Positions 1 through 64,000 of a stretch of 64,000 bases of DNA are shown piece by piece; within the stretch, counting starts at the first letter, position 1, and every line of letters begins with the position of its first letter. The stretch spans positions 114,448-178,447 of the forward strand of contig JBBTWJ010000003.1 of the NCBI GenBank assembly GCA_038062895.1. Direction: 5' to 3'. Under the pieces are notes generated by a model, which saw only the letters and a list, made by a program, of their open reading frames with translations, did not search any database and was not told the DNA's origin. A program made the translations under genes and the position numbers. Source of the DNA: Patescibacteria group bacterium. Its GTDB lineage: Bacteria; Patescibacteriota; Microgenomatia; UBA10105; UBA927.

Positions 1-1094
1 TTCCCATCTTTGGTTTTATAGCGGATCTTTAATCTTCTCGCCTGAAAATCGCCCATGATGGAATTACTCATCGTTTCTCCGTATGCCTGACGGCCCGGCA
101 TCCAGGTCTCGATGTCATACTTTTTCACCTGCGGTTCACCCATATCACCGGTACACATGAGAAGCACGCGGTACGGTAACTCTAAATCCTGAAGAATTTC
201 CTCTGCGTTAGCCAATAACTCCTCATGAAGAGTAAAAGAGTTGTTCATATCATTTTTTGAGATAATTACTTGTTCAATTTTACTAAATTGGTGCAGCCGA
301 TAAACTCCCTTTGTATCTTTTCCGTAACTTCCGGCTTCGCGCCGGAAACAGGGCGAAAAAGCGACGAACTTTTTCGGAAGTTCCTTTTCATTGAGCACTT
401 CATCACTAAAATATGCGGTCACAGGTACTTCTGCGGTGCCTGCCAAATACACATCGTCTTTTTCCAGATGATAGACTTCTTCCCTACCCCAGGGAAACTG
501 GCCGTTGCCAAACAGCGTGAATCCTTTTACAAGACTGGGTGCAATGAGCGGCGTGTATCCTTTTTTGATAAGCTTCTGAAACGTGTAGAATAATACGGCA
601 AATTCCATCTGCGCGGCTTCGTTTTTGAGAAAATAGGCACGCCTGCCCCCGACTTTAGCCCCCCGTTCAAAATCAATTAGATCGAGTTTGGTTGCCAGCT
701 CAATATGGTCTTTGACAACAAAATCAAATTCCGGAACTTTACCCCACGTCTTTATTGTTTTATTGCCGCTGCTATCCTTTCCCACCGGTACGCTCTTATC
801 CGGCACATTGGGAACGGTAAGCATAAGCTCGTTGAAAGATTCTTCGACTGTTCGCAATTCCTGCTCCAATGCCTTCATCTCCTGTTTCAGCACCCGACCC
901 GTTTGCCGTTCCTCTTCTGTGGTCGCCTTTTCCGCCTTGTTGCGCTTTGCTCGAATTACCTCGGTCTTACCGATCAGCTTGCGTCGCTTTTCGTCAAGCT
1001 CTAGCAGTCGATCCCACTCCACCTCGCGGTTCTTATTTTTCGCCGCTTGCTTACAAAGCTCCAAATTTTCCCTGATAAATTTGATATCCAACAT
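1..1094 (-). CDS. serS: seryl-tRNA synthetase (C-terminus runs off the window start)
   Basis: Minus-strand translation shows an N-terminal coiled coil starting MLDIKFIRENLEL and the class II motif FSPCFRREAGSYGKDTKGVYRLHQF; start ATG is at 1092-1094; the + ORFs at 270-1128 are antisense artefacts. Confidence 0.85.
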   Translation of the reverse strand, partial: MLDIKFIRENLELCKQAAKNKNREVEWDRLLELDEKRRKLIGKTEVIRAKRNKAEKATTEEERQTGRVLKQEMKALEQELRTVEESFNELMLTVPNVPDKSVPVGKDSSGNKTIKTWGKVPEFDFVVKDHIELATKLDLIDFERGAKVGGRRAYFLKNEAAQMEFAVLFYTFQKLIKKGYTPLIAPSLVKGFTLFGNGQFPWGREEVYHLEKDDVYLAGTAEVPVTAYFSDEVLNEKELPKKFVAFSPCFRREAGSYGKDTKGVYRLHQFSKIEQVIISKNDMNNSFTLHEELLANAEEILQDLELPYRVLLMCTGDMGEPQVKKYDIETWMPGRQAYGETMSNSIMGDFQARRLKIRYKTKDG

Positions 1095-1122
1095 ATTTTC
1101 TTCAATTTATTGTACACCAAAG

Positions 1123-1761
1123 CTATAACGCATGCATAGAAAGATCAACGTTTAGTCCTCCCAAGTGCTTACTGTCCCCAAGGCTCACGAGCGTTATTTT
1201 GTCTTTTGTAACGCTAACCTCTGTAATTGCGGTAGGTTGCAGATGGAATTTCCAAATTTTGTTCAATTTCCGGTTGAGAATCCGCGCAACGATAATACGG
1301 ATGATATTATCATGACTTACAACAAGCGTATCAGCGCTTACATTTTGACAAAATAGCTGCCACCATCCTAAAACGCGCTTCTGTGTATCCAAAAAATGTT
1401 CCCCTCGTGGAAATTTAGTAGATGAAGGAAACCGTGTCCATTTTTTATATATCCATGGCCATGTATTTTTAATAACATCCTTATGTTTCCCCTCCCAATC
1501 TCCGTGATTCGTTTCGATTATTTGTGGTTCGACCTGGACAGGCAGGTGTTTATTGAGAGCGACAATTGTTGCCGTTTGCAAAGTTCGTTTCAGAGGACTC
1601 GCGATGACATGCGAAAAAGAAACGCGTTCAAAGCATTGCGCCAGCGCTTGTGCCTGCTTTGTACCACGTACGGATAATTCCGTATCGTATGTTTGCCCTT
1701 GATATATGCCTTGGGCATTTGCTAATGACTCTGCATGTCGAACAAGATATATTTTTGCCAC
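1123..1761 (-). CDS. histidine phosphatase family protein (phosphoglycerate mutase-like)
   Basis: RHAES catalytic motif near the N-terminus; GTG start preceded by AAGGAGGTG. Confidence 0.7.
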   Translation of the reverse strand: MAKIYLVRHAESLANAQGIYQGQTYDTELSVRGTKQAQALAQCFERVSFSHVIASPLKRTLQTATIVALNKHLPVQVEPQIIETNHGDWEGKHKDVIKNTWPWIYKKWTRFPSSTKFPRGEHFLDTQKRVLGWWQLFCQNVSADTLVVSHDNIIRIIVARILNRKLNKIWKFHLQPTAITEVSVTKDKITLVSLGDSKHLGGLNVDLSMHAL

Positions 1762-1767
1762 AAAAAA

Positions 1768-1808
1768 ACACCTCCTTTTTTATGAAAAGACGAGGTGTCT
1801 CGTGGTGC
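1768..1808 (-). terminator. hairpin plus T-run on the minus strand that overlaps the phosphatase RBS
   Basis: Minus strand reads ACACCTC-loop-GAGGTGT followed by TTTTTTTT. Confidence 0.3.
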
Positions 1809-2024
1809 CACTTTTCTTTGCTACATTGTTGCCATTGTAGCCTTATTAACTGCTCCATCTATCATTTAACAGATGACACAGTTTTTTTCTATAACGGGAA
1901 ATCCCGTCTTCTCTTCACCAAGTCCGTAACTCGTTTTCGAGAAGCAGCTCTATCGAGGGAAAGTTCGATATATAAACGCCTTTATTTACTTGTTAATACA
2001 AGTATTGTATCAAACACTACGTAT

Positions 2025-2657
2025 TCACGTCAATAATCTCTTTAGTATCGGTTTAAGACGATCAAGCGCACGCTTGCGGTGGTTAAAGCGTTCAGTTTCC
2101 TCCGGCGTTAGCAGATCGTGGTCATAATACTTGTGAATCTCCGGTAAGAATAACAATGAACGGAAAGGAAATCCATGCGTACGATATTCTGATGATTTTT
2201 CTGCAACGACCCCGCGCGTTTGTTCTTCGACGGTCGTAACTTTCCCATCAGGAAAAACTAATGCGAGAACAAGACGAAGTTGTGCCCCGCGTCGGGCGCG
2301 GGGTAAACCCTGCAATTTCTCAAGAGTATATGAAATCAATTCTTCATCGGTATCTTCGCGATCCCCGTGAATCCACCGGTGCGATTTGACACCAGGCTCG
2401 CCACCAAGAGCGTCTATCTCAAACCCTCCGTCATCAGCAAGCGTAGGAAGGCCGGACTTCTGACAGTAGAACTTTGCCTTAAGAATCGCGTTTTCTTCAA
2501 ACGTACTGCCGGTTTCTTCCACTCCATCGGTTATCCCGATATCTTTTAAACCAATAAGTTCAATAGGAAGGTCTTCCAAAAATCTTTTAATTTCACTGAG
2601 CTTCCCAGGATTGGTTGTAGCAATGAGTAACTTTTTCATAGATGCGATACGAATCAA
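2025..2657 (-). CDS. rdgB: non-canonical purine NTP pyrophosphatase (RdgB/HAM1 family)
   Basis: N-terminal TTNPGKLSE and a Ham1-like fold. Confidence 0.8.
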   Translation of the reverse strand: MIRIASMKKLLIATTNPGKLSEIKRFLEDLPIELIGLKDIGITDGVEETGSTFEENAILKAKFYCQKSGLPTLADDGGFEIDALGGEPGVKSHRWIHGDREDTDEELISYTLEKLQGLPRARRGAQLRLVLALVFPDGKVTTVEEQTRGVVAEKSSEYRTHGFPFRSLLFLPEIHKYYDHDLLTPEETERFNHRKRALDRLKPILKRLLT

Positions 2658-2828
2658 CTAATCATACTAATACTACTAATAGAATCCTTAGAGAATATTC
2701 TTCGAGCATCAACGTCGAGGCGAACTACTCGTTTTGGCCTAAGATACTCAAGCCTAAAATGTTAGAATGAATTGCATACTCCAAACTTAATACAGTAAGC
2801 GTTGTGTGCGCGATGCCTGCTACTTTTA

Positions 2829-5114
2829 TCATGCCACAACCCCCATAAATTCAACCGTGCCGCCACAATATTCCACGATCTTCTCAACAGACTCATGGAG
2901 ACTGCGCGCAACTTGTTCTGATGTGATATCAAACACACCATCGACATTGATCCAAATATTTTTTGTCGCTTCCGTCACCATCGTGCGCTGGGCATCACGG
3001 AAGTTAAAATCGATATTATACCCGCCATCCTGATCATAATACGCAAGTTCCTTGGATGTGTATTTGGTCGCCCCGCTATCTCCAAGCAGTAATATTTCAT
3101 CTCCAACTCCCGCATATCGAAGTATGGTCGGAAACTTGACGGTATCGTAATCAAATGCACCGACCGATATCCGATGCTTCATGACAACGAGATTATATGC
3201 ATCCACACAGGTATTTATGGAATACAGTCCCTTACCCAATGCCACACGACGCAGTAAAGCCTCCGGAGAGGGACGCCGGGAATGCCAATCAATTCCCATT
3301 TCTTTATAGAGCTTACGATAACTTACGATCTCCGGATGCTGACCCAATTGTTCCGTCGTCAAACCCGCGAGAGATACAAGGAATTCTTTTTTTTCTGTTT
3401 CCAACTGTTCATTGAACTTTTGTATCTTTACGTCACGGATAAGCGCGATACCGATACTTGCCGAGGGATACCGCTCTTTTACCTTGGGATCGATCGAAAA
3501 TAAATCCGGTCTATCTATAGATTTCACTGATGACTGTTGTTTAGGTGATTGTGTTTTTTTGTTCAGCGTCAACCGTTCAACCATCACCTCAGTTGGAAAT
3601 TTTTTGAGTAACCACCCTGCCCGCGGCCCGTGCGGTTTATCCAGCGTGACCATATACAACGCATGAAATGCCTTTCCATGATCGATTTCATTTGTTTTTG
3701 CCAAGCGAAAAATTTCCGATTGCAACATTTCAGGATCATTTATTTTTGGCCAAATTATGGAAAGATCATTGAGAAACTTCCACTGTTCCTGGGATAATTC
3801 AATTTCATCAAATCGTTTCAAAGATATTTGATATCGATACTCATCCGGTGCATATTTACTTAACCAGACAGCTGTGTACGTTAAACGATCATTGAGAATA
3901 CGCTTCTCAAACTCACTCAATTGCGTACCTTTCACTGCTTCTAATTTACTCTGAAGGTCAACGTTAGGGAGCTGCCGATAATTAGCTATATCCCGAAATC
4001 TTGGTATAAATAATCCGGGAATTCGTGCGGGCACCTCTCCCGTTTGTGCATACTCAAACGCATGGGACAATTCTTCATCTTCCTCTTTGTTATACGCCTG
4101 CCAACAGCGATCATATTCATCAAAGAGATCCGGAATTGCCATCGTGCTCACAGGATCAAACTCAATTGCACGGTGGTAATCGGTTCTCGTGAAGAGAAAC
4201 CGCCCGATTGATGGAGGCAATAGCTTGGTAAGATCCCTCGCCTTGAGTCCTAACCCTTTTGATGAAGACATTTTTTTACCGCCGATAAGAATAAACTCGT
4301 ACGGCAAATTATAGGGGTTTGTAATATGGAATACTTCTTCACAAAGCGCTTTGGCAATATCGCGTGAACCACCAGCCGAGGAATGATCTTTTCCAGCGCC
4401 TTCAATCGTGACTCCGAGAACTTTCCAGTGTGCCGGCCAATCTACTTTCCACGGAAGCTTTCCGTTTCCATCAAAAGGGCTCACTGTACCGGTATGGCCA
4501 CATCCTTTCGTCCAAGTAACCATCGCCGGCTCACACGTATAAGAAACCATCTTACCGTCCCAACCATGCACCCGGGTCGTGCCCAGCTTCCCGCACTTCT
4601 CACAGATGACCTGGATGGGCATCCAGCCTTTCTCACGCTTTTTGCTCCCGCTTATACGCTGATAGATATCCTGTATCGTTTCCGAATTATCTAATGCTTC
4701 CCGGATAACTCCGTTAAACTTGCCTTCCCGGTACATATCCCAGGATGAAAGATACGTCGCCATCACTCCCATGCTCTTGAGCACCTGTTGAAAATCTTTG
4801 GTAAAATAATCGGCAAAACTCTCATACCCCTTTTCCGGAGACCGTGCGGTACGAAGGGGCTTACCCAACTCATCAGAGAGCGATGAAAGCTCGGGAGGTA
4901 ACCCGTCTATGGGATCGAAGTCGTTCAATACGTAGGTAAACGTCACGCTCTCGTTGGCTCGTTGAAGTGCCCGAAAAACCATATCATGTACGAGAGGTCC
5001 GCGAAGCGAGCCAATATGCGCAAACCCCGACGGGGTAAACATATCGTCCACCCAAAATGGCCGGTGGGCGCCGGAATCAATAATCTGTTTTGCAATTTTG
5101 TCTGCCCAAAACAT
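2829..5114 (-). CDS. lysK: class I lysyl-tRNA synthetase fused to a C-terminal B3/4 (tRNA-binding/editing-like) domain
   Basis: HIGS (HIGH-like) motif and the exact KMSSSKG signature of class I LysRS; the last ~230 aa resemble the PheT B3/4 domain. Confidence 0.85.
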   Translation of the reverse strand: MFWADKIAKQIIDSGAHRPFWVDDMFTPSGFAHIGSLRGPLVHDMVFRALQRANESVTFTYVLNDFDPIDGLPPELSSLSDELGKPLRTARSPEKGYESFADYFTKDFQQVLKSMGVMATYLSSWDMYREGKFNGVIREALDNSETIQDIYQRISGSKKREKGWMPIQVICEKCGKLGTTRVHGWDGKMVSYTCEPAMVTWTKGCGHTGTVSPFDGNGKLPWKVDWPAHWKVLGVTIEGAGKDHSSAGGSRDIAKALCEEVFHITNPYNLPYEFILIGGKKMSSSKGLGLKARDLTKLLPPSIGRFLFTRTDYHRAIEFDPVSTMAIPDLFDEYDRCWQAYNKEEDEELSHAFEYAQTGEVPARIPGLFIPRFRDIANYRQLPNVDLQSKLEAVKGTQLSEFEKRILNDRLTYTAVWLSKYAPDEYRYQISLKRFDEIELSQEQWKFLNDLSIIWPKINDPEMLQSEIFRLAKTNEIDHGKAFHALYMVTLDKPHGPRAGWLLKKFPTEVMVERLTLNKKTQSPKQQSSVKSIDRPDLFSIDPKVKERYPSASIGIALIRDVKIQKFNEQLETEKKEFLVSLAGLTTEQLGQHPEIVSYRKLYKEMGIDWHSRRPSPEALLRRVALGKGLYSINTCVDAYNLVVMKHRISVGAFDYDTVKFPTILRYAGVGDEILLLGDSGATKYTSKELAYYDQDGGYNIDFNFRDAQRTMVTEATKNIWINVDGVFDITSEQVARSLHESVEKIVEYCGGTVEFMGVVA

Positions 5115-5130
5115 ATACCTATATTATCAA

Positions 5131-5158
5131 AAAAATCCGGCGTCCGCCGGATTTTTTA
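5131..5158. terminator. bidirectional intrinsic terminator between the greA stop and the lysK start
   Basis: AAAAAATCCGGCG-TCC-GCCGGATTTTTT, a perfect hairpin flanked by A and T runs. Confidence 0.5.
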
Positions 5159-5175
5159 AAATTATGTAATAATTT

Positions 5176-5640
5176 TTATTCGATGTGGACTATCTTGTAA
5201 AGGATTTTACCCGCCGGTGCCTCTACTTCCACGCTATCTCCGGGCTTTTTCCCCATGAGGGCTTTACCCAGAGGAGACTCGTGGGAAATTTTCTTTTCCT
5301 TGGGATCTGCTTCCCACTCTCCTACTACGGTAAACATATCTTTCTTCCCGTTAACGTGAAGGGTGACTTTGCAGCCCACATCCACCTGTGTTTTACCGTG
5401 GCTCGTAACGACTTTGGCGCTATGAAGAATATCCTCAAGCTCGGCAATCCTACCATCTATGAACGCTAAATCCTGCTTGGCTGCTGCGTATTCACTGTTT
5501 TCCGAAAGATCCCCGAGGCTTCGGGCGTCAGAAAGCCGCGCCACAGCTACAGGACGCTTCGTTTTTACCAGCTCATCATACTCGGCTTTGAGTTCGTCGA
5601 GTCCTTCTTTGGTAAGCATCATTTTGTGATGTGGGTCCAT
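5176..5640 (-). CDS. greA: transcription elongation factor GreA
   Basis: LTKEGLDELKAEYDEL coiled-coil N-terminus and a C-terminal FKBP-like domain; the true start may be the internal MM at about 5619. Confidence 0.85.
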   Translation of the reverse strand: MDPHHKMMLTKEGLDELKAEYDELVKTKRPVAVARLSDARSLGDLSENSEYAAAKQDLAFIDGRIAELEDILHSAKVVTSHGKTQVDVGCKVTLHVNGKKDMFTVVGEWEADPKEKKISHESPLGKALMGKKPGDSVEVEAPAGKILYKIVHIE

Positions 5641-5702
5641 ATATCAAATTTGACAGCGCCGATTAGTGCGCTGTCGTACAGAGGAAGTTTACGGAAATTA
5701 CC

Positions 5703-5731
5703 TTGCCTTGTCAAGCATGAATTGATAGAAT
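5703..5731 (+). promoter_or_regulatory. sigma70-like promoter for tRNA-Glu
   Basis: TTGCCT-17 nt-TAGAAT ending about 12 nt before the tRNA 5' end. Confidence 0.35.
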
Positions 5732-5743
5732 CATCAAGTGCAC

Positions 5744-5817
5744 GCCGCCATCGTCTAGTGGCCTAGGACGGTTGATTCTCAATCAACAAACCGAGGGTTC
5801 GAATCCCTCTGGCGGCA
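5744..5817 (+). tRNA. tRNA-Glu (anticodon CTC)
   Basis: Cloverleaf with acceptor GCCGCCA/TGGCGGC, D-loop GTCTAGTGGCCTAGGAC, anticodon loop TTCTCAA and T-arm GGGTTCGAATCCC; no encoded CCA. Confidence 0.8.
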
Positions 5818-5908
5818 CTGAAGGGGTCCCCTGCACCAGTGATAAGCAGGGTGCAGAGCCACGTACTGAATTTTATTCTAGTACTGTGGCGACTCCCCTA
5901 CGCGCTAC

Positions 5909-7459
5909 TTAATTCAGGAGACCTAATTTGGCAAGACGCGATCTGATAGCGCCATTTTTTCTCTCGAATGTTTTAGACAAATCGCCCGTCGACCAACCTT
6001 TTGTATATAGATTCTTCAATTTCTCATCTTGTTCTTTGTCCCAAGGTCGGTAAGCGTTCGGATGTACTTCTCTAATTTTATCAAAACCCGTTCCACCATC
6101 GCTTTTCCCACCGCATCGGGCAATGAACTGCTTATGCATTGCCGCTATTTCCTCCCTTCCCATTTTAGTAAATGTATCGACTGTAGCCACCGACTGTGCT
6201 CTGAACGCCCCATCTTTGGCGACGATATCCGGATGCACCTGAAATGCGCGTTCGTTCCATCCGAGAATGTAGAGATCGGAAAGCCGCCGGATGCGCGAGA
6301 GCGCAACATATCCCTGACCAAATTCAAAAACGCCCGAGAGATCCACGACCGCCTTTTCCAATGTCATTCCTTGACTCTTATGTACTGTGATAGCCCAGGC
6401 CAGACGAAGCGGTAGCTGGGTAATCTGCGCCCGAATGGTACCGTTTTCTTCGACCGACCAATCCATGGGTTCAACGGTAATCTGTCGCCCGTTGCGTACC
6501 GTGACGATAGGATAGCCTTCCTCTTCATCAAATTCTCTAATCACCCCAAGCGTGCCGTTGACAAATCCTTCTTTGGGACTATTTTTCGTGAACATGACTG
6601 TGGCGCCAACTTTCAGAAGAAGCGTTTCAGGCGAAAGACACCCTTTTTTCAGGGCAGCTACCAACGCATCAGGACCTTGCGCGGACATGGGGAAACCACG
6701 CGGCTCGTCCGGAAGCTTCGCGAGCACCTCATCGTTGATGCGATCTACGTCTACGTTATGCGTGAATAGTTTCGGCGCGTTTTTCGGTACGGCTTGCGAA
6801 TGGGTTTTTCTCGCTTCAATCTGATGCAAGTGATCGATAGTGAACGCATTGCGCCGGATTGCTGAAAGTACGCCCAAAAAATCACGGTCGTCCTGTCGGT
6901 ATTGTTCGGTAAGGTAGCATACGGTTGGATTTGCCCCAATCCACGCAGAAGAATCATACGCGAATCGCGCTAATGATTTTTCAATGAGCGTGGCTTGTAC
7001 ACTTTGTTCTGTTTCTTTTTTTACCACTGGCGGCAGTTGAAAAAAATCACCGGAAAAAACTACCTGCATACCGCCAAACGGTTCCGGATGCTGTGTAATC
7101 TTACGAACTACCGCGTCAACCATGGAGAGCGTCTCGGGATTGAGCATGGATACTTCTTCGATGATAAGAACATTAGCCCGACGGACGCGCTTGGTAATAT
7201 ATTGACTGGATGCTATTTTTTGAAGATCGTGTTGAGAGAGCGTCGTTTTTATCCCTATCCCGCTCCATGAATGGATCGTCATCCCGCCGATATGGGTGGC
7301 CGCGATACCAGTTGAGGCCGTTATTGCCGGTTCAATACCCCGACCACGCAAATACGCTACATACTCGTTGATCGCATAGGTCTTGCCGCTTCCCGGCTCC
7401 CCGGTCAAAAAAACATTAGCGCCGGTTTTGAGTATGGCAAGTGCTTGAGATTGCGTCAT
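5909..7459 (-). CDS. PIF1/RecD-family ATP-dependent DNA helicase with a C-terminal HTH-like tail
   Basis: Walker A GEPGSGKT, AAA_30/UvrD_C_2-type layout, SF1B motifs. Confidence 0.75.
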   Translation of the reverse strand: MTQSQALAILKTGANVFLTGEPGSGKTYAINEYVAYLRGRGIEPAITASTGIAATHIGGMTIHSWSGIGIKTTLSQHDLQKIASSQYITKRVRRANVLIIEEVSMLNPETLSMVDAVVRKITQHPEPFGGMQVVFSGDFFQLPPVVKKETEQSVQATLIEKSLARFAYDSSAWIGANPTVCYLTEQYRQDDRDFLGVLSAIRRNAFTIDHLHQIEARKTHSQAVPKNAPKLFTHNVDVDRINDEVLAKLPDEPRGFPMSAQGPDALVAALKKGCLSPETLLLKVGATVMFTKNSPKEGFVNGTLGVIREFDEEEGYPIVTVRNGRQITVEPMDWSVEENGTIRAQITQLPLRLAWAITVHKSQGMTLEKAVVDLSGVFEFGQGYVALSRIRRLSDLYILGWNERAFQVHPDIVAKDGAFRAQSVATVDTFTKMGREEIAAMHKQFIARCGGKSDGGTGFDKIREVHPNAYRPWDKEQDEKLKNLYTKGWSTGDLSKTFERKNGAIRSRLAKLGLLN

Positions 7460-8499
7460 TTATTGTTTCTCTTTAACAATTTTTTCGCCAAGCGGTCAAA
7501 ATCTGATACGTAGTTTTTGTCCTGTATTTTTTTATATTTTTCATACTCAGCAAGGGCAAGAGTTTCTGCTACTTCATGGCTGATTCTTCCGGCGTCACCT
7601 AGAATTTGTCGCTCGTTAAATTTCAGAAAGGCGTTCAATCGTGATACCCAGTCCTTCATATACATGATAATCCCACGCTTTGCTTGCATTTCTGCATAGT
7701 CGAGGTACATAGTCACAATTCTGTTTAAGTGGTCAAGTTCTCTTTCATTCAAATAGTTTTTGGCGATCACGACATCTGACTCTCGAATGGTACCCTTTGG
7801 AGAATTTTTCCAAACAGTGAGCCCCATATATGACTTGGTACTATCAGCTCTTTCGTGTACTATCTCTGAGGCAGTTTTACCGGTGATGGCAAAGTGGAGT
7901 TTGTTTTGCACTGTTGCAAAAAATTGTTTGGTAATTTCTTCATCGGAATCATAATCAGCGCTGCACTGAGCGTAAATATCGGTAATTTTTTGATACATGC
8001 GCCTTTCGCTTGACCGTATATCTCGTATTCGTGCAAGCTGTTCCTCAAAATAATCCTTTCCAAAAATATTGTATGGGTCTTTTAGTTTCTCGTCATTCAT
8101 TGTAAATCCCTTGATGATATATTCTTTCAATCTTTCCGTCGCCCATATTCTAAATAGAGTCGCCTGCCGACTACTCACTCGATAACCAACAGAAAGAATA
8201 GCGTCAAGGTTGTAAAATTCCACATCTCTGGTAACCAGACGTTTCCCTTCATTTTGAACTTGTGCAATTTTTGCACTCGTTGAATTTTTGTCTAACTCGC
8301 CTTCCTGAAAAATGTTTTGAAGATGTTTGGTAACTACGCTTCTCTCCACACCAAAAAGATCGGAGATTTTTGCTTGCGTCAACCACACGGTTTCATCGCG
8401 CAAGAAAATCTCAACTTTTACCTGACCGTTTGGGGTAGTGTAAAGGAGAAACTCCGTAAAGCTATTATTTGGAACGATTTTTTTGTTGTTTTTTTTCAT
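7456..8499 (-). CDS. RhuM-family protein (DNA-binding protein typically clustered with restriction-modification loci)
   Basis: Strong match to the RhuM core (DLFGVERSVVTKHLQNIFQEGEL ... LSVGYRVSSRQATLFRIWATERLKEY); its start overlaps the helicase stop by 4 bp. Confidence 0.75.
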   Translation of the reverse strand: MKKNNKKIVPNNSFTEFLLYTTPNGQVKVEIFLRDETVWLTQAKISDLFGVERSVVTKHLQNIFQEGELDKNSTSAKIAQVQNEGKRLVTRDVEFYNLDAILSVGYRVSSRQATLFRIWATERLKEYIIKGFTMNDEKLKDPYNIFGKDYFEEQLARIRDIRSSERRMYQKITDIYAQCSADYDSDEEITKQFFATVQNKLHFAITGKTASEIVHERADSTKSYMGLTVWKNSPKGTIRESDVVIAKNYLNERELDHLNRIVTMYLDYAEMQAKRGIIMYMKDWVSRLNAFLKFNERQILGDAGRISHEVAETLALAEYEKYKKIQDKNYVSDFDRLAKKLLKRNNK

Positions 8500-8827
8500 A
8501 ACATAACATTACATCGAAAATAACCCGAAAGTCAATCGCTCAATATGTCCAGTTTAAAAAAATTCATCAGGGTAAAACGCTTGAAGAAGCTATGGATGAA
8601 TTATTTGGGACCACCAAAATTGGTGAGGGCATTGGAATGTTTGTGATATTTACGAACGGCACGGCATTCGCCCTCGCCCGTTTTCTTCACGAAGATATCT
8701 ATAGTAAATAGTAATGAAGTAAGCTAAACACAGGCACTCAAACTCATTCGATTAAAATTCAAATTGGATACTACAAAAAGAAGAGGTGCGAACCTAATTC
8801 ACCCGAAGGGTAGCCTAAACAAAACAA

Positions 8828-9316
8828 TTAGAGGTTGAATAAAAATCCGCCAAGAACCTCTTGGCCACCCAATTTTCTATACCACCCTGCTTGTTTATCT
8901 CCGTGTTTTACAACGAATTGCGTACTGCCATATCGTTTAGATAATTCCAGTGCAGTTTTTAGCAATACGGCTCCAACATGCTTTTTTCTGAAAGCCTCTA
9001 CGATATAAATACCATCATCATCTGCCAAGACGCGCAAATCCATGGCGGGAACAGCCAAGTCCGGTCGTTTTCTGATGATTGGAGATTCTAGTACACCGAA
9101 TTTCGTATCGGCGTTATTCATAAAGTCGCAAATTGCGATCGCCTGATCCGTAGCGTCGTATGCTGTTAACGCGATATATCTACGCTTACCTGGCACAACA
9201 TCGAACACGCTTGATTCTAATTCACCCGATTCTATTGGCAAGCGTGCACCACCATAGAAGCGCTCGATATTACTCAAGACAATAGGCGACTCGCGTGACA
9301 ATTCGTAGGAGCTCAT
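8828..9316 (-). CDS. GNAT-family N-acetyltransferase (tentative)
   Basis: GNAT motif-A-like RKKHVGAVLLKTALELSKRYG; size fits a single GNAT domain. Confidence 0.45.
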   Translation of the reverse strand: MSSYELSRESPIVLSNIERFYGGARLPIESGELESSVFDVVPGKRRYIALTAYDATDQAIAICDFMNNADTKFGVLESPIIRKRPDLAVPAMDLRVLADDDGIYIVEAFRKKHVGAVLLKTALELSKRYGSTQFVVKHGDKQAGWYRKLGGQEVLGGFLFNL

Positions 9317-9477
9317 GTCGGTGCTATTATCTCATACGGTGGGGAACAATTGTAATTTTTGGATGAGGCCAGAAGAGTTCTAATTTCGTCCCAACACCTG
9401 TACCGAAATACGTCTTGGTAGGCGATAAAAAAAATCCGATTGCGAAACTTACTCCTCCTCCATGATAAAATCTTCCC

Positions 9478-10422
9478 ATGTATCACCGCAGACGATATGA
9501 GCGTACAAAGGCTTCTCCCATAAAAAAATTCTTTTGGCTTGCTCTTGTCTTGGTAATCGTAATGCTCCTCGTTCGTGCGACCGGATCAAAACAAAATTCT
9601 TCCATTATCTCTCCCATTCCGGAGGAAACCAGCCAACCTGCTCAAGCGTTTGGAGGATTATTTACCAAGAAAAAAACACCGGAGGATCTCCGGACGAAAA
9701 TACAGGAACTAGTCAACAACCGACTGAAAAACTACTCTGTGTACGTAAAGGACTTAAATTCCCCCTTCACGATGGGCATCAACGAAACCATCATATACAC
9801 CGCCGCCTCGATCAATAAAGTCCCAATCATTGCCGCTCTCTACTACTACGCAGGCAAAGGCGAGATTGATCTAGATGAACGCATCACCATCCAAACGCGG
9901 GACATACAGGATTTCGGCACCGGCTCCATCCGCTATGACCCTCCGGGGATGGTCTATGCCATCAAAACACTTGCCAAACTCGCCATAGAGCAAAGCGACA
10001 ATACCGCAGCCTACGTCCTGGGCACCTACACCGTGGGGCTTGATAAAGTGCAGGCACTCATGGATCAGTGGGGGCTGACCCAAACGGATATGCTCAATAA
10101 TAAAACCTCCAATCATGATATGAGCATACTCTTTGAAAAAATCTATAAAGGAGAGTTGACCAACGCTGCATCCACCCAGGAAATACTCGCTTTCTTCAAA
10201 GACACGGACTTTGAAGACCGGATCCCCGCGTTGCTGCCAAAAACCGTCGCGGTCTATCACAAAATTGGCAATGAAATCGCCATCATGCATGACGCCGGTA
10301 TCGTGACGGACGGCAAGACCATCTACTACATCGGCATATTTACCAACGATATAACGGATGAGGAAGAGACGAAGAAGATAATCACGCAAGTTTCTAAATT
10401 AGTATATGACTACCTTCGCTGA
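9478..10422 (+). CDS. class A beta-lactamase-related serine hydrolase with an N-terminal membrane anchor
   Basis: SINK (SxxK), SDN and KIG (KTG-like) motifs in canonical order; hydrophobic N-terminus. Confidence 0.65.
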   Translation: MYHRRRYERTKASPIKKFFWLALVLVIVMLLVRATGSKQNSSIISPIPEETSQPAQAFGGLFTKKKTPEDLRTKIQELVNNRLKNYSVYVKDLNSPFTMGINETIIYTAASINKVPIIAALYYYAGKGEIDLDERITIQTRDIQDFGTGSIRYDPPGMVYAIKTLAKLAIEQSDNTAAYVLGTYTVGLDKVQALMDQWGLTQTDMLNNKTSNHDMSILFEKIYKGELTNAASTQEILAFFKDTDFEDRIPALLPKTVAVYHKIGNEIAIMHDAGIVTDGKTIYYIGIFTNDITDEEETKKIITQVSKLVYDYLR

Positions 10423-10505
10423 CGCACCCCGATACCAATATACGAACCAGCCTCGCTTAGACGCGAGTCTAGGCGGGTGAATACTAATGCAACGAATAAA
10501 CAGCA

Positions 10506-13007
10506 TTATGCATTGAGGTGAAGAGAGGGACGCATCGTGGGGAGTGACCGGACCTTTCTGACCGGTAACGGCTTGGTAAGCGCGATTTTAAGCACCTCGT
10601 CCATATGCTCCACAAAGTGAAATGACAGATCCTTGGTAACGCTCTTAGGAATGTCTTCCAGGTCCTTTTTATTATCTTTCGGCAATATGATTGTTCGGAT
10701 ACCGGCCCGATGAGCAGCAATCACTTTTTCCTTCACCCCGCCGATTTCCAGCACTCTACCCCGAAGCGTCACTTCGCCCGTCATGGCAATCGTCCGATGA
10801 ATCGGGATTCCGGTCACTGCTGATACAAGTGACGTGGTGATGGCGATACCCGCTGACGGACCGTCTTTCGGCACGGCTCCTTCCGGCACATGGATATGGA
10901 CATCAAGTTTTCCAAAAAACTTTTCATCCAGTCCAAGCTCCCGCCATTTGCTGCGCATCCACGAAAGCGCCGCGTGACCAGATTCTTTCATAACGTCTCC
11001 AAGCTGGCCGGTAAGCAAGAGACTCCCCTTCCCCGGCATGAGCGCGGTTTCGATAAAAAGAATCACGCCGCCTGCTTCTGTCCACGCAAGTCCGGTAGAC
11101 ATACCAACAGCATCTGTTTTTTCCGCTAAATACGACGAGAAACGGTACGGGCCTAAGTACTGGTGAAGATCTTTGGGACTCAACGGAAGCTTGCCTACGC
11201 CTTTACCGTTTTTTTCAGCGATCTTTTTGGCAACCTTCCGGTAGAGTTTGGCAATTTCGCGTTCCAAACTCCTGACTCCGGCTTCGCGCGTATACCGCCG
11301 AATGATAGTGAAAAACGTTTGACTGGTCAGGCTCACGACCCCCTTGGGGATACCATGTATCTCCCGTTGCTTTTCCATAATGAAATCACGGACGATATGA
11401 AATTTCTCTTCCTCCGTATACCCGGGGAAATGGATAATCTCAAGCCGGTCCCGCAACGCAGGCGGAATAGTATCCAGGATGTTACAGGTGGTGATGAAAA
11501 ATACGTCAGAGAGATCAAACGGCACATCCAGGTAATGATCGGAAAATGCATAGTTTTGCTCCGGATCCAGGGCTTCCAGAAGTGCCGCCGAGGGATCGCC
11601 ACGGAAGTCGTTGCCCACTTTGTCTATTTCATCCAGCATAAATACCGGATTTTTGGTTCCCGCCTGCTTAATGCCCTGGATAATGCGTCCAGGAAGGGCG
11701 CCCACATAGGTACGGCGATGGCCACGGATCTCTGCTTCATCGCGGATACCGCCCAAAGACATCTTCACGAACTTTCGACCAATAGACCGCGCAATTGATT
11801 TGCCAATCGAGGTCTTTCCTACGCCGGGAGGGCCGACGAAACAAAGGATCGTTGGCGCGGATTTCGCTTTGCGCACGAGTGTATCCGATACCTTTATGCT
11901 TTCCGTCTGGCCAGGTACCGATTCTTGCGGAATCACTGGTATTTCCTTACTCTCCATTTCTTCCTGTTTTTGCGCTGCTGCGCGAAGCTTCATGACTGCC
12001 AAATACTCGAGGATTCGTTCTTTGATCTTCGTCAACCCGTAGTGATCTTCATCAAGAATAGATTCGGCGGTCTTGATAACGACATCATTTGCAGTCGCTA
12101 CCGCCCACGGCAACTCAACGAGCCAATCCAAGTAGGTACGCACATACGAGGATTCAGGATTATACTGGGACATCTGTCCTAACCGCGAAAGCTCTTTCTC
12201 GGCTTTCACCCGGACCTCTTCCGGCATCCCAGCCTTTTTGATTTTATCCGCAAGCTCTTTCGTCTCTTTGTTGTCGCCGTCCTCGCCCAACTCTTTCTCA
12301 ATCGTCTTCATGCGCTCCCGCAAGACCTGTTCTCGAACATTTTTATCAAACTTTTCCTGGGTCTTACTGGCAATTTTTTTCTCTATCTCAAGAATTTTGA
12401 TCTCGTGGGCCAGATATACAATTTCTTTTTCCAAGCGCTCTCTGACTGAATTAATTTCCAACAATTCCTGCCGCTCGCCTGGTTTGATATCGATAATGCC
12501 TGCAATCTGGTAGGAAAGCTGGAGTGATCCAACCCCGGACATAATATTCATGAAGGTCAAAAAATCCATGGACTTACCCAAATTCACAGCTCGGCGCAGT
12601 TCGCCCGTGATATGGCGGGTCAATGCTTTCACGTCATCGTTCTCCTCAACAATATCTTCTTTGGGTATCACTCGGGCGACAAAAAATGGCTCTACCGCTT
12701 CAAAGCTTACTATCTCAACTTTGGCGATACCCCGCACCAGCGCATTAATCTCCCCTTCGTTTTTCATCATCTGTACGATTTCACCCACTGTGGCTGTGGT
12801 AAACAAATCTGTTGGCGTAGGGTCATTGACGTTGGGATTCTTCTGCATGGCCAAAACGACACGCTTGCCGGATGCTTGCGCGGCTTCAATTGCCGATACC
12901 GAACGGGATCTTCCGAATGTGAGGATCATTTCCGTACCGGGGTACACGATGCCATCCCGGATGGGAACGACGGGGAACATTTGTTGATTTTGCGATATGA
13001 TATCCAT
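10506..13007 (-). CDS. lon: ATP-dependent protease Lon
   Basis: Lon N-domain, AAA+ Walker A GPPGVGKTS, and a C-terminal protease domain with the catalytic region PKDGPSAGIA. Confidence 0.9.
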   Translation of the reverse strand: MDIISQNQQMFPVVPIRDGIVYPGTEMILTFGRSRSVSAIEAAQASGKRVVLAMQKNPNVNDPTPTDLFTTATVGEIVQMMKNEGEINALVRGIAKVEIVSFEAVEPFFVARVIPKEDIVEENDDVKALTRHITGELRRAVNLGKSMDFLTFMNIMSGVGSLQLSYQIAGIIDIKPGERQELLEINSVRERLEKEIVYLAHEIKILEIEKKIASKTQEKFDKNVREQVLRERMKTIEKELGEDGDNKETKELADKIKKAGMPEEVRVKAEKELSRLGQMSQYNPESSYVRTYLDWLVELPWAVATANDVVIKTAESILDEDHYGLTKIKERILEYLAVMKLRAAAQKQEEMESKEIPVIPQESVPGQTESIKVSDTLVRKAKSAPTILCFVGPPGVGKTSIGKSIARSIGRKFVKMSLGGIRDEAEIRGHRRTYVGALPGRIIQGIKQAGTKNPVFMLDEIDKVGNDFRGDPSAALLEALDPEQNYAFSDHYLDVPFDLSDVFFITTCNILDTIPPALRDRLEIIHFPGYTEEEKFHIVRDFIMEKQREIHGIPKGVVSLTSQTFFTIIRRYTREAGVRSLEREIAKLYRKVAKKIAEKNGKGVGKLPLSPKDLHQYLGPYRFSSYLAEKTDAVGMSTGLAWTEAGGVILFIETALMPGKGSLLLTGQLGDVMKESGHAALSWMRSKWRELGLDEKFFGKLDVHIHVPEGAVPKDGPSAGIAITTSLVSAVTGIPIHRTIAMTGEVTLRGRVLEIGGVKEKVIAAHRAGIRTIILPKDNKKDLEDIPKSVTKDLSFHFVEHMDEVLKIALTKPLPVRKVRSLPTMRPSLHLNA

Positions 13008-13008
13008 G

Positions 13009-13136
13009 CCAGGTAGTGAAAATTCGACTAATGATTGATAACCATGATCATCTAGTTAACCAAATATATTCAACTTGTATTAAACTTCCAGATAGATAGC
13101 ATCGCTTCGCGATGCGGTCGAATTTCTACTACCTGG
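13009..13136. repeat. inverted-repeat-bounded element, copy 1 (20-bp arms CCAGGTAGTGAAAATTCGAC / GTCGAATTTCTACTACCTGG around an 88-nt spacer)
   Basis: Arms are 18/20 complementary; the left arm sits 1 nt from the lon ATG; same arm family at 18564, 20336 and 53075. Confidence 0.55.
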
Positions 13137-13185
13137 TTGGCACTCAAGTATAACAAGTGCCAACAACCTCGTCAAGCGACAAAAC

Positions 13186-14049
13186 CTAGCGGAATTCGGA
13201 AAGAAGTGTATCCAAATCAAAGCTCCCAAGTGGTTGGTTTGCCAGCGGACCTGCGGCCAACGCCGGCTCACGATCTTCACTCGTCGGGGCTGCTTCCCGG
13301 TAAAACACACCGAGGGGAATCTTATCTCCCCATTCAAACGCTTTTTCAATAGCCGCGAGGCGATTATCGGGCACATACTTGACTGAATCGAGTTGGTACA
13401 ACCGAGTCCGATACCATTGATACGTATGGACGTGATTGAACGTGACGCATGGCTGCAAAATATCAAGAACGGAAAACCCCTTATGCTTGATCGCCTCGGC
13501 TATAAGCTTGGTGAGTCCCGGCATGTCACCGGCAAACCCACGCGCGACGAACGTCGCACCGGAAACCAGGGCTAACGCCAACGGATTAACCGGCGTATCC
13601 ACGACCCCCTCCGGGGTAGATTTCGTCTTGAGATGATCCTTCGCCGTGGGAGAGGCCTGTCCCGTCGTTAAGCCATACACCTGATTGTCATGGATGAGAA
13701 CCGTGATATCCGGATTCCGTTTCGCCGCATGGATAAAGTGATTACCTCCCTCGCCCAAACAATCACCATCTCCCGCAATGGCAATGACTGGAATCGTATG
13801 ATTGGCAAGCTTCGCGCCTTGCGCTATCGGCAATGACCGGCCATGAAGGCCTTCGACTCCATAGGTGCGCATCCAGGCGCTCATATTCCCATGACAGCCA
13901 ATCCCATAAACAAAAAGAGCGTCATCCGGGCCGATCCCAAGCTCAACCAATGCGTTTTTGAGTGCCATCCAGATACCGAAATCCCCACACCCCGGACACC
14001 AGGTTGGAAGGTAACCGGTTTTAAAACTGTCTGCAGTGATGGATGTCAT
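13186..14049 (-). CDS. korB: 2-oxoacid:ferredoxin oxidoreductase beta subunit (TPP-binding)
   Basis: CPGCGDFG thiamine-PP/FeS-proximal motif and the GDGD TPP-binding region. Confidence 0.85.
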   Translation of the reverse strand: MTSITADSFKTGYLPTWCPGCGDFGIWMALKNALVELGIGPDDALFVYGIGCHGNMSAWMRTYGVEGLHGRSLPIAQGAKLANHTIPVIAIAGDGDCLGEGGNHFIHAAKRNPDITVLIHDNQVYGLTTGQASPTAKDHLKTKSTPEGVVDTPVNPLALALVSGATFVARGFAGDMPGLTKLIAEAIKHKGFSVLDILQPCVTFNHVHTYQWYRTRLYQLDSVKYVPDNRLAAIEKAFEWGDKIPLGVFYREAAPTSEDREPALAAGPLANQPLGSFDLDTLLSEFR

Positions 14050-14052
14050 ATG

Positions 14053-14092
14053 GTTACTTAGTTACTTAGTTACTTAGTTAGTTGCTTGGTTA
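14053..14092. repeat. tandem octamer GTTACTTA x3 plus degenerate copies, abutting the korB start codon
   Basis: Read directly from the sequence in the korA-korB intergenic leader. Confidence 0.5.
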
Positions 14093-14122
14093 CATTTGCT
14101 TTGTGCAAAGTAACATACATTG

Positions 14123-15862
14123 CTAACGCACTCTCTCAATAATCTCCTCGGGCAAGAACGGTCTGCCATCGTATTTTAAGAGTTTTTCCGTAATATCGAT
14201 ACCCGTCTGTTGGCGGACAAGAGAAGCCAACTGTCCGGTAGCATTTTGTTCTATATCAATGATACGGGTGGATCCCGTCAAGAGCGAGGTAGCAGATTCT
14301 ACAGGGAACGGATAAAGCCACGGAAAATAAATAACTTTTGCTGATCCGCCACCCACATGAAAGTCCGTCATGTTCATCGCTTCCAAAACCGGCCCAAGTG
14401 TAGAACCCCATGTCACTATTGTCGTTTGGGCAGATGCATCACCGTGAACCACGGGCGGCATGATGACGTTCTTAATTGCACTAAGTTTCTTCAGACGCCT
14501 GTCTACCATGGCTTGGCGAATCCCAGCATCTTCCGATACCAGTCCCGTTTCATCGTGTTCGTAGGAATTTGCCATGTATTGCCCGCCCTTCATACCGGGG
14601 AAGCTACGGGCGGAAACCCCATCAGAAGCGCCCAAATCAAAGCGTTTATAACTCGTTTCACTTGGGTGTTCTCCCTGCGGCATCACCTTTCCCCGATCAA
14701 TGCTCACCGTGCCTTTCATTTTGCTTGTCAGCACGCACCACTGGCTTTCATTGAGATATTTATCCGTAAGCACAAAAACCGGCACATGAAATTGTTCTGC
14801 GAGTTCAAACGCTTTGATCGTGAGTTCATAGGCCTCTGTAGCATCAAACGGAGCTAACACAATCCTGGGAAACTCTCCATGCCCCGCATGAATAATAAAT
14901 CCAAGATCTCCCTGCTCGGTCCAGGTAGGCATACCAGTGGCAGGACCAACCCGCATCCCCATATCAATCACCAGCGGCACTTCTATCATCCCTGCCAAGG
15001 ATACCCCTTCGACCATGAGGGCGAACCCTCCGCCACTCGTGGCCACCATACTGCGGACACCACTCAACGCCGCACCGATAGCCATATTGATACCGGCAAT
15101 CTCATCTTCCGGCTGTTTATAGACAATTCCTAGTGATTTAGCGTGATCAGCCAGAAACGAAATAAGAGAATTGATGGGCGTCATGGGATAAATTGCCGCG
15201 AATTTAAGTCCCGCCCGTACCGCGCCTACTCCCACGGCCTCGCTGCCGTTTATGAGAAGATAATCCTCCTTCTTGAGAGGTACTTCAAGCGTAAGAGATG
15301 AAAAAGACGAGACCACGCCAGTCACCGCGTCAAATCCCGCGCGGGCAATATCGATGTTATGGTTGACGACCGCCTCACCCTTTTTCCCAAACTGATCACG
15401 GATGACGTCGGCTAAATACTCAAACGGTGCGCCAAGAAATGCAAAACTTGTTCCGAGTGCCACTGTGTTGCGCATGATCACGTCTCCACCTTTTTTTTGC
15501 ACTAATTCACGAAATGGAACCGGAACAAGAGAAACCCCTTTGGGTAATTCTTCACCCTTCCAATCATAATCATTCGGGTCAAAGACAAGAACCGTGCCTT
15601 CTGTCATGTCTTTTTTATGAAGCTCGACCGTCTCTTTATTGAGGGCAATCAAAATGTGAAGCGAACGATCTAGGGAATGAAACGGTTTTGTAGCAATCCG
15701 TACCGTCACCGCGTTATGCCCTCCGCGGATAAGTGAGGGGTATTCGTTGAGTGAAAATATATAATACCCGTGCCTGGAAAAAGCCCGGGCAAGCATCGTG
15801 CCGGAAGCCATGATACCAAATCCTGCTTCCCCCCCTATTTTCCATGTAATGGACTGTGCCAT
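14123..15862 (-). CDS. korA: 2-oxoacid:ferredoxin oxidoreductase alpha subunit (fused gamma-alpha domains)
   Basis: N-terminal WKIGGEAGFGI gamma-type domain followed by a POR alpha domain; ATG at 15862 preferred over the TTG at 15889. Confidence 0.85.
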   Translation of the reverse strand: MAQSITWKIGGEAGFGIMASGTMLARAFSRHGYYIFSLNEYPSLIRGGHNAVTVRIATKPFHSLDRSLHILIALNKETVELHKKDMTEGTVLVFDPNDYDWKGEELPKGVSLVPVPFRELVQKKGGDVIMRNTVALGTSFAFLGAPFEYLADVIRDQFGKKGEAVVNHNIDIARAGFDAVTGVVSSFSSLTLEVPLKKEDYLLINGSEAVGVGAVRAGLKFAAIYPMTPINSLISFLADHAKSLGIVYKQPEDEIAGINMAIGAALSGVRSMVATSGGGFALMVEGVSLAGMIEVPLVIDMGMRVGPATGMPTWTEQGDLGFIIHAGHGEFPRIVLAPFDATEAYELTIKAFELAEQFHVPVFVLTDKYLNESQWCVLTSKMKGTVSIDRGKVMPQGEHPSETSYKRFDLGASDGVSARSFPGMKGGQYMANSYEHDETGLVSEDAGIRQAMVDRRLKKLSAIKNVIMPPVVHGDASAQTTIVTWGSTLGPVLEAMNMTDFHVGGGSAKVIYFPWLYPFPVESATSLLTGSTRIIDIEQNATGQLASLVRQQTGIDITEKLLKYDGRPFLPEEIIERVR

Positions 15863-15870
15863 ATCTTTAA

Positions 15871-15906
15871 CAATACAACAACCTGACAATACAACAAATT
15901 GACAAT
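15871..15906. promoter_or_regulatory. direct repeats TGACAATACAACAA (two copies plus a half copy) in the 66-bp divergent region between korA and the ANL ligase
   Basis: CAATACAACAA at 15871-15881 and 15887-15897, TGACAAT again at 15900; the same AACAATAC unit recurs four times inside the ligase CDS. Confidence 0.4.
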
Positions 15907-15928
15907 TTCTGAAAGTGCATGAATTCTC

Positions 15929-18319
15929 ATGCGACGATCGACTACTATATATAGTATGAATGATCTACCGCGGGTCCGACTACCTGTAAACTCTGTCGAA
16001 GAATTACTCGCAAGTCACGCGGGTACATATGCTGATAAAGCGGCGCTCATCGCGGTTCACGTAGATACCGACGAGATCAATACGATTTCTTACCGCGAGC
16101 TGAACATCCTGGTCGGCCGGGCGGCAGCGTGGCTTTCCTCTCTGGGCATCAAGCGCGGTGACCGGTTTGCAATCCTCATGCCCAACGCTCCGGAAGTCAT
16201 AATCCTGGAACTGGCCGGTGCGATAATCGGGGCCGCAACGGTCCCGCTGGATTCCAAACGCGATACCATAGAACGCAAACTATTCAAATTAAAAGACACC
16301 GGCGCAAAAGCAATCCTTATCAAACAAGAGGAAAAATCTGCAGAAGAAAGAGAAACTCTTGCACAGGCATTACCGCATCTCACAATCCGCACATGGACCA
16401 CGTTTGGTGAATTTCAAACCATACTGACAGGGCCAGGCCCTGTCACTCACGCAAAGGGATCGCTTGAGGACTACTACGTGATCCTCTATACGTCAGGGAC
16501 AACCGCGCTTCCCAAAGGAGTCCTTCTTTCCACACGAGCGTGCCTGTTAAACGCTATGGGCATCCTACAGTGGCAACAATTTACTCACGATGATGTCTTT
16601 TCTATTGTGCTCCCGCTTCATCACATCAACTCGACAGAATTTAGTCTTGCTATGATACTCGCCGGCGGTACGATCGTTCTCAATTCCCGCTATAGCGCAA
16701 GCCACTTCTGGCAGGTAATCAACCGCTTCCGGATAACCAACACGAGTGTCGTTCCCACGATCCTCCACGATCTTCTTACCCGTGTCGATGAATTTATATC
16801 ATTACACCTGGATGTATCCTCACTTAAACGCATCTGTATCGGTTCAGCTCCTGTACTACCAGAAGAAACAATGCGATTCTACGATTCATTTAAGGTACGA
16901 GTCACTCAAGGATATGGCCAGACCGAAACTGCGCTGCGCGTGGCCGGTGTGCCGGTAGACACAAACGAAGAGACGTACCGCGAATTTGTCAAAAGCAACA
17001 CGATCGGTACCGAGCTTGCCAATAATCACCTCGCAATTATGGACGGGAATAATAATGAAAAGAACGAAAGCGAGGAGGGGGAAATATGCATAGCCGGCCC
17101 AATTCTCGCCGGTGGATACCTCAATAACCCGGAGGAATCAACAAAATCATTCAAAAATAGCTGGTTTCATTCCGGCGACCTCGGGTACTGGAAAATGATC
17201 GACGGCAAAAAATATTTCTTCATCATCGGGCGTATCAAAGAAATCATCATCAAAGGCGGAGTCAACCTCTCACCGTCTGCCATAGAAGATGCACTTCTCA
17301 AAGCATTTCCCCAAATCGATGAGGTGAGCGTCGTGGGATACCCGGATGCGCGTATGGGGGAAGAAATTGCAGCGGTTATAGTCTTGACAGGGTTGGACCC
17401 TGTCAAACAACAGGGCTCAACCCTAGCGGACAAATTTGTCCAATTAGTTTTAGATGCTGCTCAAAATGGAAAAATCTCCGGACTTTCCCGTTATGAGTCG
17501 CCCAAAAAGGTATTTATTGTCGATACCCTCCCGAAAACCTCGACCGGAAAAATCCAAAGAGTTGAGATAAAAAAAAGTGTTGCCACACGTATCAAAAGCG
17601 AGCACCCCCACCATTACTATGTCCGCACCATTGCTAATCATGAGACGGAAATCATGAAACAGGCTCTCAAGATAAATAACGCGCGGTTTCCGTTTATTCC
17701 ATCACTATTGGAGGAATTTATTGCTCGAACACAAAATGGGCTCTTTTTCGGTGTTTTTGATGAATCTGAAGGTCTGATCGGTTCTCTCTCCTGTATCAGG
17801 ACGAACCATACGATGATAGAAAAGGTCAAAACGTGGAATGAAGCAACCGCAGAGGGAACGCTCGCAAATCACGATCCCCACGGAGATACGCTTGCATGCG
17901 TGGCGATCTCTGTCAAAACAACATCGAACAATACAACAATACAACAATACAACAATACTAACGAAGATACATTACAACGCCTCGCAAAAAAATATATTAA
18001 AGAATACGTAAGTTTGGACAAAGATCACGTGCTAAATTTTCATAAACGATCCAAGGGAGGAATCCCTGGGGCTACGGTATGGAAAATTTTGGAAAACGGC
18101 AGACGGGAAGATAAAGAGGCCATAGGGTACAACGTCCTCATGAAGTATCCTACCATCGATGTATCCACAACTATTATCCGGAGTAACGCACCCTCTCCGG
18201 CAATTCTTCTCATCGAACACGCACTTCTTTACGCGAAAGAGCATGGAGTAAAAGATGTCATTGCGTTCTCCCGTCCTTCGGGGTTTCGAAAATATCTGGC
18301 AGAAAAACTACGGATATAA
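15929..18319 (+). CDS. ANL-superfamily adenylate-forming enzyme (acyl-CoA synthetase-like) fused to a ~250-aa C-terminal GNAT-like domain
   Basis: A3 YTSGTTALPKG, A5 GYGQTE, A7 YHSGDLGYW, A8 GRIKEIIIKGG, A10 PKTSTGKIQR; the C-terminal domain ends ...AILLIEHALLYAKEHG, which is acyltransferase-like. Confidence 0.7.
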   Translation: MRRSTTIYSMNDLPRVRLPVNSVEELLASHAGTYADKAALIAVHVDTDEINTISYRELNILVGRAAAWLSSLGIKRGDRFAILMPNAPEVIILELAGAIIGAATVPLDSKRDTIERKLFKLKDTGAKAILIKQEEKSAEERETLAQALPHLTIRTWTTFGEFQTILTGPGPVTHAKGSLEDYYVILYTSGTTALPKGVLLSTRACLLNAMGILQWQQFTHDDVFSIVLPLHHINSTEFSLAMILAGGTIVLNSRYSASHFWQVINRFRITNTSVVPTILHDLLTRVDEFISLHLDVSSLKRICIGSAPVLPEETMRFYDSFKVRVTQGYGQTETALRVAGVPVDTNEETYREFVKSNTIGTELANNHLAIMDGNNNEKNESEEGEICIAGPILAGGYLNNPEESTKSFKNSWFHSGDLGYWKMIDGKKYFFIIGRIKEIIIKGGVNLSPSAIEDALLKAFPQIDEVSVVGYPDARMGEEIAAVIVLTGLDPVKQQGSTLADKFVQLVLDAAQNGKISGLSRYESPKKVFIVDTLPKTSTGKIQRVEIKKSVATRIKSEHPHHYYVRTIANHETEIMKQALKINNARFPFIPSLLEEFIARTQNGLFFGVFDESEGLIGSLSCIRTNHTMIEKVKTWNEATAEGTLANHDPHGDTLACVAISVKTTSNNTTIQQYNNTNEDTLQRLAKKYIKEYVSLDKDHVLNFHKRSKGGIPGATVWKILENGRREDKEAIGYNVLMKYPTIDVSTTIIRSNAPSPAILLIEHALLYAKEHGVKDVIAFSRPSGFRKYLAEKLRI
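17927..17958. repeat. tandem octamer AACAATAC x4 inside the ANL-ligase CDS (encodes SNNTTIQQYNNT)
   Basis: Four perfect 8-nt units; 32 nt is not a multiple of 3 yet the frame is intact. Confidence 0.6.
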
Positions 18320-18562
18320 TTGTTTGCCGGTTTCATCCGTAATGAAAATTGCCATAACGGGACAACCTTTGGCAGCCTCGAGGAGCGTCTCATCGGTTTC
18401 CCCATCTACCGTATCTAAAATTATGGCTTTCGCTTCATCATCCAGTGCCCAAGCTTTGGGCGCAATAGCAATACACGTCGCCGCTCCAATGCAGAGGCTC
18501 CTATCGATCCGCATCGTCAGCTTGCGAATCTTCCGTTTCACTTTTGGGTCGTTATCATCCAT
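18308..18562 (-). CDS. small single-cluster ferredoxin
   Basis: CIGAATC ... CP cysteine pattern; start set at the ATG that sits 1 nt from an inverted-repeat arm (MDDNDPKVKRK...) rather than the longer listed ORF. Confidence 0.6.
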   Translation of the reverse strand: MDDNDPKVKRKIRKLTMRIDRSLCIGAATCIAIAPKAWALDDEAKAIILDTVDGETDETLLEAAKGCPVMAIFITDETGKQLYP

Positions 18563-18563
18563 G

Positions 18564-18698
18564 CCAAGTAGTGAAATTTCGATCTTTGCCTTACGCGTCA
18601 AAATTTCAGTATCCTCTAATTATAAATCAGTATCATTGAATTCCAAATAGGTCATTCGATATGGCAAAGATAAAGCGTATCGAAATTCTACTACCTGG
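18564..18698. repeat. inverted-repeat-bounded element, copy 2 (arms CCAAGTAGTGAAATTTCGAT / ATCGAAATTCTACTACCTGG)
   Basis: Left arm 1 nt from the ferredoxin ATG; right arm 12 nt from the sufU stop. Confidence 0.5.
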
Positions 18699-18710
18699 CA
18701 TGATGTGATT

Positions 18711-19124
18711 CTATATGGACTGAATGGCTTTGTGCAAGACCTCAAGGGAAAGCGTCGCACACTTGACGCGGGACGGCGTCAGTGTTGTTCCGAGCATACG
18801 TTCAATATCTTGCATCGTCATTTTTTTGAGTGAAGCAAACCCCATGCCCTTCACTTTTTCCGTCAACATGGAAGCACTGGCCTGACTGATCGCACAACCA
18901 TCACCGGAGAAGCGGATATCATCAATTGTGACGCCTGACGCCTGACCCGCTTCGCCTGAGATTGAGCGAGGCGAGCGCCTGACGCACAATTCAATAACGA
19001 TCCGGTCGCCGCAGGTCACGTTGCCCTCCTCCATCACAATATCCGGCTTATCGAGGTGGCCGAAGTTACGGGGATGCTTATAATGATCGAGGATTACGTC
19101 GCGATAGAGATCCATATTAAGCAA
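18711..19124 (-). CDS. sufU: SUF FeS-cluster sulfur-transfer/scaffold protein SufU
   Basis: DHYKHPRNFG, CGD, GDGCAISQASASMLTE and RVKCATL match B. subtilis SufU. Confidence 0.85.
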   Translation of the reverse strand: MLNMDLYRDVILDHYKHPRNFGHLDKPDIVMEEGNVTCGDRIVIELCVRRSPRSISGEAGQASGVTIDDIRFSGDGCAISQASASMLTEKVKGMGFASLKKMTMQDIERMLGTTLTPSRVKCATLSLEVLHKAIQSI

Positions 19125-20334
19125 ACAATTTCTTAACTTTCTCTAATCCTTCTACCAGAGCGTCTACGTCCGACTTCGTGGTGTAGACGTAAAAAGAAGC
19201 GCGGGCGGTCGCCGGTATGTGTAAATATTCATGGAGAGGCATGGCGCAGTGGTGCCCGGCCCGGATACATACATTATCCTCATTTAATAGTTGGGCGATG
19301 TCATGGGCATGGCTGCCTTTCATCGTGAAAGCAATAACACCCCCGCGGTCTTTTGCCTTGGGGGGACCAATCACAGAAACGCCCTTGATCGTAGCCAAGC
19401 CTTTAAGCGCGTAGTCGGTAATCTCTACTTCATGACTGCGCACCGCATCCATACCTATACTTGTAAGGTAATCAACTGCCGCACCCAACCCAATGACCCC
19501 CGCAATATGCGGAGTCCCGGCTTCAAATTTATGCGGCGGTGCGGCAAAAACCGTCCGATCCGCATGGACCTCTTTGATCATCTCGCCGCCATATTGATAG
19601 GGAGCAAATTCCTCCAGCAATGCACGGTGTGCCCAGAGGACACCGACGCCGGTGGGACCGAGCATCTTATGGCTTGAAAATGCAACCGCGTCCGCCCCCC
19701 AATCTTTTACATTTATCTTCATATGCGGCACAGCCTGGGCTGCATCAACAAGAACAAGACAATTGGGATTAATGCGCTTGGCAATCCGGCTAATTTGCCG
19801 TATTGGGTTGATGGTACCCAGGACATTGGATACGGCGGTAATGGCAAGGAGCTTTGTTTTTTTCGTAACAAGCTTTTCTAAATCCTTTATGTTGAGTACT
19901 CCGGAGGCATCAATGTTCCAAATCCGAAACGGCACACCAAATCCCAACGCCAATTGTTGCCATGGAACAAAGTTGGAATGATGCTCCATGATGCTCGTAA
20001 CCAACTCACCCCCGTGAAGATTCATGCGCGAGAGGGCGTTCATGACCACGTTAAGGGATTCTGATGCATTGCGGGTAAATACTATCTCATCGGAAGAAAA
20101 AGCGCCGATAAAACGCGCCACCTTGTCGCGTGCTTTTTCAAACTCTTCCGTGGCTTCCTCGCTTGTCGTATAAATACCACGGAATACATTAGCACAATAG
20201 GTGGTGTAATACTCTTCTTCTTTGGCTATCACCTGATCGGGCTTGAGCGACGTGGCAGTCGAGTCCAGATAGACCAACCGCTTTCCGTTTATCTTCCTTT
20301 TCAATTGAGGAAAATCCCTGCGAAGATCTTTCAT
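19117..20334 (-). CDS. sufS: cysteine desulfurase SufS
   Basis: Class V aminotransferase fold with the SufS-type RAGHHCA motif. Confidence 0.9.
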   Translation of the reverse strand: MKDLRRDFPQLKRKINGKRLVYLDSTATSLKPDQVIAKEEEYYTTYCANVFRGIYTTSEEATEEFEKARDKVARFIGAFSSDEIVFTRNASESLNVVMNALSRMNLHGGELVTSIMEHHSNFVPWQQLALGFGVPFRIWNIDASGVLNIKDLEKLVTKKTKLLAITAVSNVLGTINPIRQISRIAKRINPNCLVLVDAAQAVPHMKINVKDWGADAVAFSSHKMLGPTGVGVLWAHRALLEEFAPYQYGGEMIKEVHADRTVFAAPPHKFEAGTPHIAGVIGLGAAVDYLTSIGMDAVRSHEVEITDYALKGLATIKGVSVIGPPKAKDRGGVIAFTMKGSHAHDIAQLLNEDNVCIRAGHHCAMPLHEYLHIPATARASFYVYTTKSDVDALVEGLEKVKKLFA

Positions 20335-20335
20335 A

Positions 20336-20467
20336 CCAGGTAGTAGAAACTCGATATATTTTTTTTCAACATAAAAAAATATAGAATCCTTATAATCTTT
20401 ACAAAATATTATATACCCTCATAGTCTGCTCCTGGACCAACTCAACAATCGAGTTTTCACTACCTGG
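20336..20467. repeat. inverted-repeat-bounded element, copy 3 (arms CCAGGTAGTAGAAACTCGAT / ATCGAGTTTTCACTACCTGG)
   Basis: Left arm 1 nt from the sufS ATG; right arm directly abuts the Rieske-gene stop codon. Confidence 0.55.
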
Positions 20468-20779
20468 TCATATCGCAATCAATATATCATTTTCTTCTAC
20501 TTTCACGGAATAACTTTTTACATCCACGACCGCGGGCAAACTCATAACCTTGCCGTTGGTGACGTCAAACTGTGCGCCGTGGCAGCCGCAGGTAACGACG
20601 CTGCCATCTATAAATCCTTCACTCCCCAACGAACACTGCGCATGGCTGCACGTATCGTCTATGGCAAAAAACTCGCCGTCAACATGAGCAACGGCAATTG
20701 GCTTTCCGCCGACCATAACCGTTTTCATGCTTCCCGACGGAATATCATTTACGGAAAGCGCTTTTATAAAATCCGCCAT
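20468..20779 (-). CDS. Rieske [2Fe-2S] domain protein
   Basis: CSH-x16-CGCH Rieske ligand boxes. Confidence 0.8.
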   Translation of the reverse strand: MADFIKALSVNDIPSGSMKTVMVGGKPIAVAHVDGEFFAIDDTCSHAQCSLGSEGFIDGSVVTCGCHGAQFDVTNGKVMSLPAVVDVKSYSVKVEENDILIAI

Positions 20780-21399
20780 AATGATTTTCTGATCTTTTCC
20801 TGGCTTATTGTATCAGAAACCGTAGAAATTGCAGCTTCGAAAAATCCCTCAATCAACAGTTGTGTCGCCGCCGCCCTCGAAAGCCCGCGGCTGGCAAGAT
20901 ACCATAACTCATCTTCACTCGGCTTTCCCGTGGTAGAACCATGCGTACAGCGTACATCGTTGGCTAAAATCTCAAGCGCAGGTTCGCTTCTGGCGTGCGC
21001 ATCTGGAGAAAGCATAAGGTTTTCGTTTTTTTGGTATGCATCAGTCTTTTGCGCGGACTCCTCTACCCGAATGACTCCGTCATAGGAAAACTGCACCTGA
21101 TCAAAAAGTGCGGCTTTTACTAATAGATTGCTCGTCGTACCCGCGGCCTCGTGAATTTGTTCTGTATGAATCAAAATCCGGTGATCACCCCGCCCCACGA
21201 CAAGACCGACAATATTTGCCGAGGCTCCCCGACCGGACAGGCGAACCCGCACGGCGATTTCCATATCTGCTTTTTGCGTGACCATCAAGATAAGGTCAAG
21301 GTGTTCGTTTTCTAGCACAGCATATTCGTATGAGGCTTTGCTTCTACTTATTTCCTGAATAATTGTTTTCGTTTGACTATTGTGAATTTGAGCGTTCAT
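20764..21399 (-). CDS. sufD: SufD-like FeS assembly protein (short form)
   Basis: SufB/SufD C-terminal beta-helix region (LANDVRCTHGSTTGKPSEDELWYLASRGL). Confidence 0.7.
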   Translation of the reverse strand: MNAQIHNSQTKTIIQEISRSKASYEYAVLENEHLDLILMVTQKADMEIAVRVRLSGRGASANIVGLVVGRGDHRILIHTEQIHEAAGTTSNLLVKAALFDQVQFSYDGVIRVEESAQKTDAYQKNENLMLSPDAHARSEPALEILANDVRCTHGSTTGKPSEDELWYLASRGLSRAAATQLLIEGFFEAAISTVSDTISQEKIRKSLWRIL

Positions 21400-21517
21400 A
21401 TTTCTAACCGACTGAGCCTTCTCCCAAACCTGCCTTACTTGCTCCCGTGCTCTACGTGCACGCGTCGCAAGAGCGGCGATTCGGGACTTCGTCCTTCGAT
21501 AAACTCAGGACTCGCAT

Positions 21518-24130
21518 TTATCCAACACTTCCCTCCATTTGTAATTGAATAAGTCTATTTAATTCGACGGCGTACTCGAGCGGGAGTTCTTTGACGATGG
21601 GCTCGATAAATCCATTAACAATCATGGACTCTGCCTGTGCTTTGCCAATCCCGCGGCTTTCAAGATAAAATAGTTGTTCATCCCCGATTTTAGAAACTCT
21701 CGCCTCATGCTCGATCGACACATCCTGCTCATCTATCTTCATCGTGGGATAGGTATCGGAGCGCGAAGCAGCATCGAGCAGTAATGCGTCACAAACGACT
21801 TTACTTTTGCTGTTGGTGGCACCCGGGATTACTTGTACCAGCCCCCGGTACGACGTTCTCCCCCCGCCCCGGCTTATGGATTTGGAAATAATCTGTGATG
21901 TGGTTTCCGGCGCCAAGTGCACTACTTTCCCTCCTGCATCTTGATGTTGCCCTGCTCCGGCATAAGCAATCGAAAGGATTTCTCCGCGTGCTTTTCTCCC
22001 CACTAAATAGACGCTCGGGTACTTCATGGTGAGTTTGGAATTATGAACGATGAAGCCTTGTGAAATGAAATTGCCTGTCCCCTCAACTTCGATATCCCAT
22101 GTAGGAATCAGATCGGAGGACTGCTTAGAAACTACAACTGGCACTATCTCAACAGTGTTATGTAATGTAATGCTTGAGCGCCCGACGAGTCTATGCATTT
22201 GAAGTTTTTTTGTCGATCGCCCTAGTATTTGTTTACGCATACCCGTACTCACGAAGTTCGCAAATCTATAATCTATCGGAAAATCCAGCCTATACGCGCC
22301 ATGCGCGATAGATGACACACCTAAAATACGAACTCGTTTTGGTTGGCTGAATTCGACATGAAGTCGAGATGTAATTCCGAGCGTTACGAGAAGTGACGCA
22401 ATATCTTCCAAAAGCGGTCGATTGACCGATTTAATATGAAATCGGTCATCAATGTTCCCGTCGGCATCCAAGTAGCCTGCGATAAATGATAACCGTTGCG
22501 ACTGGGGAAGCGACCACACCCATTGAGGAACACGCTTAGTCGCTGCGGTACCTAAAAATCCGTTAAGGCGAAAAAGCTCTGTAATCTCTTTACTGCTCCA
22601 AGCGAGATGGTGACCATCGGATCGTTCGGTAGGTGCAATATTCGTCAACGTCCGCATACAACTCATTAAGCGTTCCCTTGCTCTATCTTGGCGAGGCGTC
22701 GAGAAACCAACTTTCGCCCAACGAATAACTCCTTTTGTTTTTCCAAAGCGCAAATCTATGTTGCCATCGCCAATCCAATACCCGAATAACCACATCATTG
22801 CATCATCTGTATGTGCTATTTTTATCATCCTGGCTGCTCTTATACGTGTCATTTTCAATGATGAAGCATACTGATTATATGATTCAAACGTTGTAATCAA
22901 CCCGGGCATCTTCAGTGAATATTGAGCACCATAATCAATAGAAACACGGGGAACAATTGCTTTTTTTAGCTGATCAGCACGGACGTATGCCAGTCGGTAC
23001 CGTCCGAGCTTCTTGGGTTTTTGGACATCGTATATATATGAATAAAATGGATGGTTAGCAGTAACTCTTAGTGTTCGTTTTCCGATGGAAACCGTATGTA
23101 CAGGTTGACGACCGGAAAAACGCTTCGCTTTTACTTTTTGGAAGCAGAGTATTCCTTTTTGGTCATCATAGGAGAGAACTTTATCACCTAACGCAAGAGA
23201 CTCAATTGTTTTCACTCCTTCGGGAGTAGTCACTGTCGAACCCTCTGCTAAACAACCTAAATTTCCGTCGACCCATTCCATGACGCCTTCCTCTTCTACC
23301 CGCGCGCGCTTGGTGACCAGGTTATAGACATTGGTACTCCAATTTTGGATGGTGGTGTAACGGACCCGCGCTCCCTTTTTCACAATGATCTCAACCACTG
23401 CGCTATGGAGTGAATCTGTCGTGTAAATGGGAGCGGTGCATCCTTCGACGTAATGGACGAAGCTCCCCTCCTCGGCAATGATGAGGGTGCGCTCGAACTG
23501 TCCCATGTTGGCCGCATTGATACGGAAATACGCCTGAAGCGGCAAGTCCACGCGTACGCCTTTGGGCACATACACAAATGAACCTCCGGACCAAACTGCG
23601 CTATTGAGCGCAGCAAATTTATTATCTCCGGGAGGAATAATGGTGCCAAAGTACTGTTTCACAATCTCCGGATGCTCACGAAGTCCCGAATCCATATCCA
23701 AAAAAATGACCCCTTTTTTGCTAAGCGTTTCATGAATACTTTTGTACACAACTTCCGACTCATACTGTGCGCTGACCCCCGAAAGAAATTTCTTTTCCGC
23801 CTCCGGAATGCCAATCCGGTCATACGTATCACGGATTTCTACCGGAAGATCCTCCCAGCGCGATGCACGTTTTTCCGTCGGATTAATATAGTAGTAGATA
23901 TCATCAAAATTGATAGTCGTGAGATCTCCCCCCCACGCGGGTAAGGGTTTGCGGAAAAATTGATCAAGCGCTTTCAGCCGGAACTGCCGCATCCAGGGAG
24001 GGTCATTTTTCCGTACGCTCAATTCTTCAACAACGGTGCGGTCGAGCCCTTTTTTTGATTTAAATACGTAATTTTCCGGCTTGCGGAAACCATATTTGTA
24101 ACTACCGTTTACTGGTTTAAATTGGAGCAT
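21518..24130 (-). CDS. sufB: FeS-cluster assembly protein SufB interrupted by a 405-aa intein
   Basis: Exteins total 465 aa and read as canonical SufB (...EWVDGNLG / SKLTMKYPSVYL...); the inserted segment starts with Cys and ends with His-Asn, followed by Ser. Confidence 0.9.
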   Translation of the reverse strand: MLQFKPVNGSYKYGFRKPENYVFKSKKGLDRTVVEELSVRKNDPPWMRQFRLKALDQFFRKPLPAWGGDLTTINFDDIYYYINPTEKRASRWEDLPVEIRDTYDRIGIPEAEKKFLSGVSAQYESEVVYKSIHETLSKKGVIFLDMDSGLREHPEIVKQYFGTIIPPGDNKFAALNSAVWSGGSFVYVPKGVRVDLPLQAYFRINAANMGQFERTLIIAEEGSFVHYVEGCTAPIYTTDSLHSAVVEIIVKKGARVRYTTIQNWSTNVYNLVTKRARVEEEGVMEWVDGNLGCLAEGSTVTTPEGVKTIESLALGDKVLSYDDQKGILCFQKVKAKRFSGRQPVHTVSIGKRTLRVTANHPFYSYIYDVQKPKKLGRYRLAYVRADQLKKAIVPRVSIDYGAQYSLKMPGLITTFESYNQYASSLKMTRIRAARMIKIAHTDDAMMWLFGYWIGDGNIDLRFGKTKGVIRWAKVGFSTPRQDRARERLMSCMRTLTNIAPTERSDGHHLAWSSKEITELFRLNGFLGTAATKRVPQWVWSLPQSQRLSFIAGYLDADGNIDDRFHIKSVNRPLLEDIASLLVTLGITSRLHVEFSQPKRVRILGVSSIAHGAYRLDFPIDYRFANFVSTGMRKQILGRSTKKLQMHRLVGRSSITLHNTVEIVPVVVSKQSSDLIPTWDIEVEGTGNFISQGFIVHNSKLTMKYPSVYLVGRKARGEILSIAYAGAGQHQDAGGKVVHLAPETTSQIISKSISRGGGRTSYRGLVQVIPGATNSKSKVVCDALLLDAASRSDTYPTMKIDEQDVSIEHEARVSKIGDEQLFYLESRGIGKAQAESMIVNGFIEPIVKELPLEYAVELNRLIQLQMEGSVG
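22040..23254 (-). mobile_element. intein with a LAGLIDADG homing-endonuclease domain inside sufB (residues 293-697)
   Basis: N-terminal CLAEGSTV splicing block, two LAGLIDADG motifs (LFGYWIGDGN and IAGYLDADGN), C-terminal ...FIVHN followed by +1 Ser. Confidence 0.85.
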
Positions 24131-24253
24131 AAGACATTAGAAATTCGTTCATCGATATTCGAAATTCGTAATAGAAATTCGAATTATAATAGAAAATCGA
24201 TTCTCTGTTATCTAATTTCGATAACGAATTTCCGGTTTCGATACATCGAAATT
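24131..24253. repeat. palindrome-rich intergenic element (GAAATTCG / CGAATTTC / TTCGATAACG units) between sufB and sufC
   Basis: Shares the blocks ATTCGTAATAGAAATTCGAA, TTTCGATAACGAATTTC and TATTTTCGA with the secF-secD intergenic element at 49181-49279. Confidence 0.5.
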
Positions 24254-25090
24254 CTATTTTCGAGATTGATAACCAGAATATCCTTCCTTCTCTATCTTCT
24301 TGGCGAGCTGGGCCGGGCCTGTTTTCACAATTTTCCCATCAACGAGAATGTGTACGACGTCCGGAGTGACGTAACGGAGAATCCGATTATAGTGGGTGAT
24401 AATGATGACCCCGGTTTTTTGTTTCCGTAGGATATCAATTCCTTTGCCAACCACACGCAGTGCGTCAACATCCAGTCCGGTGTCTATTTCGTCAAAAATA
24501 GCAATCTTCGGAGCCAACACTAATGCTTGGAGCATTTCCACTTTCTTCTTCTCCCCTCCGGAAAACCCATCATGAATGCTCCGCGATAAAAATGACTCAT
24601 CCAACCGAAGCGCACGGGCATGCTGTTTCACCAAAGAAGAAAATTCGGATAACCCCATGCCATTTGCTTGCCATCGCCGGGCAAGGACCGGATTTTGAAC
24701 GACGTGTTGCGCTTGTTCTATGGAAGGATGAATCTGTTGATATGCAGTCCGTAATAACTGCATCACGCTTATCCCGAGGATGGCTATTGGCGATTGGATG
24801 GCAAGATAGAGCCCTGCTTTCGCCCGTTCTTCAGTGGGCAACGAAATAATTTTTTTGTTTCCGATTGTGATTTGTGATTTGTGATTTGTGATTTGATAAG
24901 AGGGGTGTCCCATGAGCGCATAGGCAAACGTCGATTTTCCGCTTCCATTGGGCCCCATAATCACATGCACCTGTCCTGCGGCAACATCTAGAGAGATACC
25001 TTTTAATACCTCTTTCCCTTCCACTGAAGCATAAAGGTTGCCAACGTGAAGAGTTGAAGTTATATTTTTTGTTTTGGTAGATTTTTTCAT
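24254..25090 (-). CDS. sufC: FeS assembly ATPase SufC
   Basis: ABC ATPase motifs GPNGSGKST and LSGGEKKK; start at the ATG with AAGGAGG 7 nt upstream (25090), not the longer ORF. Confidence 0.9.
   Translation of the reverse strand: MKKSTKTKNITSTLHVGNLYASVEGKEVLKGISLDVAAGQVHVIMGPNGSGKSTFAYALMGHPSYQITNHKSQITIGNKKIISLPTEERAKAGLYLAIQSPIAILGISVMQLLRTAYQQIHPSIEQAQHVVQNPVLARRWQANGMGLSEFSSLVKQHARALRLDESFLSRSIHDGFSGGEKKKVEMLQALVLAPKIAIFDEIDTGLDVDALRVVGKGIDILRKQKTGVIIITHYNRILRYVTPDVVHILVDGKIVKTGPAQLAKKIEKEGYSGYQSRK
24866..24893. repeat. tandem heptamer TGTGATT x4 inside sufC (encodes QITNHKSQIT)
   Basis: Four perfect 7-nt units; 28 nt in an intact reading frame. Confidence 0.6.
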
Positions 25091-25479
25091 TGGGTAACCT
25101 CCTTGAGAGAAATTTCTTCCAGCCGCTCTTTCATACTTACGGATAGTCTGGCCCGAATATGCTGTGGCAAACAAGATGTATTCACGGGACAAGTGATACG
25201 TGAGGAATTTGACTCGTCCGAATTGGTTTGAAAAGCGGAAATAATTTCCCACATAGATATGGTTTCCGGCTTACGCGCTAATATATAACCACCTCCGATG
25301 CCTTCCTTGCTCTCCACGAGACCAGACGCTTTGAGCGACCGGACAATCTTTTTGAGAAACAAAAGCGAAACGCCATGGCGCCTGCTTATGGCAATAAGAG
25401 AACGCGGCTGCGTGCCACGAATACAAGCGAGCTCGCCCATGAGAAGTAGTCCATAGTGTTCGTTTTTTTGGAAATGCAT
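25087..25479 (-). CDS. Rrf2-family transcriptional regulator (IscR/SufR-like)
   Basis: N-terminal Rrf2 HTH (ACIRGTQPRSLIAISRRHGVSLLFLKKIVRSLKASGLVES) and a C-terminal cysteine pair CPVNTSC; overlaps the sufC start by 4 bp. Confidence 0.75.
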   Translation of the reverse strand: MHFQKNEHYGLLLMGELACIRGTQPRSLIAISRRHGVSLLFLKKIVRSLKASGLVESKEGIGGGYILARKPETISMWEIISAFQTNSDESNSSRITCPVNTSCLPQHIRARLSVSMKERLEEISLKEVTQ

Positions 25480-25539
25480 ACTAACTGATACTTGCGGAGT
25501 ATCAGTTTATCGTATTTACAATTCCGGGTCAACGGGGAT

Positions 25540-26154
25540 TTATAGACTATCGCGGACAACATCATTTTTTCCCATGAAGTACTCTTTCGTGCCTTCCATG
25601 TGGAGCATAAAATATTCCTGGTCTATAACCGTCGTAATCTCATCATCCGGTACTCCCCGCCAGGGTACTCCAAACGACTCTTTCGGCAACTGCCCGTCCC
25701 GAACTGCGCGAACTACTGTGCTGGCCGGCACGCAGGCATAATATAATGTAGGTTCGACTCTGTCCCCAACCATCTTCTCAAGCCGCTTAAACCAAAACTC
25801 ATCATATTTGAACGCCCGGATACGAAACTTTTTTTGAAGCCCTTCAAGCCACGATACATATTTTTGGTACGCATAGGTCGTGGCAAAGCACGTCTTAATA
25901 TGATCCGGATCGTTGTTAACCCCTGTTTTATCAAAGGTAATAACGACGTTAGGAAGCGTAAGCTCCATAGCACGGTAGATCGGATCCTCAAGCGTCCCCG
26001 GCGTAAGGGTGGCGAGCTTGCCGTTGGCATGACCCGCATCCGTAGCACAAAAACGTATGATCTCCCAACCGGCTTTCGTATATTTAGCGACCGTGCCGCT
26101 GACGGCAAATGATTCATCATCCGGATGAGCAAAAACAAGAAGCATCTTTTTCAT
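25540..26154 (-). CDS. PIG-L/LmbE-family N-acetylglucosaminyl deacetylase
   Basis: AHPDDE zinc-binding motif near the N-terminus. Confidence 0.8.
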   Translation of the reverse strand: MKKMLLVFAHPDDESFAVSGTVAKYTKAGWEIIRFCATDAGHANGKLATLTPGTLEDPIYRAMELTLPNVVITFDKTGVNNDPDHIKTCFATTYAYQKYVSWLEGLQKKFRIRAFKYDEFWFKRLEKMVGDRVEPTLYYACVPASTVVRAVRDGQLPKESFGVPWRGVPDDEITTVIDQEYFMLHMEGTKEYFMGKNDVVRDSL

Positions 26155-26219
26155 AAAATAAAAACCCCATTGTCTCGAAAAGGTTACTTATAGTACCTTA
26201 TTTCGTGCTCATCAAGCAA

Positions 26220-26423
26220 TTATTTAGTCGTCGACACTTGTGCAATTTCCCGTTTAAGATCGGCCACAATTGCCCGAAGGACCATCACTTCGTTGTGACG
26301 CATTTCCGACAGACCACTTTCGTGGACCACGCCGCGATACCGCTTCATTTTGCCGGCAAGCTTGGCTTCGTAATGATCAAGTTTAATCTTTAGGTCATCT
26401 ATTTTTTGTGCGTTGTCTATCAT
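26220..26423 (-). CDS. hypothetical small coiled-coil protein
   Basis: ORF only; overlaps the divergent methyltransferase start region. Confidence 0.2.
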   Translation of the reverse strand: MIDNAQKIDDLKIKLDHYEAKLAGKMKRYRGVVHESGLSEMRHNEVMVLRAIVADLKREIAQVSTTK

Positions 26424-26437
26424 GTTACAATCGTAGC

Positions 26438-27319
26438 ATGATAACAATCCCAATAGAATACCCTGACGATTGGACAGATTACGAACTCATCGATAGCGGT
26501 GATGGCACGAAACTCGAACGGTTTGGGGACTATGTCGTCGCAAGACCTGATCCCCGGGTGCTTTGGAAACCAAATAAATCTCCCGAAATCTGGAACAATG
26601 CCCATGCACACTATGTTCGTACAACGAACACCGAAGGGCATTGGAATATAAAAACCCCTCCCCCACCCCAATGGCTCATACACTATCATGATATGACGTT
26701 TCGTCTGGAACCGACGGTTTTTAAACACATCGGCATATTTCCGGAACAAGCAATAAACTGGGTGTGGCTTGAAAAAATTATAGCAAAACAACCGCTTTCC
26801 ATTCTCAATCTTTTTGCCTATACCGGAGCTGCATCTGTAGCCGCAGCCCGCGCCGGAGCCCGGGTCACGCACCTGGATAGCGTAAAAAGTGCTCTTACCT
26901 GGGCCAATGAGAATGCAAAACTCAACACGATACCCCAACATCAAATTCGATGGATAGAGGATGACGCGATGAAATTTGTCCTTCGGGAGGCCAAACGCAA
27001 AAATATGTATGATGGCATCATCCTGGACCCTCCCCGGTTTGGCCGCGGGAGCCGCGGCGAAGTGTGGAAACTTCTGGACGATCTACCCCGGCTTTTGTGC
27101 GAATGTGAAAGCATCCTTTCTCCTCATGCTCAATTTTTACTCGTCAATGCCTATACCGCGGACATCTCCGCGGTAGCTCTCGGGCAATTAGTAACATCCG
27201 CATTACAATCAAGGGGTGGATCCGTGTCATACGGCGAACTTGCGCTCAAAGAGTCCGGGGATAATGGCCGACTTCTCCCTAACGGCATTTTCGCGCGGTG
27301 GACTGCCCACAACATTTAA
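26438..27319 (+). CDS. class I SAM-dependent RNA methyltransferase (RlmI/YccW-like)
   Basis: SAM-binding LNLFAYTGAASVAAARAGARVTHLDS and catalytic DPPRF motif; start set at MITIPIEYP. Confidence 0.7.
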   Translation: MITIPIEYPDDWTDYELIDSGDGTKLERFGDYVVARPDPRVLWKPNKSPEIWNNAHAHYVRTTNTEGHWNIKTPPPPQWLIHYHDMTFRLEPTVFKHIGIFPEQAINWVWLEKIIAKQPLSILNLFAYTGAASVAAARAGARVTHLDSVKSALTWANENAKLNTIPQHQIRWIEDDAMKFVLREAKRKNMYDGIILDPPRFGRGSRGEVWKLLDDLPRLLCECESILSPHAQFLLVNAYTADISAVALGQLVTSALQSRGGSVSYGELALKESGDNGRLLPNGIFARWTAHNI

Positions 27320-28485
27320 CCGATATGATTTTTTTCGTGCAAAAAGATTTTCCGGTAAAATAACAGTGGAATGAGTAATGCCAGATTTGTAATAATGAGT
27401 GCGGTGCGCGCGTCAAACCGGTCAGCCAAGACGCCAAGAGTGATAGAGGTTATACCAAATACGATGCCTCCGGCAAATGCATTGAGTGAGCTCATGGTAG
27501 CCCGCTCCTTTTGGGCAAATTCCTTTTGAAGGAGCGAATTCATAGCGACAGTTCCCGCGCCGAAAACAACTGACGTACTATTCATAAGAATTGGCGAGAC
27601 AACGGTGGGAAACAGTAACGCCGTCAAATTAACGATTCTATTGGAAATAATTTCAATATTAAGCACCCGCAATGGTTTAATCTTATCGATGAGCCTACCG
27701 CTGTAATAAAATCCCATCGCGGCCCCCACATTAGCAAGCGCGGACACGACACCAATCGCCCACAGCGGCCAAAGGGTGCTAAAAAACGCCGAACGCAAAA
27801 AATATCCCGATTCGCCAAGGCCGAACCGCAGCGCCGAAGCCACGGTTAACAGACGAAGTCTGTAGTTCTTTTTGAATTGTCCGAGCGCTTCACGAAGAAG
27901 TACCACCAAGCTTACGTGACGCCCGGAGGTCCGGGACGGTTCAACGATAAAACAAGCGATGACAAGCGCGCCGACTTGAGGGATGACGGATGCCCACATC
28001 ACCAGAGTATAGGACCAGGCCGCCATGAAGCCTCCCGTCGCTGCAGCAAGGGCGAGGGCAATTTGAAACATAGAGCTTGTTCTGCCTAAATACGTGTGGT
28101 ACTCATTTTCTTTTCCTATTTCCCTCAATGTGTCATGAAGCAATGCATCGTTATTGCCACTATAAAATGCCCGTGACAACCCTTGTAGAAGCGCGCCAGC
28201 CGCAAGCCACCAATACGAACCGCCGATAGCATAAAGTACCACACAAAGAACGGAACATGCCGCACCTAAAATCGTTGTCTTCTTTCTCCCGACCATATCC
28301 GAAACGATACCGGTAGGAATCTCAAAAATGGCCGAGGACACATAGGCCAACGAGAAAATACTCATCCCTAACGCAAACGAGCCGGTGACACGGGCAAAAT
28401 AAAGAATAGCAACCGGTGCAAAAAATATGAAGTCGGTGCAAAAATTATGCCACGATAAAAGTCTGATATTACGCGCAATGGGCAT
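27316..28485 (-). CDS. MFS transporter
   Basis: 12-TM hydropathy pattern and an MFS signature near GRKKT. Confidence 0.8.
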   Translation of the reverse strand: MPIARNIRLLSWHNFCTDFIFFAPVAILYFARVTGSFALGMSIFSLAYVSSAIFEIPTGIVSDMVGRKKTTILGAACSVLCVVLYAIGGSYWWLAAGALLQGLSRAFYSGNNDALLHDTLREIGKENEYHTYLGRTSSMFQIALALAAATGGFMAAWSYTLVMWASVIPQVGALVIACFIVEPSRTSGRHVSLVVLLREALGQFKKNYRLRLLTVASALRFGLGESGYFLRSAFFSTLWPLWAIGVVSALANVGAAMGFYYSGRLIDKIKPLRVLNIEIISNRIVNLTALLFPTVVSPILMNSTSVVFGAGTVAMNSLLQKEFAQKERATMSSLNAFAGGIVFGITSITLGVLADRFDARTALIITNLALLIPLLFYRKIFLHEKNHIG

Positions 28486-28508
28486 AGGGAGAGTATACCA
28501 TCGATCTG

Positions 28509-29342
28509 TTATTGGGGCGAAAAGGAGCGATCCTGCGGCGACTTGAGGTAATTTCCGGGTGTCGAAACGCGCTGACCGGACTTTTGTTCGAGCTCCCGCT
28601 TGGCGTTTCCGGCAATAGTTCCTCCTTGGCGGGCTGCCTGCTTATTTTTGGGGAAACCCTGCGAATTTTTTCCTCTGGTAATTCTGGTCGTTGATGCTTC
28701 GCCGAGCATGGTAAAAATAAGTTCCAAGTCGTCCATGTGATCGCGAAGATTTTCACGAGCGAGCCCTTTGAATTTTTTATATTCGGAAGGAGTCATGCCA
28801 AATGTGGCTTGAGATATCTCCGCGGTAAGAATAGCATACTCGCGGTCTCCACCAACGTCACGATGCTTCCATTCATCGGTGAGCTCCTCACGAATCGCGA
28901 TCCCGCGAATCCGCTTCTCAATCCAGCTGTCGGAATATCCTTTAGCTTTATAAAGTGCTCTCGTTCGTTTTGTCGCCAATTCCGGATCTTCAATTTCTTG
29001 TACCCGCTCATACCCTACGCGAGCAAGCCAACGCTTAAACGGTTCGGCTTTAGGGGAAGGAATAGATTGGATAATACGAAAGACGCCTTCCGTATTTGCA
29101 CAATCTGTTTCATATTTTTTACCGTCAGAAGCTTCTAATTTCAGTTGTCTACAAATTGTAGACAACTCAATTCCCTCACTTGCATGAACTCTGGTTTTCA
29201 TTGCATTCCAATATACACGGGGTTTATTACTATCCGTCAAAGCTTCTACTACATCTACAACAGAAAAATACCATTCATTCTGATAAATAATCTTTCGAAC
29301 TCTCTTGCCTTTAAAAATAGCAACCTTCGTCGATATGTCCAT
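28509..29342 (-). CDS. Bro-N domain / DinD-like (DNA-damage-inducible protein D family) protein
   Basis: N-terminal Bro-N-like block (IFKGKRVRKIIYQNEWYFSVVDVVEAL) and a C-terminal KilA-C-like region. Confidence 0.5.
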   Translation of the reverse strand: MDISTKVAIFKGKRVRKIIYQNEWYFSVVDVVEALTDSNKPRVYWNAMKTRVHASEGIELSTICRQLKLEASDGKKYETDCANTEGVFRIIQSIPSPKAEPFKRWLARVGYERVQEIEDPELATKRTRALYKAKGYSDSWIEKRIRGIAIREELTDEWKHRDVGGDREYAILTAEISQATFGMTPSEYKKFKGLARENLRDHMDDLELIFTMLGEASTTRITRGKNSQGFPKNKQAARQGGTIAGNAKRELEQKSGQRVSTPGNYLKSPQDRSFSPQ

Positions 29343-29426
29343 GCCATCGTTGTATCAGCTTTATGATCCTAACGCAAGGAAAAATAGCCCTTGCATATTA
29401 AGAGATAACAATGGTAATCTGGGCGT

Positions 29427-29957
29427 ATGGCAGATGCTCCCGAAATGTGTCCGAAGTGCGGTGCTCCCCTAGGGGACATCGTCGAAACAGCCTCCGGCAA
29501 AAAACTCCAACGGTGTACGAAGGGATCCTGGAATGCTCAAACCAAAAAGAATGAAGGGTGTGACTATGTAAAATGGCTCATGGTCGAACCAAAACCATTG
29601 GATGAAAAATGCCCCAAGTGCGGATCGCCGCTCGTCCTGCAGGTTACCCGTTTTGGTAAAAAAATGAAAAAATGTTCGATGGGCGGCTGGGATAAAGAAA
29701 CCAAAAAACCCACCGGATGTGATTACATAGAATGGATCAACGGTACCACGGAGCCACTCAAGGAAGCGTGTCCGGAATGCGGCAAACCTTTAGTGCTCTT
29801 CACCACAAGCGCCGGAAAGCGAATGATCAAATGCTCAACCGCAGGATGGGATAAAGCGGCACGCCAAGCGACCGGCTGCGCGTACGTGCAATGGCTCAAG
29901 CCCGGAGAAATGGTCAACAATGGTGAAGAAGGCCTCCCCCCCGATCCGGATCAATAA
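29427..29957 (+). CDS. protein made of three tandem C4 zinc-ribbon repeats (topoisomerase-type zinc-finger-like)
   Basis: Three ~55-aa units, each with CP(K/E)CG-x-PL ... C(T/S)xGxW ... GC(D/A)Y(V/I)xWL. Confidence 0.6.
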   Translation: MADAPEMCPKCGAPLGDIVETASGKKLQRCTKGSWNAQTKKNEGCDYVKWLMVEPKPLDEKCPKCGSPLVLQVTRFGKKMKKCSMGGWDKETKKPTGCDYIEWINGTTEPLKEACPECGKPLVLFTTSAGKRMIKCSTAGWDKAARQATGCAYVQWLKPGEMVNNGEEGLPPDPDQ

Positions 29958-30029
29958 AATAATTTCTTGCCATATAAAAAACTCACACTCTTGCGTTTAT
30001 AACGCAATCTATACTACTCTTAAATAGAG

Positions 30030-30764
30030 ATGACAAAAAGATCGCATAGAAAACCTGCAAAGAAAGCTGCTCATACGACGCGTCATAAAACAGTGCGGTA
30101 CCGCCTCACTCTCTACAGCCTGACCATGGCTATCGGTGCCCTCATATATATAGGAACCCCGATGGTGCTCAAGACGCCGCCCCCTTGTGCAAACTCAAAA
30201 AGCTGTACCAGTGACCTCGTGGAAAAAATTGAGAATGGCGCGGCAGGCGTATTTGAAGGTCGAAGCGTGGTCGTGCCGAACATTAACCTTGCCTTGGATA
30301 AGGCGCATCCAACCGTGCTTGGCACAGCTATTCCCTCCGGGGACAAGCATATTTATGTAGACCTTTCCACGCAAATTTTGTACGCGTATGAAGGAACGTC
30401 TAAAATCTTTCAAACATTTGTTGCAACAGGAAGATGGGGCAAAACCCCTACCGGGAACTTTAACATCTGGACGAAATTACGGTCGACCCGCATGTCCGGC
30501 GGGTCGGGAGCGGACTACTACAACCTACCCAATGTGCCTTTTGTGATGTATTTTTATGGGGACTTCGGTCTTCACGGCGCATATTGGCATGACAATTTTG
30601 GGTATACGATGAGTCACGGATGTGTGAACATGCGTCAGATTGATGCAGAAGTCATCTTTAACTGGTCTGACGGGCCAACGAAAGGACAACTTGGGACACC
30701 AGTGTCGACCTGTGATTCGTTTACTGAACCGAATATCTGTACGCAAGAAAATCCTGTGAAATAA
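30030..30764 (+). CDS. L,D-transpeptidase (YkuD domain) with an N-terminal anchor
   Basis: Catalytic SHGCVNM and the preceding conserved beta-sandwich region. Confidence 0.8.
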   Translation: MTKRSHRKPAKKAAHTTRHKTVRYRLTLYSLTMAIGALIYIGTPMVLKTPPPCANSKSCTSDLVEKIENGAAGVFEGRSVVVPNINLALDKAHPTVLGTAIPSGDKHIYVDLSTQILYAYEGTSKIFQTFVATGRWGKTPTGNFNIWTKLRSTRMSGGSGADYYNLPNVPFVMYFYGDFGLHGAYWHDNFGYTMSHGCVNMRQIDAEVIFNWSDGPTKGQLGTPVSTCDSFTEPNICTQENPVK

Positions 30765-30770
30765 CATGCT

Positions 30771-31421
30771 ATGACGATAACGAAAAAAATGCGTATCGAA
30801 ATCTTTATTTGTATTTGCGCTCTCATCGCAGTGAGCGGCTATTCCGTGTTGCGCGTCAAATATTCAAATTCCGGACACCTTTCCAGAGTTATAATAGCCG
30901 GAGAGACTCTTCGTACAACACTTCCCGTCGTCACGAATCCAATTGTAAAGGTAGATACGGCATCACAACCTACTCCGGACGGCAAGAAAAAATTACTGAT
31001 GGAGGCAACGCATAAAAAAGATACTTCCACGTACGTATTTACGACAAGCGATGGGTCAGGCGGAAACATAGAGCCTTTGTTTACCACGACGGTTCAGGCA
31101 TCTGCCTCGGCTACAGAAGGCCTGAATATACCATTTAATACCTGGTCTCCGGATAATAAATATTTGTTCATTCAAACAAATGACGGGGATGCCTGGGTAT
31201 TTAATGCGACAGGAGAAGAAATAGTCACTGGTCAGCGCTATTTTGATGTACGAGATTTATTTAATGCCGCCGGGAAAAAGGATACCTATAAGGTAACCAC
31301 GGGATGGGCTTCTGAAACTCTCCTCATCGTCAACACGCTTGCTCCGGACAAAACAAAAGGAAGCTCCTACTGGTTCGAGGTTCCCTCAAAAGCTATCATC
31401 CAACTCTCTTCACAGTTCTAA
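30771..31421 (+). CDS. hypothetical secreted/membrane-anchored protein
   Basis: Signal/anchor-like N-terminus; no recognisable domain. Confidence 0.45.
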   Translation: MTITKKMRIEIFICICALIAVSGYSVLRVKYSNSGHLSRVIIAGETLRTTLPVVTNPIVKVDTASQPTPDGKKKLLMEATHKKDTSTYVFTTSDGSGGNIEPLFTTTVQASASATEGLNIPFNTWSPDNKYLFIQTNDGDAWVFNATGEEIVTGQRYFDVRDLFNAAGKKDTYKVTTGWASETLLIVNTLAPDKTKGSSYWFEVPSKAIIQLSSQF

Positions 31422-31494
31422 AACCTAAAAAAATCATTATGGCTTTCTTACCGATAGAATTTCAGGTGCGTCGGGAATATAATTGCACTAGACC

Positions 31495-32370
31495 ATGATA
31501 GGAATCATATTTGCACTGCTTTGCGCTATATTTATAGGATTTTCCCAGATATCTCTTCGCAAAAGTTATAAGAAATTTCCTCCTTCTATCGCTTTTTTGT
31601 TTGACTCAATTTTTGGTTTATTGATTTGGGTTCCACTTGCCTTCTTTATGGGAATCTCTGGAACCGTAAACTGGGGACGTGCGATATTTTTTGCGATTGT
31701 TTCAGCCATCCTTTCTGAAGCCATTGTTTTTTACGCCTTATCACACGGAACATTGACTGTTACCGCTACAGTACTCGCAACATATCCAGTTTATACAGTT
31801 ATCTTTTCAAGACTGTTTAATAATGAAGTCCTCTCTGTTCAGATAACACTCTTTGTGATTCTAGCGATCTTGGGAAGCATAATCGCCAGCTTACCTGACA
31901 AAATCAAAACATCTGAAATAAAATTAAGCAAAGGAATCATGTGGCCATTCATCGCAGCCGTCTGCATTGGACTTTCAGATACTATTTCAAAGGGTTATAT
32001 TAATAGGTCGGGAAACTTTAGTTTCTTATTTTCACTAGGGTTTGTCCAGATTCCCATAGCGTTGGCTTACTTAAAAATTGAGAAACAATCCCTAATCAAA
32101 TCAATTGAAGGTGTCACAAAACGACTAAAGGAATATAAATTCGCATTACTAGGTGGTTTGTTCAATATTGTTGGAACTGGATTTCTGTGGTTAAGTTTTT
32201 CCTACGCTCCGGCTTCAATAGTCTCACCCATAACGGGGACTAGCGGGGCATTAACTGTAATCCTATCAAGACTCTTACTGAAAGAGAAAATCACGAAAAT
32301 AAAATATTTGGGAATTATATTTGCTTTTATTGGAATAATAGGGATAACCGTTTTGCGGACAAATTATTAG
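31495..32370 (+). CDS. DMT/EamA-family transporter
   Basis: Ten-TM pattern with duplicated EamA halves. Confidence 0.75.
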   Translation: MIGIIFALLCAIFIGFSQISLRKSYKKFPPSIAFLFDSIFGLLIWVPLAFFMGISGTVNWGRAIFFAIVSAILSEAIVFYALSHGTLTVTATVLATYPVYTVIFSRLFNNEVLSVQITLFVILAILGSIIASLPDKIKTSEIKLSKGIMWPFIAAVCIGLSDTISKGYINRSGNFSFLFSLGFVQIPIALAYLKIEKQSLIKSIEGVTKRLKEYKFALLGGLFNIVGTGFLWLSFSYAPASIVSPITGTSGALTVILSRLLLKEKITKIKYLGIIFAFIGIIGITVLRTNY

Positions 32371-32391
32371 AGACTCCGTCAATGGAACTGA

Positions 32392-33063
32392 CTAGTCTTC
32401 TATCACTCGACCGCCGAGGTCAGCAAAATCAGATTGCAGGGGCTTAGCATATATTATAGATCCTTTTCCATGAAAAATCTCAATAGTCCGCCCCAGGATC
32501 GCTGCCAATCTCATAGAGCCTGATCCGTTGGCCTCATCCTCCGGTATACCCCAATCCGGTGCAAATGTTCGTGCTCGGATGAGTCCCCTATGTTCATCTA
32601 TCCATGCCCAAATCAATGAGTGTTTAATGGTTTTAGTTTCTGATTCACTAAGACGCTCAACTTCGATCGGATTTTTCCGTTGTACATATTTCCAAGCCGG
32701 CAGCGTTGTTAGAGCCGCGCGGATCCATGTTTTGCCATCATCCATCCACGTTTTAATTGTACCTCCTTCACAAACAAGGGAATCAATTGGTTTATCGCCC
32801 GTTTTGTTCATGAACCACGCTGCGCCGACCATCGCATGACCCGCAAAGGGAACTTCGCTCCTAGGATTAAAGATGCTCACGCTACCGACGCTTACGTCAT
32901 TAATAAATACAGATTCACTGTAACCAAGATCCGTGGCGATCCGTTGACGATCATTTAAAACGATTTTCTTCCCTTCATCTTGTATGATTCCAACGGAATT
33001 GCCAAATTTTCCAACTTGGTTCACAAATACACGGAGGGTATGTATATTTAGGTGATTAGCCAT
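32392..33063 (-). CDS. PhzF-family isomerase-like protein (short)
   Basis: N-terminal LRVFVNQVGKFGNSVGII and C-terminal EANGSGSMRLAAIL blocks typical of PhzF. Confidence 0.65.
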   Translation of the reverse strand: MANHLNIHTLRVFVNQVGKFGNSVGIIQDEGKKIVLNDRQRIATDLGYSESVFINDVSVGSVSIFNPRSEVPFAGHAMVGAAWFMNKTGDKPIDSLVCEGGTIKTWMDDGKTWIRAALTTLPAWKYVQRKNPIEVERLSESETKTIKHSLIWAWIDEHRGLIRARTFAPDWGIPEDEANGSGSMRLAAILGRTIEIFHGKGSIIYAKPLQSDFADLGGRVIED

Positions 33064-33139
33064 ACTTAGTTATTATCTTGCGAATCTCATTGGTCTCGAA
33101 CCATTTAATCCGATAATTGCTACTCGAACAAGTTTGAGC

Positions 33140-33964
33140 TCATTTCAACTTACCTTCTATAACTTTTTTAAATAACCAGTCTATAAATCCTAAGTCTTCA
33201 AATATGTAATCAGCCATTAAAAATGGTTGAGCTACTCGCTCACCTGAGTGTGCCCTAAAGGGATGAATAATATTATTACGTATGCCATCACGCATTTCCT
33301 CCTCATAGTCCGTAAAATCAATTCCAGGATTATCTTTTTTAAGATATTCTCCTATTAAATCTATGACTTTATTTCTAGCATCTTTTCCTGAAAAACCATT
33401 TTTGAATTTTAAATGCTCAACTATAGCCTCATAAGCAATAAATGTATTATTGTAAGTTTCCTCTGCAAACAAGGAACTTGTATTTAATAAAATATAAGCC
33501 TTATAGAGGCACGCGCCAGCACGAACAAATAAATTATTTTTGTAGTCAAATTTCGTAACCAATTTTTTAACGTCATCTTCATCTATATCACGCTTATAGA
33601 AATGATATCCTCCATCGTTTGTATATTCGCAATATTTGTAGACTAATTGCATGCAGTCATCACGTGTAGGAAATTTATCCACCTTTTTTGTTTTATAGAA
33701 TGGTCCAAATCTTCGTACAACTGGTGTTAGTGCTCCCTCAACTAAATGCTCGCTTTCTAACTGAGCATGTCTCAATGCAGTAATAAATGGTATTTCTGAT
33801 CGAGTTACCCACGACATTTCTTGTTCAAGCCAATCGTCACTCTTTTTGATTTCAGTAATAATACCAGCACTATGAAATTGAGCCAGATAATAACAGTTTT
33901 TGACTTTAAAGATTCCTTCCAAGTGTGAATGTTTATTACTAAGTGGGGTAATTTTAATTAACAT
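33140..33964 (-). CDS. hypothetical protein in an AT-rich islet
   Basis: ORF with no recognisable motif; much lower GC than the flanks. Confidence 0.45.
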   Translation of the reverse strand: MLIKITPLSNKHSHLEGIFKVKNCYYLAQFHSAGIITEIKKSDDWLEQEMSWVTRSEIPFITALRHAQLESEHLVEGALTPVVRRFGPFYKTKKVDKFPTRDDCMQLVYKYCEYTNDGGYHFYKRDIDEDDVKKLVTKFDYKNNLFVRAGACLYKAYILLNTSSLFAEETYNNTFIAYEAIVEHLKFKNGFSGKDARNKVIDLIGEYLKKDNPGIDFTDYEEEMRDGIRNNIIHPFRAHSGERVAQPFLMADYIFEDLGFIDWLFKKVIEGKLK

Positions 33965-34092
33965 ATTTTAGACCTCGATCATGAAAGTCTAGTTACATGT
34001 CTGCCAATCTTATCTGAGTGGGCCAGTCAAGGCCCGTTTAGTCATTAAAGAATAAGAACGGGAAACCCAAACCTCGAATCATTTAACGGTAG

Positions 34093-34824
34093 CTATACTA
34101 TTCGTTTCCAACGCTTAAACGCTTTAACATCAGAAGAGTTTAATTTAAACCACTCACCTTTAATACATTTAGAAGAAAATCTTTTGTGCCAATAATCTTC
34201 TATGTGTACCATGTCATCTGTTTTTATTGTGTGTATGTAATCGAAATATTCTATCTGGTTTAAATTATGATCATTACGCCGTTGGTCTAAATTTTTGGCT
34301 CTACCAATTCTATAATGTTTGCCTCGTTTACCTAAATACACAAATCCGCTCTCTATCTTGTCATCCTCAGAAGTTTCATTTTCATTTTCATATTTTCCCA
34401 AAATTGAATTGCAAATATTTACTATATCATTGTACCCTCGTCGGCCTTCAACATATTCGAGAATTGTTAATGGCAAACCATCCTTAGTCTGACCAAGTCG
34501 ATTATAAAAAGTTGCTGAGGCGGGGAATCTAGAATTTTGACGGCGTTTAAAATCTAACTCATCTCTACTTGGCCATTTCCCTATTTCACGAATTAATTTG
34601 ATAAATTCGTCACATAAATCTTTCTTAGAGTATTTTGTTTTATCAAAATCTTGGGGAGTTAATCCGGCCTCACGCTGAATATCGGTAATTTTTGTCCAAT
34701 AGGTAATCCAATCCCATTTTGGTATTCTCAATTCTTCTCTTATTATTTTTTCACTTGGAGTACGTCCACCATTCTCCTTAGCCCATTTTCGGATTTCCTT
34801 TAAAATATCTTCTTTTGTCAACAT
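34093..34824 (-). CDS. N-terminal repeat plus C-terminal T5orf172 (GIY-YIG-like) domain protein
   Basis: Two N-terminal repeats (LKEIRKWAKENGGRTPS / FIKLIREIGKWPSRDEL) reminiscent of homing-endonuclease-associated repeats; C-terminus GFVYLGKRGKHYRIGRAKNL...GEWFKL matches the T5orf172 pattern. Confidence 0.5.
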   Translation of the reverse strand: MLTKEDILKEIRKWAKENGGRTPSEKIIREELRIPKWDWITYWTKITDIQREAGLTPQDFDKTKYSKKDLCDEFIKLIREIGKWPSRDELDFKRRQNSRFPASATFYNRLGQTKDGLPLTILEYVEGRRGYNDIVNICNSILGKYENENETSEDDKIESGFVYLGKRGKHYRIGRAKNLDQRRNDHNLNQIEYFDYIHTIKTDDMVHIEDYWHKRFSSKCIKGEWFKLNSSDVKAFKRWKRIV

Positions 34825-34916
34825 ATTTTTAATACATACGTCTAATTATAATTTAAAGCGTCCAATCGTGCTGCAGTGCTAGTGCCCTTTCGAGTATTTT
34901 CGAATCGATTATAGTC

Positions 34917-35189
34917 TTAAGCGTTCTTGAGCGCTATTTTATCATCATTTATCAACAATTCTTTCTTAATCCGTGACCACGTCTTTAATTGAGCCTCTCG
35001 TTTCATTGCTTCTGCCCGGGATATAAAACTTTCCTGATAAACAAGCTCAAAGGAATTGAAGAAACGTACATATTTAGCTGATTTACTTCCTTTAGTGCGA
35101 TGCTCTTCCAATCGTCGGATGAGATTGTTCGTTTGACCAGTATAAAAGGTATTCGAAGAGGTAAGGAGAATATAGACGGAATAAGACAT
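34917..35189 (-). CDS. small GIY-YIG nuclease-family protein (YhbQ/UPF0213-like)
   Basis: VYILLTSSNTFYTGQTNNLIRRLEEH GIY-YIG core. Confidence 0.75.
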   Translation of the reverse strand: MSYSVYILLTSSNTFYTGQTNNLIRRLEEHRTKGSKSAKYVRFFNSFELVYQESFISRAEAMKREAQLKTWSRIKKELLINDDKIALKNA

Positions 35190-35300
35190 ATCAGTTCATC
35201 CCTCGACTCTGGTTCGACTTCGCTCACCATTCGCTCGAGAAGTGCGACATTGATATTTCTGCCCCTCGATTACACTCGGGGTCTTCGCTTCGCTTCGAGC

Positions 35301-35369
35301 TGGGAGACCTGGATTCGAACCAAGATAAACGGATTCAGAGTCCGTTGTCCGACCATTAGACGATCTCCC
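35301..35369 (-). tRNA. tRNA-Gln (anticodon CTG), slightly short D-arm
   Basis: Minus strand GGGAGAT...ACGGA-CTCTGAA-TCCGT...CTTGGTTCGAATCCAGG-TCTCCCA; the T-arm is identical to E. coli tRNA-Gln. Confidence 0.6.
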
Positions 35370-35421
35370 AAAATTTAATCTACGAACCTACAAATGAAAA
35401 ATCTACAAATAACATACAAAT

Positions 35422-36282
35422 TCACTCCGGTAGGGTGATTATACCAGCTTTTGAGCGGGTGATTAAGCCGTCGGCCTCCAAACCCTGAAGGATGGATTGT
35501 AAAAAAGAGGCGGGTTTCGCGTATTTCTTTTTAAACTCTTTGATAAGGTTGCTTTCCTTTGCTTCCCCTTCCCGCAGGCGGTCAATAATGCGGCCGCGGT
35601 AAAATCGATTGGAGTCACGGAAAGGAATGGAAGTCCTTCGACTCACTTTGGTCAAAGACCCTGAGCGAGCGCGGACGAGTCGAAGGGCTCCGTAGTCCAT
35701 GAGGGCCTGGTGCCATTCCCAGGATTTACCGGGGGGTATCAGTTGACGGGCAATATCTTCAATTTCCTTTTCCAAGGCCCGGCCCTGCCTCGCCGGCAGG
35801 CGGGCTTGTGCCTGTTTGGGAAAAAAGAAGTGAGTGATGATCTGACGGATGTTTGTATCGACGAGCGGGACTTCCTTCTCGTAAGCGAATACTAATAGTG
35901 CTCGAGCAGTGTATGTACCCAGGCCAGGAAGCTTATTTAATAGTTCACAGTTCATAGGAAAATGACCGTTATATTGATCACAAATAATTTTTGCAGTCCT
36001 GTGGAGATACAATGCGCGGCGGTTATACCCCATCCCCTTCCAGACGCGAAGGACATCAGCGGGAGTAGCTTGAGCAAGATCACAAACCGTCGGAAATCGT
36101 TCGATAAACTCCGCATACTTTGGGAGGACCCGAAGTACTTGCGTCTGCTGGAGCATGACTTCTGACACCATGATCCGGTAGGGATCGCGCGTCCGGCGCC
36201 ATGGGAGGTCACGGCGGTGCGTTTTCCACCACAAAAAAATCTTTTGATGGAAAGAGATAATTTGTTTTTTGGATAGCTTCAT
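35422..36282 (-). CDS. HhH-GPD family DNA glycosylase (MutY/Nth-like, no FeS cysteines) with a C-terminal extension
   Basis: LPWRRTRDPYRIMVSEVMLQQTQV and the helix-hairpin-helix LPGLGTYTARALL. Confidence 0.75.
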   Translation of the reverse strand: MKLSKKQIISFHQKIFLWWKTHRRDLPWRRTRDPYRIMVSEVMLQQTQVLRVLPKYAEFIERFPTVCDLAQATPADVLRVWKGMGYNRRALYLHRTAKIICDQYNGHFPMNCELLNKLPGLGTYTARALLVFAYEKEVPLVDTNIRQIITHFFFPKQAQARLPARQGRALEKEIEDIARQLIPPGKSWEWHQALMDYGALRLVRARSGSLTKVSRRTSIPFRDSNRFYRGRIIDRLREGEAKESNLIKEFKKKYAKPASFLQSILQGLEADGLITRSKAGIITLPE

Positions 36283-36321
36283 GATGCGTCGTTATTATAC
36301 TCTGGATTCCAACGCTCGAGG

Positions 36322-36446
36322 GAATAACAAACGTGAATATACGGGAATGTACGGGAAATTAAAAAAATTAAAGAGATATTAGGAGTACTTACGAGAAATT
36401 AAGAGAAATTAGGAGAGGATTAAGGATTAAGGATAACAGATAACAA
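36322..36446. repeat. purine-rich degenerate direct-repeat patch (ACGGGAAWWTACGGGAA / GAGAAATTAAGAGAAATTAGGAGAGGATTAAGGATTAAGGATAAC)
   Basis: Longest member of a strand-biased intergenic family also seen at 41531, 44988, 48259, 61420, 62230 and 63200. Confidence 0.45.
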
Positions 36447-36448
36447 AA

Positions 36449-36847
36449 CTAAAGGCTTTGAAGATCGGCCGTAAACTCTGAAGAATTGCCGGACTCAAGG
36501 GTCGTGCCGGAAAGGTCCTTCTCGATATCCGCAACCGTATCTGATGCAGTGAGTGTGGGCGTAGACGTCGGTATGGACGCATCAAACCCCTGGTTGGGTT
36601 TGTTCTCCAAATTGACAAGACTTGGTGGCGTTTTAGCGACAGTTTCCACCGGTTTCTGCGCCCCGGCATAGAAAAAATACGCGCCTCCACCAACGATGAC
36701 GACGCCAAGAACCACGGCAAGCCATAACAATCCTGATACTTTTTTAGGCGGATTCGGCGGCACCACAACGCTATCTGATCCCATCATCGATGACACATCC
36801 GAAGGAACGGGTTCTAAAGGTATGGTTGGTGGTACTTGTTCTGCCAT
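36449..36847 (-). CDS. hypothetical single-TM protein
   Basis: ORF with a central hydrophobic helix; overlapping alternative-frame ORFs not called. Confidence 0.4.
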   Translation of the reverse strand: MAEQVPPTIPLEPVPSDVSSMMGSDSVVVPPNPPKKVSGLLWLAVVLGVVIVGGGAYFFYAGAQKPVETVAKTPPSLVNLENKPNQGFDASIPTSTPTLTASDTVADIEKDLSGTTLESGNSSEFTADLQSL

Positions 36848-36852
36848 AATTA

Positions 36853-37593
36853 TTACTGCGTGACACTGCTTCCCGTAGCGCTTGGTGTCGTTGTCCGGCT
36901 TGCGGTAACGACTGTTTTAACCTCACCATAAAGCTTTTGCACGGCGTCCCTCGCTGCCTGCACCGTCCGTAGCACTGCCTGAAGATCAGATTCCAATTGT
37001 TTAACCATCGCACCGACTTCATTTTTTGCTGTCGTATCATCCGTCACCGTTACCTGATATATCTTCTCTTTCTGTACATCAACCGCTGATTGTGCAGTGG
37101 CAATAGCGGTCCGCGCCGTGGTGATTGCAGTTTCTATGCTGGTAACGTTTTTCCCTTCGGCTTTGGCTTTTTCGGTACGGGAGACTATCTTATCCAATAC
37201 CGTGGAAAGCCGATCAAGAACATTTTGAAAGTGCTCGACTCTCCGTTTATTGACGTTCCTCAAATTTTCCTGAACACGTTCAACGACTTGCTTCTTCTTG
37301 GCATCGCGCATAGCGGTAACTTTGGCTTTTATTTCTTCCCGTTTGGTCTCAACCATGGATTTAACTTCTTTGCGCTTGGCCTCACGAGTCGCTTCACGGG
37401 TATTTTTGAGCTCTACCCATCGTTCTTTGATAGCAGTGCGAACTTCTGCACGATTTTCTTTGATAGTTTCTTTGACTGCCTCGCGGCTTGCAGCGTTTTC
37501 CGTACGAAGCTCATTGACCGTGGTTGCGGCCATGACCGGAGTCGTCATCAAGAGAAAGGCTATCGAAGCAATAAAGATTGGACGAGAACTCAT
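36853..37593 (-). CDS. secreted coiled-coil/low-complexity protein
   Basis: Signal peptide followed by a K/E/R-rich heptad-like sequence. Confidence 0.45.
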   Translation of the reverse strand: MSSRPIFIASIAFLLMTTPVMAATTVNELRTENAASREAVKETIKENRAEVRTAIKERWVELKNTREATREAKRKEVKSMVETKREEIKAKVTAMRDAKKKQVVERVQENLRNVNKRRVEHFQNVLDRLSTVLDKIVSRTEKAKAEGKNVTSIETAITTARTAIATAQSAVDVQKEKIYQVTVTDDTTAKNEVGAMVKQLESDLQAVLRTVQAARDAVQKLYGEVKTVVTASRTTTPSATGSSVTQ

Positions 37594-37647
37594 ATAATAT
37601 ATAGTTACATGGAGCGCTATGATCTGTCAACCCCTTCTGTTCTGATC

Positions 37648-38700
37648 TTACTCTGTCCATTCGGGAACTACTGCGGGAACGAGAGCCAAAAATCCGTTAT
37701 CTCCTTCAAATACAAATACCGGCTGCAAATACATCTGCGGATCAAAGCTGTCGTAATACCCTAAATACACTTGCCGAATAACCACATTAGTGGCGGCGTT
37801 AGTAGGTTTTCGTGCAATATATCCCCTCCCCCCTTTCAGCTCTTCCCATGCCTGCGCACTCGGTTTAAGCGCATAGGTACCAATCGTTTCATAATCAATA
37901 GGCCAAAGCGTGAAAGCAAACTGTAGAATCCTTTTTTTGCTATCTTTGGATCCGGAAAAAATAAACACTGCCTGTCCCTCATCGGGGAAGGGGGTAATAA
38001 GTTTCATTCCGCTCACGTTCCTCCGAAAAAAATCCACCCGCACCGCGTCCGCTTGCGAAAGGCTCGTCGTAACCCCAAGTTTATCGCCCGACAACTTAAG
38101 AAAACTCACCTTGCTCGTCCCCTGTGCCAAATCCGGCCCGTACAGGGTAAACGTCTGCAGCATGGCTTTCGTTTCTGAAACTGCCTGGTCCACACCCGGG
38201 AGGTTCCGCTCGGAAAAAAGTCCCGTATCCTGCTCAAATCCGTAGCGCAGAATAAAATTATTGGATACGATATCATACCGCAATCGCCTAAGCGGGGCGA
38301 CCGCATCCTCAAACCGATAAATTGCTTTGGTTTCCTCGATAGGATCGGGATTAAGTCCCAGACGCACCGCAAATTCCTGGGTCCGGCTAAGAGCTAAAAG
38401 GTTGGCTGCTGGCTTAGGCATGAAATACACGGCCGCCGATTGGGAGGCCACGGGAACCGCGCCTTCGATGGTTTCCAAGCGGTAGGTAAATTGCTCCGGA
38501 GGTGAACTTTCCGGAAATTTAACTGCAGGAAGCTTACCAAAACGGAAATTAGGAGGCTGAGGTTTAGGCGGAAATACTTGAAGCCAGACCACGACAAATA
38601 CACTCCAAAAAAGCCGCAAAACTATGTAAAAGATGACCCCAAGTATCATCCAGTTAATCGTCCGGCGTGTATAGTAGGCGGTTTCGGTTAAATTTGCCAT
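37648..38700 (-). CDS. hypothetical membrane-anchored protein
   Basis: N-terminal TM segment; no recognisable domain. Confidence 0.5.
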   Translation of the reverse strand: MANLTETAYYTRRTINWMILGVIFYIVLRLFWSVFVVVWLQVFPPKPQPPNFRFGKLPAVKFPESSPPEQFTYRLETIEGAVPVASQSAAVYFMPKPAANLLALSRTQEFAVRLGLNPDPIEETKAIYRFEDAVAPLRRLRYDIVSNNFILRYGFEQDTGLFSERNLPGVDQAVSETKAMLQTFTLYGPDLAQGTSKVSFLKLSGDKLGVTTSLSQADAVRVDFFRRNVSGMKLITPFPDEGQAVFIFSGSKDSKKRILQFAFTLWPIDYETIGTYALKPSAQAWEELKGGRGYIARKPTNAATNVVIRQVYLGYYDSFDPQMYLQPVFVFEGDNGFLALVPAVVPEWTE

Positions 38701-38734
38701 ATGTGATTAGCACATGATTGTCAAACCTGATGAG

Positions 38735-38748
38735 CACGTGATCACGTG
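38735..38748. promoter_or_regulatory. perfect 14-bp palindrome CACGTGATCACGTG in the divergent region upstream of gltX
   Basis: Flanked by further CACATG/CATGTG half-sites; a CACGTG-centred 30-bp palindrome also lies upstream of era. Confidence 0.35.
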
Positions 38749-38841
38749 TTGATCATGTTTATTTTTATCAAGTGCTTATCTATTCCATAGTAACAGAATA
38801 TGGTGAAAAAGTGGTAAAATCAACATGATTAGATAACCACC

Positions 38842-40230
38842 ATGAAACATATACGAACAAGGATCGCACCCTCACCGACCGGCGAAAACCTCCACATCGG
38901 CAACGCGTATACGGCGCTCATCAACTACGTGGTCGCCAAACAAAACAATGGACAGTTCATCATCCGCATCGAAGACACGGACCGGACACGATTTGTGGAA
39001 GGTTCTGAAACCAGAATATTAGCGTCGCTTGATTGGCTGGGTATTGCCCATGATGAAGGACCGGATATCGGAGGACCTCACAAGCCATATCGCCAGTCGG
39101 AGCGCCTAGAGATATATAAAAAATTTGCGGAAGAGCTTGTGGAGAAAGGACATGCATATTACTGTTTTTGCAGCCCGGAGCGGCTTGCCCAGATGAGGAA
39201 GGACCAGGAATCCCGACACGAACCGCCAATGTATGATGGAAAGTGTAGAACAAACAGCAGACAGCAGATAGCAGACAGCAGAGAAAACGGAGAAAAATTC
39301 GTTATTCGCTTAAAGGTGCCGGATGAGGGCACGACAACATTTACCGATCTGATCCGGGGAGAAATTTCTTTTGAAAATAAACTCATCGATGATCAGGTTA
39401 TCCTCAAGTCCGATGGGTTTCCTACCTACCACCTGGGCGTAGTTGTCGATGACCATCTCATGGAAATCTCCCACATCATCCGCGGCGAGGAATGGATTTC
39501 ATCGACTCCCAAACACATCCTCCTCTATCAATTTTTCTCATGGGAACTACCGATTTATGCCCATATGCCGCTCTTACGAAACACCGATAAAAGCAAACTC
39601 TCTAAACGAAAAAATCCCGTATGGGCATCCTGGTATAAGGAGCAGGGATTTCTGCCGAAGGCGGTCGTCAATTATCTAGCTACCATGGCATGGGCACATC
39701 CGGAAGGAAAAGAACTATTTTCCGTTGACGAAATGATACAGGTGTTTGATCTCAAAAATATCCAGACCACCGCGCCGATCTTTGATATTGAAAAATTACG
39801 GTGGATGAATGGGGAGTATCTAAGAAGGAGTCAAAAGTCAAAAGTCAAAAGTCAAATCTATAATTTTTATAACGGAAAATATGAGGAGGATATGATAGAC
39901 AAAACAGTCCCTCTCATTATAGAACGGATAAAAACGCTTGCAGAATATGAGGCGATGGCAGGATTTTTCTTTGAACGACCAAAGGAGTTAGAGCGACCGA
40001 TTAACGAGGCGTTATTGAAGATAACAAAGGAAGCGCTTGCATCCTGCGATTGGAATCATGAAGCTATGGAAAAAGCCATCCGGGAAGCCACGAATAAAGC
40101 GGGAATGAAGGTGAGGGACGTATTTATGGAGCTTCGTGTCGCCGTGACCGGTAAAACCGTCGGGCCACCGCTCCTGGAATCATTGGAAATATTGGGCAAA
40201 AAAGAAACTTTACTTCGTCTAAAAATATGA
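38842..40230 (+). CDS. gltX: glutamyl-tRNA synthetase
   Basis: PSPTGENLHIGNAYTAL (HIGH region), the LSKRK KMSKS-type motif, and a C-terminal anticodon-binding domain. Confidence 0.9.
   Translation: MKHIRTRIAPSPTGENLHIGNAYTALINYVVAKQNNGQFIIRIEDTDRTRFVEGSETRILASLDWLGIAHDEGPDIGGPHKPYRQSERLEIYKKFAEELVEKGHAYYCFCSPERLAQMRKDQESRHEPPMYDGKCRTNSRQQIADSRENGEKFVIRLKVPDEGTTTFTDLIRGEISFENKLIDDQVILKSDGFPTYHLGVVVDDHLMEISHIIRGEEWISSTPKHILLYQFFSWELPIYAHMPLLRNTDKSKLSKRKNPVWASWYKEQGFLPKAVVNYLATMAWAHPEGKELFSVDEMIQVFDLKNIQTTAPIFDIEKLRWMNGEYLRRSQKSKVKSQIYNFYNGKYEEDMIDKTVPLIIERIKTLAEYEAMAGFFFERPKELERPINEALLKITKEALASCDWNHEAMEKAIREATNKAGMKVRDVFMELRVAVTGKTVGPPLLESLEILGKKETLLRLKI
39255..39282. repeat. tandem heptamer CAGCAGA x4 (one copy TAGCAGA) inside gltX (encodes NSRQQIADSR)
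   Basis: Read directly; 28 nt in frame. Confidence 0.55.
39829..39856. repeat. tandem heptamer AGTCAAA x4 inside gltX (encodes SQKSKVKSQI)
   Basis: Four perfect units; 28 nt in frame. Confidence 0.6.
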
Positions 40231-40637
40231 AAACCCGCGTCGTCGTTGCCGTGATTATCGAAAAAGGCCAAAAAATCTTACTCGGCAGAAAACCACCGGA
40301 TATCGGTCCGTACCCCAATACGTGGGTATTACCCGGAGGTGGAGTAAATTTGGAGGAAGAATCGCTCACCGATGCGATGCATCGGGAAATCAAAGAAGAA
40401 ACTAAAATCGAAGGGGGAACATTACGAAGACTCTCCTTTGATGAGGATTACGAACCGGATAAACATGGCGAGATGACCCATTATGTATTCCTGACCTACA
40501 GACTGAAATGTAAACAGGATGATGTGATTGCAGGAGATGATATCAGCCGGTTAGAGTGGATAAATAAAAAAGATCTTACGAAAATCCCGCTGGCAAGACC
40601 ATCAGTGAAACTCTTTAAGGAATTAGGCTGGATATAA
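40227..40637 (+). CDS. NUDIX hydrolase
   Basis: Nudix box GGGVNLEEESLTDAMHREIKEETKIE; overlaps the gltX stop by 4 bp. Confidence 0.8.
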   Translation: MKTRVVVAVIIEKGQKILLGRKPPDIGPYPNTWVLPGGGVNLEEESLTDAMHREIKEETKIEGGTLRRLSFDEDYEPDKHGEMTHYVFLTYRLKCKQDDVIAGDDISRLEWINKKDLTKIPLARPSVKLFKELGWI

Positions 40638-40639
40638 TT

Positions 40640-41515
40640 CTACACAGTATCCATCCAATGAGAGTTTGTTTCGACGGTAAGCTCTAAATATACCTTCTTA
40701 TTGGTCGCCGTTTCCAGTTCCTTGCGGGCGGCCATGCTGATTTCCTTGATCATGACGCCGCTTTTTCCGATGATCATGGATTTATACCGGTCCGCGGACG
40801 TGAGGATGCGGGCTTTTACATAGAGCACTCCGTTATCCCGGACAATGACATCATCAACAACTGCCGTCACGGAATACGGGACTTCGCGCCGTAAAAAAAG
40901 AAATGCTTTCTCCCGTATGATTTCAGAAAGAAACGTCTTGCTGTCGATATTCAAGCCCGGCTGCGGTAAATCGCCGGTCTCTATCATGGGTTTACCTTCC
41001 GGAAGAAATTCAAAAATCACCTGAAGAAGCTTCCCTAAGTGCTTCCTTTCAAGCGCGGAAACTTCAACCACTGCATCAAACTCCTCCTCCATAAATTTGT
41101 ACTGCACGATGTAGGTAGGCTTTATGACGTCAATCTTATTAATAACCAGTAATTTATGACCCTTAAACTTGCGCACTAACCCAAATGTCTTGTTTTCCTC
41201 CAAATCCCGCTCCCGCGTGTGATCGACCAGATAAATCACCAAATCAAGCTCTTTATTAATCTGGCTCTCGGCCTCCAGGTTGATCCGGCGCGCGAGTTGG
41301 TCTTTGACCTTCCCCACGACTCCGGGGGTATCGACAAATATAATCTGTCCACGGTCATCCTCGTATACGGCCTGGATGGCAAACCGGGTGGTCTGCGGCT
41401 TAGGCGAGGTAATGGAGACCTTATGGCCTAAAATATTATTGAGAAGAGTCGATTTACCTGAATTAGGACGGCCTATGATAGCAACGACTCCGGCTTTTTG
41501 AGGTATTGGTTCCAT
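40640..41515 (-). CDS. era: GTPase Era
   Basis: G1 GRPNSGKST, G3 DTPG, G4 NKID and a C-terminal KH domain; start placed at MEPIPQKAG, because the listed ORF extends through a TTG over an upstream repeat patch. Confidence 0.8.
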   Translation of the reverse strand: MEPIPQKAGVVAIIGRPNSGKSTLLNNILGHKVSITSPKPQTTRFAIQAVYEDDRGQIIFVDTPGVVGKVKDQLARRINLEAESQINKELDLVIYLVDHTRERDLEENKTFGLVRKFKGHKLLVINKIDVIKPTYIVQYKFMEEEFDAVVEVSALERKHLGKLLQVIFEFLPEGKPMIETGDLPQPGLNIDSKTFLSEIIREKAFLFLRREVPYSVTAVVDDVIVRDNGVLYVKARILTSADRYKSMIIGKSGVMIKEISMAARKELETATNKKVYLELTVETNSHWMDTV

Positions 41516-41612
41516 GAAGAGCATTGTATCATAAGGATAATCCATAGAGGATTTTAGAGGAATTTGAAGGCGTTTAGGGGCTTTGGGGAATTTGGGGGAT
41601 TTAATCTGCGCG

Positions 41613-41642
41613 GACAAAATAAACCACGTGGTTTATTTTGTC
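41613..41642. promoter_or_regulatory. perfect 30-bp palindrome GACAAAATAAACCAC|GTGGTTTATTTTGTC centred on CACGTG, upstream of era and downstream of the carboxypeptidase gene
   Basis: Read directly; 15/15 arm complementarity. Confidence 0.4.
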
Positions 41643-41679
41643 TATAATTAAGATTTCGCGTTCCTACAATGGATATGCG

Positions 41680-42648
41680 CTATTGCAGGCTCAGGGTTTC
41701 CCAATGATGATTACCAAAAACCCAATCGATGAGTTTTGTCGTATCGGCAAACCGGTCTTTACTTTTAAGCACTACAATGATGACACGGTGATTCCCGCGC
41801 TCAACGAGGGTCACCAGATTCTCCCCCGACTCTTCGGTCCATCCGGTTTTGATCCCTCCAACGCCGGGAATTTTTCCCAACAACTGATTGACGTTGGTGA
41901 GCGAATGAAAATACGTGTGCGTCACGTCTGAAATCGTGATCTGCGGGATAGCGACAATCTTGGCGATTGTTTTATTTGATAAGGCAACTCCTGCAAGCCT
42001 CGCCAAATCCATGGGCGTCATCTTGTGTGCAGGATCATCAAACCCGACGGGGTTGGTAAAATGTGATTGAGTCAGATGTAAAGCTTTTGCTTTTTCATTC
42101 ATAGCCAGAACAAATGCCTCTACCCCGCCCGGATAGTTCTCGGCCAATGCATACGCCGCATCGTTACCGGATTGAATGAGCGCACCATACAGCAGGTTTT
42201 CGACTGTTATGCGCTCCCCCGCAACAAGCTTCATACTCGCCCCATCATTCTGTAATGTTTTCACCGTCATGACATCGTCAAGGACAAAAGAATCTAAAAT
42301 AACCAGAGCCGTCAAAATCTTCGTCGTGGAGGCCGGAGAAAACGACTCATAACTATTGCGCTGATACAGGACGACTCCGGAGTCCACATCCTCTATGACT
42401 ATCCCACCGGCAGAAACATCGCCCCCGGGAAACACGCCGGTCACATTGGTAGGATACGGGGCAATCGAAGGCATGGGAAACGGTATAGTAAATGCACTCG
42501 GCATAACCCCCGGAGCAATCATCAATAAACGATTATGTCCCGGATACCAGAGAAAAAATCCGGCAAGGATGAGAAGATAGAGGATCTTATGCCATGAACG
42601 GGCGAGCCACTCATGAGCATGTTGATTGACCGGTTTTTCTTTGGGCAT
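41680..42648 (-). CDS. D-alanyl-D-alanine carboxypeptidase (peptidase S11, PBP5-like)
   Basis: SPASTTK (SxxK), SGND and KTGWT motifs. Confidence 0.8.
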   Translation of the reverse strand: MPKEKPVNQHAHEWLARSWHKILYLLILAGFFLWYPGHNRLLMIAPGVMPSAFTIPFPMPSIAPYPTNVTGVFPGGDVSAGGIVIEDVDSGVVLYQRNSYESFSPASTTKILTALVILDSFVLDDVMTVKTLQNDGASMKLVAGERITVENLLYGALIQSGNDAAYALAENYPGGVEAFVLAMNEKAKALHLTQSHFTNPVGFDDPAHKMTPMDLARLAGVALSNKTIAKIVAIPQITISDVTHTYFHSLTNVNQLLGKIPGVGGIKTGWTEESGENLVTLVERGNHRVIIVVLKSKDRFADTTKLIDWVFGNHHWETLSLQ

Positions 42649-42651
42649 GAA

Positions 42652-44049
42652 TTATTCCTTTTTTGGTCGCACGGAAATTCCCAGCTCAATGAGCTGCTCG
42701 GAAGTGGCGGCACTCGGTGCGTCCATAACGGAAATCTGACCGGAGGCACTGGCTGGATACGCCATAACCTCCCGTACGCTTGGCTCGCCAAGGATAGCCA
42801 TAAGGAATCGGTCAATGCCCGGCGCAATACCGCCGTGAGGCGGAACGCCATAGGTGAAAGCGGTAAGCATATGGGCAAACTGGGATTTTTGCTTATCGGT
42901 AAATCCGATGAGATCAAACACTTTTTCCTGTATCTCTTTTTGGTGAATCCTGATGCTCCCCCCACCTACCTCGTAGCCGTTGAGAACCAAATCATGTTGT
43001 AGACCCCTTACTTTGAGAGGATCGATCTCCAGAAGCCCTATGTCATCCGGGTGGGGCGACGTAAACATATGATGGGACGGGGCAAACTTGGCTTTCCCGG
43101 ACCCGTGATAAAAATCCTCTTGAGACTGCTCGGTAAAGAGCGGAAAATCTATGGTCCAGGAAAACGCGAGTTCGTTGGGATCTTTTTTGTCTTTGCGCAG
43201 ATCCGGCTTATCCGTGCCATACTTAGCTTTGGCTTCGGCATGGGGAATGCGCGGCCAGGGTGATTGGGAAATATGTTTCTCCGGAAAAAGCTCGATGACG
43301 AGCTTGGTAAATAAATCTTCGGCGATGGTCATGATGTCATTTTGCGTAATGAAGGACATTTCCATATCAAGCTGCGTAAACTCACCGTACGCGCGGTCAT
43401 GCCTCGGGTCTTCATCCCGGAAACAGCGCGCGATTTGGAAGTACCGCTCGAATCCCGCGACCATAAGAAGCTGTTTGTATTGCTGCGGGCTCTGGGGAAG
43501 CGCGTAAAACTTGCCCTTCTGGAGACGCGACGGCACGATGAAGTCCCGTGCCCCTTCCGGCGTGGTCTTGGTTAATATAGGTGTTTCTATCTCGACAAAA
43601 TCATGTCCGCTCAAATAATTGCGGATAAACATCGTCATTTTTGAGCGCATCCGAAGATTCCGGTTCATCCGCGGCCGGCGCATATCCAGATACCGATATT
43701 TGAGCCGGATTTCTTCATTAATTTCGAGCCCATCCGTATCGATGGGAAACGGAAGCTCACGGGCTTTGGATACAATTTTTAACTCTTTCACTTCCACCTC
43801 AACCGTGCCGGATTCTAATTTGGGATTAATCATGGATGCCGGACGCTCCTTCACTAGTCCCACGACTTCGATAACGTCTTCAGGACGGGCATCCCCTTTA
43901 TCCTTGGTCGATACCAATTGCACGATGCCAGAACGGTCCCGGAGATCCAAAAACATGATCTTCCCGTGGTCGCGCCGTGCCCCGACCCAACCCTGAAGGA
44001 GCACTTCCTGACCGACTTTTTCTGTAATCTCCCGTGCAAGTGTACGCAT
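42652..44049 (-). CDS. aspS: aspartyl-tRNA synthetase, bacterial type without the GAD insertion domain
   Basis: OB-fold N-terminus, motif 2 FRDEDPRHDR and motif 3 GGIAPGIDRF; at 465 aa the length implies no GAD domain. Confidence 0.9.
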   Translation of the reverse strand: MRTLAREITEKVGQEVLLQGWVGARRDHGKIMFLDLRDRSGIVQLVSTKDKGDARPEDVIEVVGLVKERPASMINPKLESGTVEVEVKELKIVSKARELPFPIDTDGLEINEEIRLKYRYLDMRRPRMNRNLRMRSKMTMFIRNYLSGHDFVEIETPILTKTTPEGARDFIVPSRLQKGKFYALPQSPQQYKQLLMVAGFERYFQIARCFRDEDPRHDRAYGEFTQLDMEMSFITQNDIMTIAEDLFTKLVIELFPEKHISQSPWPRIPHAEAKAKYGTDKPDLRKDKKDPNELAFSWTIDFPLFTEQSQEDFYHGSGKAKFAPSHHMFTSPHPDDIGLLEIDPLKVRGLQHDLVLNGYEVGGGSIRIHQKEIQEKVFDLIGFTDKQKSQFAHMLTAFTYGVPPHGGIAPGIDRFLMAILGEPSVREVMAYPASASGQISVMDAPSAATSEQLIELGISVRPKKE

Positions 44050-44229
44050 ACCATTTATTCTATGGTCAATTTACCATCTTGACAAGAAGGAGATTCTAAT
44101 GCTATAAACGATATCTAACCTATGCAAACTAACGGTCACCAAATTATCAACGTCCTCCTTATTAAGCTCCGATTCGGGGCGAGGGGTCGTGTGGTGACTG
44201 CATAAAAATAAATTTATAAATCACACGAA

Positions 44230-44253
44230 CCCCGCCAATAAGCGGGGTTTTTT
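44230..44253 (+). terminator. intrinsic terminator (CCCCGC-CAATAA-GCGGGG plus T6) on the + strand
   Basis: Perfect 6-bp GC stem and a T-run; preceded by a second long hairpin (GGGTCGTGTG ... CACACGAACCC). Confidence 0.5.
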
Positions 44254-44419
44254 GATGTGTTGCTTTGCAAGCGAATTCCTATTCGCGAGCTTAGCAACCA
44301 TCAATCCGCCAGAGTGCGCTCTTTACGCCGTGTACGAATAGTACTGAAAAGGCGTAAAGGAAGCTCAGGCGGATAGTGACGAGGACGTAGCCCTCGGGAA
44401 CGGCAAGCGGTCTACTGGG

Positions 44420-44653
44420 ATGATGGGAGAAACTATGAACGTGGACTCAGCACAAAGAATTGCAATGAACAGATTCATTGGACAAACTGATGAAGTCTTT
44501 CTTGAGGCAGTAAGAACATTACACAAAGCGGGTGAGTCATTCCCGTTGGATGGAGCCATACTTGATCCAAAACAGGAATTTATAATCACTGACGCTAATA
44601 TATTTGCCGTCAGAACTGCACATGGATTAATTTTTGTTCGTGATGAAACGTAA
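44420..44653 (+). CDS. hypothetical small protein
   Basis: ORF only; first of two adjacent small + strand ORFs. Confidence 0.3.
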   Translation: MMGETMNVDSAQRIAMNRFIGQTDEVFLEAVRTLHKAGESFPLDGAILDPKQEFIITDANIFAVRTAHGLIFVRDET

Positions 44654-44680
44654 ACCATAAGATGGATTCGTCAATCATGG

Positions 44681-44920
44681 ATGCATGAAAAAGAGCTACG
44701 AGAGGAGGTGTTAAATAATATAGAAACTATCTCTACTTTAACATTTTATCCGAGGGGAACAGGCGAAATAGTATGTTATTCGCCAGAAGACGTCGCTCGA
44801 GCAGGAATAGCTGTTTTCCCTGACTCATTAAACGTAACTTTTGGACCTGATGCAGGTCAAAGATATCAAGAAGCAAGAGGACTTATATACGAACCGGAAG
44901 AAACCGCAGTAGTTAGTTAA
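44681..44920 (+). CDS. hypothetical small protein
   Basis: ORF only. Confidence 0.3.
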   Translation: MHEKELREEVLNNIETISTLTFYPRGTGEIVCYSPEDVARAGIAVFPDSLNVTFGPDAGQRYQEARGLIYEPEETAVVS

Positions 44921-44987
44921 TCGTTTAAAAAGCATTATATGCGTATACTTTCAATCATAATTGAGAGGGGTACTGCTTTTGAAATCA

Positions 44988-45030
44988 ATAGAGGATTTTA
45001 AAGGAATTTAGAGGAGTTTAGAGGAATTTA
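44988..45030. repeat. purine-rich repeat patch (TTTAGAGGAATTTAGAGGAG)
   Basis: Same family as 36322-36446. Confidence 0.4.
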
Positions 45031-46785
45031 GACTTGGATATCTTTCACTTTCAACTGCAATTTGGAACTGCCGTTCCAGGTGTTCATATCGATGGTGTAG
45101 GCAAGATCAACGGATTGACCGGATTGGAGCTGACCGAACAGACTTCCTAAGTTAAAAGCAATCGCGTCAAATGAAGACTGGATCTCCGCCTTCGCGGGGA
45201 TGACAGAGGGAACGGCGGGGATAATAGACGAAGAAACACGGAGTTTCAAGTGCTTGCCAGTGGCCCCGACGAGGCGGGCTTCCGTCACCTTCACACCTCG
45301 TGTCGCAAAAACAGGCTCTGGGTTGCCAAAACCAAAAGGTTGGAGTTGTCCAAGCGCCTCGTATAGCTCCGGCGTGACAAAATCCAACGGAATCTCTGCG
45401 TCAACTTTAAGAGAGCGCATGAGCTGATCTTCACCAATTTCCTTTTCCGCTAATTTCTCAAGTCTCTCTTGAAGCACCGCAATATTTTTGGTTTCCACCG
45501 TAAATCCAGCTGCCATCGGGTGACCGCCAACGTCAACAAGAATATCGCTGCAAGACCGGATCGCCTCCACGATATTAAAGCCGCTGATAGACCGTGCGGA
45601 TGCCTTACTCATAAGCTCGCCTTTGCTCACGACGATCGCGGGGAGGTAGTATTCCTCCATGAGTCTTCCGGCTACTAATCCGATGACACCGGGGTTGTAG
45701 GAATCGTGAGAGACGAAAATTAATTTCTTTACATGACTTAAGGCCAGGCCTTCCAAGGCTAAGGCCTGGCCTTTAAGAAATGATGAAACGAGACTTCTGG
45801 CATGCACCACTGTTTCTTCCGTCAGTTTCTGCCGGTCGCGATTGGTCATCCCTAACTTCTCGGCAAGCAGGCTCGCTTTATCTTTTTGGTTCGTACAAAG
45901 GAGGCGGAGGGCATCCATGGCATGTTCGAGCCTCCCCATAGCGTTCAAACGGGGACCTAGCATATGAGAAACAGCGTAGACATCAAGAACGCCTTTCGTG
46001 ATACCCGCGTCCGCCATAAGTGCTTCCAATCCCACACGTTTTGTCTGATTCATAGCTGCCAATCCATACTTGACGATCGAGCGGTTAGGGCCTGTGAGCG
46101 GCACGAGGTCCGCGATAGTACCGAGAGCGGCGAGAGCCGCGAAGTCATTGTTATTCGTTAGTTCGTTACTTCGTGACTTCGCCAATAATTCTTTGGTGAC
46201 GAACCAGGAAACGCCGGAACCGGAAAGCTTCGTCGTATGAACGATCGTACAGTCCGGGAGCGTCTCGGGCTTGACGTGGTGGTCCGTGATGATGACGTCA
46301 ATCCCCTTTTCCCGGGCATAAGCCACTTTTTCCCATGCCGTAATCCCATGATCGACCGTAATGATGAGCGTCGGGTCAAACTGCGCGCCTACTGCGTCTA
46401 TTCCTTTTATCGACAATCCGTACCCTTCCTCTACCCTATGGGGAATATAGGGCATAACCATCGCCCCCAAGCTATGGAGCGCCTCCCACATGATAGCGCC
46501 TGCGGTGATACCGTCTGCGTCGTAATCTGCGTAGACGACGATGGATTCTTTGTCACGAATAGCCTTCCGGATACGCGTCAGGGCTTGGGATAGTGATGCC
46601 TTATCTATTCCGACATCTTTAGGTGTAAGACCAGAAGGATCAGAGGGGTTGAGAAAAAGATTGATATCATTTTTTGTCGATAGTCCCCTGTTCTCCAATA
46701 AAATCTTGACAATGTTTTCAACTTTTCCAGCCATAGGCTGGTCCGCCTTTGGCGGAAACTTATGTATAATTTCCCATTTCTTCAT
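45028..46785 (-). CDS. recJ: single-stranded-DNA-specific exonuclease RecJ
   Basis: DHH motifs (VYADYDADGITAGAIM, DHH, GGH) and a DHHA1 domain. Confidence 0.9.
   Translation of the reverse strand: MKKWEIIHKFPPKADQPMAGKVENIVKILLENRGLSTKNDINLFLNPSDPSGLTPKDVGIDKASLSQALTRIRKAIRDKESIVVYADYDADGITAGAIMWEALHSLGAMVMPYIPHRVEEGYGLSIKGIDAVGAQFDPTLIITVDHGITAWEKVAYAREKGIDVIITDHHVKPETLPDCTIVHTTKLSGSGVSWFVTKELLAKSRSNELTNNNDFAALAALGTIADLVPLTGPNRSIVKYGLAAMNQTKRVGLEALMADAGITKGVLDVYAVSHMLGPRLNAMGRLEHAMDALRLLCTNQKDKASLLAEKLGMTNRDRQKLTEETVVHARSLVSSFLKGQALALEGLALSHVKKLIFVSHDSYNPGVIGLVAGRLMEEYYLPAIVVSKGELMSKASARSISGFNIVEAIRSCSDILVDVGGHPMAAGFTVETKNIAVLQERLEKLAEKEIGEDQLMRSLKVDAEIPLDFVTPELYEALGQLQPFGFGNPEPVFATRGVKVTEARLVGATGKHLKLRVSSSIIPAVPSVIPAKAEIQSSFDAIAFNLGSLFGQLQSGQSVDLAYTIDMNTWNGSSKLQLKVKDIQV
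46154..46185. repeat. tandem octamer TTCGTTAS x3-4 inside recJ (encodes SRSNELTNNN)
   Basis: TTCGTTAG TTCGTTAC TTCGTGAC TTCGCCAA read directly. Confidence 0.5.
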
Positions 46786-46857
46786 AGTTCGATTTCACTC
46801 ACTATGACCCAGAGCATAGTCGAAGGGTCATGGGCTCTATGATATCATAAGGCCATT

Positions 46858-48255
46858 ATGATCCTTCCAAGGGATGCACAATCCATCATTGATACCCTCA
46901 AAAAAGCAGGGTTTGAAGCGTATGCCGTAGGCGGATCAGTGCGGGATACAATCATGGGCAAACCCACAAAGGGATGGGACTATACAACGAATGCAACACC
47001 CGAAGAAATTCTTGCTCTCTTCCCGGATAGTTTTTATGACAACCAATTTGGAACGGTAGGCGTAAAAATTTACGAATCGCCTTCTGCTCGCCCGATTCCC
47101 GGAATCAAAAAGATAGATTCCGGGAATCTTACAGTTTCTGATATCTATGAAATTACAACGTACAGAAGCGAGAAGGGATACGCGGACCGCCGCCACCCGG
47201 ATACGGTTCGCTGGGGGGTAACCATTGAGGAAGATCTTGCGCGCCGCGACTTCACCATCAACGCAATTGCGTGGGACGGGAAACGACTCATCGATCCCTA
47301 CGGCGGACAAAAGGATATTACCGCAACAATCATCCGAGCAGTCGGAGATCCCAAGGAACGCTTCGCCGAAGATGCCCTCCGCATGATGCGGGCGGTCAGA
47401 CTGGCAGCGGAGCTCGGATTTAGCATCGACGAATCTACACTCGCGGGAATACAAGCTAATGCTCACCTTCTGGTCAATATATCTATGGAGCGCGTCCGCG
47501 ACGAACTCCTCAGGATTCTCGCCGCACAGTTCGCCTCTGATGCCATACTCGTGCTCAAGGCCACAGGCCTCCTCACCATAATTCTCCCGGAATTTGACGA
47601 GGCATTTGCAACTCCCCAAAAAAGCCCGAAGCGCCACCACATCTACGATGTGGGAACCCACTCCGTGATGGCCATGAAATACTGCCCATCAGCCGATCCG
47701 GTCGTAAAGCTTGCGACCCTCCTTCACGACATTGGGAAACCAAAAACGTTTCATAAAGACGAGACGGGACTCATCACGTTTTATAACCACGAAGTGGCGG
47801 GGACAAGAATGGTACGAAAGATTGTTGAACGCCTCCGTCTATCTAAAAAACAATCCGACCTGGTACTTACCCTCGTCCGGTGGCACCAGTTTAGTGTCGA
47901 CGAACGGCAAACCGATGCGGCCATACGGCGGTTCATCCGCCGCGTCGGAAAAGAAAATTTGGATGCGATGCTGGCTCTGCGTATCGGAGACCGGTTGGGC
48001 GGCGGAGCGCAGGAGACTTCCTGGCGGCTGGAACTTTATAAAAAACGACTCGTGGAAGTGCAAAAACAACCCTTTACGGTCCATGATCTTCTCGTCAACG
48101 GTCATGACGTGATGGCCGAACTTGGAGTGAAACCCGGACCGATCATCGGAACACTACTTGACCAATTGTTTGCCGAGGTCGAAGCAGGAACGCTGGTTAA
48201 CGAACGGGAAGCGTTGCTCACGCGAATGAGAGAGTTGAAATCTACGATCAACTAA
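46858..48255 (+). CDS. cca: CCA-adding tRNA nucleotidyltransferase (PolyA_pol head plus HD domain)
   Basis: GGSVRD nucleotidyltransferase motif, an RxxR tRNA-NT region and a C-terminal HD domain (HD...D). Confidence 0.85.
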   Translation: MILPRDAQSIIDTLKKAGFEAYAVGGSVRDTIMGKPTKGWDYTTNATPEEILALFPDSFYDNQFGTVGVKIYESPSARPIPGIKKIDSGNLTVSDIYEITTYRSEKGYADRRHPDTVRWGVTIEEDLARRDFTINAIAWDGKRLIDPYGGQKDITATIIRAVGDPKERFAEDALRMMRAVRLAAELGFSIDESTLAGIQANAHLLVNISMERVRDELLRILAAQFASDAILVLKATGLLTIILPEFDEAFATPQKSPKRHHIYDVGTHSVMAMKYCPSADPVVKLATLLHDIGKPKTFHKDETGLITFYNHEVAGTRMVRKIVERLRLSKKQSDLVLTLVRWHQFSVDERQTDAAIRRFIRRVGKENLDAMLALRIGDRLGGGAQETSWRLELYKKRLVEVQKQPFTVHDLLVNGHDVMAELGVKPGPIIGTLLDQLFAEVEAGTLVNEREALLTRMRELKSTIN

Positions 48256-48258
48256 AAC

Positions 48259-48296
48259 AACGGGAGATTACGGGAATATACGGGAAGTTAAGGGAG
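48259..48296. repeat. purine-rich repeat patch (ACGGGAGATTACGGGAATATACGGGAAGTTAAGGGAGA)
   Basis: Same family as 36322-36446; sits in the convergent cca/secF gap. Confidence 0.4.
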
Positions 48297-49172
48297 ACGT
48301 ATTTTTCTTTTCTCCCACCTATCCCACAAAATCAGGATCGGGGTGGCGACAAACGGCGATGAGTACGTACCCGAAACCGTCCCGATGAGGAGTGCCACGA
48401 CAAACCACCGAACCGACCCCCCTCCCATAAGGATGAGAGCCAAAAGCATGAACATGATAGTAAATGAATTTGTAAGCGACCGGCCCATTGTTTCGGTGAG
48501 TGCCCGGTCGGCAAGCTCATCAAACCGTGTCTTTTCATCTCTCCTTCGATATTCACGAATACGGTCAAACACCACGATCGTATCGTGAACCGAAAAGCTC
48601 ATGGTGGTCAGAAATGCCGTCACAAATAACGTATCAACTTCCACTCCCCGCAATACCCCTAAAAGTGAAAATACACCGAGAACCACCAAAAGGTCATGGA
48701 GGAGAGCAATAATAGCGGACACTCCGAACTTGATATTTTTGAAGGCATACGCGACATAGGCCAAAATACAAAAAATGGCAAGCACTGCAGCCACAACTGC
48801 TTTTCCCAAAAGTTCGCTTCCTAACACGGGACCGACCGTTTCGTTGCGCAAGATAGTCGCCGTACTACTGGATTCCCGTTCTACCATTTGTGAAAATCCG
48901 GCGACATTATCGCTTCCTTCGGGCTTGATACGCAGAAGATACGTATTGCTTCCGGAACTAAGAATACTCGCAATCGGTAGGTCCTGCTTTCGGGCAACAT
49001 CAGTCAAAATATTTTCCGGGACCGGCCGATCAAATGAAAACTCCAGAAGCGTCCCCCCAGTAAAATCGATAGATGGCCGAAGACCGTAACGGACGATCGA
49101 ATAAACGCCCGGCACAAGAATCAACCCTGAAATGAGGGCGTAGAGCCAAAGATATTTAGAAAATCTAATCAT
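48288..49172 (-). CDS. secF: protein translocase subunit SecF
   Basis: Six-TM SecF layout with conserved periplasmic-loop motifs. Confidence 0.9.
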   Translation of the reverse strand: MIRFSKYLWLYALISGLILVPGVYSIVRYGLRPSIDFTGGTLLEFSFDRPVPENILTDVARKQDLPIASILSSGSNTYLLRIKPEGSDNVAGFSQMVERESSSTATILRNETVGPVLGSELLGKAVVAAVLAIFCILAYVAYAFKNIKFGVSAIIALLHDLLVVLGVFSLLGVLRGVEVDTLFVTAFLTTMSFSVHDTIVVFDRIREYRRRDEKTRFDELADRALTETMGRSLTNSFTIMFMLLALILMGGGSVRWFVVALLIGTVSGTYSSPFVATPILILWDRWEKRKIRLP

Positions 49173-49180
49173 ATAGCATT

Positions 49181-49279
49181 AGGATATTCGAAAGTCGTTA
49201 TAACGAAATTTGAGATTCGTAATAGAAAGTCGAAATACGATTTTCGATAACGTATTTCTATTTTCGAAACAACGAATTT
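49181..49279. repeat. palindrome-rich intergenic element (second copy) between secF and secD
   Basis: Shares the blocks GATATTCGAAAGTCG, ATTCGTAATAGAAAGTCGAA, TTTCGATAACGTATTTC and TATTTTCGAAA with 24131-24253. Confidence 0.5.
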
Positions 49280-50656
49280 CTATTTTCCATTTATTGATTT
49301 CTCTCTATACAGCACTCTCACCAATGTCCTGGTAACAATAATACCGGTAAATAGTCCCACAATCACCCCAATAAATAAGGTGAGGGCAAAACCCCGCACC
49401 ATACCGGATGAGGGCAAAAATTGCCAGTTTCCGGGATTATAAAGGATGAGAGCCGTAAGGATCGTGGTAATGTTGGCATCCCTGATACTGTCCCACGCAC
49501 GCCCGAATGCCTGTTCCATCGCAATCCCCATGGGCTTCCCGCGCCGGCGCTCTTCTTTATACCGCTCAAATATAAGAATATTGCTGTCTACCGCCATGCC
49601 GATTGAAAGAATAAATCCCGCGATACCAGGAAGCGTCAGCGTCACCGGGATGATACGAAAGAGAGCAAATGTCACAAGTCCATACACCACAAGCGCAAGA
49701 TCCGCTAACAATCCAAGTTTCCCATATTGGGCAATCATAAAGATGGCAACAACAGAAAGACCGATGAGTCCCGCGCGTATGCTTTTGGTAACCGATGCCG
49801 CCCCAAGACTTGCCCCAATCGTGCGCTTCTCGACGACATTCACTGGTACCGGAAGAGCTCCGGCGGCAAGCTGGAGTGAAAGATTTTTCGCCTGATCGAC
49901 TGTGAATCCTCCCGTGATAACGGCTCTCCCATCGGTAATGGCAGTATTTACCCGCGGCCAGGTAAGCGGTTCATCATCCAGAAAAATAGCCAGACTGCGG
50001 TTGACGAGACGGGCTGTGGCCGAAGCAAACTTCGTGGCTCCCTCGCCGCTAAACTCAAGCGCCACTTGAGGAGCTCCCGTATCGCTTCCGAAATCAAGTT
50101 GGGCACTCTTCAAATCTTTGCCGGTGATGTGAACAGATGTCGTATTTGTGAGACTGGGTATCACGTATGCCGCTCCGGTCGCGGCTGCCGGATCAATAAA
50201 TTCCCGAAACTCAAGACTTGCCGTTTGTCCGATAAGGGCAACGGCCGACTCCACATCCGTCACTCCCGGAAGCTCGACGATAACCCGATAGGAATCTGAC
50301 GACTTGGACGTCTGTACGACCGGCTCACTGACCCCAAAAAAATTAACACGCCTATCGATAACTTGCCGGGAAGACTCTAATGCGTCATCCCGCTGCGAAA
50401 CAGGAATACCGGTCATATCTGCGTTAAGGACGATATGTGTCCCTCCGGAGAGATCCAAACCCAGATGCGTTTTGAACTGTTTCTGAATGTGAATATTAGC
50501 GGCATTAATGTTTATCTCCGGAGGGTTGATCGTGACATCAATGTGCTGACCAAAGAGCGTCTTCTGTATCCGAAAATTTTCCGGAAGATCAATAGCCGCA
50601 ACCACAATAGTCAGGAGGATTATGAAAAAAAATACCCGCTTGGGATTATGAAACAT
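49280..50656 (-). CDS. secD: protein translocase subunit SecD
   Basis: SecD periplasmic domain and a C-terminal six-TM bundle. Confidence 0.9.
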   Translation of the reverse strand: MFHNPKRVFFFIILLTIVVAAIDLPENFRIQKTLFGQHIDVTINPPEININAANIHIQKQFKTHLGLDLSGGTHIVLNADMTGIPVSQRDDALESSRQVIDRRVNFFGVSEPVVQTSKSSDSYRVIVELPGVTDVESAVALIGQTASLEFREFIDPAAATGAAYVIPSLTNTTSVHITGKDLKSAQLDFGSDTGAPQVALEFSGEGATKFASATARLVNRSLAIFLDDEPLTWPRVNTAITDGRAVITGGFTVDQAKNLSLQLAAGALPVPVNVVEKRTIGASLGAASVTKSIRAGLIGLSVVAIFMIAQYGKLGLLADLALVVYGLVTFALFRIIPVTLTLPGIAGFILSIGMAVDSNILIFERYKEERRRGKPMGIAMEQAFGRAWDSIRDANITTILTALILYNPGNWQFLPSSGMVRGFALTLFIGVIVGLFTGIIVTRTLVRVLYREKSINGK

Positions 50657-50680
50657 GTTGAATATTGTAACACGCGTGGA

Positions 50681-51274
50681 TTATAGTCCGTCAACGAGTT
50701 CTTCCTCATCTCCCACTACCATGACACGCGAACCGGTGAGAATGCCAATGACAAACGGATCACGACGGCGCTTGCGAAAAAGAAATTCTTCCTCCGTCAT
50801 CACGGTATAGTTAAGCTCACGTCCCCGCTTGGTTTCTTCGAGTTTAACAAGCTGCCCAAGCTCCGGAAGAACGACCGTGCCTACGACAAGAAGATCAACG
50901 TCATTTGAGCCCCGACTAGGCAAACCGCGCAGGAATCTGCCGGAGAGCATAACAAACTTGATCTTGCCCAATTTCGGCCGGTGTTTATAAATATCCCATC
51001 CGAGTCCATTAGTTTTTCCGATAAGCTCGATAAGCTCAAAATACAAAGGGTAATCTTTACGGAACATGTAAAAAAGACGGTTGGCACGGGCTTCCTTCGT
51101 CACCATGCCGGCTTTTTCCATGTGCGCGAGCTCCCGGCGCACGGCGTTGATCTCCTCATCAACCTTGCGCACGATATCCCGCACGTGAAAAATAGTACCC
51201 GGATGAGAAAGAAACAGGGACAACATCTTCACCCTGACTCTGGAGATAATTAAGTCTTCTAGTATCATATTCAC
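50681..51274 (-). CDS. winged-helix HTH fused to a minimal nucleotidyltransferase-fold domain
   Basis: N-terminal wHTH; C-terminal GSNDVDLLVVG (the GS-x-D-x-D motif of the Pol-beta superfamily). Confidence 0.55.
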   Translation of the reverse strand: MNMILEDLIISRVRVKMLSLFLSHPGTIFHVRDIVRKVDEEINAVRRELAHMEKAGMVTKEARANRLFYMFRKDYPLYFELIELIGKTNGLGWDIYKHRPKLGKIKFVMLSGRFLRGLPSRGSNDVDLLVVGTVVLPELGQLVKLEETKRGRELNYTVMTEEEFLFRKRRRDPFVIGILTGSRVMVVGDEEELVDGL

Positions 51275-51301
51275 TCCCTTCGGGGCAGAAGAAGAAATAC
51301 C

Positions 51302-52480
51302 TTATTTTTTAATCGGTGTTCCGATGGGCAACATTTCTATCCACAATTGACCACGATTGAGTTCAATTTCTTTTCCACCTGCGTCGTAAAACTTCATCCG
51401 TGCATTTCGCGTGGCTTTTTTCCAGGTAATAGGAATTTCCTTCCCATCCTGCCAGAGAAACCCCGTACCCGATCCAATATTTTCGTATAAAAGGTGCGCG
51501 TGTTGGTCAACCGGCCCGGTCTCTTTGGCAAACATAATAACGACCGCTTTTGCCGTCAACTGTTGTTTGGTTTCAAGATCCGTATGAGCCGCGCTACCGT
51601 TAAACCGTTTGTACATATTTGTGGCCGGATCGAAGTCCCATCGTACCCCGTACTCCTTTTCGTATCCTTTCCAGGCGACAAAACTTCCTGAAAATGAAGC
51701 ACTACGATCTCCCTCCTTCGCATCATCTTTAAACTTCCATGACTCAAAGGATTTATCCCATGTGACGCCCTTCGTATCCACGTTCGTCCAACCACGCTCG
51801 CTTGCCAACTTATAGAGCTTATCGGTAAAACAGACCATGGTATGTTCTGTCGCCACGGGATGATCCAAACGATCATAGTTCCTATAACACGTCGGGAAGG
51901 AAATGCCGAACTGATCCATATCTTTCACTTTCCATGTTTCGATCTGACACAATGCTTTCGCCCGCTCATCCACGGTGCCATCCTCGCAGCGTCCTGCACC
52001 ACCGACATGGTTGTAGAGAGCATCATACTCAAGAACCCACGGCAAGAAATACGTCCGTGCGCTTCGCACCGGCGCAAGCGTCACCGGAGCGGCTGCTGCC
52101 CCACAATAAAATACTCCCATGAACCGGGAAATGCCACCCTCTGCAACGGTTTCATACACAACATCCGCCGATGATAGTCCTGACTGGGGCCTGGCTTCTG
52201 CATGATTCTCGATCATGACGGCAAGTGGTCGACGCTTCTCCCACGTCTCCCGCTCGGGTTTGGTGAAATACATGCCATTAATCGGACACAACTCCGACTT
52301 AGGAAGACTCGGGTCAACCGCAAAATGACCTTGCGGTCCTTTGGATGCTGACTCTTGAGTGCTTGAATCCGCTTGCGCCCGGCTTCCCATCCATGAAAAA
52401 ATACCAAAGGAAAGACCGGTGGCGATCAGATACAATGCAAGACCAACAACGCTCATCATTAAGTATTTCTCTTTTTTCAT
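51302..52480 (-). CDS. DUF3048-domain protein (YerB-like) with an N-terminal anchor
   Basis: RPLAVMIENHAEARPQSGLSSADVVYETVAEGGISRF block. Confidence 0.65.
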   Translation of the reverse strand: MKKEKYLMMSVVGLALYLIATGLSFGIFSWMGSRAQADSSTQESASKGPQGHFAVDPSLPKSELCPINGMYFTKPERETWEKRRPLAVMIENHAEARPQSGLSSADVVYETVAEGGISRFMGVFYCGAAAAPVTLAPVRSARTYFLPWVLEYDALYNHVGGAGRCEDGTVDERAKALCQIETWKVKDMDQFGISFPTCYRNYDRLDHPVATEHTMVCFTDKLYKLASERGWTNVDTKGVTWDKSFESWKFKDDAKEGDRSASFSGSFVAWKGYEKEYGVRWDFDPATNMYKRFNGSAAHTDLETKQQLTAKAVVIMFAKETGPVDQHAHLLYENIGSGTGFLWQDGKEIPITWKKATRNARMKFYDAGGKEIELNRGQLWIEMLPIGTPIKK

Positions 52481-52959
52481 TTTTCTCCTATCGCCTGTTT
52501 GACGGCAGACAACTCCTCTTTGGATAATTCAATATCTTTGCCTTTTCCTTTCGTAATCTGTTTTACGTACCAGCGGTTACCGCTTCTGGCGTAGAGCGAG
52601 GTCATGACCACGCCATCGCTTTCGCCATCCAGAATCGCCATCGTAAAACTCTGCGATCCACCAGTATCAGAAAACGGGTTATACCGGACAATGCCGATTC
52701 GCTGTATATGACCCCTCCCGTCTACTTCCAACTGATCGACTGCTTTTTCTGCCCTTGTTGTACGAATTTTAAGACTTTGAAACTCTGTCAAAAGTCCGTC
52801 CAGAACCTGACTTAATGTCGTACCGCTCACTCCGCGTATAAGACGGTTATAATGGACTTGGAGCTTGGCAACAATATATGTTAACGCGCAAAATCCCAAT
52901 ATCAAGAGAGCTAATAATCCGATAATCAAACTTTCATTGAGCACCACTGTATTGATCAT
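52477..52959 (-). CDS. DUF4446-family membrane protein
   Basis: N-terminal TM segment plus the conserved RYNPFSDTGGSQSFTMAILD block. Confidence 0.6.
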   Translation of the reverse strand: MINTVVLNESLIIGLLALLILGFCALTYIVAKLQVHYNRLIRGVSGTTLSQVLDGLLTEFQSLKIRTTRAEKAVDQLEVDGRGHIQRIGIVRYNPFSDTGGSQSFTMAILDGESDGVVMTSLYARSGNRWYVKQITKGKGKDIELSKEELSAVKQAIGEK

Positions 52960-53074
52960 CTTACGATTACCGATAAAGAATTGTCAATCATGAATTGAAC
53001 CGACAAGTTGACAAAGTTACTTCGGCCGTGTTACGCTCGTGGACACTTGAGGCTAAATAGCTTTGATGACCATG

Positions 53075-53206
53075 CCAGGTAGTAGAAATTCGACCGCGTG
53101 CTGTGCACGCAAAAACTCCTGGCGATAACTGTACATAAAAAATCGGTAAGAAAAGACAACAAACGGCAATAATAAATACGGGAGTTGTCGAATTTTCACT
53201 ACCTGG
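53075..53206. repeat. inverted-repeat-bounded element, copy 4 (arms CCAGGTAGTAGAAATTCGAC / GTCGAATTTTCACTACCTGG)
   Basis: Right arm 1 nt from the ATG of the + strand ORF at 53208; left arm followed on the minus strand by C-ATG and a 6-codon ORF. Confidence 0.55.
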
Positions 53207-53207
53207 T

Positions 53208-53498
53208 ATGCCGAAAAAAACAAAGAAAGAAAAAATCATCGCCCAGTACCGCAGAAAACTCCAGGGGCTACACGAAACAGTCCCCGCGAGTACAGTATTG
53301 AAGCAGTCCACGAGACTAACACAAACTCCTTCCTCCTCTCCCTTCGTGTATCAGGCAAAGACAAACGATTCTCATGGCACCGTTACCGCTATACAACCCA
53401 TAGACCAGGCAATCCGAAAAGATTTAGTGAAAACACTTATGTTAGCGGCAATTGCAATCGGAGGAGAAATAGTGCTATCGGTGATGATGGGGAAATAG
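53208..53498 (+). CDS. hypothetical small protein with a C-terminal TM helix
   Basis: ORF; ATG abuts the inverted-repeat arm. Confidence 0.4.
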   Translation: MPKKTKKEKIIAQYRRKLQGLHETVPASTVLKQSTRLTQTPSSSPFVYQAKTNDSHGTVTAIQPIDQAIRKDLVKTLMLAAIAIGGEIVLSVMMGK

Positions 53499-53509
53499 GC
53501 TACGCAAGT

Positions 53510-53771
53510 CAAGTCCTGCCCGCCGCAACTTACCTTTCGCCGAAGTCAGATTTCTACTGCGGCTCAAGGAGCGTTTGCTTGGCGGGCCTAAGAAACACTA
53601 AACTCATTCATATTCGTTAAGTGGATTGATGAAAAAAAGAATATTGCCCGCCTACGTTTCCTTTGCGGCTTTTCAGTACTATTCGTACACGCCGCAAAGA
53701 GCACGTGAGCGGCGGGCTTAAGAAACACTAAACTCATTCACATTCGTTAAGTGTTTCTAAAGGAGGTGAAA
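53510..53771 (+). repeat. tandem duplication (two ~131-nt units) forming the leader of the small zinc-ribbon gene
   Basis: 43-nt near-identical blocks GGCGGGCYTAAGAAACACTAAACTCATTCAYATTCGTTAAGTG at 53583-53625 and 53714-53756; each unit also has a GCCCGCC ... GGCGGGC inverted pair. Confidence 0.5.
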
Positions 53772-53777
53772 TAAATT

Positions 53778-53921
53778 ATGGCAAGCATGTATTGTGTAAA
53801 ATGTCGCGCAAAGAGAGAAGATCCAGCTGCAGTAAAAGTCACCATGAAAAATGGTAAACCGGCAATGAAAGGAAAGTGTCCTGTGTGTGGAACCGGTATG
53901 TATAAAATCGGAGCAGCATAA
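53778..53921 (+). CDS. 47-aa zinc-ribbon protein (DUF5679-like)
   Basis: Not in the ORF track because it is under 60 aa; strong RBS AAAGGAGGTG; sequence MASMYCVKCRAKRED...GKCPVCGTGMYKIGAA with a CxxC ... CxxC pattern. Confidence 0.55.
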   Translation: MASMYCVKCRAKREDPAAVKVTMKNGKPAMKGKCPVCGTGMYKIGAA

Positions 53922-53940
53922 TATTTTTTGAACTATAAAG

Positions 53941-53974
53941 AAACTCCGTCCTTCCGGCGGGGTTTCTTTTTTTT
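53941..53974 (+). terminator. intrinsic terminator after the zinc-ribbon gene
   Basis: AAACTCCG-loop-CGGGGTTT followed by CTTTTTTTTT. Confidence 0.5.
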
Positions 53975-53980
53975 CAACCA

Positions 53981-55513
53981 CTAGACTACCCGTTCATGTC
54001 CCCTATATTGCAACGCTTCTGCAACATGCGCTGTAGCGATCATCCCATCCCCGAAAAGATCAGCAATGGTCCGGGCAATCTTCACGACCCGATAGTAACT
54101 CCGGGCACTAAGCCCGAGCTCTCCCACCGCACTACGCAAGAATGCCTGCACGTTGCCATCCAACGGACAGAGCTCTTTGACCATTCTGTTGGACATCTCT
54201 GCATTGGAGGCAATGGAGTACTTACTCAAACGCTTCGTTTGTCTGTTCCGTGCCGTCTGTACACGGGCACGAATGATGGCAGAAGATTCCGCTTGCCCGG
54301 GGCTATCAAACGTAAGCTTTTCCACTTTCACCGCCGGCACGTGCATCACAAGATCAATCCGGTCCATAATCGGACCGGAAATGCGCTTCTCGTAACGGCT
54401 CACTGTTCCGGGAAGGCATGTACAACGCTTCGTCTCACTTCCATGATTGCCGCATGGACAGGGATTAGCCGCTCCCACGAGCATGAACTTGGCCGGGTAC
54501 TGTACCGTACCGGCTGCCCGAGAAATGCTCACGATACCATCTTCCATGGGTTGACGCAGTGCCTCTAAAACATGCCGGGGAAACTCCGGAAACTCGTCCA
54601 AAAACAAAACCCCGCGGTGAGCAAGAGATATTTCTCCCGGCATGGGATGGGCGCCGCCGCCGATGAGCCCAATGCGAGACGTCGTGTGATGCGGTGCACG
54701 AAATGGCCGGAATTTGAAAACGGAGGTCCCTAAGGGAAGATTGCCGGTGACGGAATAAATCTTCGTCACCGCGAGCGCTTCCTCTTGGGTCATCGTCGGA
54801 AGAATGGAGGGAAGCGTACGCGCAAGAAGCGTCTTCCCCGCTCCCGGAGGCCCCTGCATAAATACATTATGCCCGCCGGCTGCAGCAATCTCCAGTCCCC
54901 TCTTGACGTATTCCTGACCGTGAATTTCTGCCATATCAAATTCAAAATTTTCCTCGTCGGTAAGAACGTCAAACGGAACATAAGGATGTGGAGTAATGGT
55001 GGCAAGGCCCATGAGGTGTTGAAAAAGAGCCATGAGTGATGGCGTGGGATACACATCCAATCCTTTTATGATGGCTGCTTCTTTCGCATCAATGACGGGC
55101 AAAAAAATAGCCCCTGATTGTTGTTCTTTCGCAAGAAGGCCAATGGAAAGGACGCCATTGGTGTGCCGAAGCGTCCCGTCAAGGGAAAGCTCACCCAAAT
55201 ACATACTATCCTGCGCAGGTTGTTTGATCTGTCCGGATGCGACGAGAATACCCAACGCAATAGGCAAATCATACGCGGGTCCGACTTTGGGTAAATCTGC
55301 GGGAGCCAAATTGACGGTGATTCTCTTAGCGGGAAACTCGGCGCCACTATTTTTAATGGCCGAGCGAACGCGTTCACGGCTTTCTTCTACTGCTTTATCC
55401 GGAAGGCCGACAATAGTAAACGAAGGAAGACCTTGAGAAGCAATATCCACCTCTACGATAACGGGCACAGCATCAAGCCCAACTACCGCCCCGGATAGTA
55501 CCTTCGCGAGCAT
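53981..55513 (-). CDS. comM: YifB/ComM-family Mg-chelatase-like AAA+ ATPase
   Basis: N-terminal Lon-protease-like domain, Walker A GPPGAGKT, and a C-terminal Mg-chelatase subunit ChlI-like region. Confidence 0.85.
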   Translation of the reverse strand: MLAKVLSGAVVGLDAVPVIVEVDIASQGLPSFTIVGLPDKAVEESRERVRSAIKNSGAEFPAKRITVNLAPADLPKVGPAYDLPIALGILVASGQIKQPAQDSMYLGELSLDGTLRHTNGVLSIGLLAKEQQSGAIFLPVIDAKEAAIIKGLDVYPTPSLMALFQHLMGLATITPHPYVPFDVLTDEENFEFDMAEIHGQEYVKRGLEIAAAGGHNVFMQGPPGAGKTLLARTLPSILPTMTQEEALAVTKIYSVTGNLPLGTSVFKFRPFRAPHHTTSRIGLIGGGAHPMPGEISLAHRGVLFLDEFPEFPRHVLEALRQPMEDGIVSISRAAGTVQYPAKFMLVGAANPCPCGNHGSETKRCTCLPGTVSRYEKRISGPIMDRIDLVMHVPAVKVEKLTFDSPGQAESSAIIRARVQTARNRQTKRLSKYSIASNAEMSNRMVKELCPLDGNVQAFLRSAVGELGLSARSYYRVVKIARTIADLFGDGMIATAHVAEALQYRGHERVV

Positions 55514-55529
55514 AGTGAGAAATCAGAAG

Positions 55530-55949
55530 TTACCAATCGCGGCCGCCGGAGTTATCTCCTCCCCGGAATCCACCACGATCTCCACCCCGGTGTCCACCTC
55601 CACCTCCACCACCGTATCCACCTCTATTTCCACCTCCACCACCGCCTCGGTATCCACCGCCACCGCCGCCGCCCTGATAGCCACCACCACCGGTCCGCGG
55701 CTCCATGGGTCTGGCTTCATTTACGATCACGGGACGACCGTCGAGCTGCTTGCCATTCCACATCTCTATCCCTTTGTTGGCTTCTTCCTGGGTCGCCATT
55801 TCCACGAATCCAAATCCTTTGGACCGTCCGGTCATGCGATCTATGATAACTTTGGCTGATACCACTGTTCCCGCCTGTGCAAACGCATCAGCAAGAGACT
55901 GATCCGTGATGTTATACGATAAACTACCGACGAATAATTTATTTGCCAT
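55530..55949 (-). CDS. RRM-type glycine-rich RNA-binding protein
   Basis: RNP2 LFVGSL and RNP1 KGFGFVEM plus a C-terminal GGG/RGG tail. Confidence 0.8.
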   Translation of the reverse strand: MANKLFVGSLSYNITDQSLADAFAQAGTVVSAKVIIDRMTGRSKGFGFVEMATQEEANKGIEMWNGKQLDGRPVIVNEARPMEPRTGGGGYQGGGGGGGYRGGGGGGNRGGYGGGGGGGHRGGDRGGFRGGDNSGGRDW

Positions 55950-56070
55950 AACTCTCCTTCTTAAATATATGCGGAACGCGCCTACGTCCCTATCTAAGCT
56001 GGTAGCATACCAGAAATGAACACGAACAGAAAGAGGCAGTTTTTTAGCGCCTTCATGATATAATCTCTAT

Positions 56071-56633
56071 TGCACATTGGTATCCGGACGCTCGCCCTCC
56101 ATAGCTTGCCATTCGCCTTACCTACTATTCGTAGCGCGGCTCATGGTGCGCTTATTGGCGGGAGGAAAGTCCAGACAGCAGAATGCAGGGGACTGCGCGC
56201 AAGCGCTGATCCCGCCTTAGGGCGGGACTGGTGATCCTGAGATGAAAATCAAAGGAAACGATTCCCGAACTGACGGGATGAGAGAGCCACAGAGACGATC
56301 ATCAACCTGTAGCCTGACGGCTATGGTCGATGGGTGAAACGCGTCCTCCTACGTTCCGCTTTGCGGAACTATGGCGGACAAAGGCAATCCCACCCGCTGC
56401 AACCGGCGAATACACCGCCACTACGACGCATTCCGGAACCCCCGCGACTTGCGGGGTGCGGTGTGAAGTTTACGGGCATCCCGCGTACCGGGATTAGCCA
56501 CGTTTGACGTGGCTTAAGAGAAATGAGCGACTAACCCGCCTGCGCGATAGAGCTACGGCGAGGTGAACCCGTCTTGGCGATAACGCTACGGCGAGATGAA
56601 ACAGAATCTGGCTTATGAGATGCCAGTGTGCAC
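56071..56633 (+). ncRNA. rnpB: RNase P RNA (bacterial type, expanded)
   Basis: P4 halves GGAGGAAAGTCCAGAC ... ACAGAATCTGGCTTA, GGGTGAAACG (CR-II), a 14-bp P1 (TGCACATTGGTATC / GATGCCAGTGTGCA) and an upstream TATAAT at 56059-56064; ends are approximate. Confidence 0.65.
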
Positions 56634-56639
56634 TAAAAA

Positions 56640-56659
56640 CCCCGCCAAGCGGGGTTTTT
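56640..56659 (+). terminator. intrinsic terminator after rnpB
   Basis: CCCCGC-CAA-GCGGGG-TTTTT. Confidence 0.6.
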
Positions 56660-56692
56660 AGTCTACCCATAATGATCTATTTATCAATTCCT

Positions 56693-58315
56693 ATGTTACT
56701 GGAAGCTACCAACATATCTAAAACTATCGGGCCAAAGGATCTTTTTAAGGATCTCACGTTTACGATCGATACTGGGGAAAAAATTGCCCTCATCGGGCGT
56801 AATGGGCAAGGCAAAACGACCATACTCAAAATTTTAGCGGGAGAAGATACCGATTTTGACGGGACGGTCATAACCCGAAAGAATCTCCTCGTTACACTCA
56901 CCAAACAAGAGCATATTGAAGATACCCAACAGTCCGCACTGACGTACATTCTGAAAAGTGTCCCTGATTACTATACACTCGAAAAAATACTTCATGATTT
57001 CCAGCAAGGGCTTCTCACGGATATTCATCACTACTCTGAAGCGTTGGAACGATTTACCCAAAAAGGATATTTCTATAGTAAAGACTTCATTCTTAGAACA
57101 CTTCTCGGCTTCCAAATTTCCAATGATCAAGCGCATTTTCCTCTCTCCAAGCTCTCGGGTGGAGAAAAACGGTATGTAGAGCTGACCCGACTCATGTATT
57201 CACGATCTGATCTTTTCTTAATCGACGAACCGACGAATCATATGGATTATTTGGGAAAAGAACAATTTATTTCCTGGATGCAAGAGACACGCGAAAGCAT
57301 TGTCGTGGTAACGCACGACCGGGATGTATTACGGCATGTGACAAAAATAATCGAATTAAAAGACAAAAAACTTTCTCTCTATCATGGAAACTATGATCAG
57401 TATCTTGCTCAAAACGCATCACAAACCACCAATTCCGTCAAACAGTACTCCGACCAATTAAACCGTCTGAAAGAAGCGAAAAAACGCGTAGAATGGGGTC
57501 TCCAGATGCGGGCAAAAAGCAAAGAATGGAAGACACGGTATGATCACTGGCTTCGGGACTGGGAAAAAATTAAATCGGAAACAGTGAAACCATCCTTCTG
57601 GATCGATCAGAATTCTGCCGAATTACTCGATAAAGAAGTACTAGATTCCTATCATAAGTTTAAAGAAAAAAATATTTCGATCGCGATCCACACCAATAAA
57701 GAACGGACCAGCGATCTCGTCTCGGTGAAAAACCTCACGTTAGGATATAGCGCACCCCTATTTTCACCATTAACTTTTTCGATTAAAAATAGTGACCGTG
57801 TTTTTATTAAAGGAAAAAACGGTGCCGGAAAAAGCACGCTCGTTCGAACAATCCTTTCACTCTGGAAGCAAGAGATTCCCAACGTCAAACAAATGACCGG
57901 CACCATCACACTGGGCACGAGCCTGCGTATCGGTGAATATGAACAAGAAATAAGTGAAAAATATCTTTTTATGTCCCTGGAAGAAGCAGTCCTCCTGAAC
58001 TATTCTGAATTGGGAATCCCCATGGAAGACCAGCAACTAAAACGTTTACTGGCCCAATATTTATTTGATCCAATTATCGATGGACGACAAAAAATAATCA
58101 ATCTTTCCGGCGGCCAAAAAGCCCGCTTTCAACTCATGAAGATGTTCGCCGCAAAACCAAATCTCCTTATACTCGACGAGCCGACCAATCATCTGGATTT
58201 ACCCTCGATTGAAGAACTGGAAAAGGCACTAGCCGCCTTTGGCGGAGGAATTCTGTATATCTCTCATGATACATACTTCATACAGCACTTGGGAGGAGAG
58301 ATTATAGAACTATAA
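56693..58315 (+). CDS. ABC-F family ATPase (two ABC cassettes)
   Basis: Two Walker A sites (GRNGQGKTT, GKNGAGKST) and two signatures (LSGGEKRY, LSGGQKAR); start placed at MLLEATNISK because the longer listed ORF overlaps rnpB. Confidence 0.85.
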   Translation: MLLEATNISKTIGPKDLFKDLTFTIDTGEKIALIGRNGQGKTTILKILAGEDTDFDGTVITRKNLLVTLTKQEHIEDTQQSALTYILKSVPDYYTLEKILHDFQQGLLTDIHHYSEALERFTQKGYFYSKDFILRTLLGFQISNDQAHFPLSKLSGGEKRYVELTRLMYSRSDLFLIDEPTNHMDYLGKEQFISWMQETRESIVVVTHDRDVLRHVTKIIELKDKKLSLYHGNYDQYLAQNASQTTNSVKQYSDQLNRLKEAKKRVEWGLQMRAKSKEWKTRYDHWLRDWEKIKSETVKPSFWIDQNSAELLDKEVLDSYHKFKEKNISIAIHTNKERTSDLVSVKNLTLGYSAPLFSPLTFSIKNSDRVFIKGKNGAGKSTLVRTILSLWKQEIPNVKQMTGTITLGTSLRIGEYEQEISEKYLFMSLEEAVLLNYSELGIPMEDQQLKRLLAQYLFDPIIDGRQKIINLSGGQKARFQLMKMFAAKPNLLILDEPTNHLDLPSIEELEKALAAFGGGILYISHDTYFIQHLGGEIIEL

Positions 58316-58333
58316 TCTGCGCTGGAGGAACGC

Positions 58334-59305
58334 TTACTTCTGTGTGGGGAAAAGAAATGCGCGAAGGATAGACTGAAGCACTAAAACCACCGGAACTGCC
58401 AATACCGCACCGACCACGCCTGCAAGCCTCCCCCCGACCATAAGGGCAAATATCGTCACTATAGGAGAGAGTCCCACACTTTTTTTAAGAACTAAAGGAA
58501 CAAAAATATTGTTTTCTACTTGCTGTACGATAAAATAGAGAGCCACGACGGAAAGCGCTAAGAATGGCGACACGGTCAGGGCCACCAATACCGCGGGTAC
58601 TGCAGAGATAATGGGGCCGATCATCGGCACGATTTCCAACGTTCCGGCGATAATGGCAAGCGGCAGTGCAAATTCCACATGGAGGATAGTAAGACCTATA
58701 TAGACGCAAACCCCGATAAGCGTCATGAGGAATATCTGCCCGTTTACCCAAGAACCCAAGCGTGATTCAATTTCTGCAAGTGTGCCAGTGACGCGGGCAG
58801 CCGCTTCTTCACCCATCGTTTGACCAAGCATACTTTCCAGCTTTTTGCGTTCAAGCAGGAAATAAAAGGCAAAGACTAAAACGGTGAGTGTCGTCAAAAG
58901 ATTAGAAAATATCCCGACAGTCAGCTTCACGATATTTTCACTAATGGGGGCAATCTGTTGAGACAGAGACCGCACGTCGATATTCCAGTACGGGAGTACT
59001 TTTTCTAAAAATGTCGGGAGTTCCTGGATAAATTTGGTTGATTGGATGACCAGCGTCGGCACTGCACCGGCAAACGATATCCCGAAAAATCCAAACACTA
59101 TGGCATATATAAGGAGAATCGCGAGCACCTTCGGAATCCGAGCCCACGAAAGCCAATCAACCAACGGCCGCAAAGCCGTCATGAGGATGAATGCGATAAA
59201 TACAAGAAACAGGATATCTTTAATCTGAAACAATACCCAGAGGGCAAGAAGGAAAATAACGGTAAAAATGATGGTTTTATGGGATATTTCGATTTTAGAA
59301 GTCAT
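58334..59305 (-). CDS. AI-2E-family transporter (PerM/YdiK-like)
   Basis: Eight-TM layout and the conserved C-terminal PF01594-like region. Confidence 0.8.
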   Translation of the reverse strand: MTSKIEISHKTIIFTVIFLLALWVLFQIKDILFLVFIAFILMTALRPLVDWLSWARIPKVLAILLIYAIVFGFFGISFAGAVPTLVIQSTKFIQELPTFLEKVLPYWNIDVRSLSQQIAPISENIVKLTVGIFSNLLTTLTVLVFAFYFLLERKKLESMLGQTMGEEAAARVTGTLAEIESRLGSWVNGQIFLMTLIGVCVYIGLTILHVEFALPLAIIAGTLEIVPMIGPIISAVPAVLVALTVSPFLALSVVALYFIVQQVENNIFVPLVLKKSVGLSPIVTIFALMVGGRLAGVVGAVLAVPVVLVLQSILRAFLFPTQK

Positions 59306-59366
59306 ATTTTACTTTAAATAGCAAATAGCAAACTCGCTAATACATTTTACAGTTACAAGTTATCTG

Positions 59367-60269
59367 CTAACTAGTATACCATTCCTTCACAAGCGCTTCT
59401 ACCTCACGTTGATACTGTCCGTTTGTTATGTCAAACCAATGGATAGATGTATCCTTGCGAAACCAGGTGAGTTGGCGTTTGGCATACGAGGACTCTTGAG
59501 TAGTCCATTGCTCAATCGCATCATCCTCGCGCAATTGTCCGGAAACTACTCCCCGGACAATCGTAAGACCCAAGGACGTGGCAGCAGGCAGCATGGTATC
59601 GTCAAGCGTTTTCCCAAGTAATCTCACTTCCTCCACAACACCTTGTGTAAACCTTGCTCTCACGCGCGCCTTAATATTGTCACGAAGTTTATCAAGCGAT
59701 GCGGTCAATCCGATCCATAACACGTCAAACGTGGGGGCATGATCCTGACTCTTTTGATGGCCAGTATTCCATGTGGCCACTTCTATCGCACGCACAAGCC
59801 TCCGGGGATTATTTCGGTCAGAGGTGTTCATATTCCCCCACTTCTTGGGATCAAGGGAAAGAAGGATCTTCTGAAGCTGGGAAACTGACTGTAAATAAAG
59901 TGTCGTCCGTAACGACGGGTTTTGAGGAATAGCAGCCGTATCAATAGATTTGATAACTGATCGGATATAGAGTCCCGTTCCTCCGACGAGAATCGGTAAA
60001 TTTCCTCGTATATGGATATCATCGATGATTCCCCTCGCGAATTGTTGATACTGTGAAACGCTATAATGTTCATGCGCCTCAACGAGATCAACAGCCCAAA
60101 TCTTCGTACCATCAATTGGCAAGTCTTTGCCAGTAAGAATATTTAGCCCCTTATAGACATGACGGGAGTCAGCTCCGACAAGTTCACCATTAAACTTTTT
60201 TGCCAGATCGGATGCAATCCTGGTTTTGCCCGTCGCCGTCGGACCACAAATGATGAGAAGCTTATTCAT
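59367..60269 (-). CDS. miaA: tRNA dimethylallyltransferase
   Basis: P-loop ICGPTATGKT plus ADSRHVYKGLNILT. Confidence 0.9.
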   Translation of the reverse strand: MNKLLIICGPTATGKTRIASDLAKKFNGELVGADSRHVYKGLNILTGKDLPIDGTKIWAVDLVEAHEHYSVSQYQQFARGIIDDIHIRGNLPILVGGTGLYIRSVIKSIDTAAIPQNPSLRTTLYLQSVSQLQKILLSLDPKKWGNMNTSDRNNPRRLVRAIEVATWNTGHQKSQDHAPTFDVLWIGLTASLDKLRDNIKARVRARFTQGVVEEVRLLGKTLDDTMLPAATSLGLTIVRGVVSGQLREDDAIEQWTTQESSYAKRQLTWFRKDTSIHWFDITNGQYQREVEALVKEWYTS

Positions 60270-61390
60270 TGATATGTCCCAGCACGCAGATTTGTTTTGT
60301 TTATAAGCTCTTCAAGAATCTGCCACCGGCGTTTCTTCTCTGCGTGGGGAACATCGTCGGTATAGACTTTATGGGCTGCTGTCATTGGGCGGTCGGAATA
60401 CATCGCAACGTAGGCTTTGGTAAAGCCCACAGTTTCGGCCAACGTCACTGTATTTTGAAATTGCTCATCCGTTTCCCCGGGAAATCCCACAATAATATCC
60501 GTGCTGATCGTAACATTTGAGATTTGCTTTTTGAGTTTTGAGATGAGAGCAATATATTCTTCGCGGGTATACCACCGGTTCATACGACGCAACACCTCGT
60601 TATCCCCGGATTGCACCGGCAAATGAATGTGACGGGAAATTTTTGGGTTATCGGCGATGACCTTGATGAGCGTGTCGGAAAAGTCCCAAGGATTGCTGGA
60701 GATAAAATCAATCTGCGTCAGTCCATCGATCTTACAAATTTCCTCAAGAAGGTATGGGAACAATGTGGGAATCCGAAGTCTTCCCAAATGCTTGACGTAG
60801 GTAACTTTTTGATCTTTGTCGTTTTTTAAATCTGCTCCATAGGAATTGACGTTTTGGCCGACCAGAGTGACATAGGGAATCCCGCGACTGACAATCTCCC
60901 GGCACTCACGGATGATATCGTCAAACGGACGGCTGACTTCCCTCCCTCGTGTCATCGGCACGACGCAGAAGGTGCAGAAATTATTGCACCCGTTGGTGAT
61001 GGGAACTAACGCATGATGATTATTTGTTCTGATCGGTGCGTGATCAAAACCGACTTCTTCAATGGGAAGAAATTCATCCACTGTGGGCATTTTCTTTTTG
61101 AGGGCCTCAAGCATCTTGCCGGTTTTTTCCCGGGCTGCCATACCCACCATACAACCAGTGACGACAATTTTAAGCTTCCGCCCCTTTTGCTTGGCGAGCG
61201 ACAAATTATAGACTAATCCGTAGATACGATCTTCCGCTTTTTGACGGATCATGCAGGTGTTGATCACCACGTCATCAGCAGAACGGATCGACTTGGCTTT
61301 GGTAAACCCACGCGACTCGTAGTAGCTTGCTATCCGCTCACTATCTGCCTCATTGGCAGCGCAGCCGAACGTGACAATCCAGTATTTCAT
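60266..61390 (-). CDS. miaB: MiaB/RimO-family radical-SAM methylthiotransferase (short, likely MiaB next to miaA)
   Basis: N-terminal MTTase cysteines (FGCAANEADSE, NTCMIRQKAE, TGCM) and radical-SAM CNNFCTFC; overlaps miaA by 4 bp. Confidence 0.8.
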   Translation of the reverse strand: MKYWIVTFGCAANEADSERIASYYESRGFTKAKSIRSADDVVINTCMIRQKAEDRIYGLVYNLSLAKQKGRKLKIVVTGCMVGMAAREKTGKMLEALKKKMPTVDEFLPIEEVGFDHAPIRTNNHHALVPITNGCNNFCTFCVVPMTRGREVSRPFDDIIRECREIVSRGIPYVTLVGQNVNSYGADLKNDKDQKVTYVKHLGRLRIPTLFPYLLEEICKIDGLTQIDFISSNPWDFSDTLIKVIADNPKISRHIHLPVQSGDNEVLRRMNRWYTREEYIALISKLKKQISNVTISTDIIVGFPGETDEQFQNTVTLAETVGFTKAYVAMYSDRPMTAAHKVYTDDVPHAEKKRRWQILEELINKTNLRAGTYQ

Positions 61391-61419
61391 GAGTTATATT
61401 GTATCACGAGGTGGACAAA

Positions 61420-61459
61420 CGGAAGATTAAGGGAATTTAGGGGATGTTAGAGGAATTTA
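61420..61459. repeat. purine-rich repeat patch (GGAAGATTAAGGGAATTTAGGGGATGTTAGAGGAATTTA)
   Basis: Same family as 36322-36446. Confidence 0.35.
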
Positions 61460-62206
61460 TGTAAGAATGAATTTTTCGATGACGGTTGCAACACCATCTT
61501 CATCAACAGACGGCGCGATGAAATCGGCGATGGCCTTAAGTTCCGGAACTGCATTTCCCATGGCTATCTTTAACCCGCACGCGGAAAGGAGGGGATAATC
61601 ATTGTAGCTATCACCGACGCCGATAATCTCATCCGTATGTATCTTCAACAGTTCCGCAATCCTTACCACCGCATGGAGCTTCGTTGCCAGAGCGTTCGTC
61701 ACCGATACCCAAAATAGGCCTTTTTTAAACGACGGGTTTTTATGTACCGCGATACCGGAAACTCTCGTCAAATGTTGTATAAGTTCGTCCGCGACAGACT
61801 CAGCTAAATCAGGCATTGCTAAATCGGTGAGTAATTCCGACCACGATCCCCCTGTGTACTCATGTTCTGTTTCTCCTTCACCAATAAGAACCACATTAGG
61901 TTTGAATTGCCTGATGATGCCATATGCCTGATCAGCAAGCGTACGATCCAAGGAAATCGTATCGATGATGACGGCGCGACCTGCATCATACAGCTGCGTC
62001 GAATCGTGGACGGAACACAAACTTCGAAGTCCCAATTCACTAATCACGCGCTTGGCGATAAATAGCGGTCTTCCCGTAGCGACACAGACATGTATCTTAT
62101 TTTGCGCTTTACCAATGGCCGCCAATACCCGATCGCTGGGATGAGAATCCAACCCCAATGGAATGGTGGTACCGTCCAAATCAAGAATAAGCGCTTTGTA
62201 TTTCAT
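61457..62206 (-). CDS. Cof-type HAD-IIB hydrolase
   Basis: DLDGT motif I and GDSYND motif IV. Confidence 0.8.
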   Translation of the reverse strand: MKYKALILDLDGTTIPLGLDSHPSDRVLAAIGKAQNKIHVCVATGRPLFIAKRVISELGLRSLCSVHDSTQLYDAGRAVIIDTISLDRTLADQAYGIIRQFKPNVVLIGEGETEHEYTGGSWSELLTDLAMPDLAESVADELIQHLTRVSGIAVHKNPSFKKGLFWVSVTNALATKLHAVVRIAELLKIHTDEIIGVGDSYNDYPLLSACGLKIAMGNAVPELKAIADFIAPSVDEDGVATVIEKFILT

Positions 62207-62229
62207 AACGGCATTGTATCACAGGAAAA

Positions 62230-62268
62230 AACGGGAGCGTATGGGGATATACGGGAAATTAAAGGGTA
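62230..62268. repeat. purine-rich repeat patch (AACGGGAGCGTATGGGGATATACGGGAAATTAAAGGG)
   Basis: Same family as 36322-36446. Confidence 0.35.
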
Positions 62269-62273
62269 ACAAT

Positions 62274-63158
62274 CTATTCCTTGCCAACAATCACTTGAGC
62301 GTCGTAAGAGGAATCGGAGGGTAAATCTGCCGACGAAGTGCCCAGCGTATAATTTTCGGATACATCCTTTTTCAAAAGCTCAAGATATGCTTCTTTATCC
62401 GCTTTGACGTGCACTTCTGTCTTTTTATACGTATATTCATCGGTGTTGCCCGTCGCAGACACGGTGTAGCCTTTTTCCTCTAAAAATGTCTTTGCTTTGC
62501 CGGCCGATCCGGATGTACCGCCGCCATTTAAGATTTGTAGGGTAATATCACTTCGTGCGGCTGCCGCTGGCGTAGGAATAGGCGTCGGAGATGGTGTAGG
62601 CGTTGGCGTGGGTTTGGCAAAAAACGCCGGGACTTTGGGTAGGCCACTTGCCACAACTAAAAGCGTACCTCCCGTCAAAAGGGCCACACCGATAATAATG
62701 ACTGCCCAAAGGAATACCGGAGCAGCTCCGATCCGCTTTTGCTCGGTGATATCCGGGATGACCTCGGGAGAAGGTTCTTTGGTAAAAAGCTCCGAAAGCA
62801 TTTCTTTGTCTTCTTCTTGTTTACCTGAGGAAATCGGGGTCCCCGGCACGTCTTCAACCGGGATCGTTTCTCCGTTTTCCGGTTCAGCATGAAGCGCAAC
62901 ATCGGCCTTCTCCTCGTCCTCTTTGTGTTCTTCCTGAATTTCCTCAACCACCTCCTCTATCTCTTCCGCCTTTTCTTTGATGGTTTCCAGCGCTTCCGAT
63001 GAGACATCCACTCCATCGTTGACTGGTAATTCTTCTACGACTTGCGTAACGAATTGAGGCTGGGAAGGTTTGGTGTCCACGGGTGTTTCGCCGTGCGTTT
63101 CCGTTGATATCGCCTTTTCTCTTTTTGCCGACGCTTTGCGTTTGGTAGCCATGAACAT
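62274..63158 (-). CDS. membrane protein with an acidic N-terminal region, a TPTP linker and a C-terminal LytR_C domain
   Basis: C-terminal ITLQILNGGGTSGSAGKAKTFLEEKGYTV... matches the LytR C-terminal domain; a single TM helix precedes the P/T-rich linker. Confidence 0.6.
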   Translation of the reverse strand: MFMATKRKASAKREKAISTETHGETPVDTKPSQPQFVTQVVEELPVNDGVDVSSEALETIKEKAEEIEEVVEEIQEEHKEDEEKADVALHAEPENGETIPVEDVPGTPISSGKQEEDKEMLSELFTKEPSPEVIPDITEQKRIGAAPVFLWAVIIIGVALLTGGTLLVVASGLPKVPAFFAKPTPTPTPSPTPIPTPAAAARSDITLQILNGGGTSGSAGKAKTFLEEKGYTVSATGNTDEYTYKKTEVHVKADKEAYLELLKKDVSENYTLGTSSADLPSDSSYDAQVIVGKE

Positions 63159-63199
63159 AGTATTGCAGAAATTGCCACGGGGTTCAAGCCCACGTAAAT

Positions 63200-63236
63200 C
63201 CCTTAAGGGAAATTAAGGGAGCTTAAGGGAAATTAT
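63200..63236. repeat. purine-rich repeat patch (CCTTAAGGGAAATTAAGGGAGCTTAAGGGAAATTA)
   Basis: Same family as 36322-36446. Confidence 0.4.
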
Positions 63237-63242
63237 GAGATG

Positions 63243-64000
63243 CTAACTTGAGGCGGAGGAGTATTGAAAAAGAGCGTAGTGCCATGCTTTGAGACACAAG
63301 ACAAAAAACAATAAACCGAGGGCAATAGAAAAAATCACCATCCATGGAGATAATAATCCCATGAGCGCTTTAGCCGGAAACGTCATCATGACCCCGACCG
63401 GAATGACAAACGTCATGGTCGTCCGTAGTGGTTCATGATACACATCCATGGGAATCCTTCCCATACTCACCACATCGCGAAAAATCATAATCGCATGATC
63501 TACCTCTGTGGCGAGTATGCCTAACGCCAACACGAGGATATGAAATCCTGTAGAAATGATCAATCCGTTGATAAGAAGGATAAAATAAAATACCACATTG
63601 ACCCATGAAACATCTCCCAATCTTCCTCCGGTATAGATAACGGCTGCGATATAGAGAGGAAGCATGCCTAAATCCAAAGGGTCGGCCCCACCGACGAGCA
63701 CACGGAGCAACGGGTTCATGGGTTTGATGAGGGCAAAATCAAAATCTCCGCTGACGATGAGAGACCGGAAACGATACACTTCGCGGAAAAATAGTTGGGC
63801 GATGGTATCGACAAGGGAAAAAGATAAATAGAAAAAAACCATTTGATTGACCGTATATCCGGCAAGCGTCTCGGTTCGAGAAAAAACGGTAAGGAGAAAA
63901 ATCAGAAAAAATAGAAAACGCAAAAATTTACCGACAAAAAATACACCTGCATTAAACCGGCTGACGAGCGAGATCATAAAAGAACTCACGGTCAGCATCC
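63243..64000 (-). CDS. ABC-2-type polytopic membrane permease (N-terminus may lie beyond the window end)
   Basis: Six or more TM segments in an ABC-2-like arrangement; runs to the window edge. Confidence 0.5.
   Translation of the reverse strand, partial: MLTVSSFMISLVSRFNAGVFFVGKFLRFLFFLIFLLTVFSRTETLAGYTVNQMVFFYLSFSLVDTIAQLFFREVYRFRSLIVSGDFDFALIKPMNPLLRVLVGGADPLDLGMLPLYIAAVIYTGGRLGDVSWVNVVFYFILLINGLIISTGFHILVLALGILATEVDHAIMIFRDVVSMGRIPMDVYHEPLRTTMTFVIPVGVMMTFPAKALMGLLSPWMVIFSIALGLLFFVLCLKAWHYALFQYSSASS

Follow-up and report, generated by a model that had tools for sequence, protein, structure and literature searches.

What does a B3/4 domain do at the C-terminus of a lysyl-tRNA synthetase (LysRS), and from which protein family was it taken? 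The question is raised by a gene in a 64-kb stretch of DNA from a Patescibacteria group bacterium (hereafter, the window), for which the original prediction had proposed a complete class I LysRS fused to a domain of the type found in the beta subunit of phenylalanyl-tRNA synthetase (PheRS-beta, PheT). LysRS is the textbook synthetase that occurs in two unrelated classes and lacks a separate editing domain, and to our knowledge it has never been known to possess a proofreading domain of this kind. As means of LysRS proofreading, a review names only the pre-transfer cyclisation in the active site of the class II enzyme and the trans factors ProXp-ST1/2 (PMC7373986). In full-text literature searches we found no description of a LysRS-B3/4 fusion.

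Results

Architecture of the fused gene

The gene (2829..5114, minus strand, as are all of its parts given below) is a single uninterrupted ORF with an ATG start that encodes 761 aa plus a stop codon, and in which Pfam and NCBIfam delimit a class I LysRS, a linker and a CtdA-like B3/4 module. The identical database protein (P0001) bears the name 'lysine--tRNA ligase [Patescibacteria group bacterium]', and its relatives with the same fusion, too, are listed in databases under 'lysine--tRNA ligase' alone. The catalytic Rossmann domain (residues 1-356; 4047..5114) matches tRNA-synt_1f (PF01921) over residues 2-356 with 294 bits (E 1.4e-87) and contains an invariant four-Cys cluster (C171, C174, C194, C205). 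In the translation, the class I HIGH motif reads HIGS (residues 33-36; 5007..5018), with G35 and S36 invariant and H33 conserved in at least 90% of 75 homologues, and the KMSKS motif reads KMSSSKG (residues 281-287; 4254..4274), with K281, M282, S285, K286 and G287 invariant in the same set. The helical anticodon-binding C-terminal domain of LysRS-I follows (residues 357-520; 3555..4046) and is all-helical in the AlphaFold2 (AF2) model. The NCBIfam equivalog TIGR00467 (lysS_arch, 515 model positions) extends over residues 1-515 with 335.1 bits (cut-off 147.55), in agreement with the proposed complete class I LysRS, with HIGS and KMSSSKG, over about the first 520 aa. By family membership the gene product is thus a class I lysyl-tRNA synthetase, which would be expected to lysylate its tRNA.

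Behind the synthetase lie a flexible inter-domain linker of low pLDDT and variable length (residues 521-538; 3501..3554) and the complete CtdA-like B3/4 module, a predicted aminoacyl-tRNA deacylase (residues 539-761, 223 aa; 2832..3500). The Pfam B3_4 core (PF03483; residues 599-736; 2907..3320) scores 70.9 bits (E 1.3e-19; gathering cut-off 29.3), which bears out the suspected B3/4 resemblance at the model's own threshold, and the C-terminal peptide quoted in its favour, GVGDEILLLGDSGATKYTSKELAYYDQDGGYNIDFNFRD, is present in the translation.

An assembly or gene-calling artefact that fused two genes would be the simplest explanation for such an architecture, and we regard its probability as negligible. 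The ORF is unbroken, the identical protein was found on 5 contigs, all 120 of the best 120 database clusters (55-100% identity) carry PF01921 together with PF03483, and the same continuous ORF recurs in the genomes of 72 GTDB species, which stem from many independent projects. Misassembly was rejected on these grounds, and the original call of one genuine ORF holds.

The window contains neither a second LysRS nor a further B3/4 gene; a class IIb paralogue at 42652-44049 (minus strand) is an AspRS and not a LysRS. Directly upstream of the LysRS gene, on the same strand and across a 61-bp gap, lies greA (5176..5640, minus strand; Pfam GreA_GreB_N and GreA_GreB), and the two genes are probably co-transcribed. 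Near the LysRS gene and in the greA gap, neither a riboswitch nor a leader was detected with Rfam, two tRNAs being the only Rfam elements in the 64-kb window.

Some other genes of the window may be recorded here. The AspRS is of the bacterial type, has 465 aa and matches the aspS models of 586-590 positions in two separate stretches, an indication that it lacks the insertion (GAD) domain normally present. SufB (21518-24130, minus strand; 870 aa) has a LAGLIDADG_3 match at about residues 545-595, between SufBD_N and SufBD_core, and probably contains an intein. A PIF1-like helicase (516 aa) and a RhuM-family 'virulence' protein (347 aa), which overlap by 4 bp (5909-8499, minus strand), adjoin tRNA-Glu(CTC) at 5744-5818 and may form a mobile or defence-related islet by the tRNA gene. 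Finally, a 796-aa AMP-binding (acyl-CoA synthetase-like) enzyme (15929-18319, plus strand) extends for about 250 residues past AMP-binding_C without a Pfam assignment.

Distribution among genomes

The taxonomic assignments follow the names of the sources and the titles of the GTDB records, some of which are generic or evidently mislabelled. The named sources among the best 120 clusters are Gottesmanbacteria, Levybacteria or 'Patescibacteria group'. When the GTDB species representatives were scanned with two module peptides, at least 322 genomes were found to encode a relative, the named best matches coming from Gottesman-, Levy-, Roizman- and Daviesbacteria and other Microgenomates, so that an architecture previously described as uncommon is not rare in this lineage. 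Among the best 80 of these at least 322 loci, 77 could be parsed and comprise 72 class I and 5 class II LysRS fusions; a free module does not occur among the 77, each being in one ORF with a LysRS. Several loci (L002, L007, L008, L030, L038 and others) show a typical Microgenomates gene under titles such as 'uncultured Gammaproteobacteria', 'Candidatus Acidiferrales' or 'Methylomirabilota', so that these MAG submissions probably bear generic or erroneous organism names.

Origin and fold of the C-terminal module

In a sequence search of residues 518-761 against solved structures, CtdA, a canavanyl-tRNA(Arg) deacylase, came out best (9f7e, E 9e-4; 9mkl, E 0.011), and PheRS-beta reached E 0.2 only. 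The same order was obtained by Foldseek with an AF2 model of residues 535-761 (pLDDT 94.4, pTM 0.91), CtdA being on top (E 4e-16; TM 0.83-0.84 normalised on either partner) and PheRS-beta second (TMq ~0.6). The correspondence with the CtdA fold is full-length and includes the CtdA-specific helical insert, at 18-19% sequence identity. When 1.84 billion cluster representatives were searched with the module by phmmer, 1935 matches were obtained at E <= 1e-3, in which query residues ~15-234 pair end to end with complete free-standing proteins of 225-240 aa, indicating that the appended piece is an entire stand-alone B3/4 protein and not a sub-domain of PheT. As a structural and evolutionary description, a complete CtdA-like B3/4 protein on a tether can hence be regarded as practically certain.

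The B3/4 domain could also have been derived from PheRS-beta and moved onto LysRS together with a Tyr/m-Tyr-type chemistry, and for this speak the name of Pfam B3_4, which was taken from PheT, a local GAFD motif that resembles the HAFD of PheT, and the position of PheRS-beta as second-best structural match. We nonetheless consider such a derivation very improbable, since CtdA is the best match in both the sequence and the structure searches and the pheT_bact model scores 11.7 bits on the window protein against a cut-off of 402.65. Pfam also found none of the other PheT domains (B1-B8 context) in the window protein. A PheT origin was consequently rejected for a CtdA-like one, and the assignment to a PheT type had to be abandoned.

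Within one alignment of 75 class I fusions, the invariant columns amount to 15.2% in the catalytic domain, 6.1% in the anticodon-binding domain, 0% in the linker, 16.1% in the B3/4 module and 23.9% in the Pfam B3_4 core, and the sequences match the window protein at a mean identity of 71% in the module, 62% in the LysRS body and 26% in the linker. Such conservation implies that the module is under purifying selection at least equal to that on the synthetase core. The module is joined to the synthetase by a flexible tether: family members have 25 to 41 residues between positions 515 and 541, residues 522-528 have a pLDDT below 50 and are disordered in the full-length AF2 model (pLDDT 88), and the pTM of 0.65 of that model shows no confident docking of the module on LysRS.

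The predicted aminoacyl-binding pocket

CtdA binds the aminoacyl group in a pocket formed by N105, G116, E118, C166, Q173 and I189, in which the mutations N105A, G116H/W and Q173G abolish activity and C166 tunes the specificity for Can versus Arg; G318 of the E. coli PheRS-beta aligns with Q173 (PMC12449066). These residues were mapped by a HMMER alignment to 9mkl, the chain numbering of which is offset by +2 and was matched to the published residue names, and a MAFFT alignment independently gave the same correspondence. According to this mapping, N105 corresponds to N641, G116 to G652, E118 to F654, C166 to N700, Q173 to D707 and I189 to N723 (2946..3194), and none of the six varies among the 75 sequences of the family. 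On the basis of the alignment, the activity scaffold (N641, G652) is retained and the specificity residues are exchanged for another, likewise fixed, set.

Orthology to CtdA, and with it canavanine editing, was rejected as an explanation, because the module departs from CtdA at three specificity residues and has LysRS for a partner. Where the CtdA-1 pattern has C166, E118 and Q/E173 lining the side-chain pocket of a stand-alone protein for tRNA-Arg, the module presents N700, F654 and D707 and is covalently joined to LysRS. With four of the six CtdA pocket residues different, the activity cannot be transferred by orthology, and the replacement of E118, C166, Q173 and I189 by F, N, D and N makes it almost certain that the predicted specificity of the module is not for canavanine. 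The editing site of PheRS-beta is marked by H265, G318, E334 and R244 in the E. coli numbering; as G652 and D707 stand at the places of H265 and G318 here, the PheRS editing-site signature is absent as well.

Synthetase partners and phylogeny

We surveyed the architectures of the best 150 module representatives. The module is C-terminal on class I LysRS and also C-terminal on class II LysRS, for which all ten of the ten proteins tested exceed the cut-offs of TIGR00499 and NF001756, and some of which carry extra pieces (HDIG, DUF2000 or tRNA_bind). It is N-terminal to a class II LysRS in P0228 and the fragment P0204, which have a CtdA-like signature, N-terminal to ArgRS in P0191, P0215, P0216, P0224 (locus L083 3001-5676) and P0236, the last with two module copies, N-terminal to TyrRS in P0255, and joined to ankyrin repeats in P0249, and it also occurs on its own. 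The ArgRS-fused modules have a CtdA-type pocket (PGxE and CxxWNxRE, i.e., E118, C166, W and E173), and relatives on TyrRS have a CtdA-like signature. The signature of the window's module (DWHSRP, SxGAFD, NxxF/YNxRDxxR and NxDG) is essentially unchanged on the class II fusions P0127, P0133, P0138, P0142 and P0143, and the module of P0127 is 59% identical to that of the window. As judged from these motifs, the pocket signature tracks the synthetase partner.

Two further observations concern these architectures. The ArgRS fusions resemble a cis form of canavanine/Arg-type editing, of which the CtdA papers make no mention. Some LysRS of Patescibacteria, of either class, continue beyond B3/4 with an additional tail, as in P0064, P0273, P0138 and P0141 and at loci L052 and L070. 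The tail is a ~200-aa HD domain of the HDIG type, DUF2000 or a tRNA_bind insert (EMAP/PheT-B1-like), and many class II LysRS have an HD tail without B3/4.

The class II fusions, too, belong to Patescibacteria (Levybacteria, Parcubacteria, Microgenomates), where they occur beside plain LysRS-II and LysRS-II+HD variants. In a neighbour-joining tree of the modules, class I and class II fusions interleave, with P0127 (class II) as sister to P0129 (class I), and one subclade, in which 10 class I and 5 class II fusions group with 1 free protein, reaches a bootstrap support of 51/60. The larger LysRS-associated clade is weak (13/60), which counts against an editing function, the CtdA/ArgRS clade obtains 0/60, and the hand-picked signature group without P0146 is not monophyletic; with support of 13/60 and 0/60, the deep branching of the tree is not fixed.

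One relative with the pocket signature of the window's module, P0126, is a free-standing 229-aa gene (locus L081 4001-4690; 60% identical). There is no LysRS neighbour on its 12.8-kb contig, and its neighbours are a redoxin/DsbD-like gene, an FAD oxidoreductase and an acetyltransferase. One subtype thus resides on two non-homologous enzymes that share only lysine and tRNA-Lys and is also present in trans, which is the pattern expected of an editing factor of the lysine system. The original interpretation had missed this convergence of the two classes; the B3/4 superfamily and the idea of editing have stood, the PheT assignment and the rarity have not.

Could the module nevertheless be an active deacylase with a target unrelated to the errors of LysRS, i.e., a general or canavanine-type trans-editing enzyme, the fusion of which serves no more than joint expression in a streamlined genome? 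A flexible linker of varying length and the absence of confident docking would fit an action in trans, as would the existence of P0126 and the fact that CtdA itself works in trans on tRNA-Arg. What renders this proposal improbable in our judgement is that the same subtype has repeatedly been joined to both non-homologous LysRS classes, with no other partner at the 77 parsed of the best 80 GTDB loci, that the ArgRS-fused modules fall into a different signature group, and that none of the CtdA specificity residues C166, E118 and Q173 is retained. Somewhat less improbable, although still unlikely, is a non-catalytic, tRNA-binding appendage which, in a reduced genome, raises the affinity for tRNA-Lys or hands Lys-tRNA over to EF-Tu. 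An appendage of this type would not be expected to keep the lining of a small-molecule pocket invariant, including the catalytic-scaffold residues N641 and G652 and not surface residues alone, and a pocket signature that shifts with the synthetase partner is expected for amino-acid specificity rather than for generic tRNA binding. The sole characterised close relatives of the module (CtdA) are, moreover, hydrolases.

Discussion

From our point of view, the reading that the module is an active, tethered post-transfer editing domain which clears mischarged tRNA-Lys is a fairly probable one, given the pocket conservation and the partner pattern. The N-terminal 520 residues would recognise and esterify tRNA-Lys, as family membership predicts, and a near-cognate amino acid would now and then be attached in place of lysine. 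The module, which follows the LysRS on a linker of about 18-30 residues, would then take the aminoacylated CCA end before release or by immediate re-sampling and capture it in a pocket composed of the CtdA scaffold (N641, G652) and a lining of the aromatic F654, N700, the acidic D707 and N723. It would hydrolyse the wrong ester and presumably spare Lys-tRNA-Lys, and the tether to LysRS may provide a specificity for tRNA-Lys that is absent from a small free deacylase. The position of the module at the C-terminus of two different folds, with linkers of variable length, favours tethered re-sampling over rigid docking. In known structures of LysRS-I, however, the C-terminal anticodon-binding domain, to which the module is attached, is far from the active site, and this speaks against the proposed editing, as does the low full-length pTM of 0.65.

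With regard to the substrate, one could speculate about a cationic side chain that does not cyclise, i.e., Arg on tRNA-Lys, or analogues of the thialysine, oxalysine or hydroxylysine type. The combination of F654 and D707, in place of Glu118 and Gln/Glu173 in CtdA and the ArgRS-fused modules, together with LysRS as the partner would fit a cationic side chain. It is established chemistry that the esters of ornithine and diaminobutyrate self-cyclise; as they need no editing domain, we consider them less likely and Arg or the lysine analogues likelier. According to published reports, class I LysRS discriminates better than its class II counterpart; the need for editing is thus not obvious, which counts against an editing role.

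A broader proposal, for which we see about even chances, is that both LysRS classes of Microgenomates-type Patescibacteria have independently and repeatedly gained the same dedicated post-transfer editing domain, the first for any LysRS. If true, LysRS would join the synthetases with post-transfer editing, and a so far unrecognised fidelity problem at lysine codons, for example with Arg or a non-cyclising lysine analogue, would be revealed. Since ArgRS and TyrRS carry it too, the CtdA fold would represent a general, partner-swappable editing cassette, and the CtdA family, a very recent discovery, would widen from one stand-alone, canavanine-specific enzyme to a cassette with partner-matched specificities. 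CPR bacteria scavenge their amino acids, and the fusion would offer a testable handle on translation quality control in these organisms. The swap of class I for class II around a constant module could further serve as a natural experiment on the cooperation of editing domain and synthetase, for which the invariant N641, G652, F654, N700, D707 and N723 are ready targets for mutagenesis.

Compared with known systems, the closest relative is the canavanyl-tRNA(Arg) deacylase CtdA (9f7e, 9mkl; PMC10018355, PMC12449066), which is a free-standing B3/4 protein that acts in trans on tRNA-Arg and serves the ArgRS system, whereas the window's module is fused to its partner LysRS; the words 'fused', 'fusion', 'LysRS' and 'lysyl' do not occur in the CtdA papers. 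The B3/4 domain of PheRS-beta, which hydrolyses Tyr- and m-Tyr-tRNA(Phe), belongs to the same superfamily (PF03483), shares an Asn (E. coli N254, equivalent to N641) and the local AFD motif with the module, and provides the precedent for a B3/4 editing domain in cis. In the pairs AlaRS/AlaX, ProRS INS/YbaK/ProXp and ThrRS N2/ThrRS-ed, a hydrolytic module likewise exists both fused and free, as in the case of P0126; however, their folds are unrelated to that of the window's module, and the presence of one module on two non-homologous synthetases for one amino acid has no counterpart among them. The canonical class I LysRS of archaea and spirochaetes has the HIGS, KMSSS and Cys4 elements in common with the N-terminal 520 residues, which fall into the same equivalog, but ends at about residue 520-530 without an editing domain. 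In LysX, a class II LysRS is naturally fused to the MprF lysyl-phosphatidylglycerol synthase, so that an appended domain acts on Lys-tRNA; this domain is, however, a membrane-bound transferase with another purpose and is restricted to class II. Overall, the combination of a synthetase with an appended editing domain is of a known kind and the fold is a known one, and what is new is the LysRS family as the host.

Follow-up and report, generated by a model that had tools for sequence, protein, structure and literature searches.

Do a helicase gene and a RhuM-family gene that share four bases beside a tRNA gene form a compact defence module, as a first-pass annotation of this DNA had proposed, or does a mobile gene merely lie next to a resident one? 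The pair comes from a tiny groundwater bacterium of the candidate phyla radiation (CPR), a Gottesmanbacteria-like patescibacterium, within a 64,000-nucleotide stretch of DNA that we call the window. Our analysis favours, with moderate confidence, a mobile single-gene RhuM cassette next to a resident Pif1 helicase, in a variable tRNA-Glu(CTC) hotspot. The locus is ordinary genome-island biology, with no new kind of system, and it consists of the following features.

5744-5818, + strand: intact tRNA-Glu, anticodon CTC (ARAGORN; Rfam RF00005, 66.5 bits)
5860-5908, + strand: decayed 3' two-thirds of a second tRNA-Glu, of a different allele (match to relatives' tRNA-Glu 3' ends)
5909-7459, - strand: Pif1-family SF1B DNA helicase, 516 aa, with an HTH-like C-terminal tail at residues ~465-515 (Pfam and PDB matches)
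7456-8499, - strand: RhuM-family protein, full-length, 347 aa, of the candidate single-gene defence family PDC-S05 (Pfam, PADLOC)
8500-8552, - strand: promoter/operator-like leader of the RhuM cassette, ~53 nt (DNA conservation upstream of RhuM)
8553-8711, + strand: pseudogene, 3' ~61 codons of an NTPase_I-T gene (DUF84/YjjX-like non-canonical purine NTP phosphatase; phmmer, tblastn)
8712-8827, no strand assigned: AT-rich spacer between the pseudogene and the next ORF
8828-9316, - strand: GNAT-like ORF, the next after the spacer

The two ORFs lie exactly where the first-pass annotation had placed them, and the tRNA-Glu that it saw adjoining them is recognised by both ARAGORN and the Rfam tRNA model. 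The RhuM protein matches Pfam Virulence_RhuM (PF13310) at 2.5e-109 (364.9 bits against a cut-off of 33.7; profile positions 2-249 of 252) and PADLOC PDC-S05 (PDLC04851) at 3.9e-147 (profile positions 5-337 of 342), meaning that the family assignment holds under HMM search; its N-terminal ~70 residues additionally give weak HTH-type matches. The gene has a GC content of 0.388, compared with 0.491 for the helicase gene, and this low GC suggests that it was probably acquired horizontally. Homologues that are 75-86% identical occur in Patescibacteria, Ignavibacteriaceae, Gammaproteobacteria and WOR-1. Type I restriction-modification (R-M) genes are present in 21 of 80 RhuM loci, with Fic, Bro-N, RadC and AAA_21 recurring as neighbours, which bears out the expectation that RhuM genes are typical of R-M and defence contexts. 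Previous work has described RhuM homologues in such contexts (Anantharaman et al. 2013, PMC3710099), and one study reports that a PDC-S05 gene other than the one in the window, on its own, protected E. coli 10- to 1000-fold against phage (bioRxiv 10.1101/2024.09.26.614923). With its family assignment robust, we regard the RhuM gene as a candidate phage-defence gene.

Upstream of RhuM, the leader carries on the minus strand a -35 element (TTGACT), a 16-nt spacer, a -10 element (TGTAAT) and 8 nt to the ATG. It is 88-93% identical in DNA to the stretch upstream of RhuM in loci L105, L002, L098, L001 and L093, and 22 of its bases are invariant in the alignment, although the RhuM coding DNA of the same loci is only 55-77% identical. 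The invariant core, ATTGACTTTCGGGTTATTTTCG, lies at 8515-8536; in a set of 176 loci this 22-nt motif is found upstream of RhuM genes only, and it occurs a single time in the window. Judged from the sequence, the leader would be a promoter/operator, and its invariant element, which only some RhuM genes share, might serve as an operator for RhuM.

The far edge of the leader is marked by a broken gene. In a phmmer search at full sensitivity against 1.84 billion representatives, the last ~60 residues of NTPase_I-T proteins matched the plus-strand frame beyond the leader (E 5e-11 to 1e-7), among them P0362 (5.1e-11) and P0363 (5.7e-09). P0362 is a 178-aa member of the family (PF01931 at 5.7e-50) of which residues 117-177 alone align to the remnant, and tblastn places these residues at 8553-8702 of the window with 56% identity and an 11-residue gap (E 9e-15). 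The pseudogene is thus without its first ~116 codons and has an internal deletion of 11 codons, so that the remnant cannot encode the NTPase enzyme; there is no start codon where the homology begins, and the ATG at 8592 opens only a 39-aa ORF within the fragment. The decayed gene fragment suspected on first reading is therefore a real NTPase_I-T remnant, in the frame originally quoted, with homology starting at 8553 and not at 8536. The cassette edge is precise, with leader conservation extending to 8552 and NTPase homology from 8553, and a decayed gene cut off at this edge fits the old insertion site that had been suggested. The spacer that follows has no tblastx or blastn match to any locus and no Rfam match. 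The GC content of 8500-8827 is 0.378, and the compositionally foreign part of the locus amounts to only ~1.4 kb (RhuM and spacer).

The helicase presents a different picture. Its description as a PIF1/RecD-like SF1B enzyme is upheld by Pfam PIF1 (PF05970; 3.7e-35, 122 bits against a gathering cut-off of 25.9) and by a 2B/SH3 domain at residues 269-310 (PF21530, Pif1_2B_dom; 2.3e-07, 30.8 bits against a cut-off of 23.9), and its closest PDB relatives are all Pif1 proteins (ScPif1 7.8e-65, human PIF1 1.2e-63, Bacteroides Pif1 5.3e-55). The Walker A motif GEPGSGKT aligns with GSAGTGKS of ScPif1, VDAVVRKITQHPEPFGGMQVVFSGDFFQLPPV aligns with the Pif1 signature region, and Walker B reads IIEEVSM against VVDEISM, the first acidic residue being E and not D, a change conserved across the helicase family. 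The C-terminal tail has no match in Pfam; it is, however, conserved in the family (residues W472, R499, G502, I504, L508 and L511), matches a PHROG 'transcriptional regulator' weakly (2.3e-4), and is the only part in which the AlphaFold model is confident, with short helices at 474-485, 490-497 and 501-510 (pLDDT 91-95). Taken together, the conservation, the weak PHROG match and the three modelled helices make the label 'HTH-like' a reasonable one. Longer paralogues of the helicase carry an extra HTH_40 domain.

In composition the helicase gene is genome-typical, both in GC (0.491, against 0.466 for the window and 0.468 +/- 0.046 for its long ORFs) and in GC3. Members of its family are 62-78% identical across phyla, and in 78 loci of other species they sit beside diverse genes, most of them housekeeping (such as ArgRS, Tmk, dUTPase, IF-2 and MsrB, names that we read from the sequences). 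Its family suggests that the helicase most likely serves general genome maintenance, as an accessory replication or repair helicase. On this reading, the earlier view of the locus as accessory or defence-related, and not housekeeping, would apply to RhuM, a candidate defence gene of PDC-S05, and probably not to the helicase, which has native GC and is found without RhuM elsewhere.

At the junction, the helicase ATG (7459-7457) and the RhuM TGA (7458-7456) share the bases ATGA, confirming the reported 4-bp overlap of start and stop. Nearly every member of the helicase family starts with ATGA, and unrelated upstream ORFs end on that TGA (for example MsrB at L072); at L093, the end of a Trypsin_2 gene lies 4 nt short of the helicase start. 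The overlap behind the translational coupling that had been put forward for the pair is therefore a general trait of the ATGA start of this helicase, which unrelated upstream genes overlap in other genomes. RhuM lies directly upstream of the helicase in none of 78 loci from other GTDB species, 67 of which have room to show it, a helicase next to a full RhuM gene is seen in none of 54 metagenome loci with room downstream, and adjacency occurs in one of 80 RhuM loci (L140 only). The proposed compact module does not survive these counts (0/67 informative helicase loci, 1/80 RhuM loci), each gene being mostly without the other, and relatives lacking RhuM keep the helicase at the same tRNA-Glu/GreA/LysRS locus (L166-L169). 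An obligate helicase-RhuM module is not supported by these sequences.

Far from being universally conserved in related genomes, the pair is limited to a Gottesmanbacteria-like sub-clade, in about five diverged lineages. A RhuM-to-Pif1 junction with the ending '...KKLLxKxKK*' is kept in the window and L171, in L001, in L002 and L003, and in L140, where helicases are 72-84% and RhuM proteins 58-88% identical to those of the window. Persistence of the junction across diverged lineages could reflect selection for linkage. RhuM has its own promoter-like leader, and homologues without the helicase, yet here there is zero spacer before the helicase.

The 3' end of tRNA-Glu(CTC) faces a variable region. 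L002 and L172 have an identical tRNA-Glu in the same place, and across relatives the tRNA-Glu/GreA/LysRS locus comes with five distinct sets of genes. The site is occupied by an AEP-TOTE/SNF2 helicase in L168 and by TspO in L170. L172 (LysRS identity 81%) lacks the helicase at the locus; its Fic and redox genes lie between copies of an 18-nt stretch of the tRNA 3' end, the repeat being 9.3 kb away. In L174 the tRNA 3' end is overlapped by the ORF of a serine recombinase, after which come TrwB/DUF87/Replic_Relax genes; this mobile element occupies the ~7 kb examined upstream of the tRNA, and the helicase is not seen there. Even an identical helicase protein, from different samples, has different upstream cargo (DUF4011 helicase/RNase_H_2/Bro-N versus GmrSD/DUF2130). 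With Fic, a serine-recombinase element and other helicases or defence genes in the relatives compared, the tRNA flank behaves as the insertion-prone site that had been anticipated, and these comparisons indicate that it is a hotspot with turnover of accessory and defence genes, down to strain level.

Between the intact tRNA and the helicase lies the tRNA remnant. Its core 18-mer, GACTCCCCTACGCGCTAC at 5891-5908, matches the intact tRNA-Glu 3' ends of L168 and L170 in 16 of 18 positions, and local alignment of 5860-5908 to the L170 tRNA covers the anticodon arm through the 3' end; 0.03 such hits per shuffle are expected by chance, at a looser threshold. The remnant, 42 nt from the tRNA, stops exactly at the helicase stop codon. 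The same 18-mer is present in L002 (11607-11624), and tRNA 3'-end scars are seen in the window, L002 and L001. On this alignment evidence, 5860-5908 is a scar that an earlier rearrangement or integration event left at the tRNA. We detected no recombinase or integrase among the window ORFs from 2829 to 13007. The tRNA 3' end is not repeated at a distal boundary in the window, 5819-16000 contains no further match to the tRNA tail, and the window has no notable repeat families.

These observations suggest a history in which the Pif1 helicase would be a long-standing resident beside tRNA-Glu, and RhuM a separate, horizontally moving cassette made of one gene and about 53 nt of its own promoter/operator. 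In the order of events that we infer, the cassette would have been placed directly upstream of the helicase, so that the RhuM frame ends on the TGA inside the helicase ATGA, and the same event would have removed the 5' two-thirds of the NTPase_I-T gene, leaving the remnant at 8553-8711. RhuM is probably a defence or toxin protein that works by itself, with a putative N-terminal DNA-binding part and a putative C-terminal all-helical effector. Its transcription may start from its own promoter, perhaps giving an mRNA almost without a leader, and would read through into the helicase.

It is unlikely, in our estimate, that the two genes are instead a lineage-specific RhuM and Pif1 defence system of the Gottesmanbacteria-like clade, co-transcribed and translationally coupled, in which recognition or unwinding of incoming DNA or replication intermediates would fall to the HTH-tailed helicase, with RhuM as the effector or with RhuM activity licensed by the helicase. 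Such a system would explain why the zero-spacer ATGA junction survives 16-28% helicase divergence, as well as a partly replaced RhuM 5' region in L002, and it would explain L175, where the upstream RhuM was lost, leaving a junction remnant, yet a full, intact RhuM gene lies 12 nt downstream of the helicase, suggesting that adjacency was kept through rearrangement. Also in its favour, RhuM at L093 lies 4 kb upstream of the helicase on the same strand, the sole promoter-like element identified for the pair lies upstream of RhuM, and PADLOC candidate systems include Pif1/RecD-like helicases, to which the window gives weak, incomplete matches (PDC-S68, 5e-17). However, the two genes fail to co-occur beyond a single sub-clade, ATGA starts are common to this helicase family at large, relatives retain the helicase at this locus when RhuM is missing, the GC contents differ, and the pair-bearing helicases are not monophyletic, their identity matrix being star-like; moreover, a RhuM-domain gene alone is reported to be sufficient for defence (bioRxiv 10.1101/2024.09.26.614923), and we found no published RhuM-Pif1 system in the literature. 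The recurrent juxtaposition lends itself to testing as a system, and would be an ordinary finding should the two genes be linked by position alone.

The absence of the helicase at L172, and its not being seen at L174 where a mobile element sits at the tRNA, together with the foreign-allele tRNA-Glu remnant abutting the helicase stop in the window and L002, mean that the helicase could be old island cargo. We consider it distinctly unlikely that the helicase and RhuM block is the cargo of an old integrative element at tRNA-Glu, with the helicase serving the element in replication or transfer and the integrase since lost, even though helicase identity does not track LysRS identity (72% versus 85% for L002; 77% versus 62% for L170), AbiEii, a serine recombinase and a TrwB-like gene all occur within 10 kb of the L004 helicase, and the 62-78% helicase identity across phyla implies transfer. 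Against this, the helicase is genome-typical in GC and GC3, is present at the locus even in distant relatives with 62% LysRS identity, and has mostly housekeeping neighbours in the 78 loci of other species; neither an integrase (ORFs 2829 to 13007) nor a distal att repeat (5819-16000) is found in the window, and the DNA identity of the helicase to L002, ~0.75, is close to the ~0.81 of LysRS/GreA, as expected under vertical descent. That RhuM might be a DinD-like DNA-binding protein of the DNA-damage or stress response, cooperating with the helicase in repair and not in defence, appears highly improbable: RhuM-domain proteins with a dinD domain are mentioned in a conserved-domain note quoted in PMC9881135, and the weak HTH-type matches and the adjoining DNA helicase would suit this role, but the family contexts are overwhelmingly R-M and defence islands, RhuM has low GC and a patchy cross-phylum distribution, and anti-phage activity is reported for one PDC-S05 gene.

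Descriptions of defence islands and integration hotspots abound for model bacteria but are very scarce for ultra-small, host-dependent CPR bacteria. Read as a mobile RhuM cassette beside a resident helicase, this locus provides a clean, scar-by-scar case, combining a tRNA-Glu hotspot with strain-level cargo variation, a sharp RhuM cassette edge and the destruction of a housekeeping-type gene.

Each component can be set beside a known counterpart. The remnant aligns with the C-terminal ~61 residues of the NTPase_I-T/YjjX family (PF01931), but is 5'-truncated and carries an internal deletion. Like tRNA-linked genomic and defence islands, the site lies beside a tRNA 3' end, with variable content, tRNA scars and, in the relative L174, a serine recombinase; unlike typical tRNA islands, the window is without an integrase or distal repeat, and the helicase beside the tRNA looks native. 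The SF1B core, 2B/SH3 domain, signature and motifs of the helicase align with those of bacterial Pif1 proteins (Bacteroides Pif1, 5FHD/5FTB; Thermus oshimai Pif1, 6S3E; Bochman et al. 2011, PMC3113762), whereas EE in place of DE in Walker B and an added C-terminal three-helix tail set it apart from the solved structures. Finally, as elsewhere in the RhuM/PDC-S05 family, the gene is full-length to both models, mobile across phyla and has homologues in R-M and defence contexts; in contrast to the usual setting, it lies outside an R-M operon, with zero spacer to a Pif1 helicase, in the genome of a CPR bacterium, and its promoter/operator-like element of 22 invariant nt is common only to a subset of CPR-type RhuM genes.

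Database searches and ORF calls confirmed everything that the first-pass annotation had observed here, namely a tRNA-Glu gene, two open reading frames (ORFs) on the opposite strand and a gene fragment behind them. Both ARAGORN and Rfam return the tRNA, which is the sole Rfam match in the region, and the 4-bp start/stop overlap claimed for the two ORFs is present as a shared ATGA tetranucleotide. A better description than the 'helicase-RhuM module' proposed from these observations is that of a mobile RhuM cassette of one gene, which was inserted next to a Pif1 helicase resident on the margin of a tRNA-Glu hotspot. On both sides lie housekeeping or otherwise ordinary genes, and the nearest relatives of the lysyl-tRNA synthetase (LysRS) belong to Candidatus Gottesmanbacteria. 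Proteins identical to this LysRS and to RhuM are recorded from a 239.8-kb Patescibacteria MAG contig.

Features of the tRNA-Glu region.
2829-5114, minus strand: class I LysRS fused to a B3_4 domain
5176-5640: GreA
5744-5818, plus strand: tRNA-Glu(CTC) (ARAGORN, Rfam)
5860-5908: decayed 3' part of a second tRNA-Glu
5909-7459, minus strand: Pif1 helicase ORF, 516 aa
7456-8499, minus strand: RhuM ORF, 347 aa
8500-8552: RhuM leader, 53 nt
8515-8536, minus strand: invariant 22-nt element within the leader
8553-8711, plus strand: truncated NTPase_I-T frame
8828-9316: GNAT-like ORF (weak match)
9478-10422: class A beta-lactamase-fold protein
10506-13007: Lon

The B3_4 domain lies at the LysRS C-terminus, a fusion kept in 120 of 120 homologues among the matches listed; this domain is familiar from the phenylalanyl-tRNA synthetase beta subunit.

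The helicase is a true Pif1-family SF1B helicase. The domain search upheld this assignment (Pfam PIF1, 3.7e-35, with the Pif1 2B domain also present), and its top relatives of solved structure are the yeast, human, Bacteroides and Thermus Pif1 proteins (best E 7.8e-65), with which the Walker A (lysine K25) and Pif1 signature regions align; Walker B has EE in place of DE, a feature conserved across the family. Describing its C-terminal tail as HTH-like was reasonable, since these ~50 residues are conserved in the family, weakly match a PHROG regulator and are modelled by AlphaFold as three short helices (pLDDT 91-95). Pfam gave no match for the tail, which is the only usable part of a model whose core is poor (mean pLDDT 48). 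Homologues are very numerous at 62-78% identity, mostly from Patescibacteria and in some cases under Deltaproteobacteria or Nitrospira labels, and many carry an extra HTH_40 domain.

Assignment of the second ORF to the RhuM family also held, at 2.5e-109 against Pfam Virulence_RhuM, and the protein matches PADLOC PDC-S05, a candidate single-gene system, over its full length (3.9e-147). Its invariant residues include R165/R166, Q197/N198 and H201. Its homologues among the matches listed are 75-86% identical and come from Patescibacteria, Ignavibacteriaceae, Gammaproteobacteria and WOR-1; such identity across these phyla implies strong constraint together with horizontal transfer. The RhuM gene has a GC content of 0.388, whereas the helicase has 0.491 and the long ORFs of the window 0.468 +/- 0.046. 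A phage origin is unsupported, since RhuM has neither a relative in the viral contigs searched nor a PHROG match. Against the PDB, a single-sequence search gave a chance match only (E 0.33) and a profile search nothing, and the AlphaFold model built on 31 aligned sequences (mean pLDDT 43) could not be used, because all of the listed homologues fall within that same identity range.

Sampling from either side did not bear out the module. Among 80 comparison loci from GTDB species representatives (helicase identity 50-70%), 78 yielded a call for the helicase gene, and none of these had RhuM directly upstream, 67 of them with room to show it; divergent RhuM-like genes stood one or two genes upstream in two loci (L013, L020). 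The helicase neighbours are heterogeneous, including, from sequence reading, ArgRS, thymidylate kinase, dUTPase, IF-2, MsrB and a cold-shock protein; Pfam confirms two others, a GIY-YIG protein of small size and a nuclease of PD-(D/E)XK/Cas4-like type. This ~280-aa nuclease lies directly upstream of Pif1 in four species (L019, L047, L059, L075) and, with one more gene in between, in a fifth (L014), making it a more recurrent partner of the helicase than RhuM; the combination recalls AddB/Dna2. Small GIY-YIG proteins (~82-90 aa) recur in these CPR genomes both by the helicase (L007, L010, L017, L028, L036) and by tRNA genes, a further example being L002 11760-12020. On the RhuM side, the helicase was adjacent in one of 80 metagenome loci (L140) and lay 4 kb downstream in L093; HsdM/HsdS/HsdR genes occurred in 21 loci, Fic in seven and tandem RhuM paralogues in seven, and Bro-N, RadC and AAA_21 genes were recurrent. 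A further candidate pair, L176, was rejected, as this locus carries HsdR and RhuM with no helicase. Tandem arrays of diverged RhuM paralogues (~45-55% mutual identity) are found in L093, L099, L101, L110, L117, L118 and L141, the more divergent copy generally in front.

The ATGA overlap itself says little about a pair-specific link. Nearly every helicase family member starts with ATGA, so that a +1-frame TGA is always available to upstream genes, and unrelated ORFs do run on to it, MsrB in L072 being one example; the Trypsin_2 gene of L093 ends 4 nt short of the helicase start.

Within one clade, the pairing does recur. The junction from the RhuM end '...KKLLxKxKK*' into ATGAC is also found in L171 (the same strain as the window, 99.9% identity), L001 (Gottesmanbacteria GCA_016218215), L002/L003 (Gottesmanbacteria GCA_030679255, with identical tRNA-Glu/GreA/LysRS synteny) and L140. 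We read this recurrence as a juxtaposition that arose once in an ancestor and has been passed on with partial erosion; a functional partnership confined to the clade seems to us less likely, and selection may have favoured the linkage. RhuM of L002 has another allele over its N-terminal two-thirds (DNA identity 0.55-0.63), with 0.82-0.86 identity in the junction region, and L175 retains a 3' piece of RhuM, interrupted by an in-frame stop, that still overlaps the helicase ATGA, together with an intact RhuM 12 nt past the helicase. The core identity matrix of the helicase sub-clade is star-like (78-84%), the pair-bearing members not grouping together, and helicase DNA identity to L002 is near backbone levels; comparing helicase with LysRS identities may hint at horizontal exchange. 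A truncated helicase in L171, a groundwater contig, was considered and rejected: beyond window position 6294 its sequence is a ribosomal protein L5 gene (L171 9167-9512), and this departure inside the helicase gene is probably a chimeric assembly, a real rearrangement being less likely.

The edge of the RhuM cassette can be placed from its leader, which runs from the RhuM ATG to the gene fragment and is 88-93% identical to the DNA upstream of RhuM in five other loci (L001, L002, L093, L098, L105). Within it lie 22 invariant bases, ATTGACTTTCGGGTTATTTTCG, which in a search of 176 loci and the window were found solely upstream of RhuM genes (L001 4632-4647; L002 8956-8971; L093 1681-1696; L098 and L105 5962-5977; L111 3327-3342), and which are invariant although the RhuM coding DNA downstream is just 55-77% identical. 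We infer a promoter on the RhuM strand (-35 TTGACT, 16-nt spacer, -10 TGTAAT, 8 nt to the ATG), a reading that rests on the cross-locus alignment and not on a generic promoter/terminator scan, which missed it and whose output hardly exceeded shuffled expectation. The invariance of the spacer between -35 and -10 suggests an operator in addition to the promoter. The 22-nt element, which holds two TTTCGG half-sites 11 nt apart, may act as both.

The adjoining frame aligns with the final ~61 residues of proteins in the NTPase_I-T family (PF01931), with E 5e-11 by phmmer against 1.84 billion representatives and E 9e-15 by tblastn, with an 11-residue deletion; the best match is itself PF01931 at 5.7e-50. 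Since leader conservation ends at 8552 and NTPase homology begins at 8553, this junction marks the insertion breakpoint, and the earlier suggestion of gene decay where an old insertion took place is supported. Several database proteins (P0363-P0366) contain nothing of NTPase_I-T except its C-terminal ~60 residues, either by themselves or joined to other sequence, as in P0363, where an RQC domain precedes them; judging from such proteins, this gene end may survive truncation repeatedly.

The 3' flank of tRNA-Glu(CTC) is a hotspot. Matching the locus between relatives by its LysRS and GreA anchors showed different content from one relative to the next, in support of the claim of an accessory element at a tRNA.

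Content after the tRNA-Glu in anchored loci (LysRS identity in brackets).
Window (100%) and L002 (85%): Pif1, then RhuM
L172 (81%): Fic and redox genes, no Pif1
L174 (71%): large serine recombinase ORF overlapping the tRNA 3' end, then TrwB/DUF87/Replic_Relax genes
L168 (62%): AEP-TOTE/SNF2 helicase, then Pif1 without RhuM
L170 (62%): TspO, then Pif1

In L172, a repeat matching the tRNA 3' end at 17/18 positions lies 9.3 kb away and so brackets the segment, and L001 has a tRNA-Glu 3' remnant between ThsB-TIR and Bro-N genes. A single helicase protein, P0005, has upstream cargo that differs between samples, either a DUF4011 helicase with RNase_H_2 and Bro-N or GmrSD with DUF2130. Both the window and L002 have a decayed tRNA-Glu 3' part in the interval from the intact tRNA to the stop codon of the helicase; the window copy represents an allele of which L168 and L170 have intact genes. 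No integrase was found among the window ORFs from 2829 to 13007, and searches for distal att or inverted repeats around the helicase-RhuM region gave short chance-level repeats only.

A second tRNA of the window, tRNA-Gln(CTG), also seems to collect foreign genes, given the low-GC islet (31492-35370) beside it.

Features of the tRNA-Gln islet.
31495-32370: EamA transporter, GC 0.37
33140-33964: ORF without Pfam match, GC 0.33
34093-34824: T5orf172/MUG113 protein with homing-endonuclease repeat, GC 0.33
34917-35189: small GIY-YIG protein
35299-35370: tRNA-Gln(CTG)

RhuM has been proposed as a toxin domain in the Fic/DOC position of restriction-modification (R-M) loci (Anantharaman et al., PMC3710099), RhuM genes are enriched beside phase-variable R-M genes (PMC9881135), and a single PDC-S05 gene is reported to have protected 10- to 1000-fold against the phages T7, T5 and T4 (preprint 10.1101/2024.09.26.614923). 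The kind of element described here is already known; new are its host lineage, its exact anatomy and the conserved RhuM leader.

Follow-up and report, generated by a model that had tools for sequence, protein, structure and literature searches.

The four short units found in the window, which is the whole stretch of 64,000 nucleotides analysed here, are best explained as recently inserted, non-autonomous, MITE-like copies of a small mobile element of CPR/Patescibacteria, whose full form, a start-codon trap, carries a gene for a GIY-YIG nuclease; we put the probability of this reading at about 0.75. The DNA itself belongs to a relative of Candidatus Gottesmanbacteria. The units present the features of MITEs, namely 20-bp terminal inverted repeats, a small non-coding body of 128–135 bp and a dispersed distribution, with four copies in the 64 kb and over 100 further loci in other genomes, and they share their ends with a form of 315–325 bp that encodes the nuclease. 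The initial annotation had considered them different from a simple MITE, given conserved ends around spacers without mutual similarity. The lack of similarity holds inside the window, but across genomes the spacers align into recognisable subfamilies once more copies are sampled, and the same arms also bound the autonomous-looking form with the GIY-YIG gene, so this objection fails by a condition that the initial annotation had itself set.

A search of the window for CCAGGTAGTRGAAAWTCGAC, allowing up to three mismatches, recovered seven arms, against a chance expectation of 0.01 matches, and the eighth arm (18564–18583, CCAAGTAGTGAAATTTCGAT) is a slightly more diverged version of the same sequence. 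The arms form four pairs at 13009–13136, 18564–18698, 20336–20467 and 53075–53206, and the coordinates first reported for them are exact. Their description as inverted repeats is right as to the pairing, but the repeat is not a plain one: each pair consists of one GTAGAA arm and one GTGAAA arm, and because of this asymmetry stem positions 10/11 always hold the same mismatch, G.T plus A.C. Element strands are given here by the orientation 5′-CCAGGTAGTGAAA...TTTCTACTACCTGG-3′, in which the full-length relatives encode their nuclease. As had been observed, a single nucleotide separates the proximal arm from the ATG of lon (13007), ferredoxin (18562), sufS (20334) and a plus-strand ORF (53208). 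The distal arms are likewise followed by ATG or TTG, except in copy 3, where the next triplet is TCA, the Rieske stop codon. Lon, Fer4, Rieske, NifU and SufBD were matched in the window by Pfam, and SufS was named by a homologue search.

Copy 1 (13009–13136, plus strand, 128 bp, without ORF; arms 13009–13028 and 13117–13136) is antisense to lon, whose minus-strand ATG (13005–13007) is 1 nt from the arm. It is flanked by CATG on one side and TTGG on the other, with no intact target-site duplication, and its interior resembles that of locus L013. A promoter-like site on the minus strand (13147–13175; TTGACG, a 17-nt spacer and TG-TATACT), predicted by consensus match only, precedes the distal arm by 10 nt, and its use would make all of copy 1 the 5′ leader of the lon mRNA. 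Copy 2 (18564–18698, plus strand, 135 bp, without ORF; arms 18564–18583 and 18679–18698) is located between NifU (stop codon 18711–18713) and ferredoxin (ATG 18560–18562, minus strand), and belongs to the subfamily AATTTCGA...GAAAGGA...GGCAAAG. Its target-site duplication is CATG, the left copy of which (18560–18563) holds the minus-strand ferredoxin ATG and the right copy of which is at 18699–18702.

Copy 3 (20336–20467, minus strand, 132 bp, without ORF; arms 20336–20355 and 20448–20467) interrupts an ATGA in which the Rieske stop and the sufS start once overlapped, and fills exactly the present gap between them, as the initial annotation described. Its duplication reads TATGA on the minus strand; one copy (20331–20335) carries the sufS ATG and the other (20468–20472) contains the Rieske TGA stop. 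Being co-oriented with sufS, it presents the majority arrangement of the family, as the only one of the four window copies to do so. Copy 4 (53075–53206, minus strand, 132 bp, without ORF; arms 53075–53094 and 53187–53206) is flanked by CATG (53071–53074) and TATG (53207–53210). The ATG at 53208 opens a plus-strand ORF of 96 aa, for which the Pfam search gave no match, and the ATG at the opposite end is followed by an open frame of just six codons. An element with a different interior occupies the orthologous site at locus L060.

The conserved unit had been taken to be the arm, one nucleotide and an ATG. The last four letters of this unit belong in fact to the target: N-ATG is a target-site duplication of 4–5 bp, and the pattern arises because a TATG target with a start codon is duplicated on insertion. 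An exact 4-bp duplication flanks 65 of the 109 listed copies (a sample of at least 109, whose members are phylogenetically non-independent), and it is mostly CATA/TATG, with TATA, TGGA, CAAG, TACG, TTTA and AAAA in others.

Empty sites were found for two of the copies. The relative L199 has a SufS 96% identical to that of the window, and flanks with 95–97% nucleotide identity. Its Rieske/sufS junction, devoid of copy 3, reads GCGA-TATGA-AAGATC with a single TATGA, and its NifU/ferredoxin junction, devoid of copy 2, reads TAGAATCACAT-CATG-GATGATAAC (CACAT-CATG-GATGAT) with a single CATG. At these junctions, removing copies 3 and 2 from the window sequence, along with one of the two repeats of each duplication, gives the sequence of L199. 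The site of copy 3 is also empty in L194, L196, L197, L200 and L201, and that of copy 2 in L194. Copies 2 and 3 are precise, recent insertions.

A search of genome contigs for the arms, with a pattern that excluded the ATG, revealed more than 113 loci, essentially all of them from CPR/Patescibacteria. The inverted arm pairs lie in CPR MAGs, and chance can account for the single-arm matches in genomes outside CPR. The elements fall into three size classes, of ~67 bp, ~130 bp and ~320 bp, and the maximum distance between paired arms is ~460 bp among the ~190 distinct elements listed. The GTGAAA/GTAGAA asymmetry is the same in 106 of the 109 listed pairs. Singly, the arms are not self-complementary, each being half of one long inverted repeat. 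Between the arms of the ~190 listed elements there is only the nuclease ORF or non-coding DNA: GIY-YIG (PF01541) is the sole ORF there, and no ORF for a DDE, DEDD, HUH or serine transposase was found among them.

The full element has ~314–327 bp and consists of two 20-bp arms and one ORF, which encodes a single-domain GIY-YIG nuclease of 88–91 aa (PF01541, E 1e-15 to 1e-16), a bare domain to which no DNA-binding domain is added. Its structure model (pLDDT 86) has UPF0213 (1zg2, 1ywl) and SLX1 as the nearest folds, and the residues Y6, Y17, R27, H31 and E63 are invariant in 38 sequences. Homologues form at least 3,249 clusters, and all the clusters bearing an organism name are from CPR; 68 of 80 metagenomic homologues are bounded by both arms. 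The window holds no full-length copy, and its sole GIY-YIG gene (34917–35189), 33–35% identical to the element nuclease, has no arms. At locus L010 the nuclease ORF has lost an internal segment without a change of frame, an intermediate that would be expected if the ORF-less forms derive from the full form.

The nuclease ORF fills the interior of the element, since it starts 7 nt after one arm and its stop abuts the other, 20–24 nt ahead of the ATG of the host gene. It is in frame with the duplicated host ATG in 26 of the 37 testable full copies, against a chance expectation of one third, and out of frame in the other 11. The in-frame fusion, ATG CCA GGT AGT GAA AAT TCG ACn GCG ATT ATG, gives MPGSENSTAI-M (MPGSENSTAI-MFYY...). 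Three full copies have no internal Met at all, and the MPGSENST extension is included in database gene calls.

The association with start codons, which the initial annotation had proposed from four loci, extends to other genomes: when arm-to-ATG distances were tabulated, about 70% of the 109 listed copies had exactly one nucleotide between an arm and the ATG of an ORF of at least 60 codons. Gene-start-like TATG sites are occupied by 60% of the ~130-bp copies and 52% of the full copies, versus 10.9% of 6,810 background TATG sites. The arms also occur away from start codons, and in either orientation relative to the gene. Motifs similar to Shine-Dalgarno sequences precede 3 of 90 insertion sites and were counted 8 times in 79 across the window, where many genes have an extended −10 box 6–7 nt before the ATG. 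A TANNNT hexamer is present where a leaderless promoter would be expected in 33% of occupied starts versus ~7% of controls. In the ORF-less copies, the short frame that begins at the duplicated ATG ends 24–126 nt before the host ATG, and therefore simple translational coupling does not explain the expression of the host gene. Even so essential-looking genes as lon, sufS and ferredoxin tolerate an insert of 130 nt at the start codon.

The element integrates at a YATR target of 4 bp, sometimes 5 bp, most often TATG, and duplicates it. When the TATG of a start codon is hit, one ATG stays with the host gene, 1 nt past the distal arm, and the other becomes fused to the proximal arm. We propose that the element in this way borrows the host start codon to express its nuclease, and probably the promoter too, these genomes being largely free of Shine-Dalgarno sequences and many of their genes apparently leaderless. 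The host gene would then be translated by re-initiation. The window copies, which have lost the ORF, would have been mobilised in trans, by a nuclease whose gene lies at another place in the genome.

With a confidence slightly short of even odds, we also suggest that the family represents a new class of prokaryotic transposable elements, whose sole protein is a GIY-YIG nuclease of ~90 aa with the SLX1/UPF0213 type of fold. This nuclease would recognise its own 20-bp arms, possibly as a hairpin or cruciform with the fixed G.T/A.C mismatch. The element would be cut and pasted into YATR through staggered breaks of 4–5 nt and would survive as a start-codon trap. It would land on the TATG of genes without Shine-Dalgarno sequences, often leaderless, where the host promoter and the first AUG would make the MPGSENST-fusion nuclease, and the regenerated AUG would be returned to the host gene 20 nt past the nuclease stop. 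Several points speak against the nuclease element as the source of the window copies. To our knowledge, no transposon is known in which a GIY-YIG hydrolase of ~90 aa does both the cutting and the joining by itself. The window holds no full-length copy, 11 of the 37 full copies have the nuclease out of frame, copy 3 alone of the window copies has the majority orientation, and copy 1 has no intact duplication.

A further point against it is that a terminal inverted repeat and a duplication of 4 bp are what DDE transposases classically leave. It is conceivable, if unlikely, that the units are ordinary MITEs moved by a DDE-type transposase that shares their arms, and that the GIY-YIG gene is a passenger or a selfish gene inside the MITE loop. 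Besides the 20-bp repeats and the duplications of 4–5 bp, typical of such elements, this would agree with a 90-aa hydrolytic nuclease that has no obvious strand-joining activity, and with the arm asymmetry being flipped relative to the ORF in 10 of 68 full copies, from which it follows that interior and arms can be uncoupled. However, the ~190 listed elements enclose nothing beyond the nuclease ORF or non-coding DNA and none is longer than ~460 bp, and the exact fill of the interior, with 70% of the ORFs in frame with the duplicated ATG, looks like co-adaptation and not like cargo. Classification as an insertion sequence with a DDE transposase was also rejected, on the same contents and the same limit on arm distance.

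The 20-bp stem that the initial annotation had predicted for a read-through transcript is formed by the RNAs of all four copies, with minimum free energies of −36 to −51 kcal/mol and z-scores of −4.5 to −7.9. Covariation between the arms was also recovered, since stem positions 1–9 and 12–20 are 92–99% Watson-Crick paired, with many double compensatory changes. The host might retain the arms for a function in RNA: the stem with its fixed mismatch, lying immediately before the AUG, would be cut by RNase III to give near-leaderless mRNAs, or would serve as a bridge bringing an upstream stop codon, promoter or 5′ end beside the AUG. We consider this improbable as an explanation of the units, although such a function, be it RNase III processing or translational control, with its possible effects on the lon, ferredoxin and sufS mRNAs, might have been added after insertion and is compatible with mobility. 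In addition to the folding and the covariation, it would be in line with the arms remaining identical where the interiors differ, with the consensus-matched promoter-like site that would turn copy 1 into the lon mRNA leader, with the tolerance of the insert by the three essential-looking genes, and with RNase III, which is discussed for CPR, together with RNase J and PNPase, in a review of ribosome biogenesis. Nevertheless, A.C is as frequent as G.T among the non-Watson-Crick pairs (39 versus 34), whereas a selected RNA stem should favour G.U, and one protein reading both ends would give the same covariation. The arms are the same away from start codons and in both orientations. Furthermore, the copies are absent from a relative with a 96% identical SufS, hence recent, and host selection has had little time to act. 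The RNA also matches no Rfam family: only two tRNAs in the whole window reach the gathering threshold of the covariance models.

Classical homing, in which the nuclease would cut empty start-codon sites and recombinational repair would copy the element in without transposition, is very improbable: GIY-YIG enzymes are a classic homing-endonuclease family and some host genes carry an insertion in more than one genome (L130 and L133/L134 share the secA-like MSILTKIFGD start, and L060 shares the copy 4 site), but insertions at dozens of unrelated genes offer no flanking homology for repair, homing does not produce the target-site duplications that are present, and the protein has no DNA-binding domain like that of I-TevI-type enzymes.

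The initial annotation could not match the units to a described class, and in agreement with this no RNA family or element of this design was found in Rfam or in the literature searched. The closest known system is that of the Ssn nucleases with their NTS/SRM hairpin repeats, described mainly from Pseudomonadati (Chenal et al., Nat Commun 2025, PMC11893778), whose authors liken NTS-ssnA-NTS to an insertion sequence. SsnA has 94 aa and the catalytic residues Y6, Y17 and E64 (PMC11893778). Judged from this published description, both proteins are single-domain GIY-YIG enzymes of ~90 aa (Y6, Y17 and E63 in the element nuclease), and both genes are flanked on both sides, here in 68 of 80 cases, by a repeat that is also scattered as many ORF-less copies. 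The systems differ in that each Ssn repeat is a self-contained palindrome of ~30 nt, whereas the arms described here are halves of one inverted repeat; target-site duplication, empty sites, start-codon targeting and in-frame capture of the host ATG are not reported for Ssn. The Ssn system is characterised by site-specific cleavage of single-stranded DNA beside the repeat; the present elements, as single-stranded DNA, fold into the same stem as the RNA, with a 2×2 internal loop.

The Correia/NEMIS elements of Neisseria are similar in their 100–155 bp, their terminal inverted repeats of ~20–26 bp, their short duplication and their many copies, as well as in being inserted beside genes, co-transcribed, and able to form an RNA stem through their repeats. 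RNase III is reported to cleave the stem of the Correia elements, which duplicate TA. In contrast, the present family has a YATR/TATG target, a duplication of 4–5 bp, a strong preference for start codons and an autonomous-looking partner that encodes a GIY-YIG nuclease.

In REP/REPIN-RAYT and IS200/IS605 systems, too, the repeats are short and structured and most copies lack an ORF, with few coding for a protein, and recognition of hairpin DNA by a small nuclease is plausible in both cases. RAYT and TnpA belong to the HUH (Y1) enzymes, each REP is a palindrome by itself, and no target-site duplication is made; here the 4–5 bp duplications are clear and the enzyme is GIY-YIG. Assignment to REP/REPIN with RAYT was rejected on these grounds and because the arms are not self-complementary. 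Free-standing GIY-YIG homing genes (phage T4 seg, I-TevI) are comparable as selfish genes located between host genes and using host expression signals. Their enzymes have an added DNA-binding domain and reach one cognate site by recombinational repair, with neither inverted-repeat ends nor duplications, while the present nuclease is a bare domain of 88–91 aa found at many sites. An identity with homing endonuclease genes of the I-TevI/Seg type was discarded for this bare domain and for the many unrelated sites, each with its duplication.

Finally, the rRNA genes of CPR contain insertion sequences other than introns in which GIY-YIG ORFs have been found (Tsurumaki et al., J Bacteriol 2024, PMC11270868). 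Host group and protein superfamily are the same as here, and the account given there fits a transposon-like element; arms, duplications and start-codon targeting are not described in that work (PMC11270868). Some of these short rRNA gene insertions might belong to the same element family.

The four arm pairs proposed in the initial annotation pair exactly at 13009–13136, 18564–18698, 20336–20467 and 53075–53206 (copies 1 to 4, respectively). The sequence CCAGGTAGTRGAAAWTCGAC, searched with up to three mismatches, has seven matches in the window against 0.01 expected, and the eighth arm, at 18564–18583, is a somewhat more diverged copy of it. One arm lies 1 nt from the ATG of lon (copy 1), the ferredoxin gene (copy 2), sufS (copy 3) and the plus-strand ORF at 53208 (copy 4), and copy 3 occupies the interval from the Rieske stop to the sufS start, as had been described; the gene identities were supported by Pfam and by a SufS homologue search. 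A feature overlooked in that annotation is that in every pair one arm reads ...GTAGAA... and the other ...GTGAAA..., which fixes G.T and A.C at stem positions 10/11 and gives the element a direction. Copies 1 and 2 share one orientation, and copies 3 and 4 have the opposite one; under the uniform GC skew of the window, this gives no sign of a replication-strand bias as in IS200/IS605, a weak comparison with four copies.

A scan of one genome per species with the pattern TCGARWTTYYACTACCTGG, of which the start codon is not part, returned at least 113 loci. Inverted pairs were found in Saccharibacteria, Parcubacteria and unclassified Patescibacteria, and also in Gottesman-, Portnoy-, Harrison-, Yanofsky- and Doudnabacteria. 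Seemingly unpaired arms belong to degenerate pairs or to pairs interrupted by nested insertions, or else are matches by chance outside CPR; in Massilia, Cnuella and actinobacterial genomes the arms are single, which fits chance occurrence. The 109 listed pairs fall into three size classes (about 60–80 bp, about 112–155 bp and 314–327 bp), and 106 of them present the arm asymmetry; among the arm matches listed, there was no autonomous element of greater length with the same arms. Judged by its sequence, the window is CPR DNA, and its SufS is 100% identical to a protein of a "Patescibacteria group bacterium" and 85% identical to one of Gottesmanbacteria. Metagenome-assembled genomes titled "uncultured Gammaproteobacteria bacterium" (CAYHFH01, CAYLQG01 and CAYVAR01) carry the elements L011, L013, L031, L051, L057 and L060, where L-numbers denote loci in other genomes or metagenomes. 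Their labels are probably wrong, since L060 is orthologous to the copy 4 locus and the window SufS is identical to a Patescibacteria protein.

In 65 of the 109 listed copies, the four bases beyond both arms form an exact direct repeat, mostly CATA/TATG, with TATA, TGGA, CAAG, TACG, TTTA and AAAA among the others. These repeats are exact, variable and outside the arms, thus N-ATG is a target-site duplication and lies outside the element. The link with start codons noticed earlier is real, but the fixed arm-N-ATG module is not, the N-ATG being a duplication made by a mobile element. The empty sites of L199, a relative with SufS 96% identical and flanking DNA 95–97% identical to those of the window, read GATTGCGA-TATGA-AAGATCTTCGC at the Rieske/sufS junction and TAGAATCACAT-CATG-GATGATAACGAC at the NifU/ferredoxin junction. 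The window matches these sequences except that copies 3 and 2 are inserted, with TATGA or CATG on both sides, and both junctions are empty in five further, more distant relatives. The Rieske and sufS genes originally overlapped at ATGA, which held the stop of the former and the start of the latter, and through the duplication each now has a copy to itself. We place the probability that the four window copies are mobile insertions at about 0.95; they are recent, ORF-less members of the family.

Tandem elements with one TATG in common occur at L123, L126, L166, L026, L043 and L056, as expected if a second copy inserted into the duplication of the first. A circle or tandem junction of the element would read CTACCTGG-TATG-CCAGGTAG. 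In three elements from different genomes (L012, about 2620–2720; L028, about 135–160; and L076), a small GC-rich palindrome, CCTGCCTGCCGGCAGGCAGG, lies within the right arm between TTTTC and ACTACCTGG, and in L069 that arm position is taken by a nested insert of different sequence. The palindrome may be a further tiny mobile repeat, with the arm as its target.

In four elements of 314–327 bp, a single ORF fills the interior and matches the GIY-YIG family (PF01541, E about 1e-16). Of the first 600 candidates from a metagenome scan with the four element proteins, 342 were confirmed as relatives. Both arms bound 68 of the best 80 of these relatives, with one GA arm and one AG arm in 67 of the 68. 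In the usual arrangement, TATG is followed by CCAGGTAGTGAAAATTCGAC, nGCGATT, ATG...nuclease...stop, (G)TCGAATTTCTACTACCTGG and TATG-host gene, with the host gene downstream of the nuclease and in the same orientation. A profile search returned at least 3,249 nuclease clusters (90% identity; E 1e-10 or better). Their annotations go no further than "GIY-YIG nuclease family protein", "putative endonuclease" or "excinuclease ABC subunit C", and wherever a cluster names an organism, it is one of CPR. Residues Y6, Y17, R27, H31 and E63 are invariant in 38 sequences. The AlphaFold model (mean pLDDT 86) is closest in structure comparison to UPF0213 proteins and the branched-DNA nuclease SLX1, followed by UvrC-N and I-TevI. 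The window copies very probably derive from this autonomous-looking GIY-YIG form of 320 bp, termed a "start-codon trap"; that the nuclease is the mobilising enzyme is more likely than not, with clearly lower confidence. A separate 90-aa GIY-YIG gene is present in the window at 34917–35189 on the minus strand (PF01541, E 3e-15). It has 33–35% identity to the element nuclease, is without arms, and adjoins a tRNA-Gln in a low-GC stretch (32–36 kb, GC 0.38–0.41).

Of the 37 full copies whose upstream duplication retains an ATG, 26 have this ATG copy, which is fused to the proximal arm and here called the captured ATG, in the reading frame of the nuclease, where chance gives one third (about 1e-6 by a normal approximation that treats the copies as unrelated). 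The fusion reads ATG CCA GGT AGT GAA AAT TCG ACn GCG ATT ATG, giving MPGSENSTAI-MFYY..., and MPGSENST is the beginning of many database gene calls. In L140, L185 and L191 the captured ATG is the sole start codon, because an internal Met is absent. The nuclease stop lies 20–24 nt 5′ of the host ATG. In reconstructed empty sites, 60% of the copies of about 130 bp and 52% of the full copies occupy a gene-start-like TATG (one that opens an ORF of at least 60 codons without an in-frame ATG upstream), against a background of 10.9% of 6,810 TATG sites in the same loci. Target preference varies among subfamilies, since one whose arms start with CCGGGTAGTG (L115, L131, L164, L174, L179, L183, L188 and L193), with a TGGA duplication in GGTGGACCGG contexts, lies away from start codons, as do most copies of the class of about 67 bp (31 of 41).

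Shine-Dalgarno-like motifs precede 3 of 90 occupied sites, and 8 of 79 long window ORFs have such a motif. Many window ORFs have instead an extended −10 box, TGnTAnAAT, ending 6–7 nt before the ATG (as upstream of 9478, 26438, 38842 and 46858), which is the layout of leaderless genes. The rarity of the former and the position of the latter suggest that leaderless mRNAs dominate in this CPR genome. A TANNNT hexamer is found at the leaderless-promoter distance in 33% of occupied starts vs about 7% of controls. From the in-frame capture, the scarcity of Shine-Dalgarno motifs and the leaderless-type −10 boxes, we infer that at leaderless genes the element would take the promoter and the 5′-terminal AUG for its nuclease, and that the host gene would then be read through re-initiation 20 nt past the nuclease stop. 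The captured ATG probably serves nuclease expression.

The forms of about 130 bp and 67 bp have the same arms, and their interiors sort into subfamilies: copy 2 groups with L007, L029, L034, L036, L037, L051 and others; copy 4 with L080; copy 3 with L057; and copy 1 with L013. An in-frame internal deletion of the nuclease ORF, still reading MPGSENSTKIMFH|TNQGSRLLKRMLKEYFY, is present in L010 and gives an origin route for the ORF-less forms. In ORF-less copies, the short frame from the duplicated ATG stops 24–126 nt before the host ATG, without clustering near it, so simple coupling fails to account for host-gene expression. Translation through the element as an in-frame insert, of the Rickettsia RPE type, was rejected by lengths that are not multiples of three and by stops in the interiors. 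Most ORF-less copies have a short GC-rich hairpin directly inside one arm, as at 13103–13116 plus the arm, at 53095–53110, and beside the TCAC arm of L006, L022 and L041. Its stems differ by copy (GTTCGC..GCGAAC, TCCCGCC..GGCGGGA, GCGTGC..GCACGC), thus structure and not sequence is conserved; some are similar to TCCCGC..GCGGGA, the core of the NTS repeat in Neisseria.

One alternative is that the stem has a host-level RNA function, in RNase III processing or in bringing signals together across it. In folding, the 20-bp stem forms in all four transcripts, and it forms in single-stranded DNA too. Pairing is 92–99% at 18 positions and ends sharply past position 20, with double compensatory changes at positions 3, 6, 14, 15 and 17–20. 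The same covariation would be expected of one protein that reads both ends, or of a DNA hairpin or cruciform as the substrate. Against an RNA function, the non-canonical pairs are evenly split (34 G.T vs 39 A.C), so the wobble signature that selection on an RNA strand would leave is absent. We consider this function unlikely. A promoter-like site lies 10 nt upstream of copy 1, which would be the lon leader if the site is used. As for motifs within the arm, a promoter or leaderless promoter is rejected, since there is no acceptable −10 hexamer at the right distance and N-ATG varies with the duplication; from sequence alone, Shine-Dalgarno or anti-Shine-Dalgarno mimicry is rejected as well, being limited to a 4-nt AGGU core on the wrong arm.

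As mobile insertions, the elements have the structure that defines a MITE; that of a DDE insertion sequence, a REP/RAYT system or a homing endonuclease gene is lacking. The only Rfam matches in the window are tRNAs, and the family appears undescribed in the full-text literature searched, where neither the element nor its arm sequence was found. The closest known system, compared by its published description, is Ssn. Its 94-aa single-domain GIY-YIG nucleases act specifically on single-stranded DNA, and their genes lie between hairpin repeats that also occur scattered elsewhere in the genome, an architecture called IS-like by the authors (PMC11893778). Unlike the arms of the CPR element, Ssn repeats are self-contained palindromes, and the duplications, empty sites and start-codon targeting seen here are not reported for Ssn (PMC11893778). 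In CPR rRNA genes, Tsurumaki et al. noted non-intron insertions with GIY-YIG ORFs that are not homing-like (PMC11270868), and these may belong to the same family.

If the nuclease mobilises the element, this would be the smallest self-contained DNA transposon, with about 320 bp and one 90-aa protein, driven by an enzyme family not known for transposition of the inverted-repeat and duplication type, and targeted by the capture of start codons, which was not found described in the literature searched. It would also account for the abundance in CPR of small genes with the three annotations of the at least 3,249 clusters, and for the many gene calls starting with MPGSENST. The family bears on how genes of reduced, largely Shine-Dalgarno-free genomes tolerate 130–320 bp on the start codon, and opens leaderless initiation and re-initiation in CPR to testing. 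These elements should be masked in annotation pipelines, and a 90-aa nuclease that is specific for sequence or structure and has a defined 20-bp site is a possible tool, as suggested for the Ssn enzymes.

The same suf operon also contains a selfish element of another kind. SufB (21518–24130, minus strand) has 870 aa with Hint/intein and LAGLIDADG domains; SufB likewise carries an intein in the relatives L197 and L198, and has 459 aa in L194.

Follow-up and report, generated by a model that had tools for sequence, protein, structure and literature searches.

An ANL ligase fused to a domain that resembles a segment-permuted CurA-type GNAT decarboxylase in Patescibacteria and some archaea

Results

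The fusion gene and its surroundings

The window examined here, a 64 kb stretch of DNA from a groundwater ultra-small bacterium (Patescibacteria), contains a gene that joins an adenylate-forming ligase to an additional C-terminal domain. It is flanked by divergent genes for a 2-oxoacid:ferredoxin oxidoreductase (OFOR) and by the end of a string of suf (Fe-S assembly) genes.

13186..15862, minus strand: korA and korB, encoding a two-subunit OFOR (gamma-alpha fusion of 579 aa plus 287 aa)
13186..14049, minus strand: korB, following korA
14056..14079, minus strand: AACTAAGT x3 array in the korA-korB spacer, ending 6 nt before the korB ATG
14123..15862, minus strand: korA, divergent from the fusion gene
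15869..15908, plus strand: intergenic 8-bp periodic array of five units, AACAATAC AACAACCT GACAATAC AACAAATT GACAATTT
15929..18319, plus strand: fusion gene, 796 aa as the longest ORF, 787 aa from the probable true start, ATG 15956
16013..17551, plus strand: ANL (class I adenylate-forming) half, with Pfam AMP-binding, AMP-binding_C and the motif set
17927..17958, plus strand: AACAATAC x4 perfect tandem array (100% identity), encoding NNTTIQQYNNT
18308..18562, minus strand: single-cluster 4Fe-4S ferredoxin, 84 aa, last gene of the suf string

A preliminary description of this DNA had reported a 796-aa ORF at 15929-18319 on the plus strand, divergent from korAB across a 66-bp spacer and convergent with a ferredoxin gene, and its overall interpretation was borne out in part. 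The ORF and both gene arrangements stand, the ferredoxin gene overlapping the fusion ORF by 12 bp. The 66-bp spacer holds for the longest ORF only: ATG 15956 is the likelier start because the M10 equivalent is the first residue both in PGAP's call for the fusion protein (MEK7543402.1, 787 aa) and in the homologue P0012, and the spacer between korA and the fusion gene would therefore measure ~93 bp. Public annotation of the fusion proteins goes no further than 'fatty-acid-CoA ligase' or 'adenylate-forming enzyme'.

The same description had noticed a fourfold array inside the C-terminal domain that echoes repeats in the promoter region. Both the array and the echo are real: the 12-mer ACAATACAACAA occurs twice in the intergenic region, three times in the internal array and nowhere else in the 64 kb window, these five occurrences comparing with 0.38 expected by chance, and none of 100 shuffles reached five. 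Within the window, 8-bp periodic arrays are likewise confined to three places, the leader of korB, the spacer between korA and the fusion gene, and the fusion gene itself, a shared distribution that suggests co-regulation. An operator serving a regulon was unsupported, as the 14-nt unit has no further copy in the window and the intergenic region showed no strong sigma-70 promoter. A slipped-strand phase switch fared no better, given that the internal array has four units in 5/5 independent assemblies, that no member of the 90% cluster is truncated at the array, and that a scan of JGI metagenomes gave no matches.

The ligase half

Pfam AMP-binding (residues 29-398, E 5.5e-72) and AMP-binding_C (residues 453-541, E 5e-10) together with an intact set of core motifs place the first half of the protein in the ANL superfamily. 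Each motif claimed at the outset was located: A3 (YTSGTTALPKG, residues 187-197), A5 (GYGQTE, 328-333), A7 (SGDLGY, 415-420), A8 (GRIKEIIIKGGVN, 434-446) and A10 (PKTSTGKIQR, 535-544), the last carrying the A10 lysine. The A4 region, LPLHHINST (228-236), is invariant within the family and unusual, reading LPLFHVHG in the comparison with AAE3 and FadD13; Arg337 in GYGQTETALR is also invariant.

The ligase half matched 41 ANL enzymes in the PDB at E < 1e-30. The closest are oxalate-CoA ligase AAE3 (2e-56) and FadD13 (9e-56), which share all of its catalytic ANL motifs and both lack a C-terminal extension; MatB (2e-38) is a weaker match. FadD13 is no poorer a match to this half than the dicarboxylate ligases. 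Among the NCBIfam models none attains its cut-off, and the malonyl-CoA synthase model PRK07514 scores 212.6 bits against a cut-off of 558, which leaves the ligase half outside the MatB family as defined. Identity as an oxalyl-CoA synthetase was rejected, since the oxalate-specific His319 of AAE3 is Leu336 here; the oxalate-specific Ser289 is kept, yet it lies within the generic GSAP motif.

A GNAT-like domain with a rearranged chain

The extra domain that had been proposed to follow the ANL half occupies residues 545-796, beyond AMP-binding_C, and is divided as follows.

17618..17914, plus strand: first GNAT-like block, beta1-alpha1-alpha2-beta2-beta3-beta4, residues 564-662
17915..17962, plus strand: variable linker at the permutation junction, residues 663-678
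17963..18151, plus strand: second GNAT-like block, comprising a helix, D-x-V-x-x-F-H705, the KPKGG insert, beta6, R725, D728 and beta7 to Y740
18152..18316, plus strand: transposed GNAT-like block, comprising a P-loop-like segment, alpha3, beta5 (AFS781-R782-P) and the terminal helix

Used as a single sequence, residues 545-796 gave no significant match in Pfam, NCBIfam or PDB sequences, and a word-indexed protein search returned only six fragments; the family was recovered through an exhaustive profile search. The domain has the three-dimensional GNAT fold, and its elements do not follow the canonical order (beta4, P-loop, alpha3, beta5, alpha4, beta6, beta7). The second block corresponds to CurA alpha4 through beta7, while the transposed block, which in canonical GNATs comes after beta4, lies at the C-terminus. 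Neither the window domain nor its close homologues match the GNAT Pfam models, Acetyltransf_1 being passed by distant canonical-order relatives only.

Several comparisons bear on the rearrangement. About 20 canonical-order relatives match in three non-collinear blocks, with hmm positions 198-235 ahead of 155-185, and the alpha3-beta5 segment appears in the CurA and SxtA alignments as an insertion at the linker of the fusion protein. De-permutation raised the CurA score from 23.7 to 29.9 bits, with one control insertion scoring equally, and a tail-only profile picked the expected CurA segment weakly. The linker itself has low model confidence, ranges in length between 6 and 43 aa among family members and houses the 8-mer array. 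A structural model, which the preliminary description had called for as a check on the two-domain arrangement, is of moderate quality over its full length (pTM 0.64) and therefore predicts no fixed interdomain geometry.

Active-site residues of the CurA type

The family profile of the C-terminal domain, searched against the whole PDB, matched only SxtA (E 5e-5) and CurA (E 9e-5), and the canonical-order relatives matched SxtA (1e-20), CurA (7e-19) and GphF (2e-14), with no other significant match. The CurA GNAT_L (2REE), GphF (6MFC) and SxtA (7UCI) domains are thus its best structural matches and its sole significant sequence matches.

The residues that distinguish the CurA subfamily are present. 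H705 aligns with CurA H389 (HsMCD H423), the His that replaces the general-acid Tyr of other GNATs; Y740 aligns with CurA Y419, the Tyr of 'GVLVSY' (HsMCD Y456), which hydrogen-bonds the catalytic His; and S781 aligns with CurA T355, a Thr/Ser on beta5 (HsMCD S329). This last correspondence comes from a two-step alignment across the permutation by way of a 'YSRP' block, whose Ser in canonical-order relatives aligns with CurA T355 and the SxtA Thr. R725 aligns with CurA R404, a position that holds the CurA-type Arg here and Asp in MCDs. The C-terminal domain accordingly has in common with CurA, GphF and SxtA the His, Thr/Ser and Tyr set, the equivalents of R404 and D407, and the motif DxVxxFH...GA...RPxD...Y. 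Among 35 diverse members, H705, Y740 and R782 are invariant and S781 nearly so, with Ser or Thr at position 781 in no fewer than 90% of them. The catalytic positions, together with K709, D728 and R782, stay unchanged in bacteria and archaea alike, down to ~28% identity. The roles of the catalytic residues in CurA and MCD are documented (PMC3701320).

From these comparisons the domain most resembles a CurA-type GNAT decarboxylase with permuted segments, and it departs from that subfamily in several respects. CurA-type GNATs keep the canonical strand order and work, as domains of PKS loading modules, on malonyl-type units carried by an ACP, whereas the domain described here is attached to an ANL ligase, neither the protein nor its neighbours showed an ACP or PKS domain, the P-loop/alpha3/beta5 block sits at the C-terminus, and a KPKGG insert follows the catalytic His. 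Nor does it fall among the MCDs, as it does not match the MCD model (Pfam PF05292) and lacks the combination of that model with the N-terminal helical domain that MCDs possess. The initial expectation of a GNAT-like acyltransferase holds for the fold and probably not for the function, the nearest relatives by structure and sequence being decarboxylases only.

Distribution and genomic context

The fusion family occurs in Patescibacteria and some archaea. Domain order is constant in all fusions, sequence identity falls in both halves together (from 75/69% to 34/30%), and stand-alone versions of the C-terminal domain exist. The loci of stand-alone and canonical-order members were too short to show a gene context or showed no telling one. 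Divergent korAB, with the ferredoxin, is kept in 11 of 14 related loci and is limited to one clade. Outside that clade the context is heterogeneous: more distant fusions have no OFOR neighbour, and those compared have no neighbour in common. No malonate transporter or other malonate gene was found near the fusion loci. The fusion gene adjoins the ferredoxin end of the suf string in the window and in 10 related loci, and in a distant relative (P0024) it lies within the suf operon, co-directional and overlapping, in the order Rrf2, cysteine desulfurase, fusion gene, SufB, SufS, SufU, SufC and then ferredoxin; several other fusions are without a suf neighbour.

Discussion

We propose that the fusion protein is a bifunctional enzyme that activates a malonate-type acid and then decarboxylates it to give an acyl-CoA, a reading to which we assign an even chance of being correct. 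The ANL half would adenylate a small acid with a second carboxyl beta to the activated carbonyl, such as malonate or a 2-substituted malonate (e.g. methylmalonate), and ligate it to CoA. The C-terminal domain would then bind the malonyl-type thioester, whose carbonyl would be polarised by His705, held by Tyr740, and by Ser781, and with the release of CO2 would deliver acetyl-CoA or, from a substituted malonate, the matching acyl-CoA. Overall, the enzyme would carry out the reaction malonate-type acid + ATP + CoA -> acyl-CoA + CO2 + AMP + PPi. MatA and MatB are separate proteins; here both kinds of domain reside in one chain, which would place the logic of MatB plus MatA/MCD within a single polypeptide. 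The acyl-CoA product could be passed on to the neighbouring OFOR and ferredoxin in Gottesmanbacteria-like genomes. The presence of small-dicarboxylate ligases (oxalate-CoA ligase, MatB) among the best solved relatives was counted in favour of a diacid substrate, while the case of EryM, a GNAT once wrongly assigned as a decarboxylase, and the use of ACP-bound substrates by the known CurA-type PKS domains were counted against decarboxylation. A fuller proposal, that this is a new family in which expression is also tied to the neighbouring OFOR via a new 8-nt periodic cis-element, conserved at the nucleotide level in the coding linker that the permutation made as well, is put forward tentatively and is more doubtful than the enzymatic reading.

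The preliminary description had favoured an amide synthase, in which the GNAT domain would take the acyl group of an acyl-AMP or acyl-CoA formed by the ANL half and attach it to an amine (an amino acid or polyamine, for instance). The likeness of the domain to the rare decarboxylase branch of GNATs makes an acyl-CoA product probable instead of amides, and we consider the original reading unlikely. The conserved residues are the decarboxylase set, with His in the general-acid Tyr position as in CurA and MCD, and the CurA subfamily is stated to lack acyl transfer (bioRxiv preprint 10.1101/2025.03.07.642089). FeeM, an N-acyl amino acid synthase of the kind envisaged, shares the GNAT fold and acyl-amide logic but has other catalytic residues, uses acyl-ACP and ranked 34th in the Foldseek comparison with a weak score (E 7e-3); no Pfam family of N-acyl amino acid synthases was matched. 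DfoC of a siderophore pathway, and EryM with its vestigial ligase, also combine an adenylating ligase with a GNAT in one polypeptide. Their ligases are of the NIS-synthetase (IucA/AcsD) type rather than ANL, and their GNATs are of the EryM acyltransferase subfamily, in which the opposite face of the sheet carries the conserved residues.

The pairing with korAB and ferredoxin in most related loci, and the restriction of the 8-bp arrays to these genes and their leaders, would also suit a fermentative role, with the second half acting first or each half acting on its own: the OFOR would make a carboxy-acyl-CoA (e.g. malonyl-CoA from oxaloacetate), the GNAT-like domain would decarboxylate it, and the ANL half would run in reverse (acyl-CoA + AMP + PPi -> acid + ATP). 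This seems to us quite improbable, as the synteny is restricted to a single clade and could reflect no more than shared ancestry, the more distant fusions have no OFOR nearby, and ANL enzymes running in reverse are exceptional.

We likewise see little likelihood that the C-terminal domain is non-catalytic, serving as a scaffold or regulatory CoA/acyl-CoA sensor, or that it acylates the A10 lysine of its own ligase in the manner of Pat/AcuA. EryM, SidF and AprA provide documented cases of vestigial or truncated GNAT and ligase domains with a scaffolding role, and the moderate full-length model would be compatible with such a role. The decarboxylase positions and the charged residues K709, D728 and R782 are nevertheless maintained throughout the divergence of the family, which argues for a working active site, and the domain also occurs on its own.

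A role in Fe-S cluster or ferredoxin biology, making or modifying, for example, a small thiol or cofactor-related acyl compound rather than serving general carbon metabolism, would fit the suf neighbourhood and the operon of P0024 and is similarly improbable, because suf is among the few conserved operons in small genomes and its adjacency is less informative for that reason, other fusions lie elsewhere, and we know of no chemistry that ties ANL enzymes or GNAT decarboxylases to Fe-S assembly.

To our knowledge, GNAT-fold decarboxylases occur only in PKS loading modules and as malonyl-CoA decarboxylases. If activation followed by decarboxylation is correct, the fusion family would represent a third setting, in the primary metabolism of ultra-small uncultivated bacteria and archaea, and would combine a new architecture, the ANL ligase fusion, with a rearranged chain topology that goes unrecognised by current domain libraries. 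Because these proteins are annotated as mere ligases or adenylate-forming enzymes, a reaction step would be missing from metabolic reconstructions of the organisms that carry them. A one-protein route from diacid to acyl-CoA could supply acyl-CoA starter units in engineered pathways, and a permuted GNAT would offer a natural test case for fold plasticity.

A ligase joined to a CurA-type GNAT domain

The open reading frame at 15929..18319 (+), 796 aa, is present as the preliminary description had it, and its ligase half is intact, with all core ANL motifs found (Pfam AMP-binding, residues 29-398; AMP-binding_C, 453-541). The product has the NCBI accession MEK7543402.1, with the title 'class I adenylate-forming enzyme family protein [Patescibacteria group bacterium]'. 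The window belongs to a metagenome-assembled genome of the Patescibacteria (CPR) obtained from the Hainich aquifer, and the same gene and neighbourhood recur, identical, in independent assemblies of several 0.1/0.2 um filter samples. Because both the PGAP call and the homologue P0012 begin at the equivalent of M10, ATG 15956 is the likelier start; given that start, the spacer to korA is more probably ~93 bp than the 66 bp first proposed, while the divergent pairing with korAB stands.

As a single sequence, residues 545-796 had no match in Pfam, NCBIfam or PDB, and a word-indexed search of 5.8 billion proteins turned up no more than six relatives. Exhaustive profile searching with the domain gave 115 clusters at 50% identity, made up of fusions of 725-820 aa, in which the domain is always C-terminal, and of genuine stand-alone proteins of 238-343 aa. 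Across 35 diverse members F704, H705, K709, D728, G733, Y740 and R782 are invariant and S781 is nearly so. HMMER pairs D-x-V-x-x-F-H705...G-A...R725-x-x-D728...Y740 with 'DPLLRFHQIHGA...YRPKD...GVLVSY' of the polyketide loading-module decarboxylase CurA, and a residue count along CurA shows that the positions so aligned are exactly H389, Y419 and R404. The counterpart of CurA Thr355 is S781, as found by a two-step alignment: the C-terminal 'AFSRP' of the fusion family corresponds to an 'AYSRP' block in ~20 canonical-order relatives, and the profile of those relatives is collinear with SxtA (1e-20), CurA (7e-19) and GphF (2e-14), with Ser opposite T355 and no other significant match. In CurA the decarboxylase dyad is His389/Thr355 (His423/Ser329 in human malonyl-CoA decarboxylase, HsMCD), the dyad His being positioned by Tyr419 (HsMCD Tyr456) and standing where canonical GNATs have a general-acid Tyr (Froese et al., PMC3701320). 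The CurA subfamily was defined by its His and Ser/Thr in the Smith laboratory, which reported members to be without acyl-transfer activity. The earlier reading of the domain as an acyltransferase was right as to the GNAT fold but is probably wrong as to chemistry, the conserved residues being the CurA-type decarboxylase set. EryM, long labelled a decarboxylase, was shown by the same laboratory not to be one, which calls for caution over the present assignment.

Evidence for a permuted domain

The domains of CurA, of SxtA and of the canonical-order relatives run from beta1-beta4 through the P-loop/alpha3/beta5 segment (Thr/Ser), alpha4, FH and beta6-beta7 to the C-terminus. In the fusion family, beta1-beta4 lead through a variable linker to alpha4, FH and beta6-beta7, and only then to P-loop/alpha3/beta5 (Ser), with one more helix at the end. 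Against the fusion-family profile, about 20 relatives align as three blocks out of collinear order, each scoring 18-46 bits; alignments place alpha3-beta5 of CurA and SxtA as an insertion precisely at the linker; the canonical-order relatives stop directly after beta7, from which point the fusion family runs on; and the C-terminal tail is modelled with high confidence. Together, these alignments and the model point to a segment-permuted GNAT, of which no earlier description was found in the literature searched. In a score-based de-permutation test the CurA score went from 23.7 to 29.9 bits, a gain equalled by one control insertion. The linker at the new junction varies from 6 to 43 aa across the family, is poorly conserved and has low model confidence. 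In the full-length model (pLDDT 85.7, pTM 0.64) both halves are well folded, and a fixed interdomain geometry is not predicted.

The ligase half, proposed chemistry and age of the fusion

The best solved relatives of the ligase half are the oxalate-CoA ligase AAE3 (2e-56) and FadD13 (9e-56), with MatB lower down (2e-38); in NCBIfam no model scored above its cut-off. Unlike AAE3, which has the oxalate-specific His319, the window protein has Leu at this position. Two motifs, LPLHHINST at A4 and GYGxTETxLR (which includes Arg337), are unusual and stay invariant across bacterial and archaeal fusions. We propose that the ligase half would make the CoA thioester of a malonate-type diacid, and that the permuted domain would then decarboxylate this thioester via an enolate, which His705 (held by Tyr740) and Ser781 would stabilise, to give acetyl-CoA or an acyl-CoA. 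The analysis itself shows the fold, membership of the subfamily by relationship, conserved catalytic residues, a ligase that is intact and a fusion that is fixed; we infer which substrate is used, that CoA serves and not a carrier protein, in which order the steps run, and the decarboxylase activity itself. No natural MatB-MCD fusion was found in the literature searched. In architecture and topology the protein appears to be a new variation on known kinds of enzyme, an ANL ligase plus a putative CurA-type GNAT decarboxylase, and this ligase plus permuted-GNAT architecture is without annotation in public databases.

Identity of the ligase and C-terminal halves falls in step across fusions, from 75/69% to 34/30%, from which it follows that the fusion is old and that its halves co-evolved. 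Close relatives occur in Gottesmanbacteria, Daviesbacteria and unclassified Patescibacteria. A distant 814-aa fusion homologue (locus L021; GCA_964602245.1, contig CAZRPY010000006.1) adjoins genes for fibrillarin and Nop5, so that its genome is archaeal and the family, therefore, crosses domains of life. In L018 (812-3243) the ANL half lies in two ORFs (812-2098, 2110-3243), a split that a frameshift, decay to a pseudogene or faulty assembly could explain. Several third-party MAGs (L010, L011, L013, L015, L016, L018) are titled 'uncultured Gammaproteobacteria bacterium', yet their proteins are 50-90% identical and their gene order (Lon, korBA, fusion gene, ferredoxin, suf) is like that of Gottesmanbacteria; the titles look like placeholders or errors.

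Repeat arrays in the intergenic regions and the linker

The reported echo of the promoter repeat within the C-terminal coding region is real. In its 8-bp register the korA/ANL intergenic region reads AACAATAC AACAACCT GACAATAC AACAAATT GACAATTT. Arrays were defined as at least three consecutive units of [AG]AC[AT]A[ACT]NN; only six, of 3-7 units, occur in 294 kb with both strands counted, and none in 30 Markov simulations.

Arrays of the 8-bp unit found by the unit scan
Window 15869-15908 (+), korA/ANL intergenic array
Window 17927-17958 (+), internal array in the coding linker
Window 14056-14079 (-), AACTAAGT x3, ending 6 nt short of the korB start
L011 1949-2004, korA/ANL intergenic array, 7 units
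L010 6334-6365, linker array of the ortholog
L017 6418-6449, linker array of the ortholog

All three arrays of the 64 kb window are confined to the korBA/ANL locus, a stretch of 3.9 kb. The linker arrays of the window, L010 and L017 share a reading frame, and their AACAAT cores are intact, synonymous positions included; changes are limited to the two NN positions, in domains 63% and 48% identical to that of the window. Closer orthologs are without this 8-bp linker array. A one-unit slip in either direction in the window's linker array would cut the protein at 674-696 aa, ahead of the catalytic residues. The array has four units in 5/5 independent assemblies, and no variant was found in the 90% cluster of the protein or in a JGI metagenome scan.

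Other orthologs carry, at the equivalent linker position, tandem arrays unrelated to the 8-bp unit, with a period of 7, not a multiple of 3.

Period-7 arrays in the linker
L007 6326-6364, AGGAATC x5.3
L013 6330-6357, CCTACAA x4, perfect
L018 about 2850-2878, AGTTAAA x4
L011 4015-4034, GAATCAG x2.9

Tandem arrays are ~5-fold enriched in the linker (p about 8e-4), an interval picked post hoc, after the data had been seen. The korA/ANL intergenic regions of L006-L010 and L014 lack 8-bp arrays; conserved among them is another motif, TTACC(T)TA(T/C)CATAC.

Gene context

The genes korA and korB, upstream of the fusion gene and divergent from it, encode a two-subunit 2-oxoacid:ferredoxin oxidoreductase. 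The converging ferredoxin gene previously described was found downstream; it encodes a single-cluster protein, overlaps the fusion gene by 12 bp and is the last of a suf string (Rrf2, SufC, SufB with an intein, SufD, Rieske, SufS, SufU, ferredoxin). The order Lon, korB, korA, divergent fusion gene, convergent ferredoxin, SufU, SufS, Rieske, SufD is kept in 11 of 14 related loci. The distant fusion P0024 (784 aa; L025 7001-9355, L026 3685-6039) lies inside a suf operon, co-directional, between cysteine desulfurase and SufB, with an Rrf2 regulator upstream and a ferredoxin at the operon end. These settings mildly suggest that the gene is connected with ferredoxin, with Fe-S or with the metabolism of 2-oxoacids; other fusions have unrelated neighbours, and such heterogeneity means that context constrains function only weakly.

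The window's SufB gene, 21518-24130 (-), codes for 870 aa in total and is split by an intein that contains a LAGLIDADG homing-endonuclease domain. The ferredoxin gene has, directly upstream, the best sigma-70-like site of the region, 18619-18646 (-) (TTGGAA, 16-nt spacer, TATAAT; 10/12 matches), and so may be transcribed from a promoter of its own inside the suf string. At about 5930-8490 (-) (L001 1-2563), directly upstream of Lon and a beta-lactamase-like gene, a RhuM-family gene and one for a PIF1-family helicase may represent a mobile or defence-related insertion.
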